Assembly: GCA_046262715.1 (NCBI GenBank)
Contig: JBHEMG010000217.1
Span: 4,878 to 68,877 of the forward strand
Source of the DNA: Gemmatimonadales bacterium
GTDB taxonomy: Bacteria > Gemmatimonadota > Gemmatimonadetes > Gemmatimonadales > GWC2-71-9
Direction: 5' to 3'
Length of the DNA stretch: 64,000 bases
The notes under the pieces were generated by a model. The model saw nothing but the letters and a program-made list of their open reading frames with translations, was not told the origin of the DNA and searched no databases. The position numbers were made by a program, and so were the translations under genes. This document shows positions 1 through 64,000 of this stretch, one piece after another; within the stretch, counting starts at the first letter, position 1, and each line of letters starts with the position of its first letter.

Positions 1-55
1 TCGTGATCAATGGCCGGGTGCGCAACGTCGCAACGGTCACCTTCGTCAAGAAATC

Positions 56-1468
56 GTGATGGTGCCGGCAGCACTCTGTCTCGCATTGCTGGTGCAGCAA
101 CCGCCGCAGGAAACCGCGGCCCGGATCGCGACGGCGCACGAATGGATCATGCGACTGGGCCGCCAGATGGGCGACTCGATCTGGCCGGGGTTCCGGCCCG
201 ATACCATTCCGGTGCTCTACGTGCTGCGCGACCAGGGCACGCTGCTGCTCGGCTGGCATGGCGCGTTGCCGGCGGGGTTCGTGCCCGTCGCCTCTGACTC
301 TCGCGCCGAGCCGTGGGGTGGCTGGCAGCCATCGGCCGATCGCGGCGCCGCGAGCACCGGCACCGAGCTCCAGGGCCGCAGGACGGCACAGGTCGTCGTC
401 GGCGATTCGGCCGGCATCGCGACGCTCATCGGGCTCACCACGCACGAGGCGTTTCACGTGTTCGAAGCCGCCGCGCGCGCCGATGGTAAGAAATTCGGTC
501 AGGGCGAGAATTCCTTTCTGGTTACGAGCTATCCCGTGTTCGACCCGCAGAACGAGGCCGGCATGGGGCGGGAGGGGCGCATCCTCGCGGCCGCCGAGGA
601 CGCGACGAGCACGGTGGAGCGGCGCGCCCTCGCGCGGGAGTTTCTGGCGGTGCGCGAATCGCGCCAGCGCGCGCTCGGCAGCGAGCTCGCGAACTTCGAG
701 CAACTCGCCGAGCTCAACGAAGGCCTCGCCGAGTATACCCTCGTGCGGTCCGTGCAGCTGGCGGCGCGGCAGCGCGACTTCCCCGATCGCGCCGGCGCGG
801 AGCGACTGCGCACGAACAAACGCACGGGCCTGCACAAGCTCACGGAAGACGTCGCGTTGTCGATCCGGCTGCGCTACTACGCCACCGGGCCCGCACTGGG
901 ATGGCTGCTCGACGTGCTCGAAGGGCCGTCCTGGAAGACCCGGCTCATGAACCAGAATCTCACAGTGCAGGACGCGCTTGCCGATGCCTCGGGCTACCGC
1001 GCCGAAGAGCTGACGTTACGCCGGCAGGCGGAGACGCGGTTCGTGATGCGGGCGCTGCGGGCCCAGGCCGATTCGGGCGTCGCGGGGTTGCGCGCGATTC
1101 GCCGCGCGCAGGTGGACAGCATCCTTGCCGCGCCGGGCGTGCAGCTCGTCGTGACCGTCCAGGGCCGCTACCTCGGCCTGTGCGGCATCGATCCGCAGAA
1201 CCTGCTGCAGGTCGAACCGGGAGTGTTGTTGCATACGCGCTGGCTGCAGGCGTGCGCGGGCGACGCACTGCAGGTCACGTTCAATACGCCGGTGGTGCAG
1301 GAATCTGGCAGCCAGACGCTGCGCGCGGTCGTCGGCGCCGACTCGACGGTCAAAGTCACGACCGACTCCGGCAACGTGCGTGTCGAATCGCCGCTTGTGT
1401 CGCTGCGAGCCCCAAAGGCCGAGGTCTCCCGTGACGGGCGTGTGCTGACGGTTTCGATCAAGCCGTAG
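56..1468 (+). CDS. Hypothetical secreted protein with gluzincin-like motifs (possible metallopeptidase)
   Basis: 470-aa ORF with a hydrophobic N-terminus (MMVPAALCLALLV). It has an HExxH motif (TTHEAFHVFE) and a downstream NEGLAEYT segment resembling the third zinc ligand region of MA-clan peptidases. No family recognised beyond that. Confidence 0.55.
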   Translation: MMVPAALCLALLVQQPPQETAARIATAHEWIMRLGRQMGDSIWPGFRPDTIPVLYVLRDQGTLLLGWHGALPAGFVPVASDSRAEPWGGWQPSADRGAASTGTELQGRRTAQVVVGDSAGIATLIGLTTHEAFHVFEAAARADGKKFGQGENSFLVTSYPVFDPQNEAGMGREGRILAAAEDATSTVERRALAREFLAVRESRQRALGSELANFEQLAELNEGLAEYTLVRSVQLAARQRDFPDRAGAERLRTNKRTGLHKLTEDVALSIRLRYYATGPALGWLLDVLEGPSWKTRLMNQNLTVQDALADASGYRAEELTLRRQAETRFVMRALRAQADSGVAGLRAIRRAQVDSILAAPGVQLVVTVQGRYLGLCGIDPQNLLQVEPGVLLHTRWLQACAGDALQVTFNTPVVQESGSQTLRAVVGADSTVKVTTDSGNVRVESPLVSLRAPKAEVSRDGRVLTVSIKP

Positions 1469-2238
1469 TGGCTTCGTTCTACGACGCAATTCCCGATTTC
1501 GGACTGCTGTACGACCACGTGCCGCTGTACGCGACGCGTGACGACGTCCCGTTCTACGTAACTGAAGCGAAGGCGGTGCGCGGGGCGGTGCTCGAGATCG
1601 GCTGCGGCACCGGCCGGGTGCTTCTGCCGATCGCGCGCGCCGGCTGTGCAATCGCGGGGCTCGACGGCTCTCCCGTCATGCTGGAGCGCTGTCGCACCAA
1701 GCTGGCCGCCGAGCCGGCCGTGGTGCAGCAGCGCGTCACTCTACATCAACACGACATGCACGACTTCGATTTCGGCGGGCAGTACGCCTTGATCATTGCG
1801 CCGTTCCGAGTCGTGCAGCACCTCACCACCGCGGACGCGCAGCTGCGTTTTCTCGCTGCCGCCGCTCGCCATCTCACGCCCGGCGGCCGGCTGATCTTCG
1901 ACGTCTTCAATCCGCGCTTCGATTTGCTGGCCCGCGCCGATGGCACCGAGCCCGAGGACACGCCGGAGCAGCGCCTGCCTGACGGGCGCACCTTCCGGCG
2001 CGGGGCGCGCGTCGTGCGCGTGCGCTGGGTCGACCAGGTCAGCGAGGTGGAGCTGATTTATTACGTCGGCAACGAGCGCCACGTGCAGGCGTTCGACATG
2101 CGCTGGTACCTGCCCGCCGAGCTGCGGCACCTGCTGGCGCGGGGCGGCTTTCGCGTGCGGGAGATCTACGGCGACTTCGCCCGGGGCCCGCTGGTGGACG
2201 GCGCCCCGGAACAGATAGTCGTGGCGGAGCTTCTTTAG
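1468..2238 (+). CDS. Class I SAM-dependent methyltransferase
   Basis: 256-aa ORF. The GTG start overlaps the upstream TAG by one nt. SAM-binding motif I is VLEIGCGTGRVLLPIA, followed by an acidic loop GLDGS. Confidence 0.8.
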   Translation: MASFYDAIPDFGLLYDHVPLYATRDDVPFYVTEAKAVRGAVLEIGCGTGRVLLPIARAGCAIAGLDGSPVMLERCRTKLAAEPAVVQQRVTLHQHDMHDFDFGGQYALIIAPFRVVQHLTTADAQLRFLAAAARHLTPGGRLIFDVFNPRFDLLARADGTEPEDTPEQRLPDGRTFRRGARVVRVRWVDQVSEVELIYYVGNERHVQAFDMRWYLPAELRHLLARGGFRVREIYGDFARGPLVDGAPEQIVVAELL

Positions 2239-2948
2239 GGCTGGACTTGCGTCAGTGTAAGCGCGTCGGCGCGCGCGTCCACCGTATGCTGGCGCAGCGT
2301 GTGCCCGCCGCCGGTCGCGCTGACGACGACGTTGCCGGCCGTGACGTTGAAGACATACGCGACGCCATCGCTCACCGTGGAAGTCGCCGTCGAGCTTGGC
2401 CCGCTCGCCGTGTTGTAGCGCACCGTCCCCGCGGGAGTGGTCGATACCGTCGCGCCCGTGAGCGCCGTGCCGTCGCAATCCTCCACGATCACCGCGACGA
2501 AGCCTTTGCCCGCCGTCTGTGTCACGCCGGCCGCCGCGCCGAGCAGGCCCATCTCGGTGCTCGTAATCATGAGCACGTTCTCGGTCGCATCAGCGACGAG
2601 CGGCCGGGGAGGATAGCCGTAGGTCGGGAGATAGCCGCTGTGCGTGAGGCGAATGTAGCCGTCGAGCGGGGTGCCGCCCGTGAGAATCTGTAGCGAATAA
2701 AACCCCGGCGTGTTGCTGGTGCCCGACGCGAGCGTCGTCGTATCGCCCGTGCGAAAGGCCGCAACGGCCGCGCCCGACAGCGGCGCGGGCGACAGGGCGT
2801 TGGATTCGACCTGGCCGGTCACCGCGAGCGTCGCCGGCCCGGTTGTCGGCAGCGTATCGTTGAGACACCGAAACGCCGAGGAGGGACCCGAGGAGTCCTT
2901 GCTACAGGCGGCGACCGCGATCAGCAGTGCAGGCAGAACGAAACGCAT
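2235..2948 (-). CDS. Hypothetical lipoprotein
   Basis: The ORF is trimmed to the internal Met giving MRFVLPALLIAVAACSKDSSGP, a lipobox (AAC) signal. The rest is Thr/Gly/Ala-rich and looks beta-rich. It converges on and overlaps the methyltransferase stop by 4 nt. Confidence 0.6.
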   Translation of the reverse strand: MRFVLPALLIAVAACSKDSSGPSSAFRCLNDTLPTTGPATLAVTGQVESNALSPAPLSGAAVAAFRTGDTTTLASGTSNTPGFYSLQILTGGTPLDGYIRLTHSGYLPTYGYPPRPLVADATENVLMITSTEMGLLGAAAGVTQTAGKGFVAVIVEDCDGTALTGATVSTTPAGTVRYNTASGPSSTATSTVSDGVAYVFNVTAGNVVVSATGGGHTLRQHTVDARADALTLTQVQP

Positions 2949-3013
2949 GAGAAAGCAGCCTTGTGAGTTTCCGCAATCTAGTGTCTCTAGCAATTCCACT
3001 GTAGTCTCTCCTT

Positions 3014-3622
3014 ATGGCCGAGTCCACGAACCGCGTTGAAGCATTCAGTGACGGCGTCTTTGCCATCGCCATCACGCTGCTCATTCTCGAGATTCGCGTG
3101 CCCCACGTGGAGCACGGCTTATGGGCGGGCCTGCTCGGCTTATGGCCGTCGTACGTCGCCTTCCTGCTGAGCTTTTTCGTCATTCTGATCATGTGGGTCA
3201 ACCACCACGAGCTGCTGCGCATGATCCATGGGGTGAACTACCCGATCCTGTTCGCGAACGGCTTGCTGCTGCTCGCGGTGACATTTATTCCGTTCCCCAC
3301 GGCGGTGCTCGCGTCCTATCTGGCGACACCCGAAGCGCGGCCGGCCGCGGCGCTCTATTGCGGCGCGTTCGTGCTCAACGCGCTGTCGTGGAACCTGCTG
3401 TTTCACACGATGGTCCACAGCGGCTTGCTGCGCCCCGGCGTCGGCGAAGAGACGATTGCCGGCGTCCGTCGCACGTACAACCTGGGGCTCAGTGTGTATG
3501 TCGTCGCCACCGTGCTCGCGCTGTTCGAGCCATGGCTCGGCCTGTTGATCAACGTTTCGCTGTGTGTTGTATGGATCCGGCTCGGCTATCGCACCACCGA
3601 GCCGGGCGTGCGGCGGATTTGA
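3014..3622 (+). CDS. TMEM175-family (DUF1211) potassium channel-like membrane protein
   Basis: 202 aa with about 6 hydrophobic helices. The N-terminal signature RVEAFSDGVFAIAITLLILEI matches the RxxxFSD motif of bacterial TMEM175 homologues. Confidence 0.75.
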   Translation: MAESTNRVEAFSDGVFAIAITLLILEIRVPHVEHGLWAGLLGLWPSYVAFLLSFFVILIMWVNHHELLRMIHGVNYPILFANGLLLLAVTFIPFPTAVLASYLATPEARPAAALYCGAFVLNALSWNLLFHTMVHSGLLRPGVGEETIAGVRRTYNLGLSVYVVATVLALFEPWLGLLINVSLCVVWIRLGYRTTEPGVRRI

Positions 3623-3705
3623 AGTAAGCGCCCGAGCGTCAGGAAACGGTAGAGAAGCAGGTCTCGAGGTGGCGGACCGCGGAATCGCGGCGTATCAGTA
3701 GTGCC

Positions 3706-4434
3706 ATGATGCTGCTCTCCCTTGCGGTGGTGGCGCTGGTGCAGGCTTCCGGCCACTTTCCGCCCGACTCGCTGACCAACGTCAAAGTCATTCCGAAGAA
3801 CACGCCGGTCATTCAAGTCATCGGCATGATGCGCAACTTTGCCGGCGCGCTCGGCGTGCGGTGTCAGTACTGTCACGTGGGCCAGGAAGGGCAGCCGCTC
3901 AGCGCGTTCGACTTCGCCAAGGACGACAAGCGCACCAAGCTGACGGCACGACAGATGATGCGCATGGTCGAGGAGATCAACCGACGTCTCGACACCTTAC
4001 CCGAGCATATGCAGATGACGAGTCACGTCGAGGTCACGTGTAACACGTGCCACCGCGGTGTCAGCCGGCCGATGGGACTCGAGCAGCTGATCCAGGAGAC
4101 GGCGCAGACGGCGGGCGCTGATTCCGCGGCGCGCGCCTATCGCGCGCTGCGGCAGCGCTACTACGGCCGCGCCGCGTACGACTTCGGCGAGCCGACGCTC
4201 GACATCGCCGCCTTCCGGCTGGCGCGCGGCGGGAAGTACGACGAGGCGTTCGCCATTCTGCGCTTGAACGAAGAACAGTTTCCGGCGTCGTCGAATCTCT
4301 CGACGTTCCGGGGCAACATCAATCTCATGAAGGGGGACACGGCCGCCGCGGTCGCCGCGTTCCGCGAAGCGGTGCGGCGGGATTCGACGAATGGCGAGGC
4401 GCAGGGCCGCCTCCGCCAGATTACTCGACCCTAG
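3706..4434 (+). CDS. c-type cytochrome (reaction-centre cytochrome-c-subunit-like fold) with TPR-like C-terminus
   Basis: 242 aa with a signal-like N-terminus and two CxxCH haem motifs (CQYCH, CNTCH). The C-terminal half is helical-repeat-like (…FRGNINLMKGDTAAAVAAFREAVRRD). Confidence 0.7.
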   Translation: MMLLSLAVVALVQASGHFPPDSLTNVKVIPKNTPVIQVIGMMRNFAGALGVRCQYCHVGQEGQPLSAFDFAKDDKRTKLTARQMMRMVEEINRRLDTLPEHMQMTSHVEVTCNTCHRGVSRPMGLEQLIQETAQTAGADSAARAYRALRQRYYGRAAYDFGEPTLDIAAFRLARGGKYDEAFAILRLNEEQFPASSNLSTFRGNINLMKGDTAAAVAAFREAVRRDSTNGEAQGRLRQITRP

Positions 4435-5104
4435 CGCTCGTAATCTTGTCGAGACGCGGGAACTGGCGCGCCATGTACTTCTCGCCTTCGACATTCAGCC
4501 GGTACTGATCGGGGCCGCGCCCCTGCGGCGCGCCCTCGCCATACCCGCCGTACAGCTTGTCCACGACCTCCATCCCTTCGACCACCTGACCGAACGGCGC
4601 GAATCCCATCGCGTCGAGCCGGTCGTTGTTGCCGTAATTGATGAAGACCTGCGTCGTGCGCGTGCCGGCCCCCGCCGTCGCGAACGTGACCATGCCGCGC
4701 AGGTTGGTGCGGCGCACGGGATCGTCGGCGATGCGCCGCTCGCGCCACGCCGCCGTTACGGCCGTGTCGCCATGAATTCCGAATTGCGCCATGAACCCGG
4801 GCAGCACGCGAAAGAACCGGACGCCGTTGAAAAAGCCGGAGCGGACCAGGTTGTAGAAGCGGTCGGCGCCGAGCGGGGCCCAGGCACGATGCACGGCGAT
4901 TACGAAGTCGCCTTGCGTCGTGGAGAAGCGCGCGCGGAAACTATCGGGTGCCTGCTGACTGAATCCGGAGCCCGCGGGGTTGTGATAGTCGGGCGGCGTC
5001 GTGGCGGCGGCGCTGCCGGCGCCATCTTTGCCAGCAGGTTTCCGACAGGCTCCTCCCGCCACGGCGGCGAGAGCGATCGCGCAAACGTATGGGAGAGAAC
5101 GCAT
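4421..5104 (-). CDS. Peptidyl-prolyl cis-trans isomerase, cyclophilin type (lipoprotein)
   Basis: 227 aa with a lipoprotein-like signal (AIALAAVAGGAC). Cyclophilin motifs are FFRVLPGFMAQFG, ATAGAGTRTTQVFIN and FGQVVEGMEVVDKL. Confidence 0.9.
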   Translation of the reverse strand: MRSLPYVCAIALAAVAGGACRKPAGKDGAGSAAATTPPDYHNPAGSGFSQQAPDSFRARFSTTQGDFVIAVHRAWAPLGADRFYNLVRSGFFNGVRFFRVLPGFMAQFGIHGDTAVTAAWRERRIADDPVRRTNLRGMVTFATAGAGTRTTQVFINYGNNDRLDAMGFAPFGQVVEGMEVVDKLYGGYGEGAPQGRGPDQYRLNVEGEKYMARQFPRLDKITSARVE

Positions 5105-5172
5105 AGCGCTATGCTAGCCTCTCACAAAGCCGTTCGCTATAGTGTGGCCCGACTTCTCCGCAGAGGGCCCCG

Positions 5173-6207
5173 ATGGAAAATTGGATCGGCAAGCGCATTC
5201 GCATCGCTGCCCGGCGGCGCTTTGGCGCCTGGACGGTTGTGCTCGTGATTGGCCTCCTCGCCGCGACTAGCAACCAGCGCTACATCGCCAACTTCCTGCG
5301 CGGTCCGTACCCGCTGGCGCGCGCCGATCTCGATTCCATCAGCGATGTGTCCCTGACTCCGCGCTACTACGCCCGCGTCGCCGGCGAGAAGGTGCTCGAC
5401 ACCGGCCTGCGCCAGTATCGCGTGCACACGACCGGGGGCGTCGAGACGAGCCGCGAGGAATCGGGCGCCTATCGCGCGCTGGTGTTTGGGAACCGCTTCC
5501 TGGTCGTCCGGACGGCGGGGGGCGAGTCCCAGATAGTAGAAGGGAGGCTGGCGCCCTGGCCCGAGGGACTCGAGAACCGGCTGTTCGACAGCAAGGAAAT
5601 GCTGTCGCTGCGCAGCAATTTCTATCCATTCTATCTCGACGGCGATTCGTTCCGCCGGCCGGGCTACGTCGTCATCATCGTGGCGCTGCTCTTCATCGCG
5701 TTGTTCGCCTGGCAGGCGATTCCCGCCTGGTGCGCGCTGCGCGCACCGGAAAGCCATCCATTGCACCAGCGTGTGGCTGCCTGGGGCGACCCCATGGGCG
5801 TTGCCGTCGAGGCCGAGCACGATTTCGACCACCCGATGCTCAAAGGCGGCGGGGGCTGGCGCCTGGGCAACAAATATCTCGTGCAGTCGCGCTTTTTCAG
5901 CTTCAACGTCCTGCGCGTTCAGGATGTGCTGTGGGGCTACAAAAAAATCACCAAGCACAGCGTGAACTTCATTCCCACGGGGAAGACGTACGAAGCGATC
6001 GTTGCCTGTCACGGTGGCACCGCGACGATCCCCGCCAAGGAAAAACAGGTACATGATCTGCTCACCTACGTACAGCAGCGCGCTCCGTGGGCGATCTTCG
6101 GCTTCAGCGACCAGCTCGCGAGCCTCTTCCGCAAGCAGCCGCTCGAATTCGCCAACAGCGTCGCGCAACGGCGCCAGCAGTGGGAGCAGCAGGGCGGCAA
6201 AGCGTAG
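5173..6207 (+). CDS. Hypothetical membrane protein
   Basis: 344-aa ORF with two hydrophobic helices (WTVVLVIGLLAA; YVVIIVALLFIALFAWQAIPAW). No family recognised. Confidence 0.55.
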   Translation: MENWIGKRIRIAARRRFGAWTVVLVIGLLAATSNQRYIANFLRGPYPLARADLDSISDVSLTPRYYARVAGEKVLDTGLRQYRVHTTGGVETSREESGAYRALVFGNRFLVVRTAGGESQIVEGRLAPWPEGLENRLFDSKEMLSLRSNFYPFYLDGDSFRRPGYVVIIVALLFIALFAWQAIPAWCALRAPESHPLHQRVAAWGDPMGVAVEAEHDFDHPMLKGGGGWRLGNKYLVQSRFFSFNVLRVQDVLWGYKKITKHSVNFIPTGKTYEAIVACHGGTATIPAKEKQVHDLLTYVQQRAPWAIFGFSDQLASLFRKQPLEFANSVAQRRQQWEQQGGKA

Positions 6208-6319
6208 TGACGCGCGCCGCGCTGCTGTCCGTGGCCCTCCTATCCCTTAGTCGTCGACGTGCGCCGTGGCGTGATTGCGCAGTTGCTCGAAGGGGGTCTG
6301 CCTGACGATTGGTTCTGGG

Positions 6320-7672
6320 TCAACGCGACCCGGCTGACGCCGCGCTAGTTCCGCCCCAGATCTTGATGTGCCGGGTTTCCGGCATCCGCCACAGCGAAAA
6401 TAGGAATGCGACCGCCGGCACGGCGATCGAATACGCCAGTGTCCAACCGAGACTGTGCGTGCGCGTCCACACGTACGTCGTGATGAATGGCACGAGCCCG
6501 CCGCCCCACCCGTTCCCGATGTGATACGGTACCGAGACTGAGGTGTAGCGGATGCGGCTCGGGAAGTACTCGGCGAGAAACGCCGCGATCGGGCCGTACA
6601 CCATCCCCACGTAGGATACCAGCACGACCACGATCAGAATGGCCATCGCGTAGTTGATCGCGCCGGGCTGCGCGACTCTGCCGAGCAACGCATACAGCGG
6701 GTAGTACGTCACCGCCGCGAGCAGAAAGCCGGTGAGGATGATCGGCTTGCGGCCGATGCGATCCGACAGCCACCCCGCCAGCACCAGCGTTGGTGTCGCG
6801 ATGAGCAGAGCGGCGCCGACGATGATGCTCGAGCTGAGGACGTCGAGCTTGCTGACGTTTTGCAGAAAGAACAGCGCCCAGAACTGACTCGAATACCACA
6901 CGCATCCTTCGCCGAGCACGACGACGGTCGCGATACCGACGTATCTGAGATTCTGTCCGGTGAACGCCTCGCGCCACGGATTGGACGACGTCTGCGCCTT
7001 GGCCTTCATCTGCTGGAAGATGGGCGTCTCTTGCAGGCGCCAGCGGATGTAGATCGCGACCCCGACGAGCAGCAGCGAGGCCACGAACGGAATCCGCCAC
7101 CCCCAAGCGTTGAAAGCCTCAGGCCCGACTGCCGTACGCGTCCCGATCACCACCGCCAGCGAGACCACGATGCCGAGTGTGGGCGAGGTCTGCAGCCACC
7201 CGGTATAGAAGCCGCGTCGCTCGTCCGACACGTGCTCGGCCACGTAGGTGATGGCCCCGCCATACTCCCCACCAAGGCATAGGCCTTGCACCAGCCGGAG
7301 GAGGAAGAGCAGGATCGCCGCCGCGAGGCCGATGCTGGCATAGGTCGGAACGACGCCGATGAGCGCCGTCGAGATTCCCATGCCGCTCAAAGTGATGAGG
7401 AAAGTGTATTTACGACCCACGAGATCGCCCAGGCGTCCGAACAGCAGCGCTCCAAGCGGGCGAATCAAGAATCCAATGGTGAACAGGGCGATGGTGCTGA
7501 GTAACGCAGCGACCGGATGCGTCGGCTCGAAGAATTTGACTGAAAGGATTGCGGCCAGGCTGCCGAACACGTAGAAGTCGTACCACTCGATGATGTTGCC
7601 GACCGCCGCCGCGATCACCACCCGGCGCAGGTCCCTGGGCTCCAGGCGTGGAGCGGAGTAGGAATCGGGCAT
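6320..7672 (-). CDS. MFS transporter, metabolite:H+ symporter (MHS) type
   Basis: The ORF is trimmed to the Met giving MPDSYSAPRLEPRDLRRVVIAAAVGNIIEWYDFYVFG, the typical MHS N-terminus. It carries the MFS loop motif GRLGDLVGRK and about 12 hydrophobic segments. Confidence 0.85.
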   Translation of the reverse strand: MPDSYSAPRLEPRDLRRVVIAAAVGNIIEWYDFYVFGSLAAILSVKFFEPTHPVAALLSTIALFTIGFLIRPLGALLFGRLGDLVGRKYTFLITLSGMGISTALIGVVPTYASIGLAAAILLFLLRLVQGLCLGGEYGGAITYVAEHVSDERRGFYTGWLQTSPTLGIVVSLAVVIGTRTAVGPEAFNAWGWRIPFVASLLLVGVAIYIRWRLQETPIFQQMKAKAQTSSNPWREAFTGQNLRYVGIATVVVLGEGCVWYSSQFWALFFLQNVSKLDVLSSSIIVGAALLIATPTLVLAGWLSDRIGRKPIILTGFLLAAVTYYPLYALLGRVAQPGAINYAMAILIVVVLVSYVGMVYGPIAAFLAEYFPSRIRYTSVSVPYHIGNGWGGGLVPFITTYVWTRTHSLGWTLAYSIAVPAVAFLFSLWRMPETRHIKIWGGTSAASAGSR

Positions 7673-8393
7673 GAGCGAGGCTAGCCGTCCATTCCTGAGT
7701 GCGCAATGGCGCAACCTCATCATGGTGACGTACGCCATCGACCCGGCCCGCATCATCGATCGCGTCCCACTCGGCACCACGCTCGACTCCTGGCGTGGGA
7801 AGACCCTCGTCAGCATTCTCGGATTTCAGTTTCTCGGGACGAAGGTGCTCGGCGCACCCATCCCGTTTCATCAGGACTTCGAGGAGGTCAATCTCCGCTT
7901 CTACGTGCGACGCGCGACCGAGAGCGGCGCCCGCCACGGCGTGGTCTTCATCCGGGAGCTCGTCCCGCGACCGATGGTTGGCGGCATCGCGCGCCTCCTC
8001 TATAGAGAGCCCTATCTGGTGCTGCCGATGCGCAACAAGGTGGACCCCGGCCCGCCTCCTGACGTCGAGTATCAATGGGATATCGGGAATCACTGGTGCA
8101 CCCTGGGCGGGACCGGCGAGGGCGAGGGACGGGAACCGGGTCCCGGCACGATAGAGGAATTCCTGACGGTGCGGCACTGGGGATACAACGGCGAGCCGGG
8201 CAAAGAGACCCTGGAATACCGCGTCGACCACCCGCGCTGGAGGGTGTGGCACTGCGGGAATTTGCGCGTGGACTACCAGCCCGGCGCCCTCTGCCGCTTC
8301 GACGTAGGGCCCGATTTCAAGACCCCCGTCTCGGCGATCATTGCGGATGGGTCGGCGGTCACGGTGCACTGGAGATCGACCGTCGATAGCTAA
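7671..8393 (+). CDS. DUF2071 (YqjF-like) domain protein
   Basis: 240 aa. The N-terminus MSEASRPFLSAQWRNLIMVTYAIDP resembles the conserved start of DUF2071 proteins as I recall it. Confidence 0.65.
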   Translation: MSEASRPFLSAQWRNLIMVTYAIDPARIIDRVPLGTTLDSWRGKTLVSILGFQFLGTKVLGAPIPFHQDFEEVNLRFYVRRATESGARHGVVFIRELVPRPMVGGIARLLYREPYLVLPMRNKVDPGPPPDVEYQWDIGNHWCTLGGTGEGEGREPGPGTIEEFLTVRHWGYNGEPGKETLEYRVDHPRWRVWHCGNLRVDYQPGALCRFDVGPDFKTPVSAIIADGSAVTVHWRSTVDS

Positions 8394-8438
8394 CCCGGCA
8401 GCGGCGCCGGATTGCGCTGCACGTTATCTTAGCAGCGC

Positions 8439-8900
8439 ATGGCAGAGAGCGGTCTTCCCAATCGTCCCTCCCGCGGCTCGGGCTCGCTCACGGTGCACCT
8501 CGCCGACGAGCTCGACGTCTACTTCAACGAAGTCGCCCACGGGCGTCCCGTCGGCTTCGTCGCCTCGCCCAAATGGAAGCCGCGCACCGACGTCTATGAG
8601 ACCGATAACGAGCTCATCGTGCACATGGACATCGCCGGCATGCGCGCCGAGGACTTCAGCGTCGAGCTGGACGAGGGGATCCTCAAGATTTCGGGCCAGC
8701 GCAGCGGCATGCGGCAGTCGGGGAAGCGCCACTATCACGCGATGGAAGTGCAGATCGGGCCGTTCGAACGTCGGTTCAGGTTGCCGGTGGTGGTCGATCC
8801 CGCATCCGTCCGGGCCACGTACGAGCATGGGTTCCTCGAGATCCGGCTCGCCAAACAGCCACCGCGCTCGTCGGGCACGCAGTCGGTGCGCGTGACGTGA
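8439..8900 (+). CDS. Hsp20/alpha-crystallin family small heat-shock protein
   Basis: 153 aa. Alpha-crystallin domain motifs are PRTDVYETDNELIVHMDIAGMRAEDFSVELDEGILKISGQR … YEHGFLEIRLAK. Confidence 0.9.
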   Translation: MAESGLPNRPSRGSGSLTVHLADELDVYFNEVAHGRPVGFVASPKWKPRTDVYETDNELIVHMDIAGMRAEDFSVELDEGILKISGQRSGMRQSGKRHYHAMEVQIGPFERRFRLPVVVDPASVRATYEHGFLEIRLAKQPPRSSGTQSVRVT

Positions 8901-11353
8901 TGGAGCGTCTGCCGGTCCTCCCCCTGGGCCAGCTCGTCGTTTATCCGCACGTCGTCCTGCCGCTGGCGCTCACAGATCCCAAAGCCGTCCAACTGATCGA
9001 CGAGATCATCCAGGGCGAAAAGCGCCTGCTGCTCGGCGTCGTGAAGTCGATGGGCGCGATGGAGCCGCCCGAGGGCGCGGTCATGAATACGCTCCCGCAC
9101 CAGATCTACGACGTCGGTACGCTCGGCACGATCGTACGCATGCTCAAGCTGGGCGACGGCTCGGTCCGCGTCATGGTGCAGGGCCTGGAGCGCGCGCGCC
9201 TCAGCAACGTGGCGCAGGGCGAAAAGTGGCTGATGGCCGACAGTGAAGGGATCACCGAGAACCTGCTCGAAGACGCCCGCACTGAGGCGCTGAAGCGCAC
9301 CGTCATCGCGCAGTTCTCCCGGGTGATCGACATCGCCCCCTACCTCGGTGCCGAGCTGCACGAGGTGCTGGCCGGCATCCAGGAGGCCGGCAAGCTCGCC
9401 GATTTCATCGCCGCCAATCTGGATCTCGCCCTGCCGGCCAAGGCCGAGCTGCTCGCGATCGACGATGTGACCAGGCGCCTGGAGCGCCTGGGCGAGTTCC
9501 TGATGCAGGAGCTGCAGGTGCTCGAAGTGGGGACGCAGATCCAGGAGAAGGTGAAATCGCGGCTCGACCAGAACCAGCGCGAGTACGTGCTGCGTGAGCA
9601 GCTGCAGGTGATTCGCCAGGAGCTGGGCGAGGGCGAAGGGGACGACGAGCTCGAGGAGTTGGCGAAGCGCCTGGAAGAGGCACAGCTGTCGGCCGAGGCC
9701 AAGAAAGTTGCCGACCGCGAGCTGAAGCGGTTGCGCCAGATGTCGCCGCAGTCGGCCGAGTATCAGGTGGCGCGCACGTATCTCGACGTCTTCGCCGCGC
9801 TGCCGTGGGCACGCGTGACGGAGGACCGGCTGGAGCTCAAGACCGCCCGCGAGATCCTCGACCGCGATCACTATGACCTCAAGACGATCAAAGAGCGCAT
9901 CCTCGAGTATCTCGCCGTCCGGACGCTGAACCCGGACGCCAAGGGGTCGATCCTCTGCTTTGTGGGACCGCCGGGTGTCGGCAAGACGTCGCTGGGCCAG
10001 AGCATCGCCGAGGCGCTGGGACGCAAGTTCACGCGCGTTTCGCTCGGCGGCGTGCGCGACGAGGCGGAGATCCGCGGCCACCGCCGCACCTACGTCGGCG
10101 CGATTCCCGGACGCATCCTTCACGCGTTGCAACGCAGTGAGACGCGCAGTCCGGTGCTCATGCTCGACGAGGTCGACAAGATGGGCGCCGACGTGCGCGG
10201 CGATCCCACCGCGGCGCTGCTCGAAGTGCTCGATCCGGCGCAGAACTCGACCTTTGTGGATCACTATCTCGAGGTGCCGTTCGACCTGTCGGCGGTGATG
10301 TTCATCGCGACCGCCAACAGCACGGTGCCCATCCCCGATCCGTTGCTCGATCGCATGGAGCAGCTCACGCTCGTCGGTTACACGCCGTCAGAGAAGCTGC
10401 AGATCGCCAAACGCTATCTCATGCCGCGCCAACTCAAAGAAACGGGGCTCGGCGGCGAGAACGAGCGCGCGCACATCGCCGACGGTGCGCTGGACCGCCT
10501 GATCGCCGAGTACACGCGCGAAGCGGGCGTGCGGCAGCTGGAGCGCGAGATCCAGGGCGTCTTGCGCAAAGCGGCGCTCGAAGTCGTCGAGGGCAAATCG
10601 ACGATGGTGAAGGTGTCGTCGAAGAACCTCGAGAAGTATGCCGGCCTGCCCAAGGTGCAGAGTGAGGTGGCGGGGCGCGCGCCGGAGATCGGCGTGGCCA
10701 CCGGTCTCGCGTGGACGCCCGTCGGCGGCGACATCATGTTCATCGAAGCGATCCGGATGCCGGGCAAGGGGCAGATCACCTTGACCGGCCAGCTCGGCGA
10801 TGTGATGAAGGAATCGGCGCAGGCGGCCTGGAGCCTGCTGCGCGCCCGCGCCGGCGCGCTCGGCATCCCGTTGGACGCGTTTACACAGTCGGACGTCCAC
10901 CTGCACGTGCCCGCGGGCGGAGTACCGAAGGATGGCCCATCGGCGGGTATAACAATTGCGGCCGCGCTCGCTTCACTTTTGTGCCGACGGCCGTCCCGCC
11001 ACGACGTGGCAATGACAGGCGAGCTGACCCTGCGCGGTCGGGTGCTTCCGATCGGCGGCCTGAAGGAAAAGCTCACCGCGGCCGCGCGCGCCGGGGTCAC
11101 CTCGGTGCTCGTTCCCGAGCGCAACAAGAACGACCTTATTGACTTGCCAGAAGAGGTACGGAAGTTGCTTGATATCAAGCTTGTGGAAACGATTGACGAC
11201 GTGCTCGCCTTGGCATTGCTCGACGTGCCGCCGACCGAAGAGCGTTCCGAACGCCGCTCGGGCGGCATCCGGGTCGTGACGCCGCCCCCCCCGGCCACCC
11301 CGCCGGCGCCGCCGGCGCCCCCCATTCCACCGGCTGGCGAGGCCCGCCGATGA
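8897..11353 (+). CDS. lon: ATP-dependent Lon protease (endopeptidase La)
   Basis: 818 aa. Motifs are the LON N-domain (LPVLPLGQLVVYPHVVLPL), Walker A GPPGVGKTS, and the catalytic Ser region KDGPSAGITIAAAL plus TGELTLRGRVLPIGGLKEK. The GTG 8897 / ATG 8900 start overlaps the hsp20 stop. It has a Pro-rich C-terminal tail. Confidence 0.96.
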   Translation: MMERLPVLPLGQLVVYPHVVLPLALTDPKAVQLIDEIIQGEKRLLLGVVKSMGAMEPPEGAVMNTLPHQIYDVGTLGTIVRMLKLGDGSVRVMVQGLERARLSNVAQGEKWLMADSEGITENLLEDARTEALKRTVIAQFSRVIDIAPYLGAELHEVLAGIQEAGKLADFIAANLDLALPAKAELLAIDDVTRRLERLGEFLMQELQVLEVGTQIQEKVKSRLDQNQREYVLREQLQVIRQELGEGEGDDELEELAKRLEEAQLSAEAKKVADRELKRLRQMSPQSAEYQVARTYLDVFAALPWARVTEDRLELKTAREILDRDHYDLKTIKERILEYLAVRTLNPDAKGSILCFVGPPGVGKTSLGQSIAEALGRKFTRVSLGGVRDEAEIRGHRRTYVGAIPGRILHALQRSETRSPVLMLDEVDKMGADVRGDPTAALLEVLDPAQNSTFVDHYLEVPFDLSAVMFIATANSTVPIPDPLLDRMEQLTLVGYTPSEKLQIAKRYLMPRQLKETGLGGENERAHIADGALDRLIAEYTREAGVRQLEREIQGVLRKAALEVVEGKSTMVKVSSKNLEKYAGLPKVQSEVAGRAPEIGVATGLAWTPVGGDIMFIEAIRMPGKGQITLTGQLGDVMKESAQAAWSLLRARAGALGIPLDAFTQSDVHLHVPAGGVPKDGPSAGITIAAALASLLCRRPSRHDVAMTGELTLRGRVLPIGGLKEKLTAAARAGVTSVLVPERNKNDLIDLPEEVRKLLDIKLVETIDDVLALALLDVPPTEERSERRSGGIRVVTPPPPATPPAPPAPPIPPAGEARR

Positions 11354-11742
11354 GCGACGTCGCTACGCTCGAAGCGGCGCTGGCCGAGATTCGCAAGCGC
11401 GACGGCAAGTACAACGAGCGCGCCTACGTGTTCGTGCTCGCGGCCCTCGAGTTCGCGCAGACCAAGCTGCCCGCACGCCGCCATCTGAGCGGTGCCGAGC
11501 TGGCATGGGCCTGCCGCGACTTTGCGCTGGAGCAGTTCGGCATGCTGGCCAACTCCGTGCTGACGCATTGGGGCCTCCACACCACGGACGATTTCGGGCA
11601 GATCGTCTTCATGCTGATCGAGGTCGGCTTGCTGGCGCGTCAGCCCACCGATCGGCTCGAGGACTTCGAGCGCGTGTACGAATTCGCGGAGGTTTTCAAG
11701 GCAGGGGCGGGATACCGCTGGCCTGGAGTTTCGTCGTCCTGA
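11350..11742 (+). CDS. Small conserved hypothetical protein (Minf_1886-like)
   Basis: 130 aa. Its ATG overlaps the lon stop (ATGA). The sequence (…NERAYVFVLAALEF…HLSGAELAWACRDFALEQFG…) resembles the Minf_1886 family as I remember it, which is weak recall. Confidence 0.5.
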   Translation: MSDVATLEAALAEIRKRDGKYNERAYVFVLAALEFAQTKLPARRHLSGAELAWACRDFALEQFGMLANSVLTHWGLHTTDDFGQIVFMLIEVGLLARQPTDRLEDFERVYEFAEVFKAGAGYRWPGVSSS

Positions 11743-11743
11743 T

Positions 11744-13315
11744 TTGCCCGCCCGCCACCCGCGGGCGTTTTACTCCTTGAATCACATCCCGGTTCTCTCG
11801 GCGAGCGAAGCGGCGGCATGGGACGCCGCCGCGCGCACCCAGTATCGCGTGCCGAGCCGAGTCCTGATGGAGACGGCGGGCCGAGCGGTCGTGCAGGTGC
11901 TCGTGGCCGAGCTTCCCGGCGCCGTCGCGACGGGCGTGCTCGTCGCCGCGGGCGCCGGCAACAACGGGGGGGATGGGTGGGTGATCGCGCGCGCCCTTCA
12001 CGCCGCAGGCATTCCCGTCTGGGTCACGGCCGTCGATCCCAAAACTGACGACGCGATCGACAATCGCGCGCTCGCGCGCCTGGATGGGGTGCGCGAGCTG
12101 GGCCGGGAAGAAGCGTGGCCGCAGGCCGGCATCGTGGTCGATGCGCTGCTCGGCACGGGCGCCGCCGGCCCTGCCAAGGGCGACGTCCTCGCGCTCGCAC
12201 AGCGGCTCACGGCCTACGGCGCGCCGATTGTCGCCGTCGACGGACCGACCGGGCTCGATTTGACGAGCGGGGAAGCGCACGGCCCGATTCACGCACAGCT
12301 CACGGTTACGTTCGGCGGTACGCGCCGCGGTCACCTGCTCGCGCGCGAATGGTGCGGCAAGGTGGTCGTCGTGGACATTGGTTTTCCACCTCCTGACGCC
12401 TCCTGGCCGGTGCTTGTCACCGACGCGTGGGCCGCCGAGCGCCTGCCGCGCCTCGCGCCGCAGATGCACAAGGGTGATCGCGGCCGGGTGTGCGTGGTGG
12501 GCGGGGCCGACGGGATGAGCGGCGCGGCGCTGCACGCGGCGCGCGCCGCGCTCGCCGCGGGGGCGGGTCTCGTCAAATTGGTGGCGGCACGCGAAACGAT
12601 CGCGGCGGCGCAAGCGAGCCTCCCCGATCTCCTGACGGTCGAGTCTGCACTTGGCGCGGAGCTCGAGTCAGCCGCCGCCGAGGCGCTCGAGTGGGCGGAC
12701 GCGGTCGTGCTCGGACCGGGGTTGGGCCGGACGGATGTTCGGGAGCAATTCGTTCGCCACGTCCTCTCGCGCCGGCCGGTTCCCACGGTGCTCGATGCCG
12801 ACGCGCTGCATCTGTTCCGTGCCGACGTGCCAACGGGGGGAGGCAGTCGATCGATCGTCTGCACGCCCCATCTCGGAGAATTCCGCGCGCTCGCCGGCGA
12901 CGCGCTCGCCGACGAAGCGGCCAACGATCGTTGGTCCGCCGCCGCGCGCGCCGCCGCCAAGCTCAAGTGCACAGTTCTGCTTAAAGGCGTACCGACCGTC
13001 ATCGCCGACCTGCGCGGGCCCGAGCATGTGGTTGCGAGCGGCAATCCTGGACTTGCAACGGGAGGGAGCGGGGATCTGCTGGCGGGGTTTATCGGCGCAT
13101 TCCTCGCGCGCGGCGCTATTCCCGCGGAGGCCGCCGCCCTAGGCGCCCATGCGCTCGGACGGGCGGCGGAACTCGGAGCGCGGCAGTGGACCGCCCGCAG
13201 TCTTCGGCCCGCGGACGTGCTTGCCACGCTGCCGGAGGTGTGGCGGACCTGGAAAGAGGTAAAGCTGCCCCCTCCTCCGGTTCTCGCAGCACTCGAGGCA
13301 CCAGAAACGGTGTGA
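11744..13315 (+). CDS. nnr: Bifunctional NAD(P)H-hydrate repair enzyme (epimerase + ADP-dependent dehydratase)
   Basis: 523 aa. The YjeF-N motif is AGAGNNGGDGWV. The YjeF-C carbohydrate-kinase motifs are HKGDRGRVCVVGG and GGSGDLLAG. The start is uncertain: TTG 11744 or TTG 11777. Confidence 0.88.
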   Translation: MPARHPRAFYSLNHIPVLSASEAAAWDAAARTQYRVPSRVLMETAGRAVVQVLVAELPGAVATGVLVAAGAGNNGGDGWVIARALHAAGIPVWVTAVDPKTDDAIDNRALARLDGVRELGREEAWPQAGIVVDALLGTGAAGPAKGDVLALAQRLTAYGAPIVAVDGPTGLDLTSGEAHGPIHAQLTVTFGGTRRGHLLAREWCGKVVVVDIGFPPPDASWPVLVTDAWAAERLPRLAPQMHKGDRGRVCVVGGADGMSGAALHAARAALAAGAGLVKLVAARETIAAAQASLPDLLTVESALGAELESAAAEALEWADAVVLGPGLGRTDVREQFVRHVLSRRPVPTVLDADALHLFRADVPTGGGSRSIVCTPHLGEFRALAGDALADEAANDRWSAAARAAAKLKCTVLLKGVPTVIADLRGPEHVVASGNPGLATGGSGDLLAGFIGAFLARGAIPAEAAALGAHALGRAAELGARQWTARSLRPADVLATLPEVWRTWKEVKLPPPPVLAALEAPETV

Positions 13316-13320
13316 GAATT

Positions 13321-14778
13321 GTGAAGAGCGGCCGTGGCCGTACCCTGGCTGGGGCGGTTATTATCGCAGTTGGTTGCGCGACGGGATCCGGCCGCCCGTC
13401 GGGCCGGCCAAACATTTTCTTCGGGCCCGACAGTCGCGTGCTGATTTCCGATTTTTCAGATATCGAAGCGGTGGCAGCATCGTCGTGGCTCGTCTTCGCG
13501 GCGACGACGCATGGCCTGCTGATTTACGACCGGAGCGCTCGCCGGTTCCGGCTGCCGGTTACCCGGCTCGACGGCTATCCGGAAGGCAGGATCCGACGCC
13601 TGATCGCAGATCCTTCTGGCAACAGTGTGTGGTTCGATCTCGGCGCCGGACTTGGGTTGATCCGGTACGACGTGGATGGACGCATCTGGACGCCGGGCGC
13701 GATGCCCTCCGGACAGGTTGACCCACCGCTGACCGTGGAGGCGGCGCTCGCGCGCGCGCCGTTGGCCGAGGCGATGCGGGCGGCAATCCTGACGGATACG
13801 CGGCTACGGTCCCATCAGTTCACGGCCGCCGCGGCGACGCCGGACCGTCCGGAGATGTTTTTCGGCACGAATGGGTTGGGACTCGTGCGGGTAGATAGAC
13901 AGACAGGAGAATGGGAAGTGCTCACGTACGGCTTGATCACCCCCGCGGTCGGCGCTCTCGCCGCGGCCGCGGACGGGAATGGTATCTGGGCCGCCGGCAA
14001 CACGCGACCGGGGCTGGGGTCCGCGCGCCGTGGTCTGACGTGGGTCGCAAATGATCTTTCCGCTACACGCACGGCGGAGGGCGGGGGCGCCGCCCTCGGA
14101 TTCTCTTTCCTTTACTCTCGTCGCCTGCTTGCGGTTGGTAGTCAGCTCTGGCTGGCGACGGAGCAAGGCGTGCTCCGCGTCGAGTCCTCCTCCTTCGAGT
14201 CCCGGTTGTGGGACGTGCCGGACGCGATCTGTCTCGCCGCCACGCAACGCGGCGTCTGGGTGGGAACGCGGCGCGGCCTGTCCCTTATCACGCCCGACGA
14301 GCGCGTCGTCGACATTGCGTCGGGCCCGCTCGCCGTCACCAGCCTTCTCCCCGTGGGCGAGACGCTGTGGGTCGGGACCAACGGTGGACTTGGCCAGGTG
14401 CTGCCGGGCGCGGATGCGATCAGCGTGCCGCCTGAGCTGCAAGACCGTCCCAGTCTGCGGGTCACCGTGTACGCCCTGGGCCGTCTGCAAGACACCGTCG
14501 TGATGACCACCGAGCGCGAGCTGCTCTGGCGCGAACCCGCCACCGCGGCCTGGACCGCGATTCCGCTGCCGCTCACCCTCGGCGTACCGACCGCCATTGC
14601 CGCGGCTCGTGGCGGACTGTGGATCGGCGGGACACGCGGGCTCGCCGAGGCCGACCTCAGCGGAGCGATGCACGTGCATCCGGTGCCGTTCGAAGTCCCC
14701 GGCGCAGTGCGCGATCTCGCCGCCGACCGCGATTTTCTTTGGGTGGCCACCGACAGTGGCCTGATGCGCATCCAGTGA
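13321..14778 (+). CDS. Lipoprotein with beta-propeller repeats (two-component-regulator-propeller-like)
   Basis: The ORF is trimmed to GTG 13321, giving VKSGRGRTLAGAVIIAVGCATGS (lipobox). It has a recurring repeat signature: GVWVGTRRGL, LWVGTNGGL, LWIGGTRGL, LWVATDSGL. Confidence 0.6.
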   Translation: MKSGRGRTLAGAVIIAVGCATGSGRPSGRPNIFFGPDSRVLISDFSDIEAVAASSWLVFAATTHGLLIYDRSARRFRLPVTRLDGYPEGRIRRLIADPSGNSVWFDLGAGLGLIRYDVDGRIWTPGAMPSGQVDPPLTVEAALARAPLAEAMRAAILTDTRLRSHQFTAAAATPDRPEMFFGTNGLGLVRVDRQTGEWEVLTYGLITPAVGALAAAADGNGIWAAGNTRPGLGSARRGLTWVANDLSATRTAEGGGAALGFSFLYSRRLLAVGSQLWLATEQGVLRVESSSFESRLWDVPDAICLAATQRGVWVGTRRGLSLITPDERVVDIASGPLAVTSLLPVGETLWVGTNGGLGQVLPGADAISVPPELQDRPSLRVTVYALGRLQDTVVMTTERELLWREPATAAWTAIPLPLTLGVPTAIAAARGGLWIGGTRGLAEADLSGAMHVHPVPFEVPGAVRDLAADRDFLWVATDSGLMRIQ

Positions 14779-15733
14779 ATCTCGGTCCGGGCAGGGAGTT
14801 CGATCGGATCCGTGGGATCCTGCAGCGGATCGGCGCGCTCCTGCCAGACACCGACAGTCTGGGCGATGACTGCGCGCTCGTACCCATGGGCGATCAGACG
14901 CTGGCCGTCAGCATCGACGCGTCACTCGAAGGCACGCACTTCCGCACCGACTGGCTCGCCTTCAACGAAATCGGCTTCCGCGCGGCCGGCGCCGCGTTGT
15001 CCGACCTCGCCGCCGAAGGCGCTACGCCGATTGGTCTGCTCGTCTCGCTGAGCCTGCCCGAACACAAGAGTGCGACCGGCGCCGATCCCGGGGTGGAAAT
15101 CATGGAAGGCGTCGCGAATATGGCCAGTAACGTCGGCGCCGTCATCTTGGGCGGCGATTTAACCCGTGCCGATCATTACGGCGTCCACGTCTGCGTGCTG
15201 GGTATGGTGGAGCATCCCGTGCGGCGATCCGGAGCACGGGAAGGCGACGCCTTGTGGGTCACCGGCTACCTCGGCGGTGCCGGCCGGGCGTTGGAGCATT
15301 TCCGCACCGGCAAGGTGATGTCGAAGTCGCTGCGCAATCGCTACGCCTGTCCCGAGCCGCGCATCGAGGCCGGCCGTTGGCTGGCGACGCACGGCGCGAG
15401 CGCCATGATCGATATCTCCGACGGGTTGGCGGCGGACGCGCAGCATCTCGCCGCCGCGTCCGAGGTGGGCATCGAGATCAATCTCGAGCGTATCCCGTGC
15501 TGGGAAGACGTGGACGCCATGGCGGCCCTGGCCAGCGGCGAGGAGTTCGAGCTGCTATTGACCATGCCGCCCGCGTTCAGCGACGCGAGCGCCTCCACGT
15601 TCCGCGCGCAGACCGGCGTGCAATTGAGCAGAATCGGTAGCTGCCTGCGCGGCTCCGGTGGCCGCCGCGGCGGCGTGCGCCTGCTCGACCATAACAAGCC
15701 GGTGCCGCTGCCCGCGGGATACGATCACTTCGC

Positions 15734-15737
<4 letters not shown>
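14775..15737 (+). CDS. thiL: Thiamine-monophosphate kinase
   Basis: The ORF is trimmed to GTG 14775 (GTGA overlap with the upstream stop). AIR-synthase-related motifs are GDDCALV, HFRTDW, GAALSDLAAEGATP and ISDGLAADAQHLA. Confidence 0.85.
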
Positions 15738-18019
<2,282 letters not shown>

Positions 18020-18033
18020 TAGAAGGAGGCACC

Positions 18034-19257
18034 GTGAAAGGTCTGTTGTGTGTCGGTCTCGCCCTCGGCGCCCTCGGCGTCGTCGCGGCGTGCAAGGATT
18101 CAAGTGGTCCGGGCGCGCGCGCCTCCTCGGTCACCGGCATCGCCGGCGACAGCCAGGCGGCTCCCACTGGGGCGGCCCTCACATTTCCGCTGAGCTTCGT
18201 GGCGCTGGGCTCCGACGGCCAGCCGATCCGGGGCGTCAACGTGTCGTGGAGCGTCACGCCCGCCAATGGCGCGGCGTTCACCCCGGCCCAGTCGGTCACC
18301 GACGTCAACGGCGTAGCATCGACGAGCGTGGTCCTCGGCCCGACCGCAGGGGAGCTCACCATTCAAGCGACGGTGCCAGGTGTCGACCCGGTCGTTTTCC
18401 ACGCGCTCATCCTCGATCCGTGCCTCTTTGCGACAGCCCTGACGGTCGGACAACCGCTCAACGGCGCGTTGTCGTCACTCGATTGCAATCTCAGCGGCAA
18501 CGGCTGGTACTATGACTTTTACGCCTTGACTGTGCCTACCGGACAGCAAAGCCTCCGCATCACGATGCGGTCCAGCGCCTTCGACACCTATGTCGATTTC
18601 TTCCGCGGCGACAGCGGGATCTACTCCGCCTACGATGACGACATCGTCCTGGGTGGGCCGGCGGACTCGCTCAAGAATTCACAGCTCGACATCATCTTGC
18701 CCGCCGGAGACTATCTGATCGGGGCGAATTCCTTCGACCGATTTGCGACGGGCGCCTACTCGGTGGCGGCAACGGTCCGGCCCGCCGCGTTGAACGGCTG
18801 CCGCCAGGTATGGATGCTGCGCGGCGTCAGCGCATCCGATTCCGTTACCGCGAGCGACTGCGCTGACTCGTCGGCCGCGCCACACCACTACGACGTCGCG
18901 AGAATCATCGGGTATGCCGGCACGGTACTCACGATCTCGGCGCACTCCACAGCGCTCAATCCGACGCTGACGCTGTATCAATACAATGTGAATACTGACA
19001 CGCGCACCCTCGTCACGTCGAACGACGACAGCTCGGCGACGAACACCAATGCCGTCATCGTGTACACGGTGACCACGTCGTCCATCTTCGACGTCATCAT
19101 CGGCACGAGCACGGCCGGCGAGACGGGGGCGTACACCTTCGACGTCTCCGCCTCCACGACGCTGAGCGCCCGCGCGTCGCGGCCCCGCTTCACCGGCCGC
19201 GACTTCTGGCTGGGGCGGACGCTCGTGCCGCAGCGGGCGAAGCCCACTCGGCTCTAG
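18034..19257 (+). CDS. Lipoprotein with Ig-like and pre-peptidase-C-terminal-like domains
   Basis: GTG 18034 is preceded by AGGAGG (18024-18029). The lipobox is VKGLLCVGLALGALGVVAACKDSSGPG. There is an Ig-like segment (…VNVSWSVTPANGAAF…DVNGVAS…) followed by two PPC-like modules (…YYDFYALTVPTGQQSLRITM…, …AGDYLIGANSF…GAYSV). Confidence 0.6.
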   Translation: MKGLLCVGLALGALGVVAACKDSSGPGARASSVTGIAGDSQAAPTGAALTFPLSFVALGSDGQPIRGVNVSWSVTPANGAAFTPAQSVTDVNGVASTSVVLGPTAGELTIQATVPGVDPVVFHALILDPCLFATALTVGQPLNGALSSLDCNLSGNGWYYDFYALTVPTGQQSLRITMRSSAFDTYVDFFRGDSGIYSAYDDDIVLGGPADSLKNSQLDIILPAGDYLIGANSFDRFATGAYSVAATVRPAALNGCRQVWMLRGVSASDSVTASDCADSSAAPHHYDVARIIGYAGTVLTISAHSTALNPTLTLYQYNVNTDTRTLVTSNDDSSATNTNAVIVYTVTTSSIFDVIIGTSTAGETGAYTFDVSASTTLSARASRPRFTGRDFWLGRTLVPQRAKPTRL

Positions 19258-19258
19258 C

Positions 19259-21279
19259 TTGCTGCGCGCAGTCGTCCTGCTGGCGATTGCCGCGGGGATT
19301 TGCGAGGGACAGCAGCGGCCCTGCGATCCGCAGACGCCGGTCGGTCCCAGTCACGACCTATACTGTCTCGAGCTCGTTCCCGCCCCGGGCGTCAGCGGCG
19401 TCTCGGGGCGGATCGAGCTGTCGATTCCCCCCGGACCGTTCACGGTCGCCGTCACCCCCGACGGACGCACGCGATTCCTGCCACAGATCACGATCACGGG
19501 CCTAGCGGCTGGACGCCGCTACGACGCCTGGGTCGCGTCTCCGCTGATGGACACTGTCATTCGATTGGGCAGCGTCCACAACGGCATGACGACGCTGCCC
19601 ATCGTGGACCTCGAAAAGTTCTTCTTCCTTATTAAGGACCGTTCCGGGCGCGTGATGCTTCGGGGCCAATCGCCCAGCACGCGGCTCTTTCCGCCCGACC
19701 TACTGGAGTTCTCCGCAGGGGCCGTGGGGCAGGGGTCTGGGGTCGAGCATCAGCATGACATGTCGGGCTGGCCGATGGTGCCGGTGCCCGCGGGCCTCAC
19801 CATGCTTCCCGCCGAGATGGCGCTCCGCCCCGCGATTGCCCCGTTCCTGCCGGATTCCATGCCTCCCGCTCCGGACGCTCGGCCCAGCGAGGTCATGCAT
19901 CTCAAAAGCGGCGATACGCTGCGGCTGCAAGCGGGATTGGTGCGTCGGACGCTACAGGGCCGTACGTACACGATGTATGGCTACAACGGTCAGTACCCGG
20001 GGCCGCTGCTCGAGGCCGCGCCTGGCGCCGACATCGTGGTCCGCTTCTCCAATGCGCTGCCGGAGTCGTCTTCCATTCACTGGCACGGCATCCGCGTCGA
20101 CAACGCCTCGGATGGTGTCGAGCCGGTGGCGCACGAATTCATCTATCACCTGCGCGTTCCAGATGCCGGGATCTACTGGTACCATCCACACGTGCGGGAA
20201 GACACGCAGCAGGAGCTGGGGCTGTACGGCAACATCCTGGTCCGGACCGAATACGGACCCGTCAATCGCGAGGAAGTGCTGATCCTGGACGATGTGCTCG
20301 TCGGCGACGATGGGCTGATTCCCCTGGCAAGGAGTCTCCCACGCATGCGCTCATGGGACGGTTCGGGAATCTGTTTTTGGTGAACGGCGAGCCGGGCTAT
20401 CAGCTTTCGGTGCGACGCGGCGAGGTCGTGCGGTTCTATTTCACCAATGCCTCGAACACGCGGACGCTGAATGTCTCATTCCCCGGCGCCCGCATGAAGG
20501 TCGTGGCCTCGGACGCCGGTCCGTTCGAGCACGAGCAATGGGTCGAGAGCGTGGTGATCGGACCCGCCGAGCGCTACGTCGTCCATGTGCGGTTCGACCG
20601 TCCCGGTGCCGTTGCATTCGTCAATCAGGTGCGAGCGCTCGACCATCTCTATGGTCGCTTCTTCTCGCAGGTCGACACGCTTGGCGTTGTGGCAGTCTCG
20701 CCACGGCGGGTCGCAAACGATTTGGGTGCGGCCTTTGCCCGCCTGCGTCGGTCATCGCGGCTCGCGACCTATCACCGCTTTATCGACCGCGCCCCGGACA
20801 AGACGCTCGTGCTGACGCTCGAGACGCATGGATTGCCCTTCGTCACCCAGCGGCTGATGCAGCTCGATTCGATCTACTTTGCCCCGGTCGAGTGGGGCGG
20901 GACGATGCCCATGATGAACTGGGCCTCCACCGGCCGTCAGGTGCGATGGATCCTCAAAGACGCGGCCACCGGGGCGCAGAACATGGACATCGACTGGCAT
21001 TTCCCGCGCGGCGTGCCGGCCAAGATCCGGCTAGTCAACGAGCGCCGCGCCTTTCACGGCATGCAGCATCCCATTCATCTGCACGGACAGCGCTTTCTCG
21101 TGTTGGCGGTGAACGGCGTGCCTACGGAAAATCTGGTGTGGAAAGACACCGTGCTGGTGCCTGCGGGCGCTGTGGTGGATATTCTGCTCGACACGACCAA
21201 TCCCGGGTCGTGGATGTTGCATTGCCACATCGCCGAGCATCTCTCGGCCGGAATGATGATGCACTTCACCGTGAATTAG
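19259..21279 (+). pseudogene. Multicopper oxidase interrupted by a -1 frameshift (pseudogene or assembly indel)
   Basis: Two overlapping ORFs (19259-20383 and 20353-21279) carry the N- and C-terminal halves of one MCO. The first half has HWHGIRVDNASDG and YWYHPH. The second has HPIHLHG and HCHIAEHLSAGMMMHF. The conserved …THALMGRFGNLFLVNG junction lies in the second frame, and the frames can be joined at the C-run 20321-20324. Confidence 0.65.
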
Positions 21280-21290
21280 CGAGGTCCGTC

Positions 21291-22694
21291 ATGTACGCGC
21301 TTACGCTTCTGCTCGCACTCACCGCGCAACGCCCCGATTCCTTCACGACCAACGTGCGCGAATACATCACCGTCGATACCTCGCTGTTGGCGTTGACGCA
21401 TGTGCTGCTGGTGGATGGTACGGGCGGCGCGCCGAAGACCGATCAGACGATCGTCATACGCGCCGGGAAGATCGTAGCGGTTGGCTCGGCGGCGTCCGTC
21501 CAGGTGCCCGCGAGCGCACGCGTGATGGACATGAGCGGGTCGACCGTCATTCCCGGGATCGTCGGTATGCATGACCATCTGTTCTATACCGCCGCCGGCG
21601 GGCGCGCGGTGCAGATGTCGTACACCGGGCCGCGCCTGTATCTGGGGTCGGGGGTCACGACGATTCGTACCGCCGGCAGTCGCTCGACCTACGCGGAGAT
21701 CAATCTCAAGGACGCGGTCGACCACGGATCGGCGCCGGGGCCGCGCATTCACATCACCGCGCCGTACATCACCGGCTCGGCAGGTGGCGGGTCGATGGCG
21801 ATCATCAATTCGCCCGAAGCCGCGCGGCGCTTCGTGGCGTACTGGGCCTCGGAAGGCGCGACGTGGATCAAGGCGTACACCGACATCCGTCGCGCCGATC
21901 TCGCGGCCGCGATTCAGGAGGCGCACAAGCGCGGGATCAAAGTCACCGGCCACCTCTGCTCGGTGAGTTTTCAAGAAGCCGTCGCGCTTGGCATCGATAA
22001 TCTCGAGCACGGCATGCTGACCGCGTCCGATTTCACGACGGCTAAGCAGCAGGATGTCTGCCCGGCCGATCTCATGACGCAGATCAGCGCGTCGGATCCG
22101 AAGGGCGCGGCGGGGCAGGAAACCATCCGCACGCTGGTGCAGCATCGCGTCCCGATGACTTCCACGCTTGCCGTGTACGAGCCGTTCGTGGCCGGTCGCC
22201 CGACGAAGGATGAGCGTACCCTCTCGGCGATGGACCCTGAGGTGCGCGACAGCTACATGAAGATGCGCCAGCAGATCGACACCAGCTCGAGCGGCGGCTG
22301 GGTGAGTATCGCGGCCTTCAAAAACGCGATGGCATTCGAGCGGGAGTTTGTCGCGGCGGGCGGGCTGATGGCCGCCGGCGTCGATCCCACGGGGATCGGC
22401 GGGGCGCTCGCGGGATACGGCGACCAGCGCAACTACGAGCTGTTCATCGAGGCCGGCTTCACCCCGTCGCAGGCGATCCAGATCATGACGTTGAACGGCG
22501 CCAAGGTTCTCGGCGTGCAGCAGACGCTGGGGACGGTGGAGGCAGGCAAGCTGGCCGATCTCGTCGTCCTGCGCGGCGACCTGACGGCGGATCCGTCAGT
22601 CATTCGGAGCCCCACGATCGTCTTCAAGGACGGCGTCGGGTACGACTCGGCCAAACTGATCGCGTCGGTGCAGGGGAGGGTTGGCGTGAACTAG
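21291..22694 (+). CDS. Amidohydrolase-family metallo-dependent hydrolase
   Basis: The ORF is trimmed to ATG 21291 (MYALTLLLALTA signal-like). It has the metal-binding HxH region VIPGIVGMHDHLFY and later HLCS…, with the family-typical C-terminus …GKLADLVVLRGDL. Confidence 0.8.
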   Translation: MYALTLLLALTAQRPDSFTTNVREYITVDTSLLALTHVLLVDGTGGAPKTDQTIVIRAGKIVAVGSAASVQVPASARVMDMSGSTVIPGIVGMHDHLFYTAAGGRAVQMSYTGPRLYLGSGVTTIRTAGSRSTYAEINLKDAVDHGSAPGPRIHITAPYITGSAGGGSMAIINSPEAARRFVAYWASEGATWIKAYTDIRRADLAAAIQEAHKRGIKVTGHLCSVSFQEAVALGIDNLEHGMLTASDFTTAKQQDVCPADLMTQISASDPKGAAGQETIRTLVQHRVPMTSTLAVYEPFVAGRPTKDERTLSAMDPEVRDSYMKMRQQIDTSSSGGWVSIAAFKNAMAFEREFVAAGGLMAAGVDPTGIGGALAGYGDQRNYELFIEAGFTPSQAIQIMTLNGAKVLGVQQTLGTVEAGKLADLVVLRGDLTADPSVIRSPTIVFKDGVGYDSAKLIASVQGRVGVN

Positions 22695-22716
22695 CGCCCT
22701 TGCTAGGTTTTCTTTC
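22691..22716 (+). terminator. Possible weak intrinsic terminator after the amidohydrolase gene
   Basis: A 5-bp stem CTAGC/GCTAG (22691-22695 / 22702-22706) with a 6-nt loop is followed by GTTTTCTTTC. This is the only T-rich tract in the neighbourhood, and the stem is short. Confidence 0.3.
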
Positions 22717-22725
22717 GCTGGTCGC

Positions 22726-22800
22726 GGCAGGGTAGCTCAGCCTGGTGAGAGCACCACACTCATAATGTGGGGGTCGTGGGTTCGAATCCCACCCCTGCTA
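22726..22800 (+). tRNA. tRNA-Met (anticodon CAT), elongator type
   Basis: I folded the cloverleaf by hand. Acceptor: GGCAGGG/CCCTGCT (G1-U72). D-arm: GCTC-AGCCTGGTGA-GAGC. Anticodon arm: CCACA-CTCATAA-TGTGG. T-arm: GTGGG-TTCGAAT-CCCAC. Discriminator: A. No encoded CCA. The anticodon stem lacks the three G-C pairs of initiator tRNA. I cannot exclude tRNA-Ile2 (lysidine). Confidence 0.85.
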
Positions 22801-22856
22801 TGGAAGCAATGCCGCTGTCGTATTGACCCTGCAGCCCGTTCGCGGGTCTCACAGGG

Positions 22857-23960
22857 ATGCGGGTCGCCCTCGTTACCGAGTTTTACTACCCCCACCTCGG
22901 TGGCGTCACCGAACACGTCCACAATTTCGCGCTCGAGCTCCGTCGCCGCGGGCACGAAGCCACCATTATCACCGCACACATGGCGGGCGAGCGCCGCGAT
23001 CCCGACTTCGTGGAGCGCGTGGGCACGAGCCGCGTCATCTACAGCAACGGCTCCTTCGCCCGGCTGACGACCGGCTGGGGACTGACGCGCCGTATCGGGG
23101 CGCTGCTGCGCGAGCGCCGCATCGAGCTCGTACATGTCCACGACATCCTGGCCCCCACGCTCGGCATCGTCGCCTCGACGGCGGCGTGGCGCCAGGATCT
23201 GCCCGTCGTCGCGACGTCGCATACCTGGTTCCGCCGCTCGCTCGCGTACGCCTTCTTCCGGCCGCTGCTGCAGCGGCGGCTCGATCGTGTCGCGGCGTGC
23301 ATCGCGGTGAGCCAGCCCGTGGTGGAGGCGATGTCGCGCTACTTCCGCGCGAGCTGGGAAATCATCCCGAACGGCGTGAACGTTGACCACTTCCGCGCGC
23401 CGCCGCGCGCAGCGGACGGCGTGCCCCCCGCGCCCCAACTCTTGTTTCTCGGCCGTCTCGATCCCCGCAACGGATTGGAGAACGTGCTCGCGGCCATGCC
23501 TATCGTGCTCCAGCACTTTCCCCGTGCCCGGCTGACTGTCGCCGGTGACGGACCGTTGCGCCGCCACTACCAGGACCGCGCCGCCGCACTCGGGAATGCC
23601 GTGGCCTTCGTGGGGCGGGTGAACGGCGAGCGGCCGTATTATTACGGCGCGGCCGATTTGTATCTCTGTCCCTCCACCAAAGCATCGTTCGGGATCACAC
23701 TGCTGGAGGCGATGGCGTGCGGAACGCCGATGGTGGTCTCCGATATCACCGGATTCCGCGAGCTGATCGACGGCGGTGACGAAGCGGTGCTCGTGCCGTG
23801 CGGCAAGCCGGACGCCCTGGCCCACTCCGTCGTTCGTCTCCTCGCCGACCCACAACGTCGCGCGGTGATGGCCGCTGCCGGACGCGCCAAGGCCGAGACA
23901 TTTGGGTGGGCGCGGATCGCCGATCGTGTGCTCGCCGTGTACGAGCGAGTGCTGCGGTGA
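22857..23960 (+). CDS. Glycosyltransferase family 4
   Basis: 367 aa. The N-terminus is MRVALVTEFYYPHLGGVTEHV. The C-terminal GT-B motif is …SFGITLLEAMACGTPMVVSD…. Confidence 0.85.
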   Translation: MRVALVTEFYYPHLGGVTEHVHNFALELRRRGHEATIITAHMAGERRDPDFVERVGTSRVIYSNGSFARLTTGWGLTRRIGALLRERRIELVHVHDILAPTLGIVASTAAWRQDLPVVATSHTWFRRSLAYAFFRPLLQRRLDRVAACIAVSQPVVEAMSRYFRASWEIIPNGVNVDHFRAPPRAADGVPPAPQLLFLGRLDPRNGLENVLAAMPIVLQHFPRARLTVAGDGPLRRHYQDRAAALGNAVAFVGRVNGERPYYYGAADLYLCPSTKASFGITLLEAMACGTPMVVSDITGFRELIDGGDEAVLVPCGKPDALAHSVVRLLADPQRRAVMAAAGRAKAETFGWARIADRVLAVYERVLR

Positions 23961-24658
23961 TCGACGTGCTGCTTGCAGGCGCGGGGGGCGCAGTGCTGGG
24001 CGCACTCGCCACGGGCGTCTACGCGCCCAACAGCGGCCTGTTCGGTCCCGCCGTCGGCTGGGGTCCGCCCGAGCAACGGCGCGTCTATCTCACCTTTGAC
24101 GACGGTCCCAACTCGCGCGCTACCGATGCGATTCTCGATACGCTGGCGGCGTGTGGCGCTCCCGCCGCGTTCTTCATGGTCGGCGACCATGTGGCGCTCT
24201 TTCCGGGTGTCGCGCGCAGCGTAGCCGCCGCCGGTCATCTCATCGGCAATCACACCCAGCACCACGTGAAGCTGCATCGCCGCGGGCCGGGGCGAATTCG
24301 CCGGGAGCTAGGCGAGGCGCATCAGACAATCGCGGACGTCACAGGCGTAGCGCCGGCGGCATTTCGCGCGCCGCACGGGTATCGCAATCCGTTCGTCGCT
24401 ATGGCAACGCGCCGGCTAGGATATACGGTGTTCGGCTGGAGTTTCGGAGTCTGGGATTCCGCGCGCCCGCCCGCGCATGAAATTCGGCGTCGAGTACGGG
24501 CCAAGATCGCTCCGGGCGCGATCATTTTGCTGCACGACGGGGACGGATACGATCCCAACGGCGACCGCACGCCCACTGCCGACGCCCTCGCGGGCATCAT
24601 CGAGGACGCGCGGGCCGCTGGGTATGAGCTCTCATCGTTGGGAGCGTTACTGCGGTGA
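23957..24658 (+). CDS. Polysaccharide deacetylase (NodB homology domain)
   Basis: The ORF is trimmed to GTG 23957 (GTGA overlap). It has one TM helix and NodB motifs YLTFDDGPN, GNHTQHH and ILLHDG. Confidence 0.85.
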   Translation: MIDVLLAGAGGAVLGALATGVYAPNSGLFGPAVGWGPPEQRRVYLTFDDGPNSRATDAILDTLAACGAPAAFFMVGDHVALFPGVARSVAAAGHLIGNHTQHHVKLHRRGPGRIRRELGEAHQTIADVTGVAPAAFRAPHGYRNPFVAMATRRLGYTVFGWSFGVWDSARPPAHEIRRRVRAKIAPGAIILLHDGDGYDPNGDRTPTADALAGIIEDARAAGYELSSLGALLR

Positions 24659-25593
24659 AGCGCGCGCTGTGGTGGCTGGCGGGGCTCATCGGTGTCGCGC
24701 TGCTGCTCCGCCTCGGTCTCCATTTTCCCTGGCGCGAAACGGGAATGACCTTGGCGAAGGCGAAGGGGTCGCTGCTCGCCGCCGCGCTGCTGGTGAATCT
24801 CATTTCTCCGCTTACCAAAGGGTGGGGCTGGCATCTGTTGCTGCGCAGCGTCGCGCCGCACCGCTGGTGGGCGGCCCAGCAGGCGAACCTCGTCGGAACA
24901 GCGGTGAACGTGATCGGCGTCGGCGTGAGCGGGGAGGCGGCGCGCGTCTCGTTCATGGTGCGGCGCGAGCGCACTCCGCTGCGCGCTACAACGCTCTCGG
25001 TCGTCGGCTCGCGCGCCGTGGAAGCATTTGGCCTCGCGGTCTTCGTGCTGCTCGCTCCGCTGGTGTTCGAATTACCGTCCGCGATCCGCGCTGTGCAGCT
25101 GGGCGGGGGCGTCCTGCTGCTCGTGACGCTGGTACTGGGTCGGTTTGCGGTATGGGATAGGCTCGTCCAGTGGCTGCCGCGGCGTCTGCGCGCGGGGGCG
25201 CTCGAGCTGGGGACGATGGGGAAGGGAGGTCAGCTCCTCGCCCCGACCATTCTTGCGGTTATCAACTGGCTGGCGCAGTGGGCCACTTACTATCTCGCGC
25301 TCCAGGCCACGCACGTCGCGGCGTCGCCATCCGCCGCGTTCGTCGCGCTACTCGCGGTGAACCTCGGCGGCATCGTCCGGATTACGCCGGCCAACGCGGG
25401 GGTGATGCAGGCGGCCATGGCCGCCGCGCTGCTCCCCTTCGGCGTTCCCGCCGAGCGAAGTGTTGCCGCGGGGCTCGCGCTTCAGGCGATTCAGGTGGTG
25501 CCGATGCTGATCTGCGGGCTGCTGATTGCCGGACGGGCGGGATTCAGGGTGACCGCCGCGCCGCTTAACGCTGCTTCCACACCACCGGTTTGA
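24655..25593 (+). CDS. Flippase-like / lysyl-phosphatidylglycerol-synthase-TM-region-like (UPF0104) membrane protein
   Basis: 312 aa with a GTGA overlap and about 8 hydrophobic helices. The general pattern (…KGWGWHLLL…, …RITPANAGV…) is reminiscent of UPF0104. Confidence 0.6.
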   Translation: MKRALWWLAGLIGVALLLRLGLHFPWRETGMTLAKAKGSLLAAALLVNLISPLTKGWGWHLLLRSVAPHRWWAAQQANLVGTAVNVIGVGVSGEAARVSFMVRRERTPLRATTLSVVGSRAVEAFGLAVFVLLAPLVFELPSAIRAVQLGGGVLLLVTLVLGRFAVWDRLVQWLPRRLRAGALELGTMGKGGQLLAPTILAVINWLAQWATYYLALQATHVAASPSAAFVALLAVNLGGIVRITPANAGVMQAAMAAALLPFGVPAERSVAAGLALQAIQVVPMLICGLLIAGRAGFRVTAAPLNAASTPPV

Positions 25594-26164
25594 TGTCCCG
25601 CGAGCGCTGCTCTGCCGTCGCCTGCGCCTCTTGCAGTTTCGCTTCGAATTCTTTCCGCCACGCGACCGGGATGTTTGCGCGGAAATAGGTCGCCGTCAGC
25701 AGCTCGCCTTTCGGCTCGAGGCTCCTTTCGTTGCCGCGTCCGACCGCCATCACGTCGCCAAGGAAGAGTGTCGAGCTGCCAGTGTCCATCACGTTCACGA
25801 CATTGCACTCAAAATGCGCGAAACATTCGTCGAGCACCGGGACGCCGAGCTGTCCCTGATGGTGGGGAATCGCGGCGAGCTTGTCCCGATCCCGGCCACT
25901 GAAAAATCCCAGCTGGTGCACGACGTCGAGCTGCTGCGTATGCAGCAGATGCATCGCGAAGCGGCCGGTCTCGAAGATCATGTCGTGGCTGTAGTTGAAC
26001 TTGTGGATGTAGACGGACACTCTGGGGATTGACGGGACGATCGACGCGCGCACGGCCGCGTCGGAGATCATGCCGTTCTTCTTCCCGTTGCGCTCGGCCG
26101 TGATCGCGACGACCGGCGAGGTCAGATTGCGCAGCAGTTGGTAGGTGAGGCCGGGCGCAAGCAT
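25565..26164 (-). CDS. Flavin reductase-like domain protein
   Basis: 199 aa. …LTSPVVAITAERNGKKNGMISDAAV… is the typical flavin-reductase-like FMN-binding split barrel. It converges on the upstream gene with a 29-nt overlap. Confidence 0.75.
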   Translation of the reverse strand: MLAPGLTYQLLRNLTSPVVAITAERNGKKNGMISDAAVRASIVPSIPRVSVYIHKFNYSHDMIFETGRFAMHLLHTQQLDVVHQLGFFSGRDRDKLAAIPHHQGQLGVPVLDECFAHFECNVVNVMDTGSSTLFLGDVMAVGRGNERSLEPKGELLTATYFRANIPVAWRKEFEAKLQEAQATAEQRSRDIKPVVWKQR

Positions 26165-26176
26165 ACTTCAAGATAC

Positions 26177-27532
26177 ATGGACACTCCGCGCTCGCTTCCC
26201 ATGCGCTTCCTCGCGCACATTCGGCAGACCCGGCTGTTTCGCGAGCCGGGGGAAACGATCGTTGCCGTCTCGGGCGGTGCCGACTCGCTCGCGCTGCTCG
26301 ACTTGCTGCACGGCGTCGCCGAAGAGCTCGGCCTCAGCCTCGTCGTCGCGCACGTGGATCATGGAATTCAGGCGGACAGTCGGTTCGTCGGCTCGGCGGT
26401 CAGAAAGGTAGCCGAGCGGTATGCGCTCCCGTTCGAACTTGCAGAGCTCGACCTCGGAGCTGATGCGACCGAGACCGAGGCGCGGCGCGGGCGCTATGCG
26501 TGGCTGCGCGAGCTGCAGCAGCGACATGGGGCGCGATACATCGTCACGGCGCATCACGAGGACGATCAGGTGGAAACGATCGTGCTGCGCGCGCTACGCG
26601 GCTCGGCCCTCGCCGGCCTCGCCGGTATCGCCCCGCGCGCGCGCGGCGGGCTCATCAGGCCACTGCTGCCGTTCAGCCGTCGCGAGCTCGCGGCGTACGC
26701 GGCCGAGCGCGATCTGCCCGTGCACGACGATCCGGCGAATGCCGACCCGCGACACCTGCGTTCCTGGGTGCGCGGGACGCTGCTCCCGCTGCTCACGGAA
26801 CGGCTCGGTCCGCGCCTGCGTAACGACCTGCTCGGCCAGGGCCGTCACGCAGCGAGTGACCGCAGGGCCTGGGATCAAATCCTCGATGTGATGCCCGATC
26901 TCGCGCTCGACGTGCAGGGAGAAGGCTTTGCCGTTGCCCGGGCAGTGCTGTGCGGCTATGATAACGCATTGTCGGTCGCACTCTTGCGCGCGGCAGCCCG
27001 ACGAGCGGGACTGGTGCTCGGGCCTACGCGCGCGCGACGTCTTCTTGATCTCGCGCGACGCCCATCGGGGCGCCGCCTCTCACTCGGCGACGGATGGTCG
27101 GCCGAAGTGGCGTTCGGGCAGCTGCGCGTCGGTCGCGAGCCGGTAGCGACAATTGCGTGCGCGCTGGAGCGCATCCATCCGAGCGGCGAGCGCGGCTCAG
27201 CCCGGTTCGGCGCCTTCGAGATCAGGTGGTCGAGCGCGCCGGCGCCGGAACGAATCGAGCGCGCGACGTGGACGACCTGGCTGGATTCGGCCACCTGGGA
27301 AGTGCGGGCGCCGGCGCGCGGTGACGCGCTGGTGCCGCTGGGTGGAGTGGGGCATCGACCGCTGCGCCGCTTACTTATGGAAGCACGAGTACCGCGCAGC
27401 GTGCGGCCGCAGTATCCCGTAGTGAGTAGGGGCGAGACCATTCTCTGGGTGCCGGGCATCTGCCGTAGTGCGGAGGGCGTGCCGACCCCCGGAACTCGAG
27501 CGGTGAGGCTGGATGTTACCGAGCACGGCTGA
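26177..27532 (+). CDS. tilS: tRNA(Ile)-lysidine synthetase
   Basis: It has the PP-loop motif VAVSGGADSLALLDLL and …TAHHEDDQVETIVLR…. The start is trimmed to ATG 26177 to avoid overlapping the divergent gene. It belongs to the conserved tilS-hpt-ftsH order. Confidence 0.85.
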   Translation: MDTPRSLPMRFLAHIRQTRLFREPGETIVAVSGGADSLALLDLLHGVAEELGLSLVVAHVDHGIQADSRFVGSAVRKVAERYALPFELAELDLGADATETEARRGRYAWLRELQQRHGARYIVTAHHEDDQVETIVLRALRGSALAGLAGIAPRARGGLIRPLLPFSRRELAAYAAERDLPVHDDPANADPRHLRSWVRGTLLPLLTERLGPRLRNDLLGQGRHAASDRRAWDQILDVMPDLALDVQGEGFAVARAVLCGYDNALSVALLRAAARRAGLVLGPTRARRLLDLARRPSGRRLSLGDGWSAEVAFGQLRVGREPVATIACALERIHPSGERGSARFGAFEIRWSSAPAPERIERATWTTWLDSATWEVRAPARGDALVPLGGVGHRPLRRLLMEARVPRSVRPQYPVVSRGETILWVPGICRSAEGVPTPGTRAVRLDVTEHG

Positions 27533-28043
27533 GCTCAAGCGTGTCGTTTTCGATCAAGAGACCATTGCCGAGCGGGTGCGGGAGCTCGGGCAGGACATCG
27601 TAGCCGCCTATCCTGACGGCGAGCTGCTCGTCCTGGGATTGCTCAAGGGGTCTTTTATCTTTCTCAGCGACCTCGTGCGGCAGATAGATCGGCCGCTCCA
27701 GGTCGATTTCCTGGTCGCCTCGAGCTACGGCGAGAGCACGGTATCGAGCGGGAACGTGCGACTGGTGTATGATCCGGAGACGGAGCTGGCGGGGAAGCAC
27801 ATTCTGCTGGTCGAGGACATCATAGACACCGAAAAGACGTTGAACAAGCTGGTCGCACTGCTGCGGCAGCGGCGGCCGGAAAGCCTGGAGATCTGCGCGC
27901 TGCTGCACAAACATGTGGCTGAGCACTTGGAGCTGGAAGCGAAGTTCGTGGGCTTCGACGCCCCGACGTTATTCCTGGTCGGATATGGCCTGGATCACGC
28001 CGAAAACTTCCGGCACCTTCCCTATATCGCGAGTCTGACGTAG
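27513..28043 (+). CDS. hpt: Hypoxanthine phosphoribosyltransferase
   Basis: 176 aa. The PRPP-binding motif is HILLVEDIIDTEKTL, with …VGYGLD… near the C-terminus. Confidence 0.9.
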   Translation: MLPSTAELKRVVFDQETIAERVRELGQDIVAAYPDGELLVLGLLKGSFIFLSDLVRQIDRPLQVDFLVASSYGESTVSSGNVRLVYDPETELAGKHILLVEDIIDTEKTLNKLVALLRQRRPESLEICALLHKHVAEHLELEAKFVGFDAPTLFLVGYGLDHAENFRHLPYIASLT

Positions 28044-30028
<1,985 letters not shown>

Positions 30029-30032
<4 letters not shown>

Positions 30033-31294
30033 GCGCTCCGACTCCCGCAGACCTCTCCAAACTCCGGATCAATCGCGACGACCCGCCGCCCGCGGTCAAA
30101 CGGGCGCTGGGGCGCGTGCTATGGATCGCGGCCGCAGCTGTGGTGGTCTTCGTCGTGCTGCTCATGATCGTCCGACGCGGCGGCACGGTCCCGGTACAGG
30201 TCGTCACGGTCACTTCGAGCACGCAGGGAGCAGGGAGCGGCGGCGGCGGTGGATCGGTGGCGGTGGTGGCGAATGGGTACGTCGTCGCCCGCACGAAAGC
30301 CGCGGTCTCCGCAAAGATTCCCGGCCGGCTCGCCATGCTCAACGTCAGCGAGGGCTCGCGTGTCGCGAAGGGCGACATCCTCGCCCGGCTCGACAATGCC
30401 GATTACGCGGCGGCCGTGGGGCAGGCCCAGGCCAGCGTGGCGAGCGCCAAGGCGACGCTGATCGAGGCGCAGTCCGACCGCGACCAGCTGCAGCGCGAAT
30501 TCGTGCGCGTGCGCGACATTCACACCCAGAATCCCAATCTCGTGTCGCCCCAGGAAGTCGAAAACGCCGAGAGCAAGGCGCGGCAGGGCGATGCGCGCGT
30601 CGATGCGCAGACGGCGCGCGTGCAAGCGGCGGAGGCCGGGTTGCGGGTCGCCGAGGCGAATCTCGAGAACACCTACATCCGCGCGCCGTTCGGCGGGACG
30701 GTGTTGCGCAAGGAAGCCGAAGTCGGCGAGGTGGTAGCGCCTTCGGTGGGCGGTGGGCTCACGCGCGGTGCGGTGGTGACGATGGCGGATCTCGCGACGC
30801 TCGAAGTCGAGGTTGACGTCAACGAGGCCTACATCTCCCGCATCGCCCGCGGCCAACAAGCGCGCATCACGTTGGACGCGTATCCCGACACGGCATTCCG
30901 CGGCGCGGTGCGCCAGGTGGTGCCGACCGCCGACCGCCAGCGCGCGACGGTGCAGGTGAAGGTCTCCATCGTGGATCGCGATCCGCGCATTCTCACCGAG
31001 ATGGGCGCGAAGGTCGAGTTTCTCGAAGCGCCGCGCGCCGCGCGCACCGACGCGACGCAGCCTCCCGCGCGCCCGCGCATTCTCGTCCCCGCCGAGGCGG
31101 TGCGGTCCGATGACGGCCGCGACGTCGTGTGGATCGTGCGCAACGGGAAGTTACAGAAGCGTGACGTTGACGCGGGTCCGGTCAGCGGTAACTTCCGCGA
31201 GATTCGTGCGGGACTCTCGGGTGGAGAACAGGTGCTGGTGGGCGGTGTTGACACCCCTCGCGAAGGGCAGCGCGTAAAGCCGAATAACCAATGA
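30029..31294 (+). CDS. Efflux transporter periplasmic adaptor (HlyD/MacA-like membrane fusion protein)
   Basis: 421 aa with a GTGA overlap with the ftsH stop. It has an N-terminal TM anchor, a lipoyl/coiled-coil pattern (…ARLDNADYAAAVGQAQASVASAKATL…IRAPFGGTVL…) and a beta-barrel C-terminus. Confidence 0.85.
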
Positions 31295-31343
31295 TCAATG
31301 TTCATTGATCATTGATCATTGAACATTCTTCATTGGACATTCG
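31288..31343. repeat. AT-rich tandem heptanucleotide repeat tract (8 units, core TCATTGA x3)
   Basis: Read directly in 7-nt register: CCAATGA TCAATGT TCATTGA TCATTGA TCATTGA ACATTCT TCATTGG ACATTCG. It contains a perfect 9-bp inverted repeat TGATCAATG-tt-CATTGATCA (31292-31311), three GATC sites, and TGA in all three frames. It lies between the adaptor stop (31292-31294) and the ATPase ATG (31348). Confidence 0.85.
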
Positions 31344-31347
31344 CCAA

Positions 31348-32046
31348 ATGGCTCTCGTCGAGATTCGCGACGTCTACAAATCGTTCCAGCGCGACACCCA
31401 GCGCATCGACGTCTTCACCGATCTGACGCTCGACATTGACGCTGGCAGCTTTACGGCGCTGATGGGGCCGTCCGGCTCAGGCAAGTCGACGCTGCTCAAC
31501 CTCATCGCGGGGCTCGACAAGCCGACGCGCGGCACCGTGCGCGTGGGCGGAGCCGAGGTGAGCTCCATGAGCGCCGGCCAGCTGGCGGCCTGGCGCGCGC
31601 GCAACATCGGCTTCGTGTTCCAGTCGTTCAATCTGCTGCCGGTGCTGACCGCCTATCAGAACGTCGAGCTGCCGCTGCTGCTCACGAACCTGTCGAAGAA
31701 AGATCGCGATGAGCGCGTGAAGATCGCGCTCGATGTCGTCGGCCTCTCCGACCGGGCGAGCCATTATCCGCGCCAGCTCTCGGGCGGCCAGGAGCAGCGC
31801 ACAGCCATCGCCCGCGCCATCGTCGCCGACCCTACGGTGATGCTTCTGGACGAGCCCACGGGGCAGCTCGACGCAAAGAGCTCGCAGGAGGTGCTCGCCC
31901 TGCTGCAGCGCCTCAATAACGAGTTCAACAAGACGATCATCATCGTCACGCACGATGCGCACGCCGCCGAGCGCGCGAAGTCGACGCTGCATCTCGAGAA
32001 GGGCGACCTGATCGAGAAGCCACGCGCGGTGGCGGCCGCCCGGTGA
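31348..32046 (+). CDS. ABC transporter ATP-binding protein (MacB/LolD type)
   Basis: The ORF is trimmed to ATG 31348 (MALVEIRDVYKSF). Motifs are Walker A GPSGSGKST, Q-loop, signature LSGGQEQR, Walker B MLLDEPTG and H-loop VTHD. Confidence 0.92.
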   Translation: MALVEIRDVYKSFQRDTQRIDVFTDLTLDIDAGSFTALMGPSGSGKSTLLNLIAGLDKPTRGTVRVGGAEVSSMSAGQLAAWRARNIGFVFQSFNLLPVLTAYQNVELPLLLTNLSKKDRDERVKIALDVVGLSDRASHYPRQLSGGQEQRTAIARAIVADPTVMLLDEPTGQLDAKSSQEVLALLQRLNNEFNKTIIIVTHDAHAAERAKSTLHLEKGDLIEKPRAVAAAR

Positions 32047-33185
32047 AATACCTCGGGCTGGTCTTCGCCAACCTCGGCCGACACAAGCTCAGAAGTATTC
32101 TCACGATTTTGAGTGTGGCGCTGGCGCTGTTCCTTTTTGCCTCGCTCCGCAGCGTGACGACGACGCTCGCCGCGACCGCGCAGCTCGGCGGCGCTCGTCG
32201 GCTCGTCACCACAAACGCCACGGGGATCGTGTTCGTGCTGCCGCTCGCCTACGGCAACCGCATCAAGGCGTTGCCGGGTGTCACCGGTCTCTCGTGGGCC
32301 AACTGGTTCGGCGGGCGCTACGGTGATGGCAAGAATTTCTTCGCGAATTTCGCCGTGGACCCCGAGTCGTACTTGAAGATGTATCCCGAGTTCATCATTC
32401 CGGCCGACCAGAAGGAAGCGTTCCTGCGGGACCGCACCGGCGCGCTGATCGGCAAGCGCCTGTTGCGGCAGTTCGGGTGGAAGGTGGGGCAGAACGTGAC
32501 GCTGCAGGGCACGATCTTCCCGGGCGATTGGACATTTACGGTCGATGCGGTCTACACGCCGAGCGATCCGTCACTGGGCGACGATGCGCTGGTGTTCCAT
32601 CACGAGTATTTCGACGAGCGGATCGGCCGGGCCGGGATCGCCGGGTGGTACATCGTGGAGATCGACGATCCGGCGCACGCGCCCCGGATCGCCAAAGCCA
32701 TCGACGACATGTTCCGCAATTCGAGCTCGCCGACCAAGACCGGCACGGAGAAGGAATTCCAGGCGAGCTTCGCGACGATGTGGGGCAACGTGAGTTTCCT
32801 CATGAGCACGATCGGGCTGGCCGTCGTGTTCGCGATTCTGCTGGTCACGGCGAACGCGATGATGATGAGTGCGCGCGAGCGGACCGGTGAAATCGCGGTC
32901 CTCAAGACGGTCGGGTTCTCCGATCGTCTTCTGTTCGCGCTCGTGATGGTCGAAGCGGGAGCGCTGGCGCTCACCGGCGCCGCGCTCGGACTCGGGGGCG
33001 CGAAGCTGCTGTACCCCGCGATCAGCTTCAACGGCGCCGGTTTTCTCCCCGGCTTCAAGGTGGCAACCAGCACCCTCGTCGTCGGCGGTCTCGTCGCCGT
33101 CGGACTGATGCTGGCGAGCGGACTCGTGCCGGCGCTCCGCGCCGCGCGCCTCCCGATCGTCCAGGCATTGCGGAAGGTTGAATGA
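32043..33185 (+). CDS. ABC transporter permease (FtsX/MacB-like)
   Basis: 380 aa with a GTGA overlap. The N-terminus MKYLGLVFANLGRHKLRSILT is typical of the MacB_PCD/FtsX family. It has a large periplasmic domain and three C-terminal TM helices ending …RAARLPIVQALR. Confidence 0.85.
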   Translation: MKYLGLVFANLGRHKLRSILTILSVALALFLFASLRSVTTTLAATAQLGGARRLVTTNATGIVFVLPLAYGNRIKALPGVTGLSWANWFGGRYGDGKNFFANFAVDPESYLKMYPEFIIPADQKEAFLRDRTGALIGKRLLRQFGWKVGQNVTLQGTIFPGDWTFTVDAVYTPSDPSLGDDALVFHHEYFDERIGRAGIAGWYIVEIDDPAHAPRIAKAIDDMFRNSSSPTKTGTEKEFQASFATMWGNVSFLMSTIGLAVVFAILLVTANAMMMSARERTGEIAVLKTVGFSDRLLFALVMVEAGALALTGAALGLGGAKLLYPAISFNGAGFLPGFKVATSTLVVGGLVAVGLMLASGLVPALRAARLPIVQALRKVE

Positions 33186-34342
33186 TTCCGATCGTCTACA
33201 ACGTCCGCAGCGTGACACAGCGACCGGTGTCCACGGCGCTCACCGCGCTCGGCGTCGGACTCGTCGTCGCCGTGTTCATCGGCATGCTGGCGCTGGCGAA
33301 CGGATTCAGCGCCGCGCTCGCCAAGACGGGCTCAGACCGCAACGTCATCATCCTGCGCAAAGGCGCCGATTCGGAACTGTCGAGCGGGCTTGGGCGTGAC
33401 GTCGCGAGCATGATTGGCGCCGATCCGCACGTTGCCACGGGATCGGACGGGCACCCGCTCGTGTCACCAGAAGTGTACGTGCTGATTCCGATGGCGAAAT
33501 CGTTCGACACGACGCAGATGGCCAACGTGGTCGTGCGCGGCGTCAGCGATCAGGCGTGGCAGGTGCGGAACAACGTCAAGATCACTGCGGGTCAGAAGCC
33601 GACGTCCGGTCGTGCCGAGGTGTGTGTCGGCAGCCGGTTGACGCAGCGGTTTCCGCACACCAAAGTCGGACAAACGCTGCGCTTTGCGGGGCGCGATTGG
33701 ACCGTCAGCTGCAATTTCACGGCCGCCGGCTCGGCATTCGAATCGGAAGTCTGGGGCGAGAACGAGCAGTTCATGCCGGTCTTCCGCGGCGACGTATTTC
33801 AGTCGATCACGTTCCGCCTGAAAGATCCCGCGGCGTTCCCGGAAGCGCAGCGTGCGCTGCAAGCCGACAAGCGGTCCACCGTCGACGCGCATCGCGAAGC
33901 GGAGTTCTACGCGCAGCAATCGCAGCTCCTGGGACGGATCTTGAGCTTCCTCGCCGTCATGATCACCGCCATCATGGCGGTGGGCGCGGTGTTCGGCGCG
34001 ATCAACACGATGTACGCCGCGATCGCCTCGCGCGCGCCCGAGATCGGCGTCCTGCTGACGCTCGGCTTCAAACCGGGCAGCGTGCTCCTGAGCTTTCTCG
34101 CGGAGTCGGCGTTCATTGCCCTGATCGGCGGCGTGCTGGGGTGTCTGTTCGCGCTGCCGCTGAATGGCATCGTGACCAGCACGACGAACTGGTCGAGCTT
34201 CAGCGAGATCGCGTTCAGCTTCCGGGTCACGCCCGCGCTGCTGCTGGTGGGGATGATCTTCGCGCTGGTCATGGGGATCGTCGGGGGATTCTTCCCCGCA
34301 TTGCGCGCGGCCCGCCTCCAGGTGGTCCAGGCGCTCAGGTGA
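33182..34342 (+). CDS. ABC transporter permease (FtsX/MacB-like), second paralogue
   Basis: 386 aa with an ATGA overlap. It has the same architecture, ending …RAARLQVVQALR. Confidence 0.85.
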   Translation: MIPIVYNVRSVTQRPVSTALTALGVGLVVAVFIGMLALANGFSAALAKTGSDRNVIILRKGADSELSSGLGRDVASMIGADPHVATGSDGHPLVSPEVYVLIPMAKSFDTTQMANVVVRGVSDQAWQVRNNVKITAGQKPTSGRAEVCVGSRLTQRFPHTKVGQTLRFAGRDWTVSCNFTAAGSAFESEVWGENEQFMPVFRGDVFQSITFRLKDPAAFPEAQRALQADKRSTVDAHREAEFYAQQSQLLGRILSFLAVMITAIMAVGAVFGAINTMYAAIASRAPEIGVLLTLGFKPGSVLLSFLAESAFIALIGGVLGCLFALPLNGIVTSTTNWSSFSEIAFSFRVTPALLLVGMIFALVMGIVGGFFPALRAARLQVVQALR

Positions 34343-35505
34343 AAGTGACCGCGCTCGCCGCGCACACGCCGGAAGCGGTGCGCGCGGCGCTCGCGGCAAG
34401 GGGATGGGAAGCGCAGCCCGCCTGGTTCGCCGCAACCGGGATCCAGTCACTCGCCGTACTCATCGAAGACATCACCGAGGACGAACGCGAGGCGCTCGTG
34501 CATTGGGGCACGAAGTCGGGCGCCGATGTGCTCACGGGCGAGGGCTGGGCCCTCGTCGCCGGCGCCGCGAGCCGCATCGCGCCGCTCGCGCGCTACGACC
34601 GCGCCCCGCAGGAGCTCGCGCGGCTCGCGCCGGCGTTGGGCCGGGTGCTCGCGGCGCGGGCGCAGCCGCCGCGCTCCTGGGCGATCCGCGGCGCCGAGCT
34701 CTCGCTCGAGCGGCCGGTGATCATCGGCATCGTGAACGTCACCCCCGACTCCTTTTCCGATGGCGGCCAGCTCCCCTCGACCGCGGCCGCCGTCGCGCAC
34801 GCCGAGCAGCTGATGGCCGACGGCTGCCGACTGCTCGACATTGGCGGGGAGTCCACGCGCCCCGGCGCCGCTCCCGTGCCGGCGGGCGAGGAAATCGCCC
34901 GCGTCGTCCCCGTCATCGAAGCGTTACAGCGCCGCGGGATTGGTCCGCTGTCGGTGGATACGCGGAAAGCCGAGGTGGCGCGGGCGGCAATCGAGGCGGG
35001 CGCCGCCGTGGTGAACGACGTATCGGGGTTGTCCTTCGATCCCGCGCTGGCCGACGTCGCGCGCGCGAGTCAGGCGGGCGTCATCCTCATGCACATGCGC
35101 GGCACCCCCGCGACCATGGACGACTTCGCGGAATACCGGCAGGTGGCCGCGGAAGTCGCCGGCGAGCTCGGGGGGCTCATCGCGCGGGCAGAGCGGGGGG
35201 GCATCGCGCGCGAGCGGATCGTCGTCGACCCCGGATTCGGCTTCGCCAAGACCGCGACGCACAACTTTCGCCTGCTCGATGAACTGGCAACGATCGTCGC
35301 CCTGGGCTATCCTGTAGCCGTCGGCCTTTCGCGCAAGCGGTTTTTGGGGGCCGCGACCGGCCGGCCCGTAGCAGATCGCGATCGCGCCACGGCCGTCGCA
35401 TGCGCCCTCGCCTGGGAGCGGGGGGCGCGGCTGTTCCGGGTCCATGATGTCGTCCTGGCACGCGAAGCCCTTGCACTGGCGAGCGCTACGACCAATCCAA
35501 CGTGA
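34339..35505 (+). CDS. folP: Dihydropteroate synthase with ~110-aa N-terminal extension
   Basis: The ORF is trimmed to GTG 34339 (GTGA overlap). Pterin-binding domain motifs are IIGIVNVTPDSFSDGG, DIGGESTRPGA, SVDT, VNDVSG and DPGFGFAK. The canonical domain begins near residue ~115. Confidence 0.88.
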   Translation: MKVTALAAHTPEAVRAALAARGWEAQPAWFAATGIQSLAVLIEDITEDEREALVHWGTKSGADVLTGEGWALVAGAASRIAPLARYDRAPQELARLAPALGRVLAARAQPPRSWAIRGAELSLERPVIIGIVNVTPDSFSDGGQLPSTAAAVAHAEQLMADGCRLLDIGGESTRPGAAPVPAGEEIARVVPVIEALQRRGIGPLSVDTRKAEVARAAIEAGAAVVNDVSGLSFDPALADVARASQAGVILMHMRGTPATMDDFAEYRQVAAEVAGELGGLIARAERGGIARERIVVDPGFGFAKTATHNFRLLDELATIVALGYPVAVGLSRKRFLGAATGRPVADRDRATAVACALAWERGARLFRVHDVVLAREALALASATTNPT

Positions 35506-36302
35506 ACGTCGACGCCTTTAAGTTCCTCTCCCCGCGGCTCTGGCCGGATCTCTTCGAGATCCTGCTGGTCTCGTTCGTCATCTACCGCTTCCTGCTGTTC
35601 CTCGTCGGCACCCGCGCGCTGCAGATCGTGATCGGTCTGGTGATCCTGTCGCTGACCTATTTCGTCGCGGTGTTCGCGAAGTTCACGATGATCAGCACGC
35701 TGCTCGGCGTCGTCTTCACGTACGGCGCGTTCGCGGCCGTCGTCGTCTTCCAGCCGGAGCTGCGCAACGCGCTCGCCCGGCTCGGGCAATCGCGCTTCAT
35801 GCGCGCCTTCTCGCGCGGGGACCGGCAATCGGTCGCCGAAGAGATTGCCGAGGCGCTCGACCGTCTGTCGCGGGCCGGCACCGGCGCCATCATTGCGGTC
35901 GAGGGCGATATCGGGCTCGAGGAGTTCATCACGACGGGTGTGCCGATGGAAGCCAAGGTGTCAGCCGATCTGCTCACCACCATCTTCACGCCGTACTCGC
36001 CGCTGCACGATGGCGCGGTCCTCATTCGCGGGGACCAGATCATCGGCGCGGGATGCGTGCTCCCGCTCACACAGTTCAAAGTCGCCGATAAATCGCTCGG
36101 CACGCGCCACCGCGCCGCGCTGGGACTGTCGGAGGAAACCGACGCGACCGTGCTCGTCGTGTCGGAAGAGACGTCGACGATCTCCGTGGCGAGCCACGGT
36201 TTGTTGTACCGCCACCTCACGCCGCAGCAGGTGCGTGATCTTCTTTCCGGCGCCGTCTCACATCTCGAAGGCGGCGAGCGCGTGACCCAACCTGCTACCT
36301 GA
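35502..36302 (+). CDS. cdaA: Diadenylate cyclase (c-di-AMP synthase), CdaA type
   Basis: 266 aa with a GTGA overlap with folP and three N-terminal TM helices. DAC domain motifs are GTGAIIAVEG, LHDGAVLIRG, GTRHRAALGLSEETDA and VSEETSTISVA. Confidence 0.9.
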   Translation: MNVDAFKFLSPRLWPDLFEILLVSFVIYRFLLFLVGTRALQIVIGLVILSLTYFVAVFAKFTMISTLLGVVFTYGAFAAVVVFQPELRNALARLGQSRFMRAFSRGDRQSVAEEIAEALDRLSRAGTGAIIAVEGDIGLEEFITTGVPMEAKVSADLLTTIFTPYSPLHDGAVLIRGDQIIGAGCVLPLTQFKVADKSLGTRHRAALGLSEETDATVLVVSEETSTISVASHGLLYRHLTPQQVRDLLSGAVSHLEGGERVTQPAT

Positions 36303-36366
36303 TTCTCCGCCGCGTCCGCCGTACCGGGAGGCCGCCGCTGTCGCGCTCCTGGTTCTCATCGGTTAT

Positions 36367-38610
36367 GTGATCACCCTCGCCCCCACCGTCACGCTGTGGG
36401 ACGCGGGCGAATTCATTACCGCCGCGAAGGTCCTCGGCGTTCCGCATCCGCCGGGCACGCCGCTCTTCGTCCTGCTGGGCCATGTGTGGGCCGACCTGCT
36501 CCCGATCGGCACGTACGCGTGGCGCACGAATCTGATGAGTGCCTGCTTCTCCGCGGCGGGCGCCGGCTGCCTGTTCCTGGTGGCGCATCGATTGCTGGTC
36601 GGCGAGACCGCATGGCTGCGCCTGAGCGGCGCGGCGGCCGCGGCGCTGCTGTCGGCGTTCACGTTCACGGGATGGCAAAACAGCAACGAGACCGAGGTGT
36701 ACACGGTGGCGACATTCAGTATCGCCGCCATCTGCTGGCTGTGCCTGCGCTGGCGTGACGTGCGCGGCTCCGCGCGCGCTCCGCACTTCTTGCTCCTCGT
36801 CATCTACATCGCCGCGCTGTCGATCGGCAATCACCTGCTCGCACTGCTCGTCGGACCTGCCGTCTCGGTGTTCATGCTGTACACGCTGCGCGCATCACCG
36901 GCGGCCGATCCCGCCCAGCGGGGCATGGAATGGGCGGAGTGGGGAGCGCTGAGCGCGCTGTGGATCGTGCTCATCGGTGTCGGACTCGGCAGCGCCCCGG
37001 TGCTCTATGTGGGCGGCGCACTGCTGGTAGCCGCGGTCGTGGCGTGCGTCATGGCCGGCTCGCGCGCCTTTCCGGTTATCGCGATCGCCATCGCCGCGGT
37101 GGGAATTTCGATCTACGCCTTCCTCTATATCCGTTCCGGGCTCCAGCCGCTGCTCGACGAAGCCGATCCCGAGACTTGGAAAAACCTCCTCGCCGTCATT
37201 CGCCGCGAGCAGTTCGGCAGCCGCGGTCTGCTCGACAATCCCAACTTTCCTCCCGGCGCCGGCAACCCCGGCCGGACGCTGACGATGTTTGGGCAACAGT
37301 TGCTCAACTATTTCCAGTATTTCTCGTGGCAGTGGGCGCGCGCCTTGCCGTTCGTCGTCATGGTCGCGGTCTCGTTGGTGTTCCTGACGTTGGGAATCCT
37401 GGGATTCGAGTTCGCGCTCCGCCGGGACCGCGGCTTTGCGTATCTGATCGGCGCGCTGTGGCTGATCACCGGAGTCGGGCTCGTCATCTACATGAACTTC
37501 AAGGCCGGGTTCTCGCTCTTCTGGGATCAATACCGAACGTTCAGCCAGCACGAGGTGCGCGAGCGCGACTATTTCTTCGTCGTGAGCTTCCAGGTTTGGG
37601 GGCTGTTCGCCGGGTTCGGACTCGTGAGGCTGCTGCGAGAAATGCGCGCGGGCGCAAGGCGGGTCTCGGGCACCGTCGCCGCTGGGCTGATCACCGTGCT
37701 GCCGTTTGCCGCGAACTTCACCGCCGCGTCCCGTCGGCACGGACCCGATACGACGATCGCCCGCGACTTCGCCTACAACCTGCTGCAATCGGTTGCGCCG
37801 TACGGCGTCCTCTTCACGTTCGGCGACAACGACACCTTCCCGGTCTGGTATCTCCAGGAAGTGGAGGGGGTCCGGCAGGACGTCATGCTCGTCAACTTGT
37901 CGCTCGCCAATCTCGACTGGTACCTGCGCCAGCTGGCGTCCCGCCCCACGCGGCCGTTCGATGCGACGCGCGCCCCCGCGATTTATCGAACCCTCGTCCC
38001 GCCCACACCTCCGTCGGGGCCGGGCCTGGGACTTTCCGTGCAAAACATCAATGCCTTGCGACCACTCCAGGTCGGCGAAGACGGTGTCTTTCGCGCCGGC
38101 AACTTCGCGCTGCCGATCCGCAAGGGTCAGATATTTCGCATCGCCGACCAGGTAATTCTGTACACGATCGCGTCGTATTTGCCGAATCGCCCCGTGACGT
38201 TCGGCGTGTCGTCGGGCCGCGGCTCCTGGCTGGGACTCGATCCCCATCTCGTCTTCCAGGGCCTCGTCTTCAGCGTGGTGGCGGGCGCCGACTCGGTGAA
38301 ACGGTGGACGCACGGGATGCAGGGGACCATGGTGGACTCCGCGCGCACCAGGATGCTTGTCGACTCGGTCTTCCAGTTCGGGGAGCTCTTTGCCGCGGAC
38401 ACGCTCGCGCTGGAGCCCGCGGCACAGCAGGTCGCGACGTCGTTCGCCGTGCCCTTCCTGGAGCTGGGCAACGCGGCGGCGGTGCGGGGAGACCAGCGGG
38501 CGACCGTCGCATCGCTGCGCCGCGCCTATCACCTGAATCCCAGTCCCGTGCTCGCCGATATCATCCGCCGCGCGGAAACCCAAGGCGTCCAGAGCCTCTT
38601 TCAGCGCTAG
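36367..38610 (+). CDS. DUF2723 domain membrane protein (TMEM260/GT-C-like putative glycosyltransferase)
   Basis: 747 aa, polytopic. The N-terminal signature TLAPTVTLWDAGEFITAAKVLGVPHPPGTPLF is typical of DUF2723. The start codon is uncertain (see findings). Confidence 0.78.
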   Translation: MITLAPTVTLWDAGEFITAAKVLGVPHPPGTPLFVLLGHVWADLLPIGTYAWRTNLMSACFSAAGAGCLFLVAHRLLVGETAWLRLSGAAAAALLSAFTFTGWQNSNETEVYTVATFSIAAICWLCLRWRDVRGSARAPHFLLLVIYIAALSIGNHLLALLVGPAVSVFMLYTLRASPAADPAQRGMEWAEWGALSALWIVLIGVGLGSAPVLYVGGALLVAAVVACVMAGSRAFPVIAIAIAAVGISIYAFLYIRSGLQPLLDEADPETWKNLLAVIRREQFGSRGLLDNPNFPPGAGNPGRTLTMFGQQLLNYFQYFSWQWARALPFVVMVAVSLVFLTLGILGFEFALRRDRGFAYLIGALWLITGVGLVIYMNFKAGFSLFWDQYRTFSQHEVRERDYFFVVSFQVWGLFAGFGLVRLLREMRAGARRVSGTVAAGLITVLPFAANFTAASRRHGPDTTIARDFAYNLLQSVAPYGVLFTFGDNDTFPVWYLQEVEGVRQDVMLVNLSLANLDWYLRQLASRPTRPFDATRAPAIYRTLVPPTPPSGPGLGLSVQNINALRPLQVGEDGVFRAGNFALPIRKGQIFRIADQVILYTIASYLPNRPVTFGVSSGRGSWLGLDPHLVFQGLVFSVVAGADSVKRWTHGMQGTMVDSARTRMLVDSVFQFGELFAADTLALEPAAQQVATSFAVPFLELGNAAAVRGDQRATVASLRRAYHLNPSPVLADIIRRAETQGVQSLFQR

Positions 38611-38642
38611 CGGAGTTCCCGTAGCCCCTATATTCAACGGCT

Positions 38643-39311
38643 ATGAGTTTCGAGGCCCTCGCGGAGCGTCTGGCGCTGGTGCGGGCCGAGATCGCGCGAC
38701 ACGCCGCGGAGCCGGTGACGATCGTCGCGGTGACCAAGGGATTCGGCGTCGATGCCGTGCGGGCCGCGATCGCCGCTGGAGTGTCCGACGTCGGTGAGAA
38801 TCGCGTGCAGGAAGCGCTGCAGAAACAAGACGCGCTGGGTGCGCCCGCCGAGATTCACTGGCATCTGATCGGGCATCTGCAGCGCAACAAGGCGCGCGCG
38901 GTGGCGGGACGGTTCGACTTGATTCATGCGCTCGACTCACTCGAGCTGGCGCAGGAAGTGGACCGCAGGTCCGCGTCGTCCCAACGGGTGCTGTTGCAGG
39001 TGAACGTGGCGGGGGAGTCGCAGAAGAACGGCTGCGCGCCCGAGCGGGCGGTGGATCTGGCGCGACAGATCGCCGCGCTCGCGCATCTGCGGCTTGAGGG
39101 GTTGATGACGCTGGCACCATTTACTGATGACGAGGACGTGCAGCGCCGGACCTTCCGGGATTTGCGCGTTCTGCGGGATACGATCAAGACGGAGGTGGGA
39201 GTATGGCTGCCGACCCTCTCGATGGGGATGTCCGGCGACTACGTTTCGGCGCTCGTGGAGGGAGCAACGGTGATCCGATTGGGTACCGCCCTCTTCGGAC
39301 CGAGGACATGA
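38643..39311 (+). CDS. yggS: YggS-family pyridoxal-phosphate-dependent protein
   Basis: 222 aa. Motifs are IVAVTKGFG (PLP lysine), HLIGHLQRNK and LSMGMSGDY. Confidence 0.9.
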   Translation: MSFEALAERLALVRAEIARHAAEPVTIVAVTKGFGVDAVRAAIAAGVSDVGENRVQEALQKQDALGAPAEIHWHLIGHLQRNKARAVAGRFDLIHALDSLELAQEVDRRSASSQRVLLQVNVAGESQKNGCAPERAVDLARQIAALAHLRLEGLMTLAPFTDDEDVQRRTFRDLRVLRDTIKTEVGVWLPTLSMGMSGDYVSALVEGATVIRLGTALFGPRT

Positions 39312-39745
39312 ACGACGAAGTCTTCACGCTTACGCCGCTCGACATCCGCAAGCAGGAATTTCGCAAGACGCTGCGCGGTTACGACGCGGTGGGTGTGGAG
39401 GATTTTCGTATGCGGGTGGCGGATGCGCTGGAGCGCGCCATTCGCGAACGCCAGGTGCTGGAGGAGCGTCTGGCCGCGCTGACCGAGCAGCTACGCGTGT
39501 TCCGGGAGCGCGAGAAAGCGATGAACGAGGCGCTCGTCGCCGCGCAGCAGCTGCGCCAGGAGACGCGCGCCGCCGCCGAGCGTGAGGGGCAGGCGATTGT
39601 GCGCGAGGCGGAGCTGCAGGCGAGCGCCGTGCAGGCGCGCATGGCCGAAACAGAGCGCCAATATCAGCAGTACGTCGGCGGCTTCCGCGCGCTGCTGGAA
39701 CGCCAGATCGCGGAGCTGCGCGCGCTCGACGGTCAACGCGGGTGA
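39308..39745 (+). CDS. divIVA: DivIVA domain protein
   Basis: The ORF is trimmed to ATG 39308 (ATGA overlap). The N-terminus LTPLDIRKQEFRKTLRGYDAVGVEDF is followed by a coiled coil. Adjacency to yggS is common. Confidence 0.8.
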   Translation: MNDEVFTLTPLDIRKQEFRKTLRGYDAVGVEDFRMRVADALERAIRERQVLEERLAALTEQLRVFREREKAMNEALVAAQQLRQETRAAAEREGQAIVREAELQASAVQARMAETERQYQQYVGGFRALLERQIAELRALDGQRG

Positions 39746-40556
39746 TGGCGGTCGCTGATGCCGTCCGCGCCGTTCGGGCGCGGACCGCCGTCGTACCCGA
39801 AGTCGCCGTTATTCTCGGCACTGGCCTGGGCGCGCTCGCCGACGAAGTGCGCGGCGCGACGGCCATCCCCTATCCCGACATCCCGGGCTTTGCGCTGCCG
39901 ACGGTCGAAACGCACAAAGGGCGGCTGCTGGTCGGCACGCTCGCCGGCCGCCCGGTCGCGATGATGCAGGGACGCTTCCACCGCTACGAAGGCTACACGC
40001 TGCAGCAGGTGGCGTTTCCCGTCCGCGTGCTGCGCGCGCTGGGGGCGAAGACGCTGATCGTGTCCAACGTTTCCGGCGGCATGCACCCGCTCTGGGCGAC
40101 GGGCGATCTCGTGCTACTCTCCGATCACATCAACCTGCTCGGTGATAACCCATTGACCGGACCGAATGTGGACGCGGAGGGCCCGCGCTTTCCCGACATG
40201 TCGACCGCGTACGACCCCGGCCTGCGCACGCTCGCGCGCGCCGTCGCGCTCGAGCACAAAATCGTATTGCGCGAGGGCGTGTACGTCGCCGTGCCCGGCC
40301 CGAACCTCGAAACGCGCGCGGAATACCGCATGTTGCGCGCTCTCGGCGCGGACCTCGTTGGCATGAGCACCGTGCCCGAAGTCATCACGGCGGTGCATCA
40401 GGGCATGCGCGTGTTGGGATTGTCGATCATCACCGACAACTGCCTGCCCGACGCGCTGGAGCCGACGTCGGTCGATCAGATCATCGCCGTCGCTCGCGCC
40501 GCCGAGCCGCAGCTCGCGGCGGTGGTGCGCGGCGTGCTGGAGGGTTTGGAGGGCTG

Positions 40557-40557
<1 letters not shown>
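39742..40557 (+). CDS. Purine-nucleoside phosphorylase (PNP/MTAP family, trimeric type)
   Basis: 271 aa. Motifs are GRFHRYEGY, …NVSGGM…, YVAVPGPNLETRAE and VGMSTVPEV. Confidence 0.9.
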
Positions 40558-43744
<3,187 letters not shown>

Positions 43745-43745
<1 letters not shown>

Positions 43746-44167
43746 TGCCGACCAAGTCCACCAAGGTGAAGGCGAAGCCTGGCCTCAATAAGAAACAGCT
43801 GACGCATCTCGAGAAGCGACTGCTCGAAGAGCGCGCCCGCGTGATCAAGGAGCTGGGTCACTACGGGGAGTCGTTCAACTCGAGTCTCCAAGCCTCGGAT
43901 GGCGACCTCTCGAGCTACTCCTTCCACATGGCCGATCAGGGGACGGACGCCATGGAGCGCGAAAAGCAGTTCCTGTTCGCGTCCCAGGAAGGGCGCTATC
44001 TGTGGCATGTGAACGAGGCGCTGCGCCGGCTGTACAGCGCGCCCGAGCGCTTCGGACGCTGCGAGCAGTGCGGCGATCCGATCGGGTTCGACCGCCTCGA
44101 CGCGCTGCCGCACGCGCGCCTCTGCATCAAGTGCAAGGCCAAAGAGGAAGATGGAAAGCGTCGCTGA
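43745..44167 (+). CDS. TraR/DksA-family C4 zinc-finger protein
   Basis: 140 aa with a coiled-coil N-terminal half and the zinc finger CEQCGDPIGFDRLDALPHARLCIKC. Confidence 0.85.
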
Positions 44168-44666
44168 GCGCCGGTTGTTCTGGGGGACGGCGATCGCGGT
44201 CGTCGTTGCGGATTTTGTCACCAAGCTGATCGCGGAGTCGTTCCTGGCGCGGCGCCTGCCGTTGCCGGTGCTCGGCGACGTCGTGCAGTTCCGCCTCGTC
44301 TACAATGAAGGGGCGGCGTTCGGTCTGCACGTGGGCGACAACTCGCGCTGGATTTTTCTCGGCCTCGCCATCGTCGCGCTGTTCGTGCTCGCCTCGCTGG
44401 TGCGCGGCACCCGTTCCGGCGACCGGTTCCGCCTGCTGTCGCTCGCGCTCGTGTGCGGGGGTGCCGTCGGCAACCTGGTCGACCGCATTCGCAGCGCGCA
44501 GGGCGTTGTCGACTTCGTGGATGTCGGCATCGGCGCCTGGCGCTGGCCGACGTTCAACGTCGCCGATTCGGCGATCACCATCGGCGCCATCGCACTCGGA
44601 CTCTCGCTGTGGCAGGAAGGCCGGGCGCAGCAACGGGCGAAGGAGGCGCGGGCGGCCGAACCTTGA
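44151..44666 (+). CDS. lspA: Signal peptidase II (lipoprotein signal peptidase)
   Basis: 171 aa with four TM helices. Motifs are …YNEGAAFG… and …WPTFNVADSAITIGA…. It sits in the conserved ileS-lspA neighbourhood. Confidence 0.9.
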   Translation: MESVAERRLFWGTAIAVVVADFVTKLIAESFLARRLPLPVLGDVVQFRLVYNEGAAFGLHVGDNSRWIFLGLAIVALFVLASLVRGTRSGDRFRLLSLALVCGGAVGNLVDRIRSAQGVVDFVDVGIGAWRWPTFNVADSAITIGAIALGLSLWQEGRAQQRAKEARAAEP

Positions 44667-45667
44667 ACATCACGTTGTGTATCGTTGCGCAGACCGAACG
44701 CCTAGACAAGTTTCTCGCCGACCAGCTCGCCCTTTCCCGCACACACGCCGCACGTCTCATCGCCGACAAACGCGTCAGCCTGGACGGGAAACCGCTGCGC
44801 GCCTCCGCGCTGCTCGAGCGCGGCGCCGAGATTACCGTGGAGTTTCCTCCCGAAGACCCGCCCCGCACGTACGCGCCCGCGCACGCCGAGCTCCAGTTCG
44901 TTTACGAGGACGAGCACCTGGCCGTACTCGACACACCGGCCGGACTCGTCGTGCATCCGGGCCCGGGACACTGGAACGACACGCTCGTGAATGTGCTGGT
45001 GGGGCGGGGCACCGACCTGTCCGGAGGATCGACCGAAGGACGGCCGGGAATCGTGCATCGCCTCGATCGTGATACCTCGGGACTGCTCGTCGTGGCAAAG
45101 ACGGATCTTGCGCACCGGCGTCTCGCCGGGGCGATCGAGCGGCGCGAAGTGAAGCGCGTCTACGCGGCGCTCGTGTGGGGACACCTGCGCAAGAGTCCCG
45201 TGGACATCGAGGCTCCGATCGCGCGCGATCCCAAGGAGCGCAAGCGCATGACGGTCGCGCAGGGGGGGCGCCATGCCACGACCCACGCCGCCGTCGTGGC
45301 GCGCTTCGCCCACGTCGATCTGCTGCGCGTCCGTCTCGGCACGGGCCGCACGCACCAGATTCGCGTGCACCTCGCGCATGTCGGGTGTCCCGTCGTGGGC
45401 GACCGCGAGTATGCATTCGGCGGCAGCCGCCGGGTCAATCCGACCTCGCGCGCGGAGGCCGAGCGGCTCGAGGCGCTCGCGCCGCGACAGCTGCTGCACG
45501 CCGCCGCGTTGTCGTTCACGCATCCCGTGAGCGGCGCGCCGATAACGCTCGTGTCGGAATGGCCCGCGGATTTGCGGCCCGCCCTTGCCGAGGCGGCGGA
45601 CGACGCCAATTTGCTTGCTCAGCTTAAACCCCTGCAGTATCTTGGCTTCTTCGCATCCGATGAATGA
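44663..45667 (+). CDS. rluD: 23S rRNA pseudouridine synthase, RluA/RluD family
   Basis: The ORF is trimmed to TTG 44663 (TTGA overlap). It has an S4-like N-terminus (RLDKFLADQL…), the catalytic motif HRLDRDTSGLLVVAK, and …GRTHQIRVHLA…. Confidence 0.88.
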   Translation: MNITLCIVAQTERLDKFLADQLALSRTHAARLIADKRVSLDGKPLRASALLERGAEITVEFPPEDPPRTYAPAHAELQFVYEDEHLAVLDTPAGLVVHPGPGHWNDTLVNVLVGRGTDLSGGSTEGRPGIVHRLDRDTSGLLVVAKTDLAHRRLAGAIERREVKRVYAALVWGHLRKSPVDIEAPIARDPKERKRMTVAQGGRHATTHAAVVARFAHVDLLRVRLGTGRTHQIRVHLAHVGCPVVGDREYAFGGSRRVNPTSRAEAERLEALAPRQLLHAAALSFTHPVSGAPITLVSEWPADLRPALAEAADDANLLAQLKPLQYLGFFASDE

Positions 45668-46172
45668 AGGAAGCCTCGTCTCCGCCCGCTTATTGCTGTT
45701 CCGCGTCGGAACACTGGCGTGTGCAGCCGAGGTGGAACAGGTGCGGGAGATTCTCCCGCGGCTCCCAACGACGCGTATCCCGGGCGCGCCCCCGGTTGTC
45801 GCGGGGCTCGTGAATGTCCGCGGCACGCTGGTGACGGTCGTGGAAGGGTGGCGCGCGCTGGGGCAGGATGCTCCTCCAGCCGGTCCCGCCGCAAGCCTCC
45901 CGAATCAAACGTCCGAGCCCGCGCCCGACGCGGTGGGAGGGTCCACGATCATCCTCGAGATCGCCTTGGTTGCGGGCGACAAGGGGCGCGTGATCGGCTT
46001 CACGGTGGATGAAGTGATGGACATGGTGTCCGGGGGCGACGCGAGCCTGGAAGACCGCGCCGAGCTGCCTGGCGTCGACGACGCGCTGGTGCGGGCCGTT
46101 GGGAGGTGCAACGGCGAGCTGTTCATCGTCTTGAACGTGGCGGCGTTGCTGGGCCCGATTCTGACAACTTAA
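45660..46172 (+). CDS. cheW: CheW-like coupling protein
   Basis: The ORF is trimmed to ATG 45660, overlapping the rluD stop by 8 nt. CheW-domain pattern: LLLFRVGTLACAAEVEQVREILP…PGAPPVVAGLVNVRGTLVTVV…FTVDEV…LFIVLNVAALL. Confidence 0.8.
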   Translation: MNEGSLVSARLLLFRVGTLACAAEVEQVREILPRLPTTRIPGAPPVVAGLVNVRGTLVTVVEGWRALGQDAPPAGPAASLPNQTSEPAPDAVGGSTIILEIALVAGDKGRVIGFTVDEVMDMVSGGDASLEDRAELPGVDDALVRAVGRCNGELFIVLNVAALLGPILTT

Positions 46173-46182
46173 GGAGCGAGCG

Positions 46183-46545
46183 GTGAGCCACACGGTTCTC
46201 GTCTGTGACGACGCCATCTTCATGCGCACGATGATCACCGATATTCTGGCGCAGGCCGGATTCGAGGTGGTCGGGGAGGCGGAAACGGGGACCCAGGCGG
46301 TGGAGAAGTACCGGCAGCTGAAGCCGGACCTGGTCACCATGGACATCGTGATGCCGGATATGGGCGGCATCGACGCCGTGCGCGAAATCGTAAAGCAGGA
46401 CCCCGACGCCAAGATCCTGATGTGCAGCGCGATGGGCCAGCAGGCGCTGGTCGTCGAAGCGATTCAGGCGGGGGCCAAAGACTTCGTCGTCAAACCTTTC
46501 CAGCCTTCCCGCGTCCTCGAAGCCGTCCAGCGCGTCCTGGGATAG
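46183..46545 (+). CDS. cheY: CheY-like single-domain response regulator
   Basis: 120 aa. AAGGAG lies 7 nt upstream of the GTG start. REC motifs are VLVCDDA, DLVTMDIVMPDMGG (phospho-Asp) and KDFVVKPF. Confidence 0.92.
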   Translation: MSHTVLVCDDAIFMRTMITDILAQAGFEVVGEAETGTQAVEKYRQLKPDLVTMDIVMPDMGGIDAVREIVKQDPDAKILMCSAMGQQALVVEAIQAGAKDFVVKPFQPSRVLEAVQRVLG

Positions 46546-46547
46546 CG

Positions 46548-48461
46548 ATGGACCTGTCGCAGTACGCTGAGCTGTTCCTGGCCGAGAGCCGCGAGCACTT
46601 GAGCGCCTGCAATCAGTTGCTGCTCGAGTGGGAACGGAATCCCGCCGCCGCCGAGCCGGTGGGCGGCATCTTCCGCGCGGTGCACACGATCAAGGGCATG
46701 GCGGCCACGATGGGGTACGGCCGCGTCGCCGATCTCGCGCACCGCATGGAAAATCTGCTCGACCAGCTGCGTCGCAGCGGCAAGGCCCCCGGCGATGAAA
46801 CGATCCAGCTGCTGTTCCGCGGCACGGACGCGCTCGAGAAGGCGGTGACCCTGGCGGTCGCGGGCCGCGAGCGCGATGCCGATCTCGCGGTGCTCGCCGA
46901 CTTCGATCGGCTCGCGCAGCAAGCGAAGCCCGCGCTGCCGTCCGCACTGGCCCGCGTCTCGCCCGAAGCCGCGGCGCCGCCCGACGCGCCTGCCCCGCCT
47001 GTCCAAGGCGCGGCCGGCGCTCATCGCGTCGTCCAGATCACGTTGCGGGCCGAAGCGCCCCTGAAGGGCGGTCGCGCGATGCTGATCGTGCGCAAAGTGC
47101 AGACGCTCGGAACCGTGCATCGCGTCCAGCCGTCGATGACCGCGTTCGAGTCCGACGATTTCGATGGGCGGTTCACGATCGAGCTGGCGAGCGCCGCCGG
47201 CGCCGCCGACATCGAGGCGGCGGTCCGCTCCGTGGGCGACGTCGAGCGCGTCGCCATAGGTGGCGACGACTATCACCTCACTCCCGCGGAGAGCGCGGGC
47301 GGCACGGCGGGCCGCAGCCGCCACATCCGCGTCGACCTGCGCCGCCTCGACACGTTGATGGACCTGATCGGCGAGCTGGTCACCGAGCGCGGCCGGCTCA
47401 ACGACGTCGCGGCGCGCTGGATCGGTCAGGATCCGGAGATCGACGAGGTCGCGATTCAGATCTCGCGGCTCTCGGCCGATCTGCAGAACGAAATCATTCA
47501 AGCGCGCATGACGCCGGTCTGGCAGGTGTTCGACCGATTCCCTCGCCTGGTGCGCGATGTGGCGCGGCAGCTCGACAAGCAGGTGGCCTTCCGCGTCGAG
47601 GGCAAAGAGATCGAGCTCGACCGTGAAATTCTCGACGCGCTCGGTGATCCGCTCGTGCATCTGCTGCGCAACGCCGTGGATCACGGGATCGAGCTGCCCG
47701 GCGACCGTAAGCGCGCCAAGAAGAATCCCGAGGGGGAAATCGTCCTCACCGCCGTGCGCGAGCGCTCCAGCGTCGCGATCAGCATCAGCGACGACGGCCG
47801 CAGCATCGATCGGGGCGCGATTCTCGAGAAAGCCAAGCGCGAAGCAATCGTCGGTCCGCACGTCGAGGCGCTCTCGGACGACCAGTTGTTGCGCGTCCTG
47901 GCCCGGCCGGGATTCTCGACGGCCGAAGCGGTCACCAGCGTGTCGGGCCGCGGCGTCGGCATCGACGTCGCGATGACCCGCATCCGCGCGCTGGGCGGCT
48001 CGGTCGAGATCCGCACCGAGCCGGGGAAGGGCACGACCTTCATTCTGCGGCTGCCCGTGACGCTCGCCATCGTGCGGGCGCTGATCGCGGCGGTCGGGCA
48101 CGAGCGCTACGCCCTGCCGCTGACGTATGTCGCGGAGACGGTGGAATTCGGTACCGTGCCGCTCACCACGATGGAGGGTCGTGACGCGATCGTGCTGCGC
48201 GAGCGCGTGGTGCCGCTCGTCGATCTGCGCAAGCTGCTCGGAACGAACGGCGGCGCCGCCGCGCCGCCGCGCCGTCCGGTGATCGTGCTGGAGATGGGCG
48301 AGCGGCGGGCCGGGATCGTCGTCGACGGCATGTTGAGCCAGCAGGAGATCGTCGTGAAGGGATTCCACGCGCCGCAGGGGATGCTGCCGGTCTTCAGCGG
48401 CGCCACGATCATGGGCGATGGTGTTCCGGCGCTGATTCTCGATGCCGCCGGCCTCGTGTAG
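46548..48461 (+). CDS. cheA: Chemotaxis histidine kinase CheA
   Basis: The ORF is trimmed to ATG 46548. It has the Hpt motif AVHTIKGMAATMG, a dimerisation region (IRVDLRRLDTLMDLIGELV), HATPase boxes (HLLRNAVDHGIE; SDDGRSID; GRGVGIDV; GKGTTF) and a C-terminal CheW-like domain. There is no receiver domain. Confidence 0.95.
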   Translation: MDLSQYAELFLAESREHLSACNQLLLEWERNPAAAEPVGGIFRAVHTIKGMAATMGYGRVADLAHRMENLLDQLRRSGKAPGDETIQLLFRGTDALEKAVTLAVAGRERDADLAVLADFDRLAQQAKPALPSALARVSPEAAAPPDAPAPPVQGAAGAHRVVQITLRAEAPLKGGRAMLIVRKVQTLGTVHRVQPSMTAFESDDFDGRFTIELASAAGAADIEAAVRSVGDVERVAIGGDDYHLTPAESAGGTAGRSRHIRVDLRRLDTLMDLIGELVTERGRLNDVAARWIGQDPEIDEVAIQISRLSADLQNEIIQARMTPVWQVFDRFPRLVRDVARQLDKQVAFRVEGKEIELDREILDALGDPLVHLLRNAVDHGIELPGDRKRAKKNPEGEIVLTAVRERSSVAISISDDGRSIDRGAILEKAKREAIVGPHVEALSDDQLLRVLARPGFSTAEAVTSVSGRGVGIDVAMTRIRALGGSVEIRTEPGKGTTFILRLPVTLAIVRALIAAVGHERYALPLTYVAETVEFGTVPLTTMEGRDAIVLRERVVPLVDLRKLLGTNGGAAAPPRRPVIVLEMGERRAGIVVDGMLSQQEIVVKGFHAPQGMLPVFSGATIMGDGVPALILDAAGLV

Positions 48462-48476
48462 AGACAGGAGCCAGGC

Positions 48477-49094
48477 ATGGAAGACGTCCGTGATCTGAAA
48501 GCGCTGCAGCTCGACGCCCTGAAGGAGGTCGCCAACATCGGGGCCGGCCACGCGGCGACGGCATTATCGCAGCTCACGCACCGCCGCATCATGATTTCCG
48601 TGCCCGAGATCAACATCGCTCGGCTCGAAGACGTGCCCGGGCTGCTCGGCGATCCGCAGGAAGTCGTCGCCGCGGTGCTGATGCACATGCTGGGGGATCT
48701 GACCGGCCGCACCCTGCTGCTGTTCCCCGAGCCAGTCGGCCGGAAGCTGTGCGACATGCTGCTCAAGCGCCCGCTCGGCACGACGACCGTGTTCGAGACG
48801 ATCGAGCAGTCCTGTCTCAAGGAGGCCGGCAACATCCTTTCCGGCGCGTACATGAACGCGCTGTCGGAATTCATGGGCATGCTCCTGCTGCCCTCGGTGC
48901 CGAGCCTCGTGGTGGACCTCTCCGCCGCCGTGCTCACGACGACGTACCTGAATTTCGGACACGACCGCGACTTCGTGTTTTGCGTCGAGACGGAATTCAG
49001 CATTGAGGCGCAGGACGGATTACGCGGGCACTTCCTGCTCCTGCCCGACTTGGCGTCCCTGAAAGCTATTTTCGACGCCATTCGGTTGACTTGA
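48477..49094 (+). CDS. cheC: CheC-family CheY-P phosphatase
   Basis: 205 aa with two CheC-type repeats: LDALKEVANIGAGHAATALSQL and EQSCLKEAGNILSGAYMNALSEF. Confidence 0.8.
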   Translation: MEDVRDLKALQLDALKEVANIGAGHAATALSQLTHRRIMISVPEINIARLEDVPGLLGDPQEVVAAVLMHMLGDLTGRTLLLFPEPVGRKLCDMLLKRPLGTTTVFETIEQSCLKEAGNILSGAYMNALSEFMGMLLLPSVPSLVVDLSAAVLTTTYLNFGHDRDFVFCVETEFSIEAQDGLRGHFLLLPDLASLKAIFDAIRLT

Positions 49095-51793
49095 CGGTAT
49101 CTGAACGTGACGTAGCCGTCTTGCGGTCCTTCGCCCGCCGGATCGATCCGTCGGACGCGGGGGCGCACAACAATCTTGGCGTTCTCTACTATCAGAAAGG
49201 CCTCGTCCCCGAGGCGATCGAGCAGTTTACGCGCGCGCTCGAGCTCGATCCGCGCATGCAGGTGGCGCAGCGCAATCTCGAAATCGCGTATCACAACACC
49301 GGCTTTTACGACCGCCGGGTCGCCGAGCTGCAGGAGCGCCTGCGCCAGGCGCCCGACGACCGCGACGCGCGCTGGGAGCTCGGCCGCACCTACGCGGTGT
49401 TGGGAGCGTTCGAGGATGCGGTCGCCGAGTTCGAGGAGCTGCTCGCCCACAGACCGAAGGACGTCGCGGGGATCATCCAGCTTGGCCTGGCCGAGAAGTC
49501 ACGCGGACGCCTCGAGGTAGCCACCGAATGGTTCCTGCGCGCCGCCGAGGAGGAGCCGGACTCGTCCGTCGTCCATTTCTATCTGGGAGAGGTTTACTAC
49601 AACCGCGGACTGAATGAGCCAGCGCTCACGGCGTTGGAGCGCTCGGTGCGCCTCAACCCCGACAACGCCAATGCGCACTACCTGATGGCCTTCGTACTCG
49701 GCGACATGGGCCGCCACCAGGATGCGCGCGCGGCGTCGAAGCGCGCGATTCAGCTGAACCCGCCGCTCGCGCGCGCGCAGACGAACCTGTCGCTGGAGCG
49801 CTATCGCGCCGAACGGCAGTCCGCCGAGAAGCGCGTGCGCGACCAGCCGAGTCCGGAGGTGGCGGAGGGAAGCGAGCTGGCCCACTTCAACCTCGGCCTC
49901 GCGTTCCGGCAGAAAGGCTATTACACCGAGGCGCTCCGGGAATACCGCGTCGCGATCGAGCGTGGCGAGGATCGGCGCCTCGTGCGTCAGGCGATGGCCG
50001 AAGTGCACCTCCTGAAGCGCGACTTTACCGACGCGCTCGAGATCTACGAGTCGCTGATTCACGACGTCCCCGATTCGCCCAAACTCTGGAACGAGCGGGG
50101 CGTCGTGCTGCATCAGGCGGGGCGCACCGGCGAGGCGCTGACCTCGTACCGGCAGGCGACGGACGTCGACCCGCGCTACGCGCTGGCGTGGAATAACGTC
50201 GGCGTGGTGCTGGCGCATCAGAGCGATACCGAAGATGCGATCGAGGCGTTTCGGAAAGCACTGCAGCTCTCGCCCGACTTCGCCGGGGCGCGACTCAACC
50301 TCGCCCTGTTGCTGGCGCACCTGCGTCGCTTCCAGCTCGCGTTGGAAGCGTATCGCCAGGTGCTCGCCGTGCAGCAGGCCTCCGCGCCCGCCTGGAACGG
50401 CGTCGGCCTGGTGCTCGTCGAGCTGAAGCGCTTTCCCGACGCGCGGAATGCGTTCGTCCGCGCGGTGGAAGCCGATCCGCAGAACGCCGGCGCGCACTAT
50501 AACCTCAGCTTCACGCTCTCCAATCTCGGCGACTACGACGGCGCACTGCGCGCCACCAAGCGCGCTTTGGAGCTCGATCCCTACTACGTGTCGCAGAAAT
50601 TCGCGCTGGCGATCGACCTGCAGTACGAAACCGTCGCCATCGGCATCGTGCCCGAAATCTCCGCCGACGTGCAGGCGGAGAATCTCGGAACGGAGTTCGC
50701 GTTCGATCAGCGGCTGCTCGACAACATCTTTCAGGAGCTCGCGCCGCCCGCGGCGGCGCCGCAGGCCACGCCCCCGGGGATCGCCAAGAAAGCCAAGGAC
50801 GATCCGCTCGCGCTGGCGCGCGACTACGTCAGCAAAGGGATGATGGATCTCGCGGTGGCCGAAGCGATGCGCGCCGTGCAGCGGGGCGCGGATCGCGGTC
50901 TCACCGCGTCGTTGCTCGGCGACATCTACGCGCGGCGCGGCCTGCATGGCGAGGCACTGGAGCGCTATCGCGAGGCGCGCACCCTCGACGGCACCAACGC
51001 GGCGGCCGCGCTGGGGGAGCTCAAGAGCCTGCTTGCGGTGGGCCGCGCCGCCGAAGCACTTCCCCTCGCGGAGGCCCTCGTCGCGACGGCACCCGACGAC
51101 GTGGAGGTGCTGGTCGCGATCGCCAAAGCACGCTCGGCGGTGGGCGACGCCGCGGGGGCGCTCACCGGACTGCGCCAGGCGCAGACGCGCGCGCCGGCCC
51201 GCGCCGATCTGCACAAACTCCAGGGCGACATCGCGCTGAAGGTGGGCGACCGCCAGGGAGCGCGGCAGGCGTACCGGTCGGCGCTCGATCTCGATCAGGG
51301 CTTTGTACAAGTGTGGCTCGATCTCGGACGACTGCACGAGCAGGACGAGGAATGGCCGCAGGCGCGCGCGGCGTACGAGGCGGCGCTCGAGTCACTGCCG
51401 ACCTTCCACGAGGCCTCGCTCGCCTTGGCCGACCTGCTGCGCCGGTCAGGCAGTGTGCGTGCCGCGATCGTCCGGCTCGCCGAAATGCTGGAGCAAGATC
51501 CCTACGACATGGACGCGCTGCTCCTGCTCGGCCGCGCGCTGCTCGATGACAAGCATGATGCCGAGGCGCTGGAAGCGTTCCGCCGGGCTTTGAAATTTGA
51601 TCCCGAGCACACCGCGGCCCTGTTCTACGTCGGCGCGACGCTCGCGCGGCTGCAGCGCTATACCGAAGCCGTCGCGGCGTGGGACCGCGTGACGCGCATC
51701 GATCCCGCCGGCCCGTTCGCCCAGCGCGCGCGCATGCACGCGCGCACGGCGGTCGACCTGCAGCACATTTTCTCCACCTCGGACGCGGCGTAG
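49091..51793 (+). CDS. Large tetratricopeptide-repeat protein (900 aa)
   Basis: The TTG start overlaps the cheC stop (TTGA). TPR consensus recurs throughout (…AHNNLGVLYYQKGLVPEAIEQFTRALELDP…, …AWNNVGVVLAHQSDTEDAIEAFRKALQLSP…). No other domain is seen. Confidence 0.85.
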   Translation: MTVSERDVAVLRSFARRIDPSDAGAHNNLGVLYYQKGLVPEAIEQFTRALELDPRMQVAQRNLEIAYHNTGFYDRRVAELQERLRQAPDDRDARWELGRTYAVLGAFEDAVAEFEELLAHRPKDVAGIIQLGLAEKSRGRLEVATEWFLRAAEEEPDSSVVHFYLGEVYYNRGLNEPALTALERSVRLNPDNANAHYLMAFVLGDMGRHQDARAASKRAIQLNPPLARAQTNLSLERYRAERQSAEKRVRDQPSPEVAEGSELAHFNLGLAFRQKGYYTEALREYRVAIERGEDRRLVRQAMAEVHLLKRDFTDALEIYESLIHDVPDSPKLWNERGVVLHQAGRTGEALTSYRQATDVDPRYALAWNNVGVVLAHQSDTEDAIEAFRKALQLSPDFAGARLNLALLLAHLRRFQLALEAYRQVLAVQQASAPAWNGVGLVLVELKRFPDARNAFVRAVEADPQNAGAHYNLSFTLSNLGDYDGALRATKRALELDPYYVSQKFALAIDLQYETVAIGIVPEISADVQAENLGTEFAFDQRLLDNIFQELAPPAAAPQATPPGIAKKAKDDPLALARDYVSKGMMDLAVAEAMRAVQRGADRGLTASLLGDIYARRGLHGEALERYREARTLDGTNAAAALGELKSLLAVGRAAEALPLAEALVATAPDDVEVLVAIAKARSAVGDAAGALTGLRQAQTRAPARADLHKLQGDIALKVGDRQGARQAYRSALDLDQGFVQVWLDLGRLHEQDEEWPQARAAYEAALESLPTFHEASLALADLLRRSGSVRAAIVRLAEMLEQDPYDMDALLLLGRALLDDKHDAEALEAFRRALKFDPEHTAALFYVGATLARLQRYTEAVAAWDRVTRIDPAGPFAQRARMHARTAVDLQHIFSTSDAA

Positions 51794-51796
51794 GCT

Positions 51797-52939
51797 ATGG
51801 CGATCGAAGGACCGCTACGCGAGCTCGGCATCCACGACGTCTTCCAGCTGCTCGACTTGAGCCGCAAGACGGGCGCGCTGCGCGTGACCTCCGAGCTGCG
51901 CCATAACGAGGGCAAGATCTACTTCGATAACGGCGTTGTCATCTCCGCCGAGATCCGCAGCAACCCGCACCCGCTGGGCGCGCTCTTGCTGCGCACGGGG
52001 AAAATCACGGAATCCGATCTCGAGCGCGCGCGAGACATGCAGCAGCGTCAGGGCGACAAGCGCCGGCTCGGCGAAATCTTCGTCGCGCTCGGCGTCATCA
52101 CGCCGCGCGAGGTGGAGCGTCAGATCCGCTTCCAGATCGAGGAAGTGGTGTTCGAGGTGATGAGCTGGAATGAGGGGTACTTCTCGTTCGCCGAGGACTC
52201 CGAAGCCAAAGTGCCGACGGAAGTGACCGTCCGCATTCCGGTCGAGGCGCTGCTTATGGAAGGCGCGCGGCGCATCGACGAATGGTCACGTATCGAGAAC
52301 CGTATTCCGCATGTGGGCGTCGTGCCGTCGCTCGCTCCGCCGCCGCCAGAGGGCGTGGGCGGTGAGCTGGATTTGCTGCCGCCGGAATGGGAGGTGCTGG
52401 CGCTCATCGATGGCCAGCGTTCCGTCCGCGGCTTGGCGACTGAGCTGGGGCGCTCGGATTTCGAAGTGGCCAAGACGCTGTTCGGCCTCGAGAGCGCGGC
52501 GGTCATCGTGCTCGTCGATCCCGGAACGAGCAAGCGCGGCGGTGCGAGCACCGCCGTCGATCTCACCGAGCTGGTGGCGAAGGCCGAGCGCGCGCTGCAG
52601 GACAAGGATCTCGACGCCGCGCGCGCGGCCGCGGAGCAGGCGGGCAGCATGCAGCCGCATGACGCGACGGTCCACCTCCTGCTTGGGCGCATCCATCTGG
52701 CGCAGGGCCACGGCTCTGCCGCCGCGGAGGAGCTGCGGCGCGCGCTGCGACTCGACCCGCTGCTGGCCGCGGCGCATCGCCAGCTCGGGTACGCGCTCGT
52801 GTCGATGGGGCGCTTCGGCGAGGCGGTGCAGAGCTGGGATCACTGGGAACGGCTTGCCGCCCGCAGCCCCGAGGAAGAGGCGCAGCGCGAGGACGTGCAA
52901 CGGGCGCGCGAGGCCGCGAGAGTGTTCAGCCATGGCTGA
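51797..52939 (+). CDS. PATAN/DUF4388 domain protein with C-terminal TPRs
   Basis: 380 aa. The N-terminal signature GPLRELGIHDVFQLLDLSRKTGALRV…GKIYFDNGVVISA… is followed by …WNEGYFSFAED. There is a helical insertion with two RLGxxL…Q motifs and a C-terminal TPR (…VHLLLGRIHLAQGHGSAAAEELRRALRLDP…). Confidence 0.8.
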   Translation: MAIEGPLRELGIHDVFQLLDLSRKTGALRVTSELRHNEGKIYFDNGVVISAEIRSNPHPLGALLLRTGKITESDLERARDMQQRQGDKRRLGEIFVALGVITPREVERQIRFQIEEVVFEVMSWNEGYFSFAEDSEAKVPTEVTVRIPVEALLMEGARRIDEWSRIENRIPHVGVVPSLAPPPPEGVGGELDLLPPEWEVLALIDGQRSVRGLATELGRSDFEVAKTLFGLESAAVIVLVDPGTSKRGGASTAVDLTELVAKAERALQDKDLDAARAAAEQAGSMQPHDATVHLLLGRIHLAQGHGSAAAEELRRALRLDPLLAAAHRQLGYALVSMGRFGEAVQSWDHWERLAARSPEEEAQREDVQRAREAARVFSHG

Positions 52940-53744
52940 TGACATTCGCGCCCTCTCCGCTCAGCTCGCCCAGGATCCGCAGAGTCTCGTCTTCCTGCGG
53001 CTCGGCGAAGCGCTGCGGCGCAAAGGCCAGCTCGACGCCGCGTTCCGCGTCGCCATGAACGGTCTGGAGCGTCACCCACACCTCGCCGACGCGCATGACC
53101 TCTACGCCCGCGTGCTGACGGACAAGCACGATTACCAACGGGCGTTTGACGAATGGGATATGGCCGTGCGCATCGCGCCACATCACACGGGCGCGCTCAA
53201 GGGACTCGCCTTCCTCTATTTTAAGGTCGGTGACCTGGCCCAGGCGGAGGCGCATCTCGAAACCGCGCGGAAGGTCGAGCCGGACGATCCGAGCATTGAT
53301 CAGGCGATCGCCATGATGCGGGGTGGGGTCAGTCCGCCGTCACCGACAGCGACTGCGGAGACCCCGATCGCGTCACCGCTCGACGAATCCCGAGTCTTCG
53401 CCGGCCTCGAAGGCGCGAACGAAGGACTGCTGCTCATCGATGGCGCCGGCCGGGTGCTGGGTGGCGCGCTGCGAGACAAGGGCGGCGCCGATGTGACCGA
53501 TGCCGTCGCGGCGTACCTCGCCGGCGTATCGCAGGAAGCGGCCCGTACGGCGAAGCTATTGGGACTTGGTGCCTGGATCGGGCTTTCCGCGGAGGGCCAG
53601 CACGGCAACGTGCACCTCTCGCATCCCACGCCCGAGGCATTGCTGCTCGTCGTCCGCGAGCGTGGGATGCCGCTGGGCCGGCTCGCAATTCTTGCGCAGC
53701 GCGCCACGGCGATGGCGCGCCGGTGGTTGGAGAAACAGGGATGA
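52932..53744 (+). CDS. TPR + Roadblock/LC7 (MglB-like) fusion protein
   Basis: The ORF is trimmed to ATG 52932, an 8-nt overlap. The N-terminal TPRs are …FLRLGEALRRKGQLDAAFRVAMNGLERHP…. The C-terminal ~115 aa have a Roadblock-like pattern (GLLLIDGAGRVLGG…VAAYLAGVSQEAARTAKLLGLG…LLLVVRERGMPLGRLAILAQRA). Confidence 0.7.
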   Translation: MADDIRALSAQLAQDPQSLVFLRLGEALRRKGQLDAAFRVAMNGLERHPHLADAHDLYARVLTDKHDYQRAFDEWDMAVRIAPHHTGALKGLAFLYFKVGDLAQAEAHLETARKVEPDDPSIDQAIAMMRGGVSPPSPTATAETPIASPLDESRVFAGLEGANEGLLLIDGAGRVLGGALRDKGGADVTDAVAAYLAGVSQEAARTAKLLGLGAWIGLSAEGQHGNVHLSHPTPEALLLVVRERGMPLGRLAILAQRATAMARRWLEKQG

Positions 53745-54088
53745 ACGCCACCCTCGATCTGATCACGCGCGTGCGCGGGGTCCGCGGCGCGATGCTCGTG
53801 TCGTTAGAGGACGGGCTCGTAGTCGCAGAGCAGCTGATGGAGGGCATCAAGGGCGGGGCGGTGGCGGCACTCGCTGCGAGCCTCGCCGGCCGCCTGCGCC
53901 GGGCCATGGAAGCGGCCGGCACCGGCACGAGCGTGTTCTGGCATCTGCAGGCCGAACAGGGCGCGTTGCTGGTCGTTCCCACCGGCGATGCGAGCACCGG
54001 CATGATCGTCGTGGCGGTCGCCGAGCCCGATGTGAACATCGGACTGGTGCGACTGGAGCTGTTGCGTACCGCCGGGAGTGTGGGATGA
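53741..54088 (+). CDS. Roadblock/LC7 domain protein (MglB-like)
   Basis: The ORF is trimmed to ATG 53741 (ATGA overlap), giving 115 aa. GVRGAMLVSLEDGLVVAE…AALAASLAGRL…ALLVVPTG…IVVAVAEPDVNIGLVRLELLR resembles M. xanthus MglB (…SLGLVRLRIKK…) as I recall it. Confidence 0.75.
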   Translation: MNATLDLITRVRGVRGAMLVSLEDGLVVAEQLMEGIKGGAVAALAASLAGRLRRAMEAAGTGTSVFWHLQAEQGALLVVPTGDASTGMIVVAVAEPDVNIGLVRLELLRTAGSVG

Positions 54089-54561
54089 GCCCGCACACGC
54101 GCGCCGTCGAAAACTGGACGCTGCAGCCGCTGACGGACTTCGTCAAAGAAGCGTCGGTGCGTCTTGTCCTGGTGCTGACGTCGTCAGGCCAGGTGCTGGC
54201 GCAGTCCGGTTTCTCGCGCGCGGTGGACGTCATGTCGGCGGCGGCACTCGCCGCGGCGATCGTCGCGTCCACGGCGGAGCTGGCACGACAGCTGCGCCAG
54301 CCGCCCTTTGCCGCGCTGAGCCACCAGGGCCCCAAGCACGGATTCTTCCTCGCGACGTTCACGACTGACCGCGGGACGCTGGCGGTGCTGGCCGTCTACG
54401 ATCTCGATGTTTCATCGCTTGGCCTGGTACAGTTATTCTATGAGCAACTTGCCGAGGACTTGAAGTCGGCGAGTCCCAAGGGAGCGGTGCCAAAGCAGGT
54501 GTTGGCCGCGGACTTCGAGCGCGAATTGACGGACAGTCTCAACACCCTGTTCGGGAGATAG
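54085..54561 (+). CDS. Roadblock/LC7-like protein (third paralogue, MglC-like?)
   Basis: The ORF is trimmed to ATG 54085 (ATGA overlap), giving 158 aa. VRLVLVLTSSGQVLAQSG…SAAALAAAIVASTAELARQL…FFLATFT…LAVLAVYDLDVSSLGLVQLFYEQL shows the same fold pattern but is more diverged. Confidence 0.55.
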   Translation: MSPHTRAVENWTLQPLTDFVKEASVRLVLVLTSSGQVLAQSGFSRAVDVMSAAALAAAIVASTAELARQLRQPPFAALSHQGPKHGFFLATFTTDRGTLAVLAVYDLDVSSLGLVQLFYEQLAEDLKSASPKGAVPKQVLAADFERELTDSLNTLFGR

Positions 54562-54564
54562 CCG

Positions 54565-55164
54565 TTGTCCCTGGTGAATTTCACGACCCGAGAGATCACC
54601 TGCAAAATCGTTTACTACGGACCGGGGCGGTCCGGGAAGACGACGAATCTCCATTACGTGTACGGGCGGGTGCCGGAGACGCGGCGGGGGCGCATGGTGT
54701 CGCTCGCGACGCAGACGGACCGCACGCTGTTTTTCGACTTCCTGCCAATCGATCTGGGGCAGATTTCCGGGTTCTCGACGCGGTTTCAGCTCTACACAGT
54801 TCCGGGGCAGGTCTACTACAACGCCACGCGGCGCCTCGTGCTGCAGGGGGCGGACGGCGTCGTGTTCGTGGGCGACAGCCAGGCGCGTCAGCTCGATGAA
54901 AACATCGAAAGTCTCCAAAACCTGCAGAGCAATCTGCTTGAGCACGGCGTCGACGTGCGGACGATGCCGCTCATTATGCAGTACAACAAGCAAGACCTGC
55001 CGCCGGAGCTGATTCTCACGCAGGCCGAGCTCGATGATGCGCTCAACTTCCGCAGCGTACCGAGTTTCGCGGCCGACGCGCTGCACGGCCGGGGGGTATT
55101 CGAGACCTTGAAGGGGATCTCAGAGCTCGTGCTGAAAAAGCTGGCCGCGGGGAGTCCGGCATGA
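54565..55164 (+). CDS. mglA: MglA-type Ras-like small GTPase
   Basis: 199 aa with a TTG start. [33 protein letters not shown]…[15 protein letters not shown]…[13 protein letters not shown]…[10 protein letters not shown]…MQYNKQDLP is near-collinear with M. xanthus MglA ([29 protein letters not shown]…[11 protein letters not shown]…YTVPGQ…NKRDLP) from memory. Confidence 0.92.
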   Translation: [199 protein letters not shown]

Positions 55165-57107
55165 CGAGCACCCTCAATCCGCGCTTCACCTTCGAGACGT
55201 TCGTGGTGGGCGCGGCCAACCGTCTGGCGGTCACGGCGGGGCGTACCGTCGCCGAGAATCCGGGGTCCGCCTACAACCCCCTCTTCATCTATAGTGGCTC
55301 CGGGCTCGGCAAGACGCACGTGCTCATGGGTATCGGGCACGCCGCCAAGACGCTCGCGCCACAGCTCAACATCGAATACCTGACGCTGGACGAGTACGTC
55401 GAAGCGTTTCATGCGGCGATCGCGGCTGGGCAAGGGGATGCTTTCCGTCGCCGCTTCCAGAACGTCGACGTGCTGCTCGTGGACGACGTGCAGTTTCTCA
55501 CCAATCGCAAAGAGATGCAGGCTGAGCTGCTGCGACTTACGGAAGCGCTGCAGCAGGCGGGCCATCAGATCGTGCTCGCCAGCGATCGGCCGCCCGCGGA
55601 GATCGCGGATCTGGACGAGCGGCTGATCTCCCGCTTTTCCGGCGGCTTGGTCGTCGACATGGGCATTCCCGATTATGAGACGCGCGTCGCGATCCTGCGC
55701 CGCAAAACGGAGGAGCGCGGCACATCGTTCCAGCCAGGCGTGCTCGAGGCCGTCGCAAAGATCGAACATCCCAACGTGCGGGAGCTGATGGGGGCGCTGA
55801 ACCGCCTGATCGCCTTTCAGGCGGTCAACGAAACGCCGATCAACGAAGCAGCTGCGCGGCAGGTGCTCGGCGTTCCGACCGCTGCGGGATCGCCCGCCGC
55901 CGCCGCTCCCGCCCCACCTGCGGCCGCGGCACCGGATGAGTTTTCGGAGTTCCTCAGTGACGTCACGGTCACGGTAGGAAAGGCCGTCGAGGCGTGGCGC
56001 GCGCGCGTGGCCGAGGCGGTGCTGCGCTGGGAAGGGGAAGGGTATCGCACCGGCCGGCTCGAGAAGCTGCTGGACCAGGAAACACCGGCCGCCGTGGATG
56101 AAGCGATCGCGGCCTACATCCAGGACGTGGATCGGCTCAAGGCCCTCGAAGCGGACGTCGCGATGCTCGATCCGCAAGCAGCGGGCGAGAAAGTGTTCCG
56201 CGATCCGGACCGCATGGCGGAAGCCGAAGCCGCGGCCGCCAAGGTCCGTGAGGGTGCGGCGCCCCCGCCGGCCCCGTCGGCCGCATTTCCGCTGGAGAGC
56301 TACGTCGCCGGTCCCTCCAACGAAGTCGCGCTCAACGCGGCGCGCGACGCGATCGCCGCGCCGGGCAAGAAATACAACCCGCTCGTGATCGTGGGAAAAA
56401 GCGGCCAGGGAAAGACGCACCTCCTCAACGCCATCGGTTTGGAGCTGGCGAAGCGGAAGAAAGCGGTCGTGGCCTGTTTGTCTACGCAGCAATTCGTGGA
56501 CGAGCTGATCGCCGCGATCGACGGTAATCGCGTTGACTGGTGGCGGGCGCGCTACCGCCGGGCGACGGCGCTGCTGCTAGACGACATTCAGCTGCTCGCG
56601 GGCAAGGACCGGACGCAAGAGGAGCTGTTCAATCTCTTCAATCAATTTGTCGAAGGCGATCGCCAGCTCGTCTTCACCGCGCCCGCGCACCCCAATACGC
56701 TCCAGGGGCTGGAGGAGCGCATCGTGTCGCGGCTCGAGGGCGGGCTGGTCGCGGAGATCGGCGAGCCAGACAAGGAAGTGAAGCGCGCCGCACTCGAGCG
56801 GCTCCTCAAGAACCAGCGTGTTCCCACCGAAGCGGCGCTCCTCGATTACCTCGCCGATCGTCCCGCCGATTCGGTGCGCAGCTTGACCGCCGTGGTGCAG
56901 CGCGTGGTGGAAGCGGCCGCGGCGCAGGACGCGCCCGTCACCGCCGGTCTGGCTCGCGACGTGCTCGAGGCGCCCGCGCCGCGGCGTACGACGGGGCTGC
57001 GCACGAGCGGCATCGTCGTGTCGAGCGCCGGTGGCGTGCGCAGCCGCGAGAAAATGGTGTGGGATTGGCCGTCGTCGGCGGACCGCGTCATAGAGGATTT
57101 GCGCTAG
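55161..57107 (+). CDS. Tandem DnaA-domain-III (Hda-like) AAA+ ATPase, no DNA-binding domain
   Basis: 648 aa with an ATGA overlap with mglA. Module 1: LNPRFTFETFVVGAANRLA, Walker A GSGLGKTH (55296-55316), Walker B VLLVDDVQF, SDRPPAEI…ERLISRF, PDYETRVAIL, NVRELMGALNRL. Module 2: FPLESYVAGPSNEVA, GKSGQGKTH (56394-56417), ALLLDDIQL, …ERIVSRL, PDKEVKRAAL. No domain I/II and no domain IV HTH recognised. Confidence 0.85.
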   Translation: MTSTLNPRFTFETFVVGAANRLAVTAGRTVAENPGSAYNPLFIYSGSGLGKTHVLMGIGHAAKTLAPQLNIEYLTLDEYVEAFHAAIAAGQGDAFRRRFQNVDVLLVDDVQFLTNRKEMQAELLRLTEALQQAGHQIVLASDRPPAEIADLDERLISRFSGGLVVDMGIPDYETRVAILRRKTEERGTSFQPGVLEAVAKIEHPNVRELMGALNRLIAFQAVNETPINEAAARQVLGVPTAAGSPAAAAPAPPAAAAPDEFSEFLSDVTVTVGKAVEAWRARVAEAVLRWEGEGYRTGRLEKLLDQETPAAVDEAIAAYIQDVDRLKALEADVAMLDPQAAGEKVFRDPDRMAEAEAAAAKVREGAAPPPAPSAAFPLESYVAGPSNEVALNAARDAIAAPGKKYNPLVIVGKSGQGKTHLLNAIGLELAKRKKAVVACLSTQQFVDELIAAIDGNRVDWWRARYRRATALLLDDIQLLAGKDRTQEELFNLFNQFVEGDRQLVFTAPAHPNTLQGLEERIVSRLEGGLVAEIGEPDKEVKRAALERLLKNQRVPTEAALLDYLADRPADSVRSLTAVVQRVVEAAAAQDAPVTAGLARDVLEAPAPRRTTGLRTSGIVVSSAGGVRSREKMVWDWPSSADRVIEDLR

Positions 57108-57108
57108 A

Positions 57109-58725
57109 ATGGCCATCAAGGGCTCGCTCAAAGAGGCGTCGCTGCCCGACGTGCTGCAGCTGCTCGCGCTGGGACAGAAAACCGGCTGCCTGTCGATCGC
57201 CGACCGCTCGAACTTCGGCTACATCTACTTCGACAAAGGCCGCATCGCGTACGCATCGATTGTGAATCGCCGCGATCGCCTCGGCGACATCCTGGTGAAG
57301 CACGAGAAGATCACCCAGGAGCAGCTCGACGCCGCCATTCACCGCCAGGCAAAGGCACGTGACAAAAAGCTGGGCGAGATCCTCGTCAGCCAGGGCGTGA
57401 TCTCGCAGCAGGAGCTGGAGCGCTACATGCGCATGCAGATCGAAGAGTCGGTCTACTACCTGTTCACCTGGACCCAGGGCACGTTCAACTTCGAGGCCGA
57501 TGTCCGCCCCGAGCAACAGGACTTCCTGGTCAACATCAACCCCGAGTCCTTGCTGCTCGAGGGGGCGCGCCGGGTGGACGAGTGGGGGCTGATCGAGAAA
57601 AAAATCCCCTCGTTCGATTTGATCTTTCTCGTCGATCGCGACCGGCTCGCGATCAGCGACGCCAAGCTCACGGAGATGCAGGACCGGCTGCTGCCGTTGC
57701 TCGACGGCTCGCGCGACGTGAACCAGGTCATCGAAGATTCGGGGCTCGGCGAGTTCGAAGTGGGCAAAGCGCTGTACGGGCTGGTGACCGCGGGGTTCCT
57801 GCATCGCGCCGGACGCACCGCCAGCGCCGAAGACCTGAAGATGACCGATGCGCGCGTCGAAGAGCACCGCAATCTCGGCATTGCCTTCTACAAGACCGGG
57901 ATGCTCGACGAGGCGGCGCGGGAATTCCGCCGCGTGGCCGAGCTCCGCGCGACCGATGCGAACGCGCATTTCTTCATCGGCCTCGTCGCCTTGAAGCAGG
58001 CGCGTTGGCGCGAAGCGATGGAAGCGCTGCGGCTCGCCGCCGAGAAGGGCGGCTCGCGCCCGGCCGTGCTGCATAATCTCGGGCTTGCCTACGAGCAGCT
58101 CGGCCGCCTCGAAGAGGCGGAGGCGGCCTATTCCGAGGCCGCGTCACGCGCGAAGACCGATCCGCGCGTGTACGTGGGCTGGGGTATCGTGACGCTGAAG
58201 CAAGGGGACCACGCCGCGGCCGCCGGCCGGCTCGATCGCGCCAAAGAGCTGTTTGCCGAGCGGGTCCCGCCGATCTGGTTCTGGGCGCGCGCGCTCGCCG
58301 CGGCCGCGGCCGGAGACTTTGAGACCGCGGAGCAGGTCGCGGTGCAGGCGGTGGAGGCACATCCGCAGCATGGCGTGCTGCGCAACAACCTCGCGGTGTT
58401 GCACGAGCTGGCCGGCGAGCTCCCGAAGGCCGAGGACCTGGCGCGTGCGGCCTTGCAGGACGAGCCGTCGCTGCCGCAGCTCTCCAAAAATCTTGGCGAT
58501 CTCGCCTACCGTGGCTCGCGCTATGATGAAGCCTGGGACCTCTATCAGCGCGCCGTCGAGCTCGCGCCCGAGCTCGGCGACGACGTCTACTTCAAGCTTG
58601 GCAACATCGCCTACAAGCGGAACGACCGCGCGCAGGCGAACGCGTTGTGGCGCCGCGCCCTCGACCTGAATCCCAAGCACGAACTGGTGAAAGCGAATCT
58701 GGAAACATTGAGCACCTTGTCGTGA
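57109..58725 (+). CDS. PATAN/DUF4388 domain protein with long C-terminal TPR array
   Basis: 538 aa. The N-terminus is GSLKEASLPDVLQLLALGQKTGCLSI…GYIYFDKGRIAYA…WTQGTFNFE. There is a helical insertion with two RLG/KLG…Q motifs and about 7 C-terminal TPRs (…EHRNLGIAFYKTGMLDEAAREFRRVAELRA…). Confidence 0.8.
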   Translation: MAIKGSLKEASLPDVLQLLALGQKTGCLSIADRSNFGYIYFDKGRIAYASIVNRRDRLGDILVKHEKITQEQLDAAIHRQAKARDKKLGEILVSQGVISQQELERYMRMQIEESVYYLFTWTQGTFNFEADVRPEQQDFLVNINPESLLLEGARRVDEWGLIEKKIPSFDLIFLVDRDRLAISDAKLTEMQDRLLPLLDGSRDVNQVIEDSGLGEFEVGKALYGLVTAGFLHRAGRTASAEDLKMTDARVEEHRNLGIAFYKTGMLDEAAREFRRVAELRATDANAHFFIGLVALKQARWREAMEALRLAAEKGGSRPAVLHNLGLAYEQLGRLEEAEAAYSEAASRAKTDPRVYVGWGIVTLKQGDHAAAAGRLDRAKELFAERVPPIWFWARALAAAAAGDFETAEQVAVQAVEAHPQHGVLRNNLAVLHELAGELPKAEDLARAALQDEPSLPQLSKNLGDLAYRGSRYDEAWDLYQRAVELAPELGDDVYFKLGNIAYKRNDRAQANALWRRALDLNPKHELVKANLETLSTLS

Positions 58726-59507
58726 GCGAGGGAGGTGCCCAGGACTCGTTCGAGGCATTGACGAACAAGATCTCGCGCGAGCGCGGAGTGAGCTGCGGGT
58801 CGTACAAGGACAAATGCCTGAAGCGGCGCATCGCCGTGCGCATGCGCGCGCGCGGCGTCCACACCTACGCAGACTACGCCAAGGTGCTCGACGCGGATGC
58901 GCGCGAATATCAGGAGCTGCTCGACACGCTCACGATCAACGTCACGAAATTCTTTCGCAACGCGGAGATGTGGTCCGCGCTCCGGCCACACCTCCACACG
59001 CTGGCGCAGGACCGGCCCAAGCTGCGCGTCTGGTCGGCCGGCTGCGCATCGGGCGAAGAGCCCTACACGATCGCCGTCCTCCTGGCCGAGCTGGGCGTGG
59101 ACGGATCCATCGACGCGACCGATATCGACCGCCTCAGCCTCGAGCGCACACGCCAGGCCAGGTATCCCGACGCCGCGTTTTCCGAGATGCCGGCCGATGT
59201 GAAGCGCCGCTATTTCGCGGGCGGCGAGCCCGCGGCCGCCGTGCGCGGCGTGGTCCATATCCTCACACACGATCTCACCCGCGAACCGCCGCCCCATCCG
59301 CCCTACGATCTCATCGTGTGCCGGAACGTCGTCATCTATTTCGAGCGACAGGCCCAGGAGCGGCTGTTTCAGGTCTTCGTCAACGCGCTCGCGCCCAATG
59401 GCATTCTCGTGCTGGGGAAGGTCGAGACGTTGTTCGGACCGGCGCGCGAGCGCCTTACGCTGGTGGACCCGCGCGAGCGGATCTACATCAAGCCCGCGGC
59501 GTCGTGA
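58722..59507 (+). CDS. cheR: Chemotaxis protein methyltransferase CheR
   Basis: The ORF is trimmed to GTG 58722 (GTGA overlap). Motifs are INVTKFFRN, LRVWSAGCASGEEPYTIA and CRNVVIYF. Confidence 0.9.
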   Translation: MSEGGAQDSFEALTNKISRERGVSCGSYKDKCLKRRIAVRMRARGVHTYADYAKVLDADAREYQELLDTLTINVTKFFRNAEMWSALRPHLHTLAQDRPKLRVWSAGCASGEEPYTIAVLLAELGVDGSIDATDIDRLSLERTRQARYPDAAFSEMPADVKRRYFAGGEPAAAVRGVVHILTHDLTREPPPHPPYDLIVCRNVVIYFERQAQERLFQVFVNALAPNGILVLGKVETLFGPARERLTLVDPRERIYIKPAAS

Positions 59508-59986
59508 AGGAAGTCATCGTCAAGGTGGCCGATTGGGCGGCGGAGCAGGGGGACGGCGTATTAATCACGCTCGGCCTCGGCTCCTGCGTTGCGATCATGC
59601 TCCACGATCCGCAGACCAGAACCGGCGCGATGGCGCACGTGCTGCTGCCCTCGACCAGTCTGGCGCGCGACACCACCAATAGAGCGAAGTTTCCCGACAC
59701 CGCGGTCCCGCTGCTGATCGAGCGGCTCAAAGCGATAGGCGCGGATCCCCGGCGGTTGGTGGCCAAGCTCGCCGGCGGCGCCAGCATGTTCAGCCAGCTC
59801 GTCACCCCGAGCACGATCCAGATGGGGGAGCGCAATGTGCTCGCGTCCCGCAGCGCGCTGCGCAAGGCGGAGATTCCAATCCTGCGCGAAGCGGTGGGAG
59901 GTGAGCGCGGTCGCAGCGTGCGCTTCCACGTGGGGGACGGCCGGGTCGAAATCCGTTCGGTGGGAGCCGCGGCCGATGTCATCTGA
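59504..59986 (+). CDS. cheD: Chemoreceptor glutamine deamidase CheD
   Basis: The ORF is trimmed to GTG 59504 (GTGA overlap), giving 160 aa. Motifs are [17 protein letters not shown]…GAMAHVLLP…KLAGGASMF…GERN. Confidence 0.9.
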
Positions 59987-61055
59987 GGCGCGCCCGCGCG
60001 TCGTCGTTGCGGATGACAGCGCGCTGATGCGCCGGGTGCTGGTGGATGTCCTGGGCGCGCAGTTCGACGTCGTCGCCACCGCGCGCGACGGTATCGACGC
60101 GATCCGGAAGATCCATCAATACAAGCCGGACGTCGTCACGCTCGACCTCGAGATGCCGGAGCTCGATGGGCTCGGCGCGATCGGCTACATCATGTCCGAA
60201 TCACCGCTGCCGATCGTCGTCGTGAGCGCCCACGCCGGTCCCGGCACAGCGACCGCGATTCGTGCGCTGGAGCTCGGCGCGGTGGAGATCGTCGCGAAGC
60301 CGCCGCCCGATGTCTTCGGGCACGCGCGCGGCGCGCTCGAGGCCCTCGCGCCGCAGCTCGTCGACGCGGTGCGGCGGGCGCTCGCGGCCGATGTATCGCA
60401 CGTCACCGTGCTGGCGCGCCCCCCTGCGCCGGTCATGCACCCGCCGGAGCTCGCGCTGCGCGGCCGCGCCACGCTCGCGGTGGCACTCGCGGCCTCGACG
60501 GGCGGCCCACGCGCGCTCACCGACGTCGTGCCTCGGCTGCCCACTGGGCACGCCGCCGCCGTGCTCATCGTGCAACACATGCCGCCCAAGTTCACGCGCA
60601 GTCTCGCGGAGCGGCTCGATTCGATGAGCCGGCTGCGTGTGGTGGAGGGGGACGACGGCGCGCCGATCGTGGCGGATACGGCGTACGTTGCCCCGGGCGA
60701 TTATCATATGCGGGTGCGCGCCGCTCCCGATGGTCCCGTCATTGCACTCGATCAGTCCGCGCCCATCTGGGGCGTCCGGCCGGCTGCCGATCCACTGTTC
60801 CGCTCCGTCGCCGAGGTGTTCGGCGCGCGCGGTGTGGGCGTCGTGTTGACGGGAATGGGCCGGGACGGGGCGGACGGGTTGCGGGCGCTGCACGACGCCG
60901 GCGGGACCGGGCTCGCCCAGGACCGCGAAACCGCCGTCATCGCGGGCATGCCGGTCGCCGCGGTGCAGGCCGGTGGCGTCGACGCCGTGCTGCCGCTGGG
61001 CCAGATCGCCGATCGCGTTGCGGCAGAGCTGGCGCGCCGGAGGGCGTCGCGATGA
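59976..61055 (+). CDS. cheB: Chemotaxis response regulator protein-glutamate methylesterase CheB
   Basis: The ORF is trimmed to ATG 59976, an 11-nt overlap. It has REC ([11 protein letters not shown]; [14 protein letters not shown]) and an esterase domain ([12 protein letters not shown]; [10 protein letters not shown]; LTGMGRDGA). Confidence 0.92.
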
Positions 61056-61480
61056 AGGGCTACCTGCTGGTGCGCGCTGAGGGGAAGTCGTACGGCCTTC
61101 CCGTCGCGCGCGTGCTCGAAGTCGGCGATGCCACCGAAGTGCTGCAAATTCCTCATACCCTGGCCGCCATGCGAGGTCTGACACCGCTGCGCGGCCGGCT
61201 GGTTCCGCTCATTCATCTCGGCGCCTTTCTGACTGGCAGCGATGCTCCCGCACGCGCATCGAGCGCCGCGCGCACGATCGTGCTCGTCGAAGTGGGTGGA
61301 ACCGCGGGGCGCCGGCAGGTCGCGCTCGAAGTCGACGACGCGGACGTGGTCGTTCGCGAGCAACCGCTGCCGGTACCACGCGGGCAGGCGTTGCCGTGGG
61401 CAGCCGGCGTGGCGGAGGTCGAGGGCGGGACGCTGGTCCCGGTACTCGATTTGGACGCTTTGGGGGACCGGATCGGATGA
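61052..61480 (+). CDS. CheW-like domain protein
   Basis: 142 aa with an ATGA overlap. [21 protein letters not shown]…[21 protein letters not shown]…[10 protein letters not shown]… fits a CheW-like pattern. Confidence 0.72.
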
Positions 61481-61944
61481 CGACCGTCGACACGGGCGAT
61501 GAGGTCCAACTGGTGACCTTCCGGGTGGGCGGCCAGGATTTCGCGTTCAATATCTTCCAGGTGGAGCGCATCCTGCGCTACGAGGCGCCCGCGCCGCTTC
61601 CCAAAGCGCCCGATTTCCTCGAGGGCGTGCTGCAGTATCAGGGAAAAGCGATCCCGCTCGTGGACCTGCGCAAACGCCTCGGAATCGCCGCCCCGATCAA
61701 GGAAGACACGCGCACCGTGGTTCTCGAATTCGAAGGCGGCAAGATCGGCATGATCGTGGATACCGTCACGGAGGTGCTGCAGGTGGCGGCGCAGGCCGTC
61801 ACGGCGCCGCCCGGAATCGTCAAAGGGCTCGCCGCCGAATACATCGCGGGTCTTGTCGTGCAAAATGGCCGCACCATCATCGTCTTGAACACGAACAAGC
61901 TGCTGACGGCCAAGGAAAAAATGGCCCTGCAAGGAGCGGCATGA
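61477..61944 (+). CDS. cheW: CheW coupling protein
   Basis: The ORF is trimmed to ATG 61477 (ATGA overlap), giving 155 aa. QLVTFRVGGQDFAFNIFQVERILR…PKAPDFLEGVLQYQGKAIPLVDLRKRLG…GMIVDTVTEVL…IIVLNTNKLL. Confidence 0.88.
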   Translation: MTTVDTGDEVQLVTFRVGGQDFAFNIFQVERILRYEAPAPLPKAPDFLEGVLQYQGKAIPLVDLRKRLGIAAPIKEDTRTVVLEFEGGKIGMIVDTVTEVLQVAAQAVTAPPGIVKGLAAEYIAGLVVQNGRTIIVLNTNKLLTAKEKMALQGAA

Positions 61945-62804
61945 CCGAGTCGCCCGTCGCGGCGCTGCGTCGTGAATACGAGGCGATCGCGCGCCAGCTC
62001 GACGGCGCGCCGTGGGGTGCGGAGCGTGAGGCCGCCAAGCGCGAGATCATCGCCTACTTCAAGAAGGTGGATGGCATGCTGGGCGAGATGACCCAGCTCA
62101 AGGACGACATCCGCCAACTCGTGGATCGCTACAAGCAGCTCGCGGCGGATACCAAGCAGGCGGCCGCTCCCGAATTCACGGGCCAACGGCCGGCGATGCA
62201 TGCCGATCACATCGGCGCGTCAACGTTCATCGAAAAAGGATGGAGCCTCATCTCGCTGGGCGATCACGCCGGCGCGATCCAGTCACTCACCAAGGCGCTG
62301 CAGCTCTCTCCCGGGGAGACCCAGGCCGAGTCACTGCTCGGCTGGGCGCAGATGCTGCACGAGGATTACGACGACGCGCTTGGCACATTCCAGAAGGTGT
62401 TGATGAAGGAGCCGGCGAATTCGCTCGCGCGCATCAACGTCGGCTACATCTGTCTCAAGAAGCGAATTTTCGGTGAGGCAATCGAGCATCTATCGAAGGC
62501 CATCCGGCTGGATAACGACAAGAAGGCGACGTTGTACGCGCACTTTTATCTCGGGCTCGTCTATCTGCAGCGTGAGATGTACGAAGACGCCGAGACATTC
62601 TTTCAGAAAACGTTGAAGCTCGGTCCCAATCTCATCGAGGCGTACTACGAGCTGGGACGCGCGCACTGGTTCGCCGGCGATCAGGCGAAGGCCAAGTCGA
62701 CGTGGGAAGACGGTTTCAAGGCGAACAAGTTCAATCCCTGGGGCAAGAAGTGTCAGGAGATGGTTGAGCTTGTCGCCAAGGGTGAGGAGCCGCCGCGAGA
62801 CTAG
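61941..62804 (+). CDS. Coiled-coil + TPR protein
   Basis: 287 aa with an ATGA overlap. The N-terminal ~70 aa are helical and charged, followed by TPRs (…GDHAGAIQSLTKALQLSP…, …YYELGRAHWFAGDQAKAKSTWEDGFKAN). Confidence 0.75.
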   Translation: MTESPVAALRREYEAIARQLDGAPWGAEREAAKREIIAYFKKVDGMLGEMTQLKDDIRQLVDRYKQLAADTKQAAAPEFTGQRPAMHADHIGASTFIEKGWSLISLGDHAGAIQSLTKALQLSPGETQAESLLGWAQMLHEDYDDALGTFQKVLMKEPANSLARINVGYICLKKRIFGEAIEHLSKAIRLDNDKKATLYAHFYLGLVYLQREMYEDAETFFQKTLKLGPNLIEAYYELGRAHWFAGDQAKAKSTWEDGFKANKFNPWGKKCQEMVELVAKGEEPPRD

Positions 62805-62827
62805 TTGCCGTACTCATCGCGCTGTGG

Positions 62828-63676
62828 GTGCAGGGTGCCGCGCCGACGGTGACGGACGTTGGCCGTGTGACCGTCATCGCGTGGCCCGGGCAGCAGCTGC
62901 TCGCGACCTGGGTCGCCGAGCAGGCGGACCATGCCGAGGGGTTCCCCGGGATCGGCGCGCTTCCGGACCGTCCCCTCCGCATCGTCCTGGCGCCGACACG
63001 CGCGCTGTATGATTCGCTCACGCGCGGCCGGTTGCCATTGTGGAGTGAAGGGGCCGCGTTTCCCGATGCCGGAACGGTCGTCATCCTCACCGACAAACCG
63101 GCGAACCGCCCGATCGCCGTCCTTCGTCACGAGCTCGCCCACCTCGCGCTGCGCTGGCACGTCGCGCGGCATATACCGCTCTGGTTCGAAGAGGGCTACG
63201 CCGCGGTCGCGGCGCAGGAATGGAACCGGCTCGACGCGCTCCGGCTCAACTGGCAGCTCGCGCGCGGCGCGCGGATGAATCTCGATGAAGTCGACCGCGC
63301 GCTGCGCGGGGCGCGCGGTGACGCGGAGACCGGCTACGCGCTCGCCGCGACCGCCGTGCTGATGCTGCAGCGCTGGGGCGGCGCCCGGGGACTCGCGCCG
63401 CTGTTGGAGGCGCTGCCGAAGGCGGAATCGTTCGATGCGGCGCTGCGCGCCACGTATCACGTCACCGAGGGCGACTTCGAGCTGCGGTGGCAGCGCGACG
63501 TTTCGTCGCGTTACGGCTGGCTGTCATGGCTCGCGGCGATGGGCTTCTTCTGGCTGGCGCTGGGCGCCATTCTGGTCGCGCTCGTCGGCTGGCGGCGCCG
63601 CCGCGACCAGGCCCGGCGCACGGCACTCGATGCCGAACCGAGCCAAGTGCTTGACGAGCTTGAAATTGACGAATAG
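62828..63676 (+). CDS. Peptidase-MA-like (gluzincin) protein with C-terminal TM anchor
   Basis: 282 aa from GTG 62828. RHELAHLALRWHVARHIPLWFEEGYAAV is an HExxH-(~17)-E pattern. The C-terminal TM helix is WLSWLAAMGFFWLALGAILVALVGW. The start is uncertain because the frame is open back to 62786 without a canonical start. Confidence 0.6.
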   Translation: MQGAAPTVTDVGRVTVIAWPGQQLLATWVAEQADHAEGFPGIGALPDRPLRIVLAPTRALYDSLTRGRLPLWSEGAAFPDAGTVVILTDKPANRPIAVLRHELAHLALRWHVARHIPLWFEEGYAAVAAQEWNRLDALRLNWQLARGARMNLDEVDRALRGARGDAETGYALAATAVLMLQRWGGARGLAPLLEALPKAESFDAALRATYHVTEGDFELRWQRDVSSRYGWLSWLAAMGFFWLALGAILVALVGWRRRRDQARRTALDAEPSQVLDELEIDE

Positions 63677-63688
63677 ACTCCCACCCCG

Positions 63689-63874
63689 ATGCCAGACCAA
63701 ATGGTGGCGCGCTCGCGGCTTCGCTTCGGACCCCGCAACTACATGATTCTCGGCGGGGCGCTCGTGTCGCTCGCTCTCGGGTACTGGTTGTTGTCGAAGG
63801 GATCCACTACGCTCGCGCCGGTGCTGCTCGTGCTGGGCTACTGCGTGTTGTTTCCAGCAGGCCTCGCGCTTTAG
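63689..63874 (+). CDS. Small two-helix membrane protein (hypothetical)
   Basis: 61-aa ORF with two hydrophobic helices (YMILGGALVSLALGYWLL; LAPVLLVLGYCVLFPAGLAL). It fits the intergenic slot before tRNA-Val. Confidence 0.45.
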   Translation: MPDQMVARSRLRFGPRNYMILGGALVSLALGYWLLSKGSTTLAPVLLVLGYCVLFPAGLAL

Positions 63875-63897
63875 CACCTCCACTCTCCCCATGGCAC

Positions 63898-63971
63898 GGG
63901 CGAATAGCTCAGCGGTTCAGAGCGCCTGCCTTACACGCAGGATGTCGGGGGTTCGAATCCCTCTTCGCCCA
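63898..63971 (+). tRNA. tRNA-Val (anticodon TAC)
   Basis: I folded the cloverleaf by hand. Acceptor: GGGCGAA/TTCGCCC. D-arm: GCTC-AGCGGTTCA-GAGC. Anticodon arm: CCTGC-CTTACAC-GCAGG. T-arm: GGGGG-TTCGAAT-CCCTC. Discriminator: A. CCA is not encoded. Confidence 0.9.
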
Positions 63972-64000
63972 TTGGTGTAGCAGCCTGTAACGGAGGAACG

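Follow-up and report, generated by a model that had tools for sequence, protein, structure and literature searches.

Several described systems come close to the gene array presented here. The Frz-MglA/MglB(/RomR-RomX/MglC) system of Myxococcus xanthus combines a Che-type kinase pathway with the GTPase MglA and its Roadblock GAP, MglB being encoded directly 5' of mglA. Features of its Frz part are the CheA-CheY fusion FrzE, FrzZ, FrzX and a cytoplasmic receptor, FrzCD, encoded in the cluster. Cyanobacterial Tfp-class systems with PatA-type PATAN-REC regulators (Pix/Tax of Synechocystis) link a chemosensory pathway to PATAN proteins, with PATAN as the output domain through which the pilus motor is bound. 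The F1-class systems of Thermotoga maritima and Bacillus subtilis, to which archaeal systems controlling the archaellum also belong, employ a five-domain CheA with a Thermotoga-type P2. Finally, the actinobacterial conservons CvnA-D provide a precedent for a single operon in which an MglA-family GTPase and a Roadblock/MglB-type protein accompany a histidine kinase (PMC4316618; PMC13343842); their kinase is a membrane sensor kinase instead of CheA, their GTPase belongs to group 2 of MglA, and Che, PATAN, TPR and AAA+ genes are lacking.

The window analysed, a stretch of 64,000 nucleotides from a Gemmatimonadales bacterium, contains an array of 18 + strand genes (45660-62804), all assignments of which were confirmed by domain searches (Pfam). 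An earlier note on this DNA had described gaps of at most 15 nt or short overlaps throughout, and both coordinates and packing are borne out. Gaps measure 1-15 nt and overlaps 4-11 nt, the latter range, also given in the note, holding for junctions generally but giving way to 22 nt should Robl1 start at GTG 53723 (with ATG 53741 the overlap with the upstream gene is 4 nt). Since the junctions overall run from -22 to +15 nt and no + strand terminator-like site was found inside the array, co-transcription of the 18 genes is plausible. Such tight packing is no special mark of these genes: the upstream rluD, lspA, dksA-type gene and ileS are packed equally tightly (overlaps of 1-17 nt), so that the 5' end of the unit is not defined by spacing alone.

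The array begins with the coupling protein CheW1 (45660..46172; Pfam CheW, E 1.6e-20), whose gene shares its first 8 nt with the end of rluD and which is the least conserved member (identity 43-74% in 80 loci). There follow the single-domain response regulator CheY (46183..46545; Response_reg, E 2e-31), the histidine kinase CheA (46548..48461; Hpt-P2-dimerisation-HATPase-CheW) and the CheY-P phosphatase CheC (48477..49094; CheC, E 3.4e-22). CheY is around 67% identical to the T. maritima protein (PDB code 1tmy, E 1.5e-51), and active-site residues, the acceptor Asp among them, align; it is extremely conserved, with a median identity of 97.5% among the 80 loci, and the identical sequence is present on 318 contigs. 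CheA has the classical five domains without a receiver domain, and its sequence matches in the PDB include the E. coli and T. maritima proteins. CheC is unusually conserved (84-98%), and its gene always lies directly 5' of the large TPR gene. The adaptation half is found further downstream and comprises the methyltransferase CheR (58722..59507; CheR and CheR_N), the deamidase CheD (59504..59986, with GTG 59504 as the chosen start; CheD, E 1.5e-28) and the methylesterase CheB (59976..61055; REC and CheB_methylest), followed by CheW2 (61052..61480; CheW, E 1.2e-18) and CheW3 (61477..61944; CheW, E 5.3e-34).

With a CheY 67% identical to that of Thermotoga, a five-domain CheA with Thermotoga-type P2 and both CheC and CheD present, the Che set is, judged by sequence features and gene content, F1-like and not Frz-, Tfp- or ACF-like; CheR, CheB and CheW complete the likeness to F1-class systems. 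The stand-alone CheY, the CheA without a receiver and the presence of CheC and CheD set it apart from Frz, while the Pix/Tax systems differ in that CheA here has neither multiple Hpt domains nor a receiver and the cluster has no receptor gene. Indeed, a dedicated receptor gene was found in the cluster of none of the loci, a situation that general flagellar pathways show more typically than dedicated Tfp/ACF systems do. What distinguishes the array from the F1 class is the presence of eight non-Che genes between cheC and cheR, a TPR gene after the last cheW, and carriers that are probably non-flagellated soil bacteria.

The first of the intervening genes encodes a 900-aa protein composed entirely of TPR (49091..51793; TPR families, E down to 1.8e-88). 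By analogy with SgmX/Bd2492 it is a candidate scaffold or MglA effector, and its homologues accompany the AAA+ gene even in a locus devoid of Che genes (L088). Next come PATAN(DUF4388)-TPR protein 1 (51797..52939; DUF4388, E 2.5e-32, and TPR) and a 270-aa TPR protein (52932..53744; TPR) whose description in the earlier note as TPR-Roadblock holds up: its C-terminal 125 aa match Robl1 and Robl2 (hhalign E 1e-4 and 6e-5, respectively) and its orthologues match Pfam Robl_LC7. Robl1 itself (53741 or 53723..54088, for ATG or GTG, respectively; Robl_LC7, E 5.8e-10) is a small Roadblock/LC7 protein whose PDB match is the Robl_LC7 protein 7f8m (E 1.2e-5). The following 158-aa protein (Robl2, 54085..54561; Robl_LC7), previously called Roadblock-like, proves to be MglB-like (E 2.2e-8 to M. 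xanthus MglB, PDB code 6h5b) and is the predicted GAP of MglA. Its frame was read from the sequence; an ORF at 54078-54368 was rejected as a wrong-frame decoy, the real gene lying in another frame without a frameshift.

As in the mglBA operon, the MglB-like gene is directly 5' of that for the Ras-like polarity GTPase MglA (54565..55164; small GTPase). Full-length alignments were obtained with MglA of M. xanthus (E 1.6e-72) and T. thermophilus (E 1.4e-68), with the P-loop, Arg53, Thr78 and Gln82 positions identical to the references; on these alignments the protein is a true group-1 MglA, orthologous to both. Its identity among the 80 loci is 85-98%. The extra Roadblock proteins may be compared to MglC of M. 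xanthus, and a further likely parallel is an output in which a large TPR protein serves type IV pilus pole selection; stimulation of M. xanthus type IV pili by MglA with the TPR protein SgmX has been described (PMC7519303; PMC7668184). Differences from M. xanthus are that all genes here share one operon and that RomR/RomX are missing from the cluster, which instead has PATAN-TPR proteins and a tandem DnaA-type ATPase. In comparison with Pix/Tax, PATAN is fused to TPR and not to a receiver domain, and MglA/MglB and the AAA+ ATPase are additions.

The ATPase (55161..57107; Pfam Bac_DnaA matched twice) had earlier been listed as '2x DnaA-like AAA+'; there are indeed two DnaA-type ATPase domains, but in a single protein of 648 aa. 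A helical linker joins its two AAA+ modules, the C-terminus bears a conserved W-P peptide, W636 is invariant, and the AF2 model has a pLDDT of 85.5. The N-module is 44-48% identical to domain III of B. subtilis DnaA, matches DnaA domain III in sequence at E 3e-58 and in fold at an rmsd of 1.2-1.5 Å, and keeps all AAA+ motifs, the second module is Hda-like (E 1e-6), and Walker A and B are conserved in both. Kinship to the DnaA/Hda initiator clade is thus evident in both sequence and fold of the N-module, whereas two modules per chain, the linker, the terminal peptide and the absence of DnaA domain I and the DNA-binding domain IV set the protein apart, as do its signalling and polarity genomic partners. 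Some relatives are fused to MshEN and placed inside PilD...PilB-PilT-PilC-PilS-PilR clusters, and one family member, encoded among Hpt and REC genes, has a C-terminal receiver domain, which suggests reception of a phospho-signal. In L089 and in all window-type arrays on contigs long enough to include it, the gene directly 3' of the ATPase gene is that for PATAN-TPR protein 2 (57109..58725; DUF4388, E 2.4e-40, and TPR), the constant partner of the ATPase. The array ends with a 287-aa TPR protein, TPR287 (61941..62804; TPR).

Array order is kept in all 80 recovered species-level Gemmatimonadales genomes, with all 18 genes present in 36 and the kinase half joined to MglA in 57. The array also occurs in a Longimicrobiales MAG and other lineages (33-49% identity for the ATPase, 40-50% for CheA), so the linkage of Che genes to mglA, PATAN and AAA+ genes, which the earlier note had proposed to examine in relatives, is consistent. 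Order maintained so widely is more than chance; since synteny in most loci extends to rluD and the Peptidase_MA gene that flank the array, simple inheritance accounts for part of the conservation. The two Che halves bracket the GTPase/AAA+ block every time a locus is complete. The picture of a block inserted into one Che gene set is too simple in view of the variants, which drop the adaptation half, MglA and Roadblock proteins, or all Che genes. The low-GC loci L085/L086, with other flanking genes, retain CheW-CheY-CheA-CheW-CheC-TPR-PATAN-AAA+ without MglA and Roadblock proteins; L089 occupies the same position in the chromosome (ileS...rluD / Peptidase_MA), but its Che genes have been lost along with MglA; L174 has dropped the adaptation half. 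The AAA+/PATAN-TPR pair survives in most variants, with the PATAN gene 5' of the AAA+ gene in L085/L086 and no PATAN gene in L088. TPR287 stays with the GTPase/AAA+ block where adaptation genes are absent (in L174, PATAN-TPR protein 2 is directly followed by its homologue) and is kept in L083 and L091, which have neither CheW2 nor CheW3. The persistent unit is CheW-CheY-CheA-CheC with the TPR/PATAN proteins and the tandem ATPase.

The best explanation of these observations is a conserved Gemmatimonadota operon in which an F1-type chemosensory core carries its own polarity/output module. As the earlier note had supposed, no published description of a Che-MglA/MglB-PATAN-AAA+ operon was found in literature searches, the only trace being the string 'PATAN>MglA>-PATAN>' given for GAU_1409 of G. 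aurantiaca in a supplementary table. The chances are about even, in our estimation, that CheY-P acts on the embedded MglA/MglB-Roadblock-TPR-PATAN-AAA+ module, setting or switching pilus polarity. CheA would be controlled via the CheW paralogues by receptors encoded elsewhere in the genome, and would phosphorylate the single CheY, to be dephosphorylated by CheC, with CheR, CheB and CheD responsible for adaptation. CheY-P, directly or via the PATAN-TPR and TPR-Roadblock proteins, would shift the balance between MglA-GTP and a GAP complex of MglB and the two other Roadblock proteins; the route from kinase to GTPase would then be hard-wired. MglA-GTP, assisted by the 900-aa TPR protein in an effector or scaffold role, would pick the pole of active type IV pili. 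More speculatively, the tandem ATPase and its fixed PATAN-TPR partner might form an ATP-dependent assembly switch or polar scaffold, the C-terminal peptide perhaps docking onto one TPR domain. On this reading, chemical sensing probably steers pilus-driven surface movement through one conserved operon in soil Gemmatimonadota.

MglA, the PATAN domains and the MshEN-fused ATPase relatives in pilus clusters all point to type IV pili, while the Che proteins, which look like those of an ordinary F1 taxis system, tell against pilus polarity. No pilus genes were found within the 64-kb window, and no RomR, RomX or FrzX/FrzZ-type connectors were seen in the cluster. One survey, covering over 400 Gemmatimonadota genomes, reports flagellar genes in just one or two soil genomes and type IV pilus genes in all environments but marine (PMC10581226), its soil set including the MAGs AG38 and AG16, which carry two of our loci (L002 and L049, respectively). 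The host is most likely a flagellum-less, pilus-bearing soil member of the Gemmatimonadales family GWC2-71-9, its lack of flagella being taken from that survey, and the pathway would then steer twitching-type surface motility rather than swimming.

The alternative that fares best, although we consider it unlikely, is that the Che genes form an ordinary F1 taxis pathway, which would be flagellar in organisms that have flagella, and that the block is a co-transcribed spatial organiser, not downstream of CheY, placing chemoreceptor arrays, the flagellum or both at the pole. In other bacteria, the functionally analogous ParC/ParP, PpfA and FlhF/FlhG are encoded alongside che or flagellar genes. 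The F1-type features, the lack of a receptor gene and the three or four CheW paralogues would suit such a role, as would, for scaffolding, an oligomerising AAA+ ATPase alongside TPR and Roadblock proteins, and a polar flagellum is known from cultured Gemmatimonas species (PMC9862903). However, flagellar genes are reported to be almost wholly absent from soil Gemmatimonadota, the two array-bearing MAGs included, loci devoid of Che genes still have the block or its AAA+/PATAN core, the ATPase relatives reside in type IV pilus clusters and not in che or flagellar ones, and the receiver-fused family member suggests phospho-signal input.

We think it very improbable that the chromosome or cell cycle is the target of the tandem ATPase and its partners, for example through co-assembly of the ATPase with DnaA or binding of single-stranded DNA, in which case the operon would couple sensing or polarity to replication or division, not motility. 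The closeness of the N-module to DnaA domain III and the Walker motifs conserved in both modules fit that idea, but DnaA domains I and IV are missing, the ATPase is constantly partnered by PATAN-TPR, TPR and Roadblock proteins, and its relatives have as fusion partner either MshEN, within pilus clusters, or a receiver domain. Least probable of all is the absence of functional coupling, in which case a compact genome would have placed two or three unrelated gene sets next to one another, their order merely inherited within the phylum: packing that reaches ileS-lspA-rluD, syntenic flanks and named relatives that are essentially all Gemmatimonadota agree with it, but order outlasts divergence to 33-43% (ATPase) and about 40% (CheA), the kinase half remains with TPR-PATAN-AAA+ amid the other flanks of L085/L086, genes are lost in blocks and not randomly, and complete loci invariably show the bracketing, with short overlaps at the junctions.

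Beyond the 3' end of the array lies a + strand gene for a Peptidase_MA_2-like protein (62828..63676; Pfam E 5e-7, a score under the gathering threshold). Whether it belongs to the unit is uncertain; nearly all loci, L082 and L089 among them, have it downstream.

The gene set of the array was defined by third-position GC, translation and Pfam, since the 64-70% GC of the window makes automatic ORF lists rich in decoys. Eighteen plus-strand genes were found to be chained together between 45660 and 62804. The kinase half comes first, with CheW1, CheY, CheA and CheC in that order. There follows a block of eight non-Che genes, encoding a 900-aa TPR protein, PATAN-TPR protein 1 (PATAN being the DUF4388 domain), a TPR protein with a Roadblock-like C-terminus, a small Roadblock protein, an MglB-like Roadblock protein, MglA, a 648-aa double DnaA-type AAA+ protein (55161-57107, here called the tandem ATPase) and PATAN-TPR protein 2. 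The adaptation half, CheR, CheD, CheB, CheW2 and CheW3, and a 287-aa TPR protein complete the array. Successive genes are separated by gaps of 1-15 nt or overlap by 4-11 nt, the one alternative being at the small Roadblock gene, where the overlap is 22 nt with a GTG start at 53723 and 4 nt with an ATG start at 53741. The tightly packed array of 18 plus-strand genes reported in the earlier note is correct as judged by gene calls, Pfam and junctions, and the two DnaA-like AAA+ modules listed there are indeed present, both of them within a single 648-aa protein rather than in separate proteins. A frameshift or pseudogene in the Roadblock gene at around 54366 was considered and dropped, direct reading having revealed an intact gene at 54085-54561 in another frame. 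The ORF at 54078-54368 is a 96-aa wrong-frame decoy overlying this real MglB-like gene and, by masking it, creates a false gap of 197 nt before mglA.

No plus-strand terminator-like hairpin was found inside the array, none occurring before 63769. A scan for sigma-70 promoters gave a single site, which does not exceed the yield of shuffled sequence, and is uninformative on internal promoters in this phylum. Close gene spacing is not peculiar to the array, as the housekeeping genes upstream, namely ileS, a dksA/traR-type zinc-finger gene, lspA and rluD (40557-45667), are equally packed and, overlapping by 1-17 nt, lead directly into cheW1. Transcription may be common to this cluster, from ileS to rluD, and to the chemosensory array, and spacing leaves the 5' end of the operon undefined. 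Upstream of ileS (38643-40557 and 35448-36302) are genes for a YggS-type PLP protein, a DivIVA-domain protein and a purine nucleoside phosphorylase, an order (YggS-DivIVA-PNP-IleRS) found again at the reduced locus L089, and still further upstream are genes for a DisA_N (c-di-AMP cyclase) domain protein and a TMEM260-like O-mannosyltransferase. On the 3' side lies a Peptidase_MA_2-like gene (62828-63676; Pfam score below the gathering score), which is present at this position in almost all related loci, L089 and that of a Longimicrobiales MAG included; rluD is upstream of the array in most of them, and inverted in L026. The rest of the 64-kb window contains housekeeping genes only, with no receptor, flagellar or pilus genes.

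CheY of the window is approximately 67% identical to the Thermotoga maritima protein. Pfam and structure matches give CheA a single Hpt domain followed by Thermotoga-type P2, dimerisation, kinase and CheW domains, with no receiver domain, and its best matches among solved structures are the CheA proteins of T. maritima and E. coli. The complement of CheA, CheW, CheY, CheB and CheR with the auxiliaries CheC and CheD, as assigned by Pfam, corresponds to F1-class gene content. The Che set therefore looks F1-like by proxies (architecture, the presence of CheC and CheD, and the CheY and CheA matches) rather than by class HMMs or phylogeny. A survey giving CheA domain architectures for each class describes Tfp- and ACF-class CheA proteins as mostly having several Hpt domains and/or a receiver domain, and its table lists for G. 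aurantiaca an ACF-class CheA with a receiver, which is another protein than that of the array (PMC10782961). No receptor gene was found in the array, in the 64-kb window or in any related locus.

The GTPase of the middle block aligns over residues 1-196 of its 199 with MglA of both M. xanthus (PDB code 5ymx, E 1.6e-72) and T. thermophilus (3t12, E 1.4e-68). Its P-loop, Arg53, Thr78 (instead of the usual Asp) and Gln82 all match the M. xanthus positions, and the segments GPGRSGKTT, TDRTLFFDF and YTVPGQV align without gaps with the M. xanthus protein. By these sequence criteria it is a true group-1 MglA. The MglB-like protein, of 158 residues and with a Robl_LC7 domain, is encoded by a gene that stops 3 nt 5' of mglA; it matches M. 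xanthus MglB with an E value of 2.2e-8 and, from orthology, is predicted to be the GAP of MglA. It is one of three Roadblock-domain proteins in the block, the others being the small Roadblock protein and the TPR protein with the Roadblock-like C-terminus.

In a scan of one genome per species, relatives of the tandem ATPase turned up in 198 genomes, the best 80 of which (72-90% identity to the window protein) were examined. These are Gemmatimonadales MAGs, with the exception of two contigs binned elsewhere. Gene order, followed by tblastn with all the window proteins, is identical in all 80 loci: all 18 genes are present in 36, the remainder are cut by contig ends, and four flagged exceptions to the order are contig-end or threshold artefacts. 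The two exceptional contigs (L045 and L068) were deposited in MAGs named Myxococcales and Thermoleophilaceae; they look mis-binned, because the identity of their ATPases to that of the window, 76%, resembles that of the Gemmatimonadales loci. Among the 80 loci the most conserved proteins are CheY (median 97.5%), MglA (91%), CheC (90%), the final 287-aa TPR protein (86%) and PATAN-TPR protein 2 (82%), and the least conserved array members are CheW1 and CheR.

Conservation of the gene order, which the earlier note had proposed to seek in gene neighbourhoods, extends with small changes to one Longimicrobiales MAG and to three further lineages whose ATPases are 39-49% identical to the window protein; the array is also partly present on a short contig with an ATPase of 33% identity. 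An exhaustive search of 50%-identity representatives yielded many full-length double-module relatives at 30-58% identity, and these distant relatives form at least 21 clusters at 40% identity. A profile search for distant homologues of the ATPase matched Gemmatimonadales proteins only. In a metagenome scan, 74 of 80 loci (L099-L173 except L127) proved to be ordinary dnaA genes, picked up because one of the two search patterns was generic for DnaA, and were excluded, leaving L094-L098 and L127 for use. A wide spread of the family outside Gemmatimonadota was considered and rejected, since the only differently named carrier, the MAG 'Candidatus Cloacimonetes bacterium 4572_55', has Gemmatimonadota MAGs as its nearest relatives.

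MshEN is the domain found at the N-terminus of pilus and type II secretion ATPases. Some relatives of the tandem ATPase are fused to it, with 36-38% identity over the first module (extending in one relative, P0207, to part of the linker), and are located between pilD and pilB-pilT-pilC-pilS-pilR. Proteins of 921-1990 residues that combine MshEN with one or two DnaA-type AAA+ modules occur in several copies at L090:2681-13179 and L093:4309-15923, and no description of these giant proteins was found in the literature searched. A further relative, of 738 residues (L092:9249-11465), carries a C-terminal receiver domain and adjoins two Hpt genes, two REC genes and genes for a hybrid PAS histidine kinase and an HD-domain response regulator. 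By its gene neighbours the tandem ATPase family is tied to type IV pili and phosphorelays. PilB1 of Synechocystis is bound by the PATAN domain, which suffices for output there (bioRxiv 10.1101/2021.06.11.447907), and two reports describe stimulation of type IV pili by M. xanthus MglA and the TPR protein SgmX (PMC7519303, PMC7668184). For three independent components of the block, a link to type IV pili is thus either documented or given by context, the ATPase being linked through its MshEN-fused relatives in pil clusters, PATAN through PilB1 and MglA through SgmX.

F1 chemosensory systems are usually read as flagellar, and it is possible, if rather unlikely, that the array is an ordinary taxis operon co-transcribed with a spatial organiser of arrays or flagella. 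Gemmatimonas species in culture bear a polar flagellum (PMC9862903). In a survey covering more than 400 Gemmatimonadota genomes, however, no more than one or two of those from soil had flagellar genes, and its soil set includes AG38 and AG16, both of family GWC2-71-9 and genus 20CM-2-65-7 and 98.8-100% complete (PMC10581226). These two genomes carry the full array (at L002 and L049, respectively), with ATPases 87-88% identical to that of the window. On the strength of the survey result and of the full array in AG38 and AG16, the window organism is very probably a soil member of GWC2-71-9 with pili and no flagella, a reading based on the published survey.

In the reading that we prefer, the F1-type Che core would make CheY-P, which would act on the embedded MglA/MglB-Roadblock-TPR-PATAN-AAA+ module, and this module would set or switch the pole of type IV pilus activity. 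We regard the chances that this whole chain is correct as evenly balanced. Its phosphotransfer steps are drawn from established Che biochemistry, each link from CheY to the block is putative, as is the role of the ATPase, and the direct wiring of CheA to the GTPase envisaged in the earlier note is hypothetical. More tentatively, the ATPase with its obligatory PATAN-TPR partner might constitute a new ATP-driven regulator of type IV pilus polarity, phospho-signalled by the chemosensory kinase, that replaces in this phylum a connector of the RomR/RomX type between Che and MglA/MglB. If so, an AAA+ protein of the initiator clade would have been recruited as a cytoplasmic polarity switch, and pili would have become the target of a rewired F1 'flagellar-type' Che system.

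The tandem ATPase gives two Bac_DnaA matches in Pfam. Its N-terminal module is 44-48% identical to domain III of Bacillus subtilis DnaA, and the protein matches structure 8bv3 both in sequence (E 3.2e-58) and by Foldseek (E 2.4e-22, rmsd 1.5 Å, the range for DnaA matches being 1.2-1.5 Å); the second module is more divergent than the first and Hda-like. The AlphaFold2 model (pLDDT 85.5) comprises two AAA+ base-plus-lid modules, at approximately residues 1-235 and 385-603, a helical linker (260-365), disordered stretches and tail, and a short C-terminal peptide. Walker A and B motifs are kept in both modules. The peptide, REKxVWxWP, is conserved throughout the family, with W636 invariant, and we infer that it may dock onto a TPR domain. 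AAA+ domain III is shared with the DnaA initiator, whereas domains I and IV are missing, with no Pfam match to either and only AAA+ modules, linker and tail in the model. Bona fide DnaA proteins carry PF08299 and PF11638, both of which the tandem ATPase family lacks. As judged from this domain content, the absence of domains I and IV indicates that the ATPase is not a replication initiator. A role on the chromosome or in the cell cycle, such as its likeness to DnaA might suggest, is very unlikely on account of the same absence and of gene neighbours that point elsewhere, and a replication protein was rejected as the main reading on both grounds. Public databases label thousands of tandem ATPases 'chromosomal replication initiator protein DnaA' or 'DnaA/Hda family protein'; as these proteins lack DnaA domains I and IV, the DnaA label is probably a systematic mis-annotation.

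The position of the block between the two halves of one Che set, as the earlier note had it, holds for the commonest form of the array and not for the reduced variants L174, L085/L086, L089 and L088. From L083 and L091, CheW2 and CheW3 are missing. L174 is without CheR, CheD, CheB and the last CheW genes, keeping CheC, the entire middle block and the final TPR protein. L085/L086, of 49% GC and with different flanks, belong to the lineage named 'Candidatus Cloacimonetes bacterium 4572_55' at NCBI and have the order CheW-CheY-CheA-(STAND-like P-loop protein)-CheW-CheC-TPR-PATAN-AAA+ with no other array genes, the cluster of this lineage being without MglA, Roadblock, CheR, CheD and CheB genes. 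The P-loop protein (L085:4035-4853, 272 residues, STAND/AAA_16-like) is encoded between cheA and the gene for a 344-aa CheW-domain protein. L089 occupies the same chromosomal slot as the window array (ileS...rluD / Peptidase_MA), with the array reduced to the MglB-like gene, the ATPase and PATAN-TPR protein 2, and L088 consists of the large TPR homologue and the ATPase alone. Since the ATPase and a PATAN-TPR or TPR partner are retained across all these variants, they form the persistent core, to which the kinase half is more firmly attached than the adaptation half.

Conservation within Gemmatimonadales is by itself insufficient as proof of coupling, since synteny extends to rluD and the peptidase gene. 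Stronger arguments are the linkage in L085 despite different flanks and the block-wise pattern of gene losses, against which inherited synteny with no coupling is highly improbable. That the array is a real, functionally coupled unit we hold with high confidence.

Among known systems, Myxococcus Frz acting on MglA/MglB is the nearest in working to the window array. Its hallmarks are the FrzE CheA-CheY fusion, the dual-receiver protein FrzZ, the FrzCD receptor within the cluster and the RomR/RomX connector, but all of these are absent from the 18 genes of the window array and from its flanks. To our knowledge, Myxococcus is the one case in which the coupling of Che to MglA polarity is understood, and there the components lie dispersed in the genome and the connectors have proved hard to identify. 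Conservons consist of the membrane histidine kinase CvnA, the Roadblock protein CvnB, CvnC with a domain of unknown function and the group-2 MglA CvnD; in contrast, the window has no gene of CvnA or CvnC type and its GTPase is group-1-like. Myxococcus mglA is not near the genes of its Frz/Rom partners (PMC4316618). The Tfp class (Pil-Chp/Tax) is marked, according to the CheA survey, by several Hpt domains and a C-terminal receiver in CheA, and by a dedicated receptor and PatA/PilG-type regulators in the cluster (PMC10782961). The window, however, has a CheA with a single Hpt and no receiver, no receptor gene, and PATAN-TPR in place of PATAN-REC proteins: unlike in PatA, its two PATAN domains (E 2.5e-32 and 2.4e-40) are followed by TPR, with no receiver domain. 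Some group-1 and group-5 mglA genes are near PATAN genes, as are MglB homologues (PMC4316618), and a supplementary-table entry for G. aurantiaca GAU_1409 reads 'PATAN>MglA>-PATAN>'. Literature searches turned up no account of either the Che linkage or the tandem ATPase. The merged Che-MglA/B-PATAN-AAA+ operon, which the earlier note did not know to be described, is accordingly, from the loci and the literature, a real, conserved and apparently undescribed linkage; what is new is the joining of known modules in a conserved architecture, together with an uncharacterised ATPase family.

The whole presumed circuit, namely kinase, CheY, phosphatase, GTPase, GAP, Roadblock proteins, TPR scaffolds, PATAN proteins and ATPase, is gathered in one operon, which offers a closed, directly testable list of candidate interacting partners. 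Gemmatimonadota are among the most abundant soil phyla. The array suggests that an F1-type pathway, of the kind usually read as flagellar, can drive a non-flagellar bacterial output, and it brings out a large family of tandem DnaA-like ATPases without known function.

Three minor observations concern individual sequences. On the 163-kb contig of L087 the array is present with its genes split into many fragments, which look like uncorrected long-read assembly errors and not pseudogenes. The 120-aa CheY sequence of the window is found unchanged on 318 public contigs and belongs to a 90%-identity cluster of 2494 members. CheC, at 84-98%, shows far stronger conservation than CheA, CheR and CheW1, which is unusual in a phosphatase.

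Follow-up and report, generated by a model that had tools for sequence, protein, structure and literature searches.

Why should the ATPase domain of the replication initiator DnaA, duplicated within a single polypeptide, be encoded in an operon for a polarity GTPase and a chemosensory pathway? The question is raised by a 648-aa open reading frame (ORF), 55161-57107 (+), in a 64-kb window (the whole stretch of DNA analysed here) from a soil Gemmatimonadales bacterium. A preliminary description of the product, which we denote DnaA2, presented it as a tandem Hda-like ATPase and knew of no function for such a protein; likewise, full-text searches of the published literature found no work on the tandem DnaA2 family or its function.

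Two domain III modules in one chain

That the reading frame is real follows from its GC3 value of 0.82 together with homologues that number in the thousands. A long antisense ORF (54888-56492) was rejected as a high-GC artefact. As the preliminary description had noted, the ATG of the 648-aa ORF overlaps the stop codon of the upstream mglA ORF (54565-55164), the two codons sharing the ATGA at 55161-55164. The gene and its product comprise the following features.

55161-57107 (+): DnaA2, tandem DnaA-domain-III ATPase (two Pfam Bac_DnaA matches; AF2 model, pLDDT 89.7; Foldseek match 8bv3)
55173-55868 (+): N module, aa 5-236, DnaA domain III fold, complete ATP site (Bac_DnaA, E 4.5e-56)
55296-55319 (+): N module Walker A, GSGLGKTH (motif reading, alignment)
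55473-55496 (+): N module Walker B, LLVDDVQF (motif reading, alignment)
55614-55637 (+): N module box VII, DERLISRF (alignment to canonical DnaA)
55773-55793 (+): N module sensor II, NVRELMG, with R207 equivalent to E. coli R334 (alignment to canonical DnaA)
55869-55943 (+): Ala/Pro-rich disordered spacer, aa 237-261 (pLDDT <50 at residues 242-263)
55944-56255 (+): helical linker domain, aa 262-365, three long helices (pLDDT >90, whether modelled alone or within the full-length protein)
56283-56975 (+): C module, aa 375-605, DnaA domain III fold, apparently degenerating ATP site (Bac_DnaA, E 1.2e-44)
56394-56420 (+): C module Walker A, GKSGQGKTH (motif reading, alignment)
56571-56594 (+): C module Walker B, LLLDDIQL (motif reading, alignment)
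56712-56735 (+): C module box VII, EERIVSRL, with R524 as the arginine-finger equivalent (alignment)
57048-57104 (+): conserved C-terminal tail, EKMVWDWPSSADRVIEDLR (conservation in 72 relatives)

The presence of two domain III modules is established at the level of both sequence and predicted fold. Pfam Bac_DnaA matches the whole protein in two stretches (E 1.3e-101), and when the segments are scanned apart, each is recognized in its own right (aa 1-240, E 4.5e-56; aa 370-648, E 1.2e-44), so that the second, more diverged copy is an AAA+ module as had been proposed. Aligned with each other, the two modules share 33% of their residues over 232 aa (E 1e-41). The AF2 model has a pLDDT of 89.7 and a pTM of 0.53, the latter leaving the mutual arrangement of the two modules unpredicted; Foldseek matches the model to domain III of Bacillus subtilis DnaA (8bv3; TMt 0.95, rmsd 1.5 Å). 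The match to domain III begins 4 residues after the N-terminus of DnaA2, MTSTLNPRFTFETF, and outside the two modules nothing of DnaA is recognizable: the complete protein shows no match to Pfam DnaA_N or Bac_DnaA_C at E<=0.01, and hhalign comparison of the linker and tail with alignments of DnaA domain IV and domain I yields probabilities below 1%. Thus, DnaA2 is not an initiator by architecture, and the earlier statement that it lacks both domain I/II and the helix-turn-helix domain IV is borne out.

In a gap-free alignment with residues 110-342 of B. subtilis DnaA, the N module shows about 55% identity, and all five elements of the ATP site are present, namely, the Walker A Lys, the Walker B acidic pair, sensor I, the arginine finger and sensor II; in box VII, R154 is the equivalent of E. 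coli R281, and R158 that of R285, the arginine finger. Across 72 non-redundant relatives, the Walker A Lys is retained in 71, the two Walker B Asp residues in 71 and 70, the sensor II Arg in 64 and the sensor I Asp in 54. Such conservation suggests that DnaA2 has been under selection as an ATPase, catalysis itself being a prediction. The C module retains four of the five elements, with APA in place of SDR at sensor I (56676-56693); this replacement, like the Walker A, Walker B and box VII motifs, is found where the preliminary description had placed it. The same relatives keep the Walker A Lys of the C module in 59 cases, the second Walker B Asp in 52 and the sensor I Asp in 25. By these residue counts, the N site appears nearly invariant in the family and the C site appears to be degenerating. 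The conservation of the arginine finger is nearly equal in the two modules (R158 of the N module, 49/72; R524 of the C module, 54/72), so any asymmetry between them lies solely in the ATP-site residues.

The linker, which had been described as Ala/Pro-rich and helical, consists of the disordered spacer followed by a helical bundle. It matches no Pfam family (aa 241-369), and the helical domain has no counterpart in the PDB by profile search, the best Foldseek match being at E 2.1. It is 30-55% conserved across the DnaA2 family and is missing in short-linker variants such as that of locus P0166. At the C-terminus, a disordered segment in the AF2 model (aa 609-628) precedes a W-x-W-P tail that is the most conserved feature of DnaA2 outside the ATPase modules (W636, P637 and R642 are found in 67, 59 and 54 of the 72 relatives, respectively).

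The operon and its conservation in Gemmatimonadota

All genes of the surrounding operon are encoded in the same direction, and no terminator-like site was detected on the plus strand within 45.6-62.8 kb.

45660-49094 (+): first che block (Pfam), with CheW 45660-46172, CheY 46183-46545 (from an ORF search), CheA 46548-48461 and CheC 48477-49094
49091-51793 (+): large TPR protein, 900 aa (Pfam; homologue upstream of the tandem gene in locus L090 and nearby in L086)
51797-52939 (+): second PATAN-TPR protein (Pfam DUF4388, E 2.5e-32)
52932-53744 (+): TPR protein, 270 aa (Pfam)
53723-54088 (+): second Roadblock/LC7 protein (Pfam Robl_LC7, E 5.8e-10; PDB 7f8m, E 6.5e-6)
54085-54561 (+): MglB-like Roadblock protein (Pfam Robl_LC7; Myxococcus xanthus MglB 6h5b, E 2.2e-8)
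54565-55164 (+): mglA, group-1 MglA small GTPase, TTG start (phmmer against PDB; stop overlaps the DnaA2 start)
57109-58725 (+): PATAN (DUF4388/PatA_N)-TPR protein, directly downstream of DnaA2 (Pfam DUF4388, E 2.4e-40, plus TPRs)
58647-62804 (+): second che block (Pfam), starting with CheR, then CheD 59504-59986, CheB 59976-61055, CheW 61052-61480 and CheW 61477-61944
61941-62804 (+): TPR protein closing the second che block (Pfam)

The identification of the upstream gene as mglA, made earlier from the sequence, is secure: in a phmmer search of the PDB, its product matches M. xanthus MglA over the full length (5ymx; E 1.6e-72, about 62% identity) and the Thermus thermophilus protein 3t12 (E 1.4e-68), and both GPGxxGKTT and YTVPGQ, which includes the switch II signature TVPGQ, are conserved, as is the intrinsic arginine, in keeping with group-1 MglA. 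The operon encodes CheA, three CheW, CheY, CheR, CheB, CheC and CheD; within it we saw no receptor gene and neither RomR nor RomX, and the 64-kb window contains no pilus genes. Neither dnaN nor recF occurs in the window, in agreement with the preliminary description. Against the PADLOC models of anti-phage defence, nothing beyond generic similarity of P-loops and TPRs emerged (a 32-bit match to mad8 at the Walker A region, and TPR models).

The DnaA2 family is large and diverse, with identities of 33-90%, and the taxon labels found for its members are all Gemmatimonadota except for two probably mis-binned contigs. Across at least 198 species-level genomes, as well as hundreds of metagenome clusters, the ORF is intact and its ATP-site residues are conserved, which indicates that DnaA2 is not a decaying gene. 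In 87 loci that include the upstream DNA, mglA directly precedes DnaA2 (81 related and 6 further metagenome loci); the stop/start overlap is 4 nt in all 81 measurable loci and in the 6 additional ones, and relative to the DnaA2 stop, the PATAN-TPR gene starts at -1 to +1 nt in 81/81. The order mglA-DnaA2-PATAN-TPR holds even in distant members at 32-59% identity, and MglA remains 78-97% identical across related loci while DnaA2 diverges to 32%. The listing of Gemmatimonas aurantiaca GAU_1409 as 'PATAN>MglA>-PATAN>' in supplementary table S2 of Wuichet and Sogaard-Andersen (2014) fits this order, with the middle gene left unnamed there.

The proposed linkage to mglA nevertheless holds only in part, given that five diverged tandem-DnaA loci lack mglA and yet retain a PATAN and/or a large TPR neighbour. 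In three of these (P0166, L089 and P0268), mglA, Roadblock and che genes are all missing, and the tandem DnaA gene is followed by a PATAN-TPR gene and sometimes by another TPR gene; L086 has che genes and the tandem DnaA gene together with PATAN and the large TPR protein; and in L090, the homologue of the 900-aa TPR protein is encoded directly upstream of the tandem gene. Hence the steadiest partner of DnaA2 is PATAN/TPR rather than MglA, and MglA therefore is an added layer, not a core partner, in the wider family. The C-terminal tail is likewise kept in relatives from loci without mglA and so is counted as tracking the constant PATAN/TPR partner.

DnaA2 among known ATPases and polarity systems

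The resemblance of DnaA2 to DnaA is that of domain III, with both modules recognized as Bac_DnaA and with the Walker A and B motifs, the box VII arginines and sensor II present. The differences are that DnaA2 lacks domain I/II, responsible for helicase loading, and domain IV, which binds the DnaA box; that it alone carries two ATPase modules per chain, along with a helical linker and a C-terminal tail that are both new; and that dnaA adjoins dnaN, as in the canonical comparison locus L173 (rpsT-dnaA-dnaN-recF-gyrB), whereas the DnaA2 gene belongs to a polarity/chemosensory operon.

Is DnaA2 then 'Hda-like', as initially proposed? Hda/HdaA is a paralogue of DnaA that consists of domain III only and, together with the sliding clamp, inactivates DnaA-ATP. 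The comparison is apt insofar as DnaA2 is also built of domain III only, and the best named NCBIfam match of the C module is TIGR03420 Hda (aa 377-603). Beyond that, it does not hold up well. The Hda equivalog TIGR03420 gives DnaA2 182.5 bits, short of its cut-off of 194.8, and other Hda models fall far below their cut-offs; matches to the Hda entries of the PDB, 3sc3 and 3bos, are weak; both modules lie far from E. coli Hda, and nearer to canonical DnaA, in a rough NJ tree; and at neither end of DnaA2 could a clamp-binding motif (QL[SP]LPL-like) be seen by eye, in contrast to the N-terminus of E. coli Hda, LNTPAQLSLPL. Hda is, moreover, a single-domain protein of about 230-250 aa, compared with the 648 aa of the tandem DnaA2, and its gene neighbourhood is different.

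The polarity genes of the operon have counterparts in M. xanthus. The true MglA, the MglB homologue, the Roadblock and TPR proteins and the full Che set recall the MglA-MglB and Frz systems of M. xanthus, where such components set the front-rear polarity and the placement of pili. In M. xanthus, the polarity and Frz genes are dispersed, whereas here they form one operon, with DnaA2 between mglA and the PATAN-TPR gene, and our literature searches found no DnaA-clade AAA+ ATPase described as part of the M. xanthus polarity system. The constant neighbours of DnaA2 share the PATAN domain (DUF4388) with PatA-type regulators such as cyanobacterial PatA and PixE/PixG, in which PATAN is combined with a receiver domain rather than fused to TPR repeats. 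Genes for MglA and MglB were previously observed to have PATAN in their vicinity (PMC4316618, which cites Makarova 2006), and neither that work nor 10.1101/2021.06.11.447907 describes PATAN paired with a tandem DnaA-like ATPase.

Several observations link the domains in question to type IV pili independently of the DnaA2 locus: in two unrelated contigs, genes for a separate set of fusions of MshEN with Bac_DnaA, some of them tandem, are flanked by pilD on one side and pilB/T/C on the other; the PATAN domain of PatA-type regulators of Synechocystis binds PilB1 and PilC (10.1101/2021.06.11.447907); and the polarity of the M. xanthus type IV pili is under the control of MglA (PMC11580455).

Two further comparisons can be drawn. 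DnaA2 shares with p97, NSF and ClpB the presence of two AAA+ modules per chain, one conserved and one degenerating. These proteins belong to another AAA+ clade, the classical clade, and form ring hexamers, whereas the DnaA2 modules are of the initiator clade, which in DnaA forms open spirals; p97 follows the DnaA matches in the Foldseek list with TM-scores of about 0.3 and rmsd above 20 Å, so the tandem layout alone is shared. PpfA/ParC are ParA-type, nucleotide-dependent ATPases encoded within some che operons. Their ParA/MinD fold with a deviant Walker A is unrelated to AAA+, and the resemblance is one of functional analogy only.

Candidate functions of DnaA2

So what could a DnaA2 protein do? 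The notion that it is a second or aberrant replication initiator, or else a decaying dnaA duplicate without a function, draws on the annotation of many family members by JGI as 'chromosomal replication initiator protein DnaA' and on the DnaA equivalog TIGR00362, which DnaA2 passes with a score of 500.6 against a cut-off of 343.9. The latter is an artefact of the duplication of domain III, the score being made up of two copies of model positions 101-335; and with the domains for helicase loading and DnaA-box binding absent, an intact ORF maintained across the family, and mglA and PATAN-TPR rather than dnaN-recF-gyrB as the neighbours in 87 loci, this explanation is very improbable. A subtler link to replication would be a regulator that co-assembles with the DnaA oligomer, caps or titrates it, or stimulates its ATP hydrolysis through an Hda-like arginine finger, such that the polarity or chemosensory state gates initiation. 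Gating of this kind could make sense in Gemmatimonadota, the type species of which is reported to bud. The likeness of the N module to DnaA (its level of identity and both box VII arginines, along with Walker A/B, sensor I and sensor II) is compatible with binding to DnaA itself, as are the 1.5 Å superposition, the position of both modules in the NJ tree and a basal, low-GC group of tandem proteins with two almost canonical copies of domain III. Against this stand the lack of a visible Hda-type clamp motif at the N-terminus and the Hda score below the cut-off, as well as two changes in the N modules: the helix after Walker B that is invariant in canonical DnaA (FFHTFN in E. coli) is replaced, and the position of E. 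coli R245 is occupied by Glu or Asp in 49/72 relatives. Divergence of DnaA2 down to 32% identity, next to an MglA conserved at 78% or more, fits poorly with an interface for a DnaA that evolves slowly, and the constant neighbours in the loci examined are PATAN/TPR, never replication genes; we regard such coupling as unlikely.

Initiator-clade AAA+ proteins, including DnaA, DnaC, IstB and ORC, bind DNA via their ATPase modules, which brings up another possibility, namely, that ATP-loaded DnaA2 would bind DNA non-specifically and, by analogy with PpfA/ParC, position or partition a cytoplasmic chemosensory-polarity complex on the nucleoid. The C module has GKDRTQ, similar to the ssDNA-contact motif GKERTQ of Aquifex DnaA, and thus keeps the K-x-R-T of that loop, with the Arg found in 43/72 relatives, so that DnaA2 may bind DNA; the lack of a receptor gene in the che operon also makes an unusual organization of the array conceivable. 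The basic residue of the motif is not conserved in the N module across the 72 relatives, however, Pfam and hhalign found no dedicated DNA-binding domain, the minimal loci devoid of che genes still keep DnaA2 together with PATAN-TPR, and the ParA comparison involves analogy rather than homology. Overall, nucleoid tethering appears improbable.

The hypothesis that we favour, and consider moderately probable on the basis of gene association, is that DnaA2, although derived from DnaA, has no part in replication and acts as the ATP switch or scaffold of a PATAN-TPR/MglA-MglB/Frz-like polarity module, the output of which would probably be type IV pilus motility. Under this hypothesis, DnaA2 would have arisen from DnaA domain III by tandem duplication and become a dedicated subunit of a signalling module of Gemmatimonadota, with a core consisting of DnaA2 and PATAN-TPR, often joined by a further TPR protein; in the genome studied here, an MglA-MglB polarity switch and a Frz-like chemosensory pathway would surround this core. 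The N module would provide the working ATP site, and the partly degenerate C module may serve as a regulatory or structural partner. Because the C module has kept an arginine finger, a composite AAA+ interface could be formed by the two modules; a single such interface might be assembled either within one molecule or head-to-tail between molecules. ATP binding could then drive an open, non-ring assembly in the manner of DnaA or a conformational switch, while the helical linker and the acidic W-x-W-P tail would provide docking to the TPR arrays in the neighbouring proteins. The site and timing of DnaA2 action would be gated by MglA-GTP and by Che phosphorylation. In this way DnaA2 would probably affect where a polar machine is placed or how active it is, the most plausible such machine being the type IV pilus motor.

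More generally, and rather tentatively, the module of the DnaA initiator clade may have been recruited at least twice as a switch in motility and polarity signalling, once in the DnaA2 family, which is paired with PATAN-TPR proteins and in most Gemmatimonadales is tied into an MglA-MglB/Che operon, and once in the MshEN-DnaA domain III fusions of type IV pilus clusters. The place of DnaA2 in a polarity/chemosensory operon suggests that the ATPase of an initiator has been put to new use in signalling, as a switch. If this is the case, DnaA2 would represent a previously unknown class of components of Ras-like-GTPase polarity systems, an ATP-driven scaffold, forming filaments or docking onto TPRs, that would act in concert with a phosphorelay and a switch driven by GTP.

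Domain architecture of DnaA2 and its operon

DnaA2, the 648-aa protein with two DnaA domain III ATPase modules, is encoded amid chemosensory genes in the following arrangement:

45660-62804: operon of 18 genes that includes DnaA2
49091..51793: 900-aa TPR protein (TPR-900)
54565-55164: MglA, directly upstream of DnaA2
55161-57107, + strand: DnaA2 (N module, aa 5-236; linker domain, aa 262-365; C module, aa 375-605)
57109-58725, + strand: PATAN-TPR protein, directly downstream of DnaA2 (PATAN, the DUF4388/PatA_N domain)

The start codon of DnaA2 and the TGA that ends the upstream ORF share an ATGA. At the G+C content of the window (67%), long ORFs frequently occur on both strands, and the antisense ORF 54888-56492 is dismissed as an example of these, given that the + frame of DnaA2 has a GC3 of 0.82 and homologues in the thousands. 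A Pfam scan of the whole protein detects Bac_DnaA over two stretches (E 1.3e-101) and neither DnaA_N nor Bac_DnaA_C; when segments were scanned alone, Bac_DnaA matched aa 1-240 (E 4.5e-56) and aa 370-648 (E 1.2e-44), and the linker matched no Pfam domain. The two modules are 33% identical to each other (E 1e-41), and the N module gives a gapless alignment with residues 110-342 of B. subtilis DnaA at about 55% identity. Thus, the preliminary description of this locus was correct in recognizing two DnaA domain III modules and the overlap with the mglA stop codon; the motifs that it quoted are all in place, and the second module, which it took to be AAA+, scores as Bac_DnaA by itself. Its designation of the modules as Hda-like is valid in the sense of domain III only: unlike Hda, DnaA2 scores below the cut-off of the TIGR Hda equivalog and has no visible clamp-binding motif. 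A helper ATPase of the IS21/IstB type was rejected because the IstB_IS21 matches rank below Bac_DnaA and a transposase is absent nearby, and a defence system because the PADLOC matches are to generic P-loop and TPR proteins only.

An AlphaFold2 model built from an alignment of 40 diverse relatives (mean pLDDT 89.7) contains two clear DnaA domain III folds, and Foldseek superimposes it on 8bv3 with a TMt of 0.95 and an rmsd of 1.5 A; with a pTM of just 0.53, the model does not give the inter-module geometry. Two segments are disordered, aa 242-263, which is rich in Ala and Pro, and aa 609-628, after which comes a short C-terminal tail. Between the modules, the model shows with confidence a helical domain at aa 262-365; predicted in isolation, this domain consists of three long helices packed as a bundle (pLDDT 91.8), and neither Foldseek (best E 2.1) nor a profile search (nothing below E 0.2) found a PDB neighbour for it. 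A domain IV helix-turn-helix or a domain I hidden in the linker or the tail was likewise rejected, the hhalign probability being below 1% for both the domain IV and the domain I alignment of DnaA, in agreement with the original observation that the helix-turn-helix is missing.

The genes of the operon overlap or abut, and there are no terminator-like sites on the + strand between 45.6 and 62.8 kb. Their order is CheW, CheY, CheA, CheC, the 900-aa TPR protein, a PATAN(DUF4388)-TPR protein, a TPR protein, a Roadblock protein, an MglB-like Roadblock protein (6h5b, E 2e-8), MglA, DnaA2, PATAN-TPR, CheR, CheD, CheB, two CheW and a further TPR protein. The MglA is a genuine group-1 member that matches M. 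xanthus MglA over the full length (E 1.6e-72, about 62% identity) and conserves the P-loop, the intrinsic arginine and the TVPGQ signature. The Che set comprises CheA, CheY, three CheW, CheC, CheD, CheR and CheB, and no chemoreceptor (MCP) gene was found in the operon or among the scanned ORFs of the window. The 270-aa TPR protein at 52932-53744 has a C-terminal half that looks Roadblock-like by eye, the phmmer comparison with the operon's two Roadblock proteins being insignificant. The upstream flank consists of housekeeping genes (FtsH, CdaA, YggS, PNP, IleRS, DksA/TraR, LspA and RluD) and the downstream flank of Peptidase_MA_2. Neither dnaN nor recF, whose absence had been noted at the outset, nor gyrB nor type IV pilus genes occur within the 64-kb window. 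Elsewhere in the window, a multicopper oxidase is represented by two overlapping ORFs at 19259-21279 (Cu-oxidase_3, then Cu-oxidase and Cu-oxidase_2), which might reflect a frameshift or an artefact of ORF picking, and a partial match (E 2e-12), confined to profile positions 92-155, links a 242-aa protein at 3706-4434 to PF02276, the family of the photosynthetic reaction-centre cytochrome c subunit.

Divergence of the two ATPase modules

Conservation was assessed in a set of 72 relatives made non-redundant at 60% identity, with 20 canonical DnaAs for comparison of the module residues.

Conservation of ATP-site residues in the two modules (relatives with the residue)
Walker A Lys: N module 71/72; C module 59/72
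Walker B first Asp: N module 71/72; C module 62/72
Walker B second Asp: N module 70/72; C module 52/72
Sensor I Asp: N module 54/72; C module 25/72
Arginine finger: N module 49/72; C module 54/72
Sensor II Arg: N module 64/72; C module 47/72

Judged by residue conservation, the ATP site of the N module is near-invariant and that of the C module is eroding; in DnaA2 itself, the sensor I position of the C module reads APA in place of SDR, just as first reported. This pattern is typical of a tandem AAA+ pair in which one site works and the other has a regulatory or structural role. The helix that follows Walker B and is invariant in DnaA (FFHTFN in E. coli) is replaced in the N modules, where the position of the arginine that contacts single-stranded DNA (E. 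coli R245) is occupied by Glu or Asp in 49 of the 72 relatives; in the C modules this position is still Arg in 43 of the 72, and the C module of DnaA2 reads GKDRTQ.

In a rough neighbour-joining tree, the N modules and the C modules form separate clades, both much closer to canonical DnaA than to E. coli Hda. Furthermore, in a basal group of low-GC sequences (P0162, P0171, P0181 and others), the two domain III copies are near-canonical and the linker and tail motifs are recognizable. Taken together, these observations suggest that the family arose when DnaA domain III was duplicated in tandem, after which the copies, chiefly the C copy, diverged. P0197 (673 aa, from a 2.6 kb ENA contig) combines two domain III modules with a domain IV-like C-terminus (…GRDHTTVQHA…) and may be either an initiator with a double domain III or a misassembly. 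A homologue search seeded with P0253, an unreliable sequence from a 1.6 kb contig at 0.53x coverage, retrieved mostly alphaproteobacterial-type DnaAs, and neither this nor related homologue searches yielded a canonical DnaA labelled as Gemmatimonadota; P0416 represents a canonical rpsT-dnaA-dnaN-recF-gyrB locus that comes without a taxon label.

Range of the family and the conserved core of its neighbourhood

Among 1.84 billion cluster representatives searched, there are many full-length relatives at 33-58% identity that share the layout of N module, linker, C module and tail, and the taxon labels of the close homologues are all Gemmatimonadales or Gemmatimonadota. A scan with one genome per species found a relative in at least 198 species, and among the best 80 of these, all labels are Gemmatimonadota except for two contigs that are probably mis-binned. 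These two contigs (L045 and L068), which carry the operon at 76% identity, come from metagenome-assembled genomes labelled Myxococcales and Thermoleophilaceae, labels that at this level of identity are most likely binning errors. A metagenome scan starting from the low-GC basal group used two patterns, one of them the Walker A region, so that 74 of its 80 loci were ordinary dnaA and 6 were informative.

Among 82 loci, mglA lies directly upstream of DnaA2 in 81 and PATAN-TPR directly downstream in 81; mglA and DnaA2 overlap by 4 nt in all 81 measurable loci, and the gap between DnaA2 and PATAN-TPR is -1 to +1 nt in 81/81. Across loci, MglA is 78-97% identical and DnaA2 32% to 90%, with a mean of 79% that is typical for the operon. 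The whole operon is retained around members at 59% and 32% identity and in six more metagenome loci. For Gemmatimonas aurantiaca GAU_1409, the entry in a supplementary table reads 'PATAN>MglA>-PATAN>' (Wuichet & Sogaard-Andersen 2014, supplementary table S2), an order that matches that of the window with the middle gene left unnamed; to judge from this entry, the arrangement in G. aurantiaca appears to be the same.

The linkage to mglA that the preliminary description had emphasized is thus strongly conserved in these loci, but it is missing from diverged relatives. In the P0166 locus (JGI 3300056388), the tandem DnaA is accompanied by PATAN-TPR and one more TPR gene, and in L089 (10001-14310) it is followed by PATAN-TPR only; both lack che, Roadblock and mglA genes and occupy the same chromosomal site as the operon of the window, between ileS ... 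rluD and Peptidase_MA_2, which suggests that it was at this site that the che and mglA blocks were acquired or lost. The P0268 locus (JGI 3300042731) has the tandem DnaA, PATAN-TPR and a TPR gene at another chromosomal place, again without che, Roadblock or mglA. In L086 (49% G+C), che genes, the gene for the large TPR protein and a PATAN gene that is translationally coupled to the tandem DnaA occur without mglA, and in L090 (50% G+C), a homologue of TPR-900 is directly upstream of the tandem DnaA. Gene neighbourhoods of the diverged relatives therefore identify PATAN/TPR, not MglA, as the core partner of DnaA2; since these loci keep DnaA2 with PATAN/TPR in the absence of mglA, the MglA-MglB and Che layers are additions to the core.

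Several further details of these loci deserve mention. L086 encodes, between cheA and cheC, a STAND-like P-loop ATPase (4035-4853; matches to AAA_16, AAA_22 and nSTAND) and a 344-aa CheW-domain protein; L090 has two bactofilin genes (3765-4667) about 5 kb upstream of the pair formed by the TPR-900 homologue and the tandem DnaA; and P0245 (387 aa, JGI) is a fusion of TPR repeats with one Bac_DnaA module, reminiscent of the link between the tandem family and TPR proteins. In L088 (10001-13401 of a 4.05 Mb contig, ENA ERZ25039549), the tandem DnaA is spread over three reading frames and PATAN-TPR is likewise split; the upstream dksA-lspA-rluD also looks broken, so that the locus is either decaying or affected by long-read indel errors; it was left out of the argument, including as a sign that the gene is dispensable.

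The highest conservation outside the ATPase modules is found in the tail, EK-h-V-W-x-W-P ... D-R-h-h-E, with W636 present in 67/72 and P637 in 59/72 relatives. Given that the tail is also found in members whose loci lack mglA, it tracks the constant partner. We infer from a short conserved peptide that follows disorder, and from the adjoining TPR genes, a suggested role of the tail as a TPR-docking peptide.

Possible functions and implications

On balance, we favour the hypothesis that DnaA2 has no part in replication and acts with PATAN-TPR as an ATP switch or scaffold, which in the organism studied here would be under the control of MglA-MglB and a Frz-like Che pathway. Under this hypothesis, the N module would be the active ATP site and the C module its regulatory partner, the linker and the tail would serve as docking elements, and the MglA-MglB and Che inputs would gate DnaA2. 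An independent hint at function comes from two unrelated contigs, L087 (2623-25923; NCBI GCA_030620115.1, JAUXFG010000024.1) and L171 (1738-17238; JGI 3300068090), which carry type IV pilus clusters with pilD, pilB, pilT and pilC, and in L087 pilS/R as well. Proteins of 398, 921, 983, 1876 and 1990 aa in these clusters join MshEN, the type of N-terminal domain found in PilB/MshE, to one or two Bac_DnaA modules, seemingly a second case, undescribed so far, in which the DnaA ATPase module serves a purpose other than replication. In Synechocystis, a PATAN domain binds PilB1 and PilC (10.1101/2021.06.11.447907), and pilus polarity in M. xanthus is under MglA control (PMC11580455); together with the location of the fusions inside pilus clusters, these findings hint at a link between DnaA2 and type IV pili.

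Other scenarios have to be considered. The N module is still very DnaA-like, so that DnaA2 might engage DnaA itself and couple polarity to replication; the DNA-contact motif retained in the C module would fit a ParA-like ATPase that tethers the signalling complex to the nucleoid. It is these two features that keep some weight on both scenarios, each of which we regard as unlikely, and to a similar degree. An aberrant initiator or a dead duplicate is well separated by the evidence and we consider it highly improbable. The automatic annotation favours an initiator: DnaA2 scores 500.6 bits against the NCBIfam DnaA equivalog TIGR00362 (cut-off 343.9) because domain III is present twice, and family members are named 'DnaA/Hda family protein' or, for many in JGI, 'chromosomal replication initiator protein DnaA'. 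The latter label is wrong, and together with the equivalog score it can mislead the automatic calling of origins and initiators in the genomes that carry this gene.

DnaA domain III is among the best-studied bacterial ATPase modules and, to our knowledge, has been tied to replication only, via DnaA and Hda; the related ATPases DnaC and IstB act on DNA in a similar manner. In DnaA2, domain III has been duplicated, every DNA-targeting domain has been lost, and the resulting protein has become fixed in a signalling operon across the phylum. In searches of the full-text literature, no publication tied a DnaA-like ATPase to MglA, PATAN, Roadblock, che genes or MshEN, and the initial remark that a described function is lacking is borne out by these searches. 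If the proposed role is true, it would add an ATP-dependent layer to the control of polarity by MglA and PATAN, and PATAN-TPR proteins would gain a defined partner. Gemmatimonadota are abundant soil bacteria, and G. aurantiaca is cultivable; should the proposed role be borne out, DnaA2 would provide a handle on the scarcely studied motility and polarity of this phylum.
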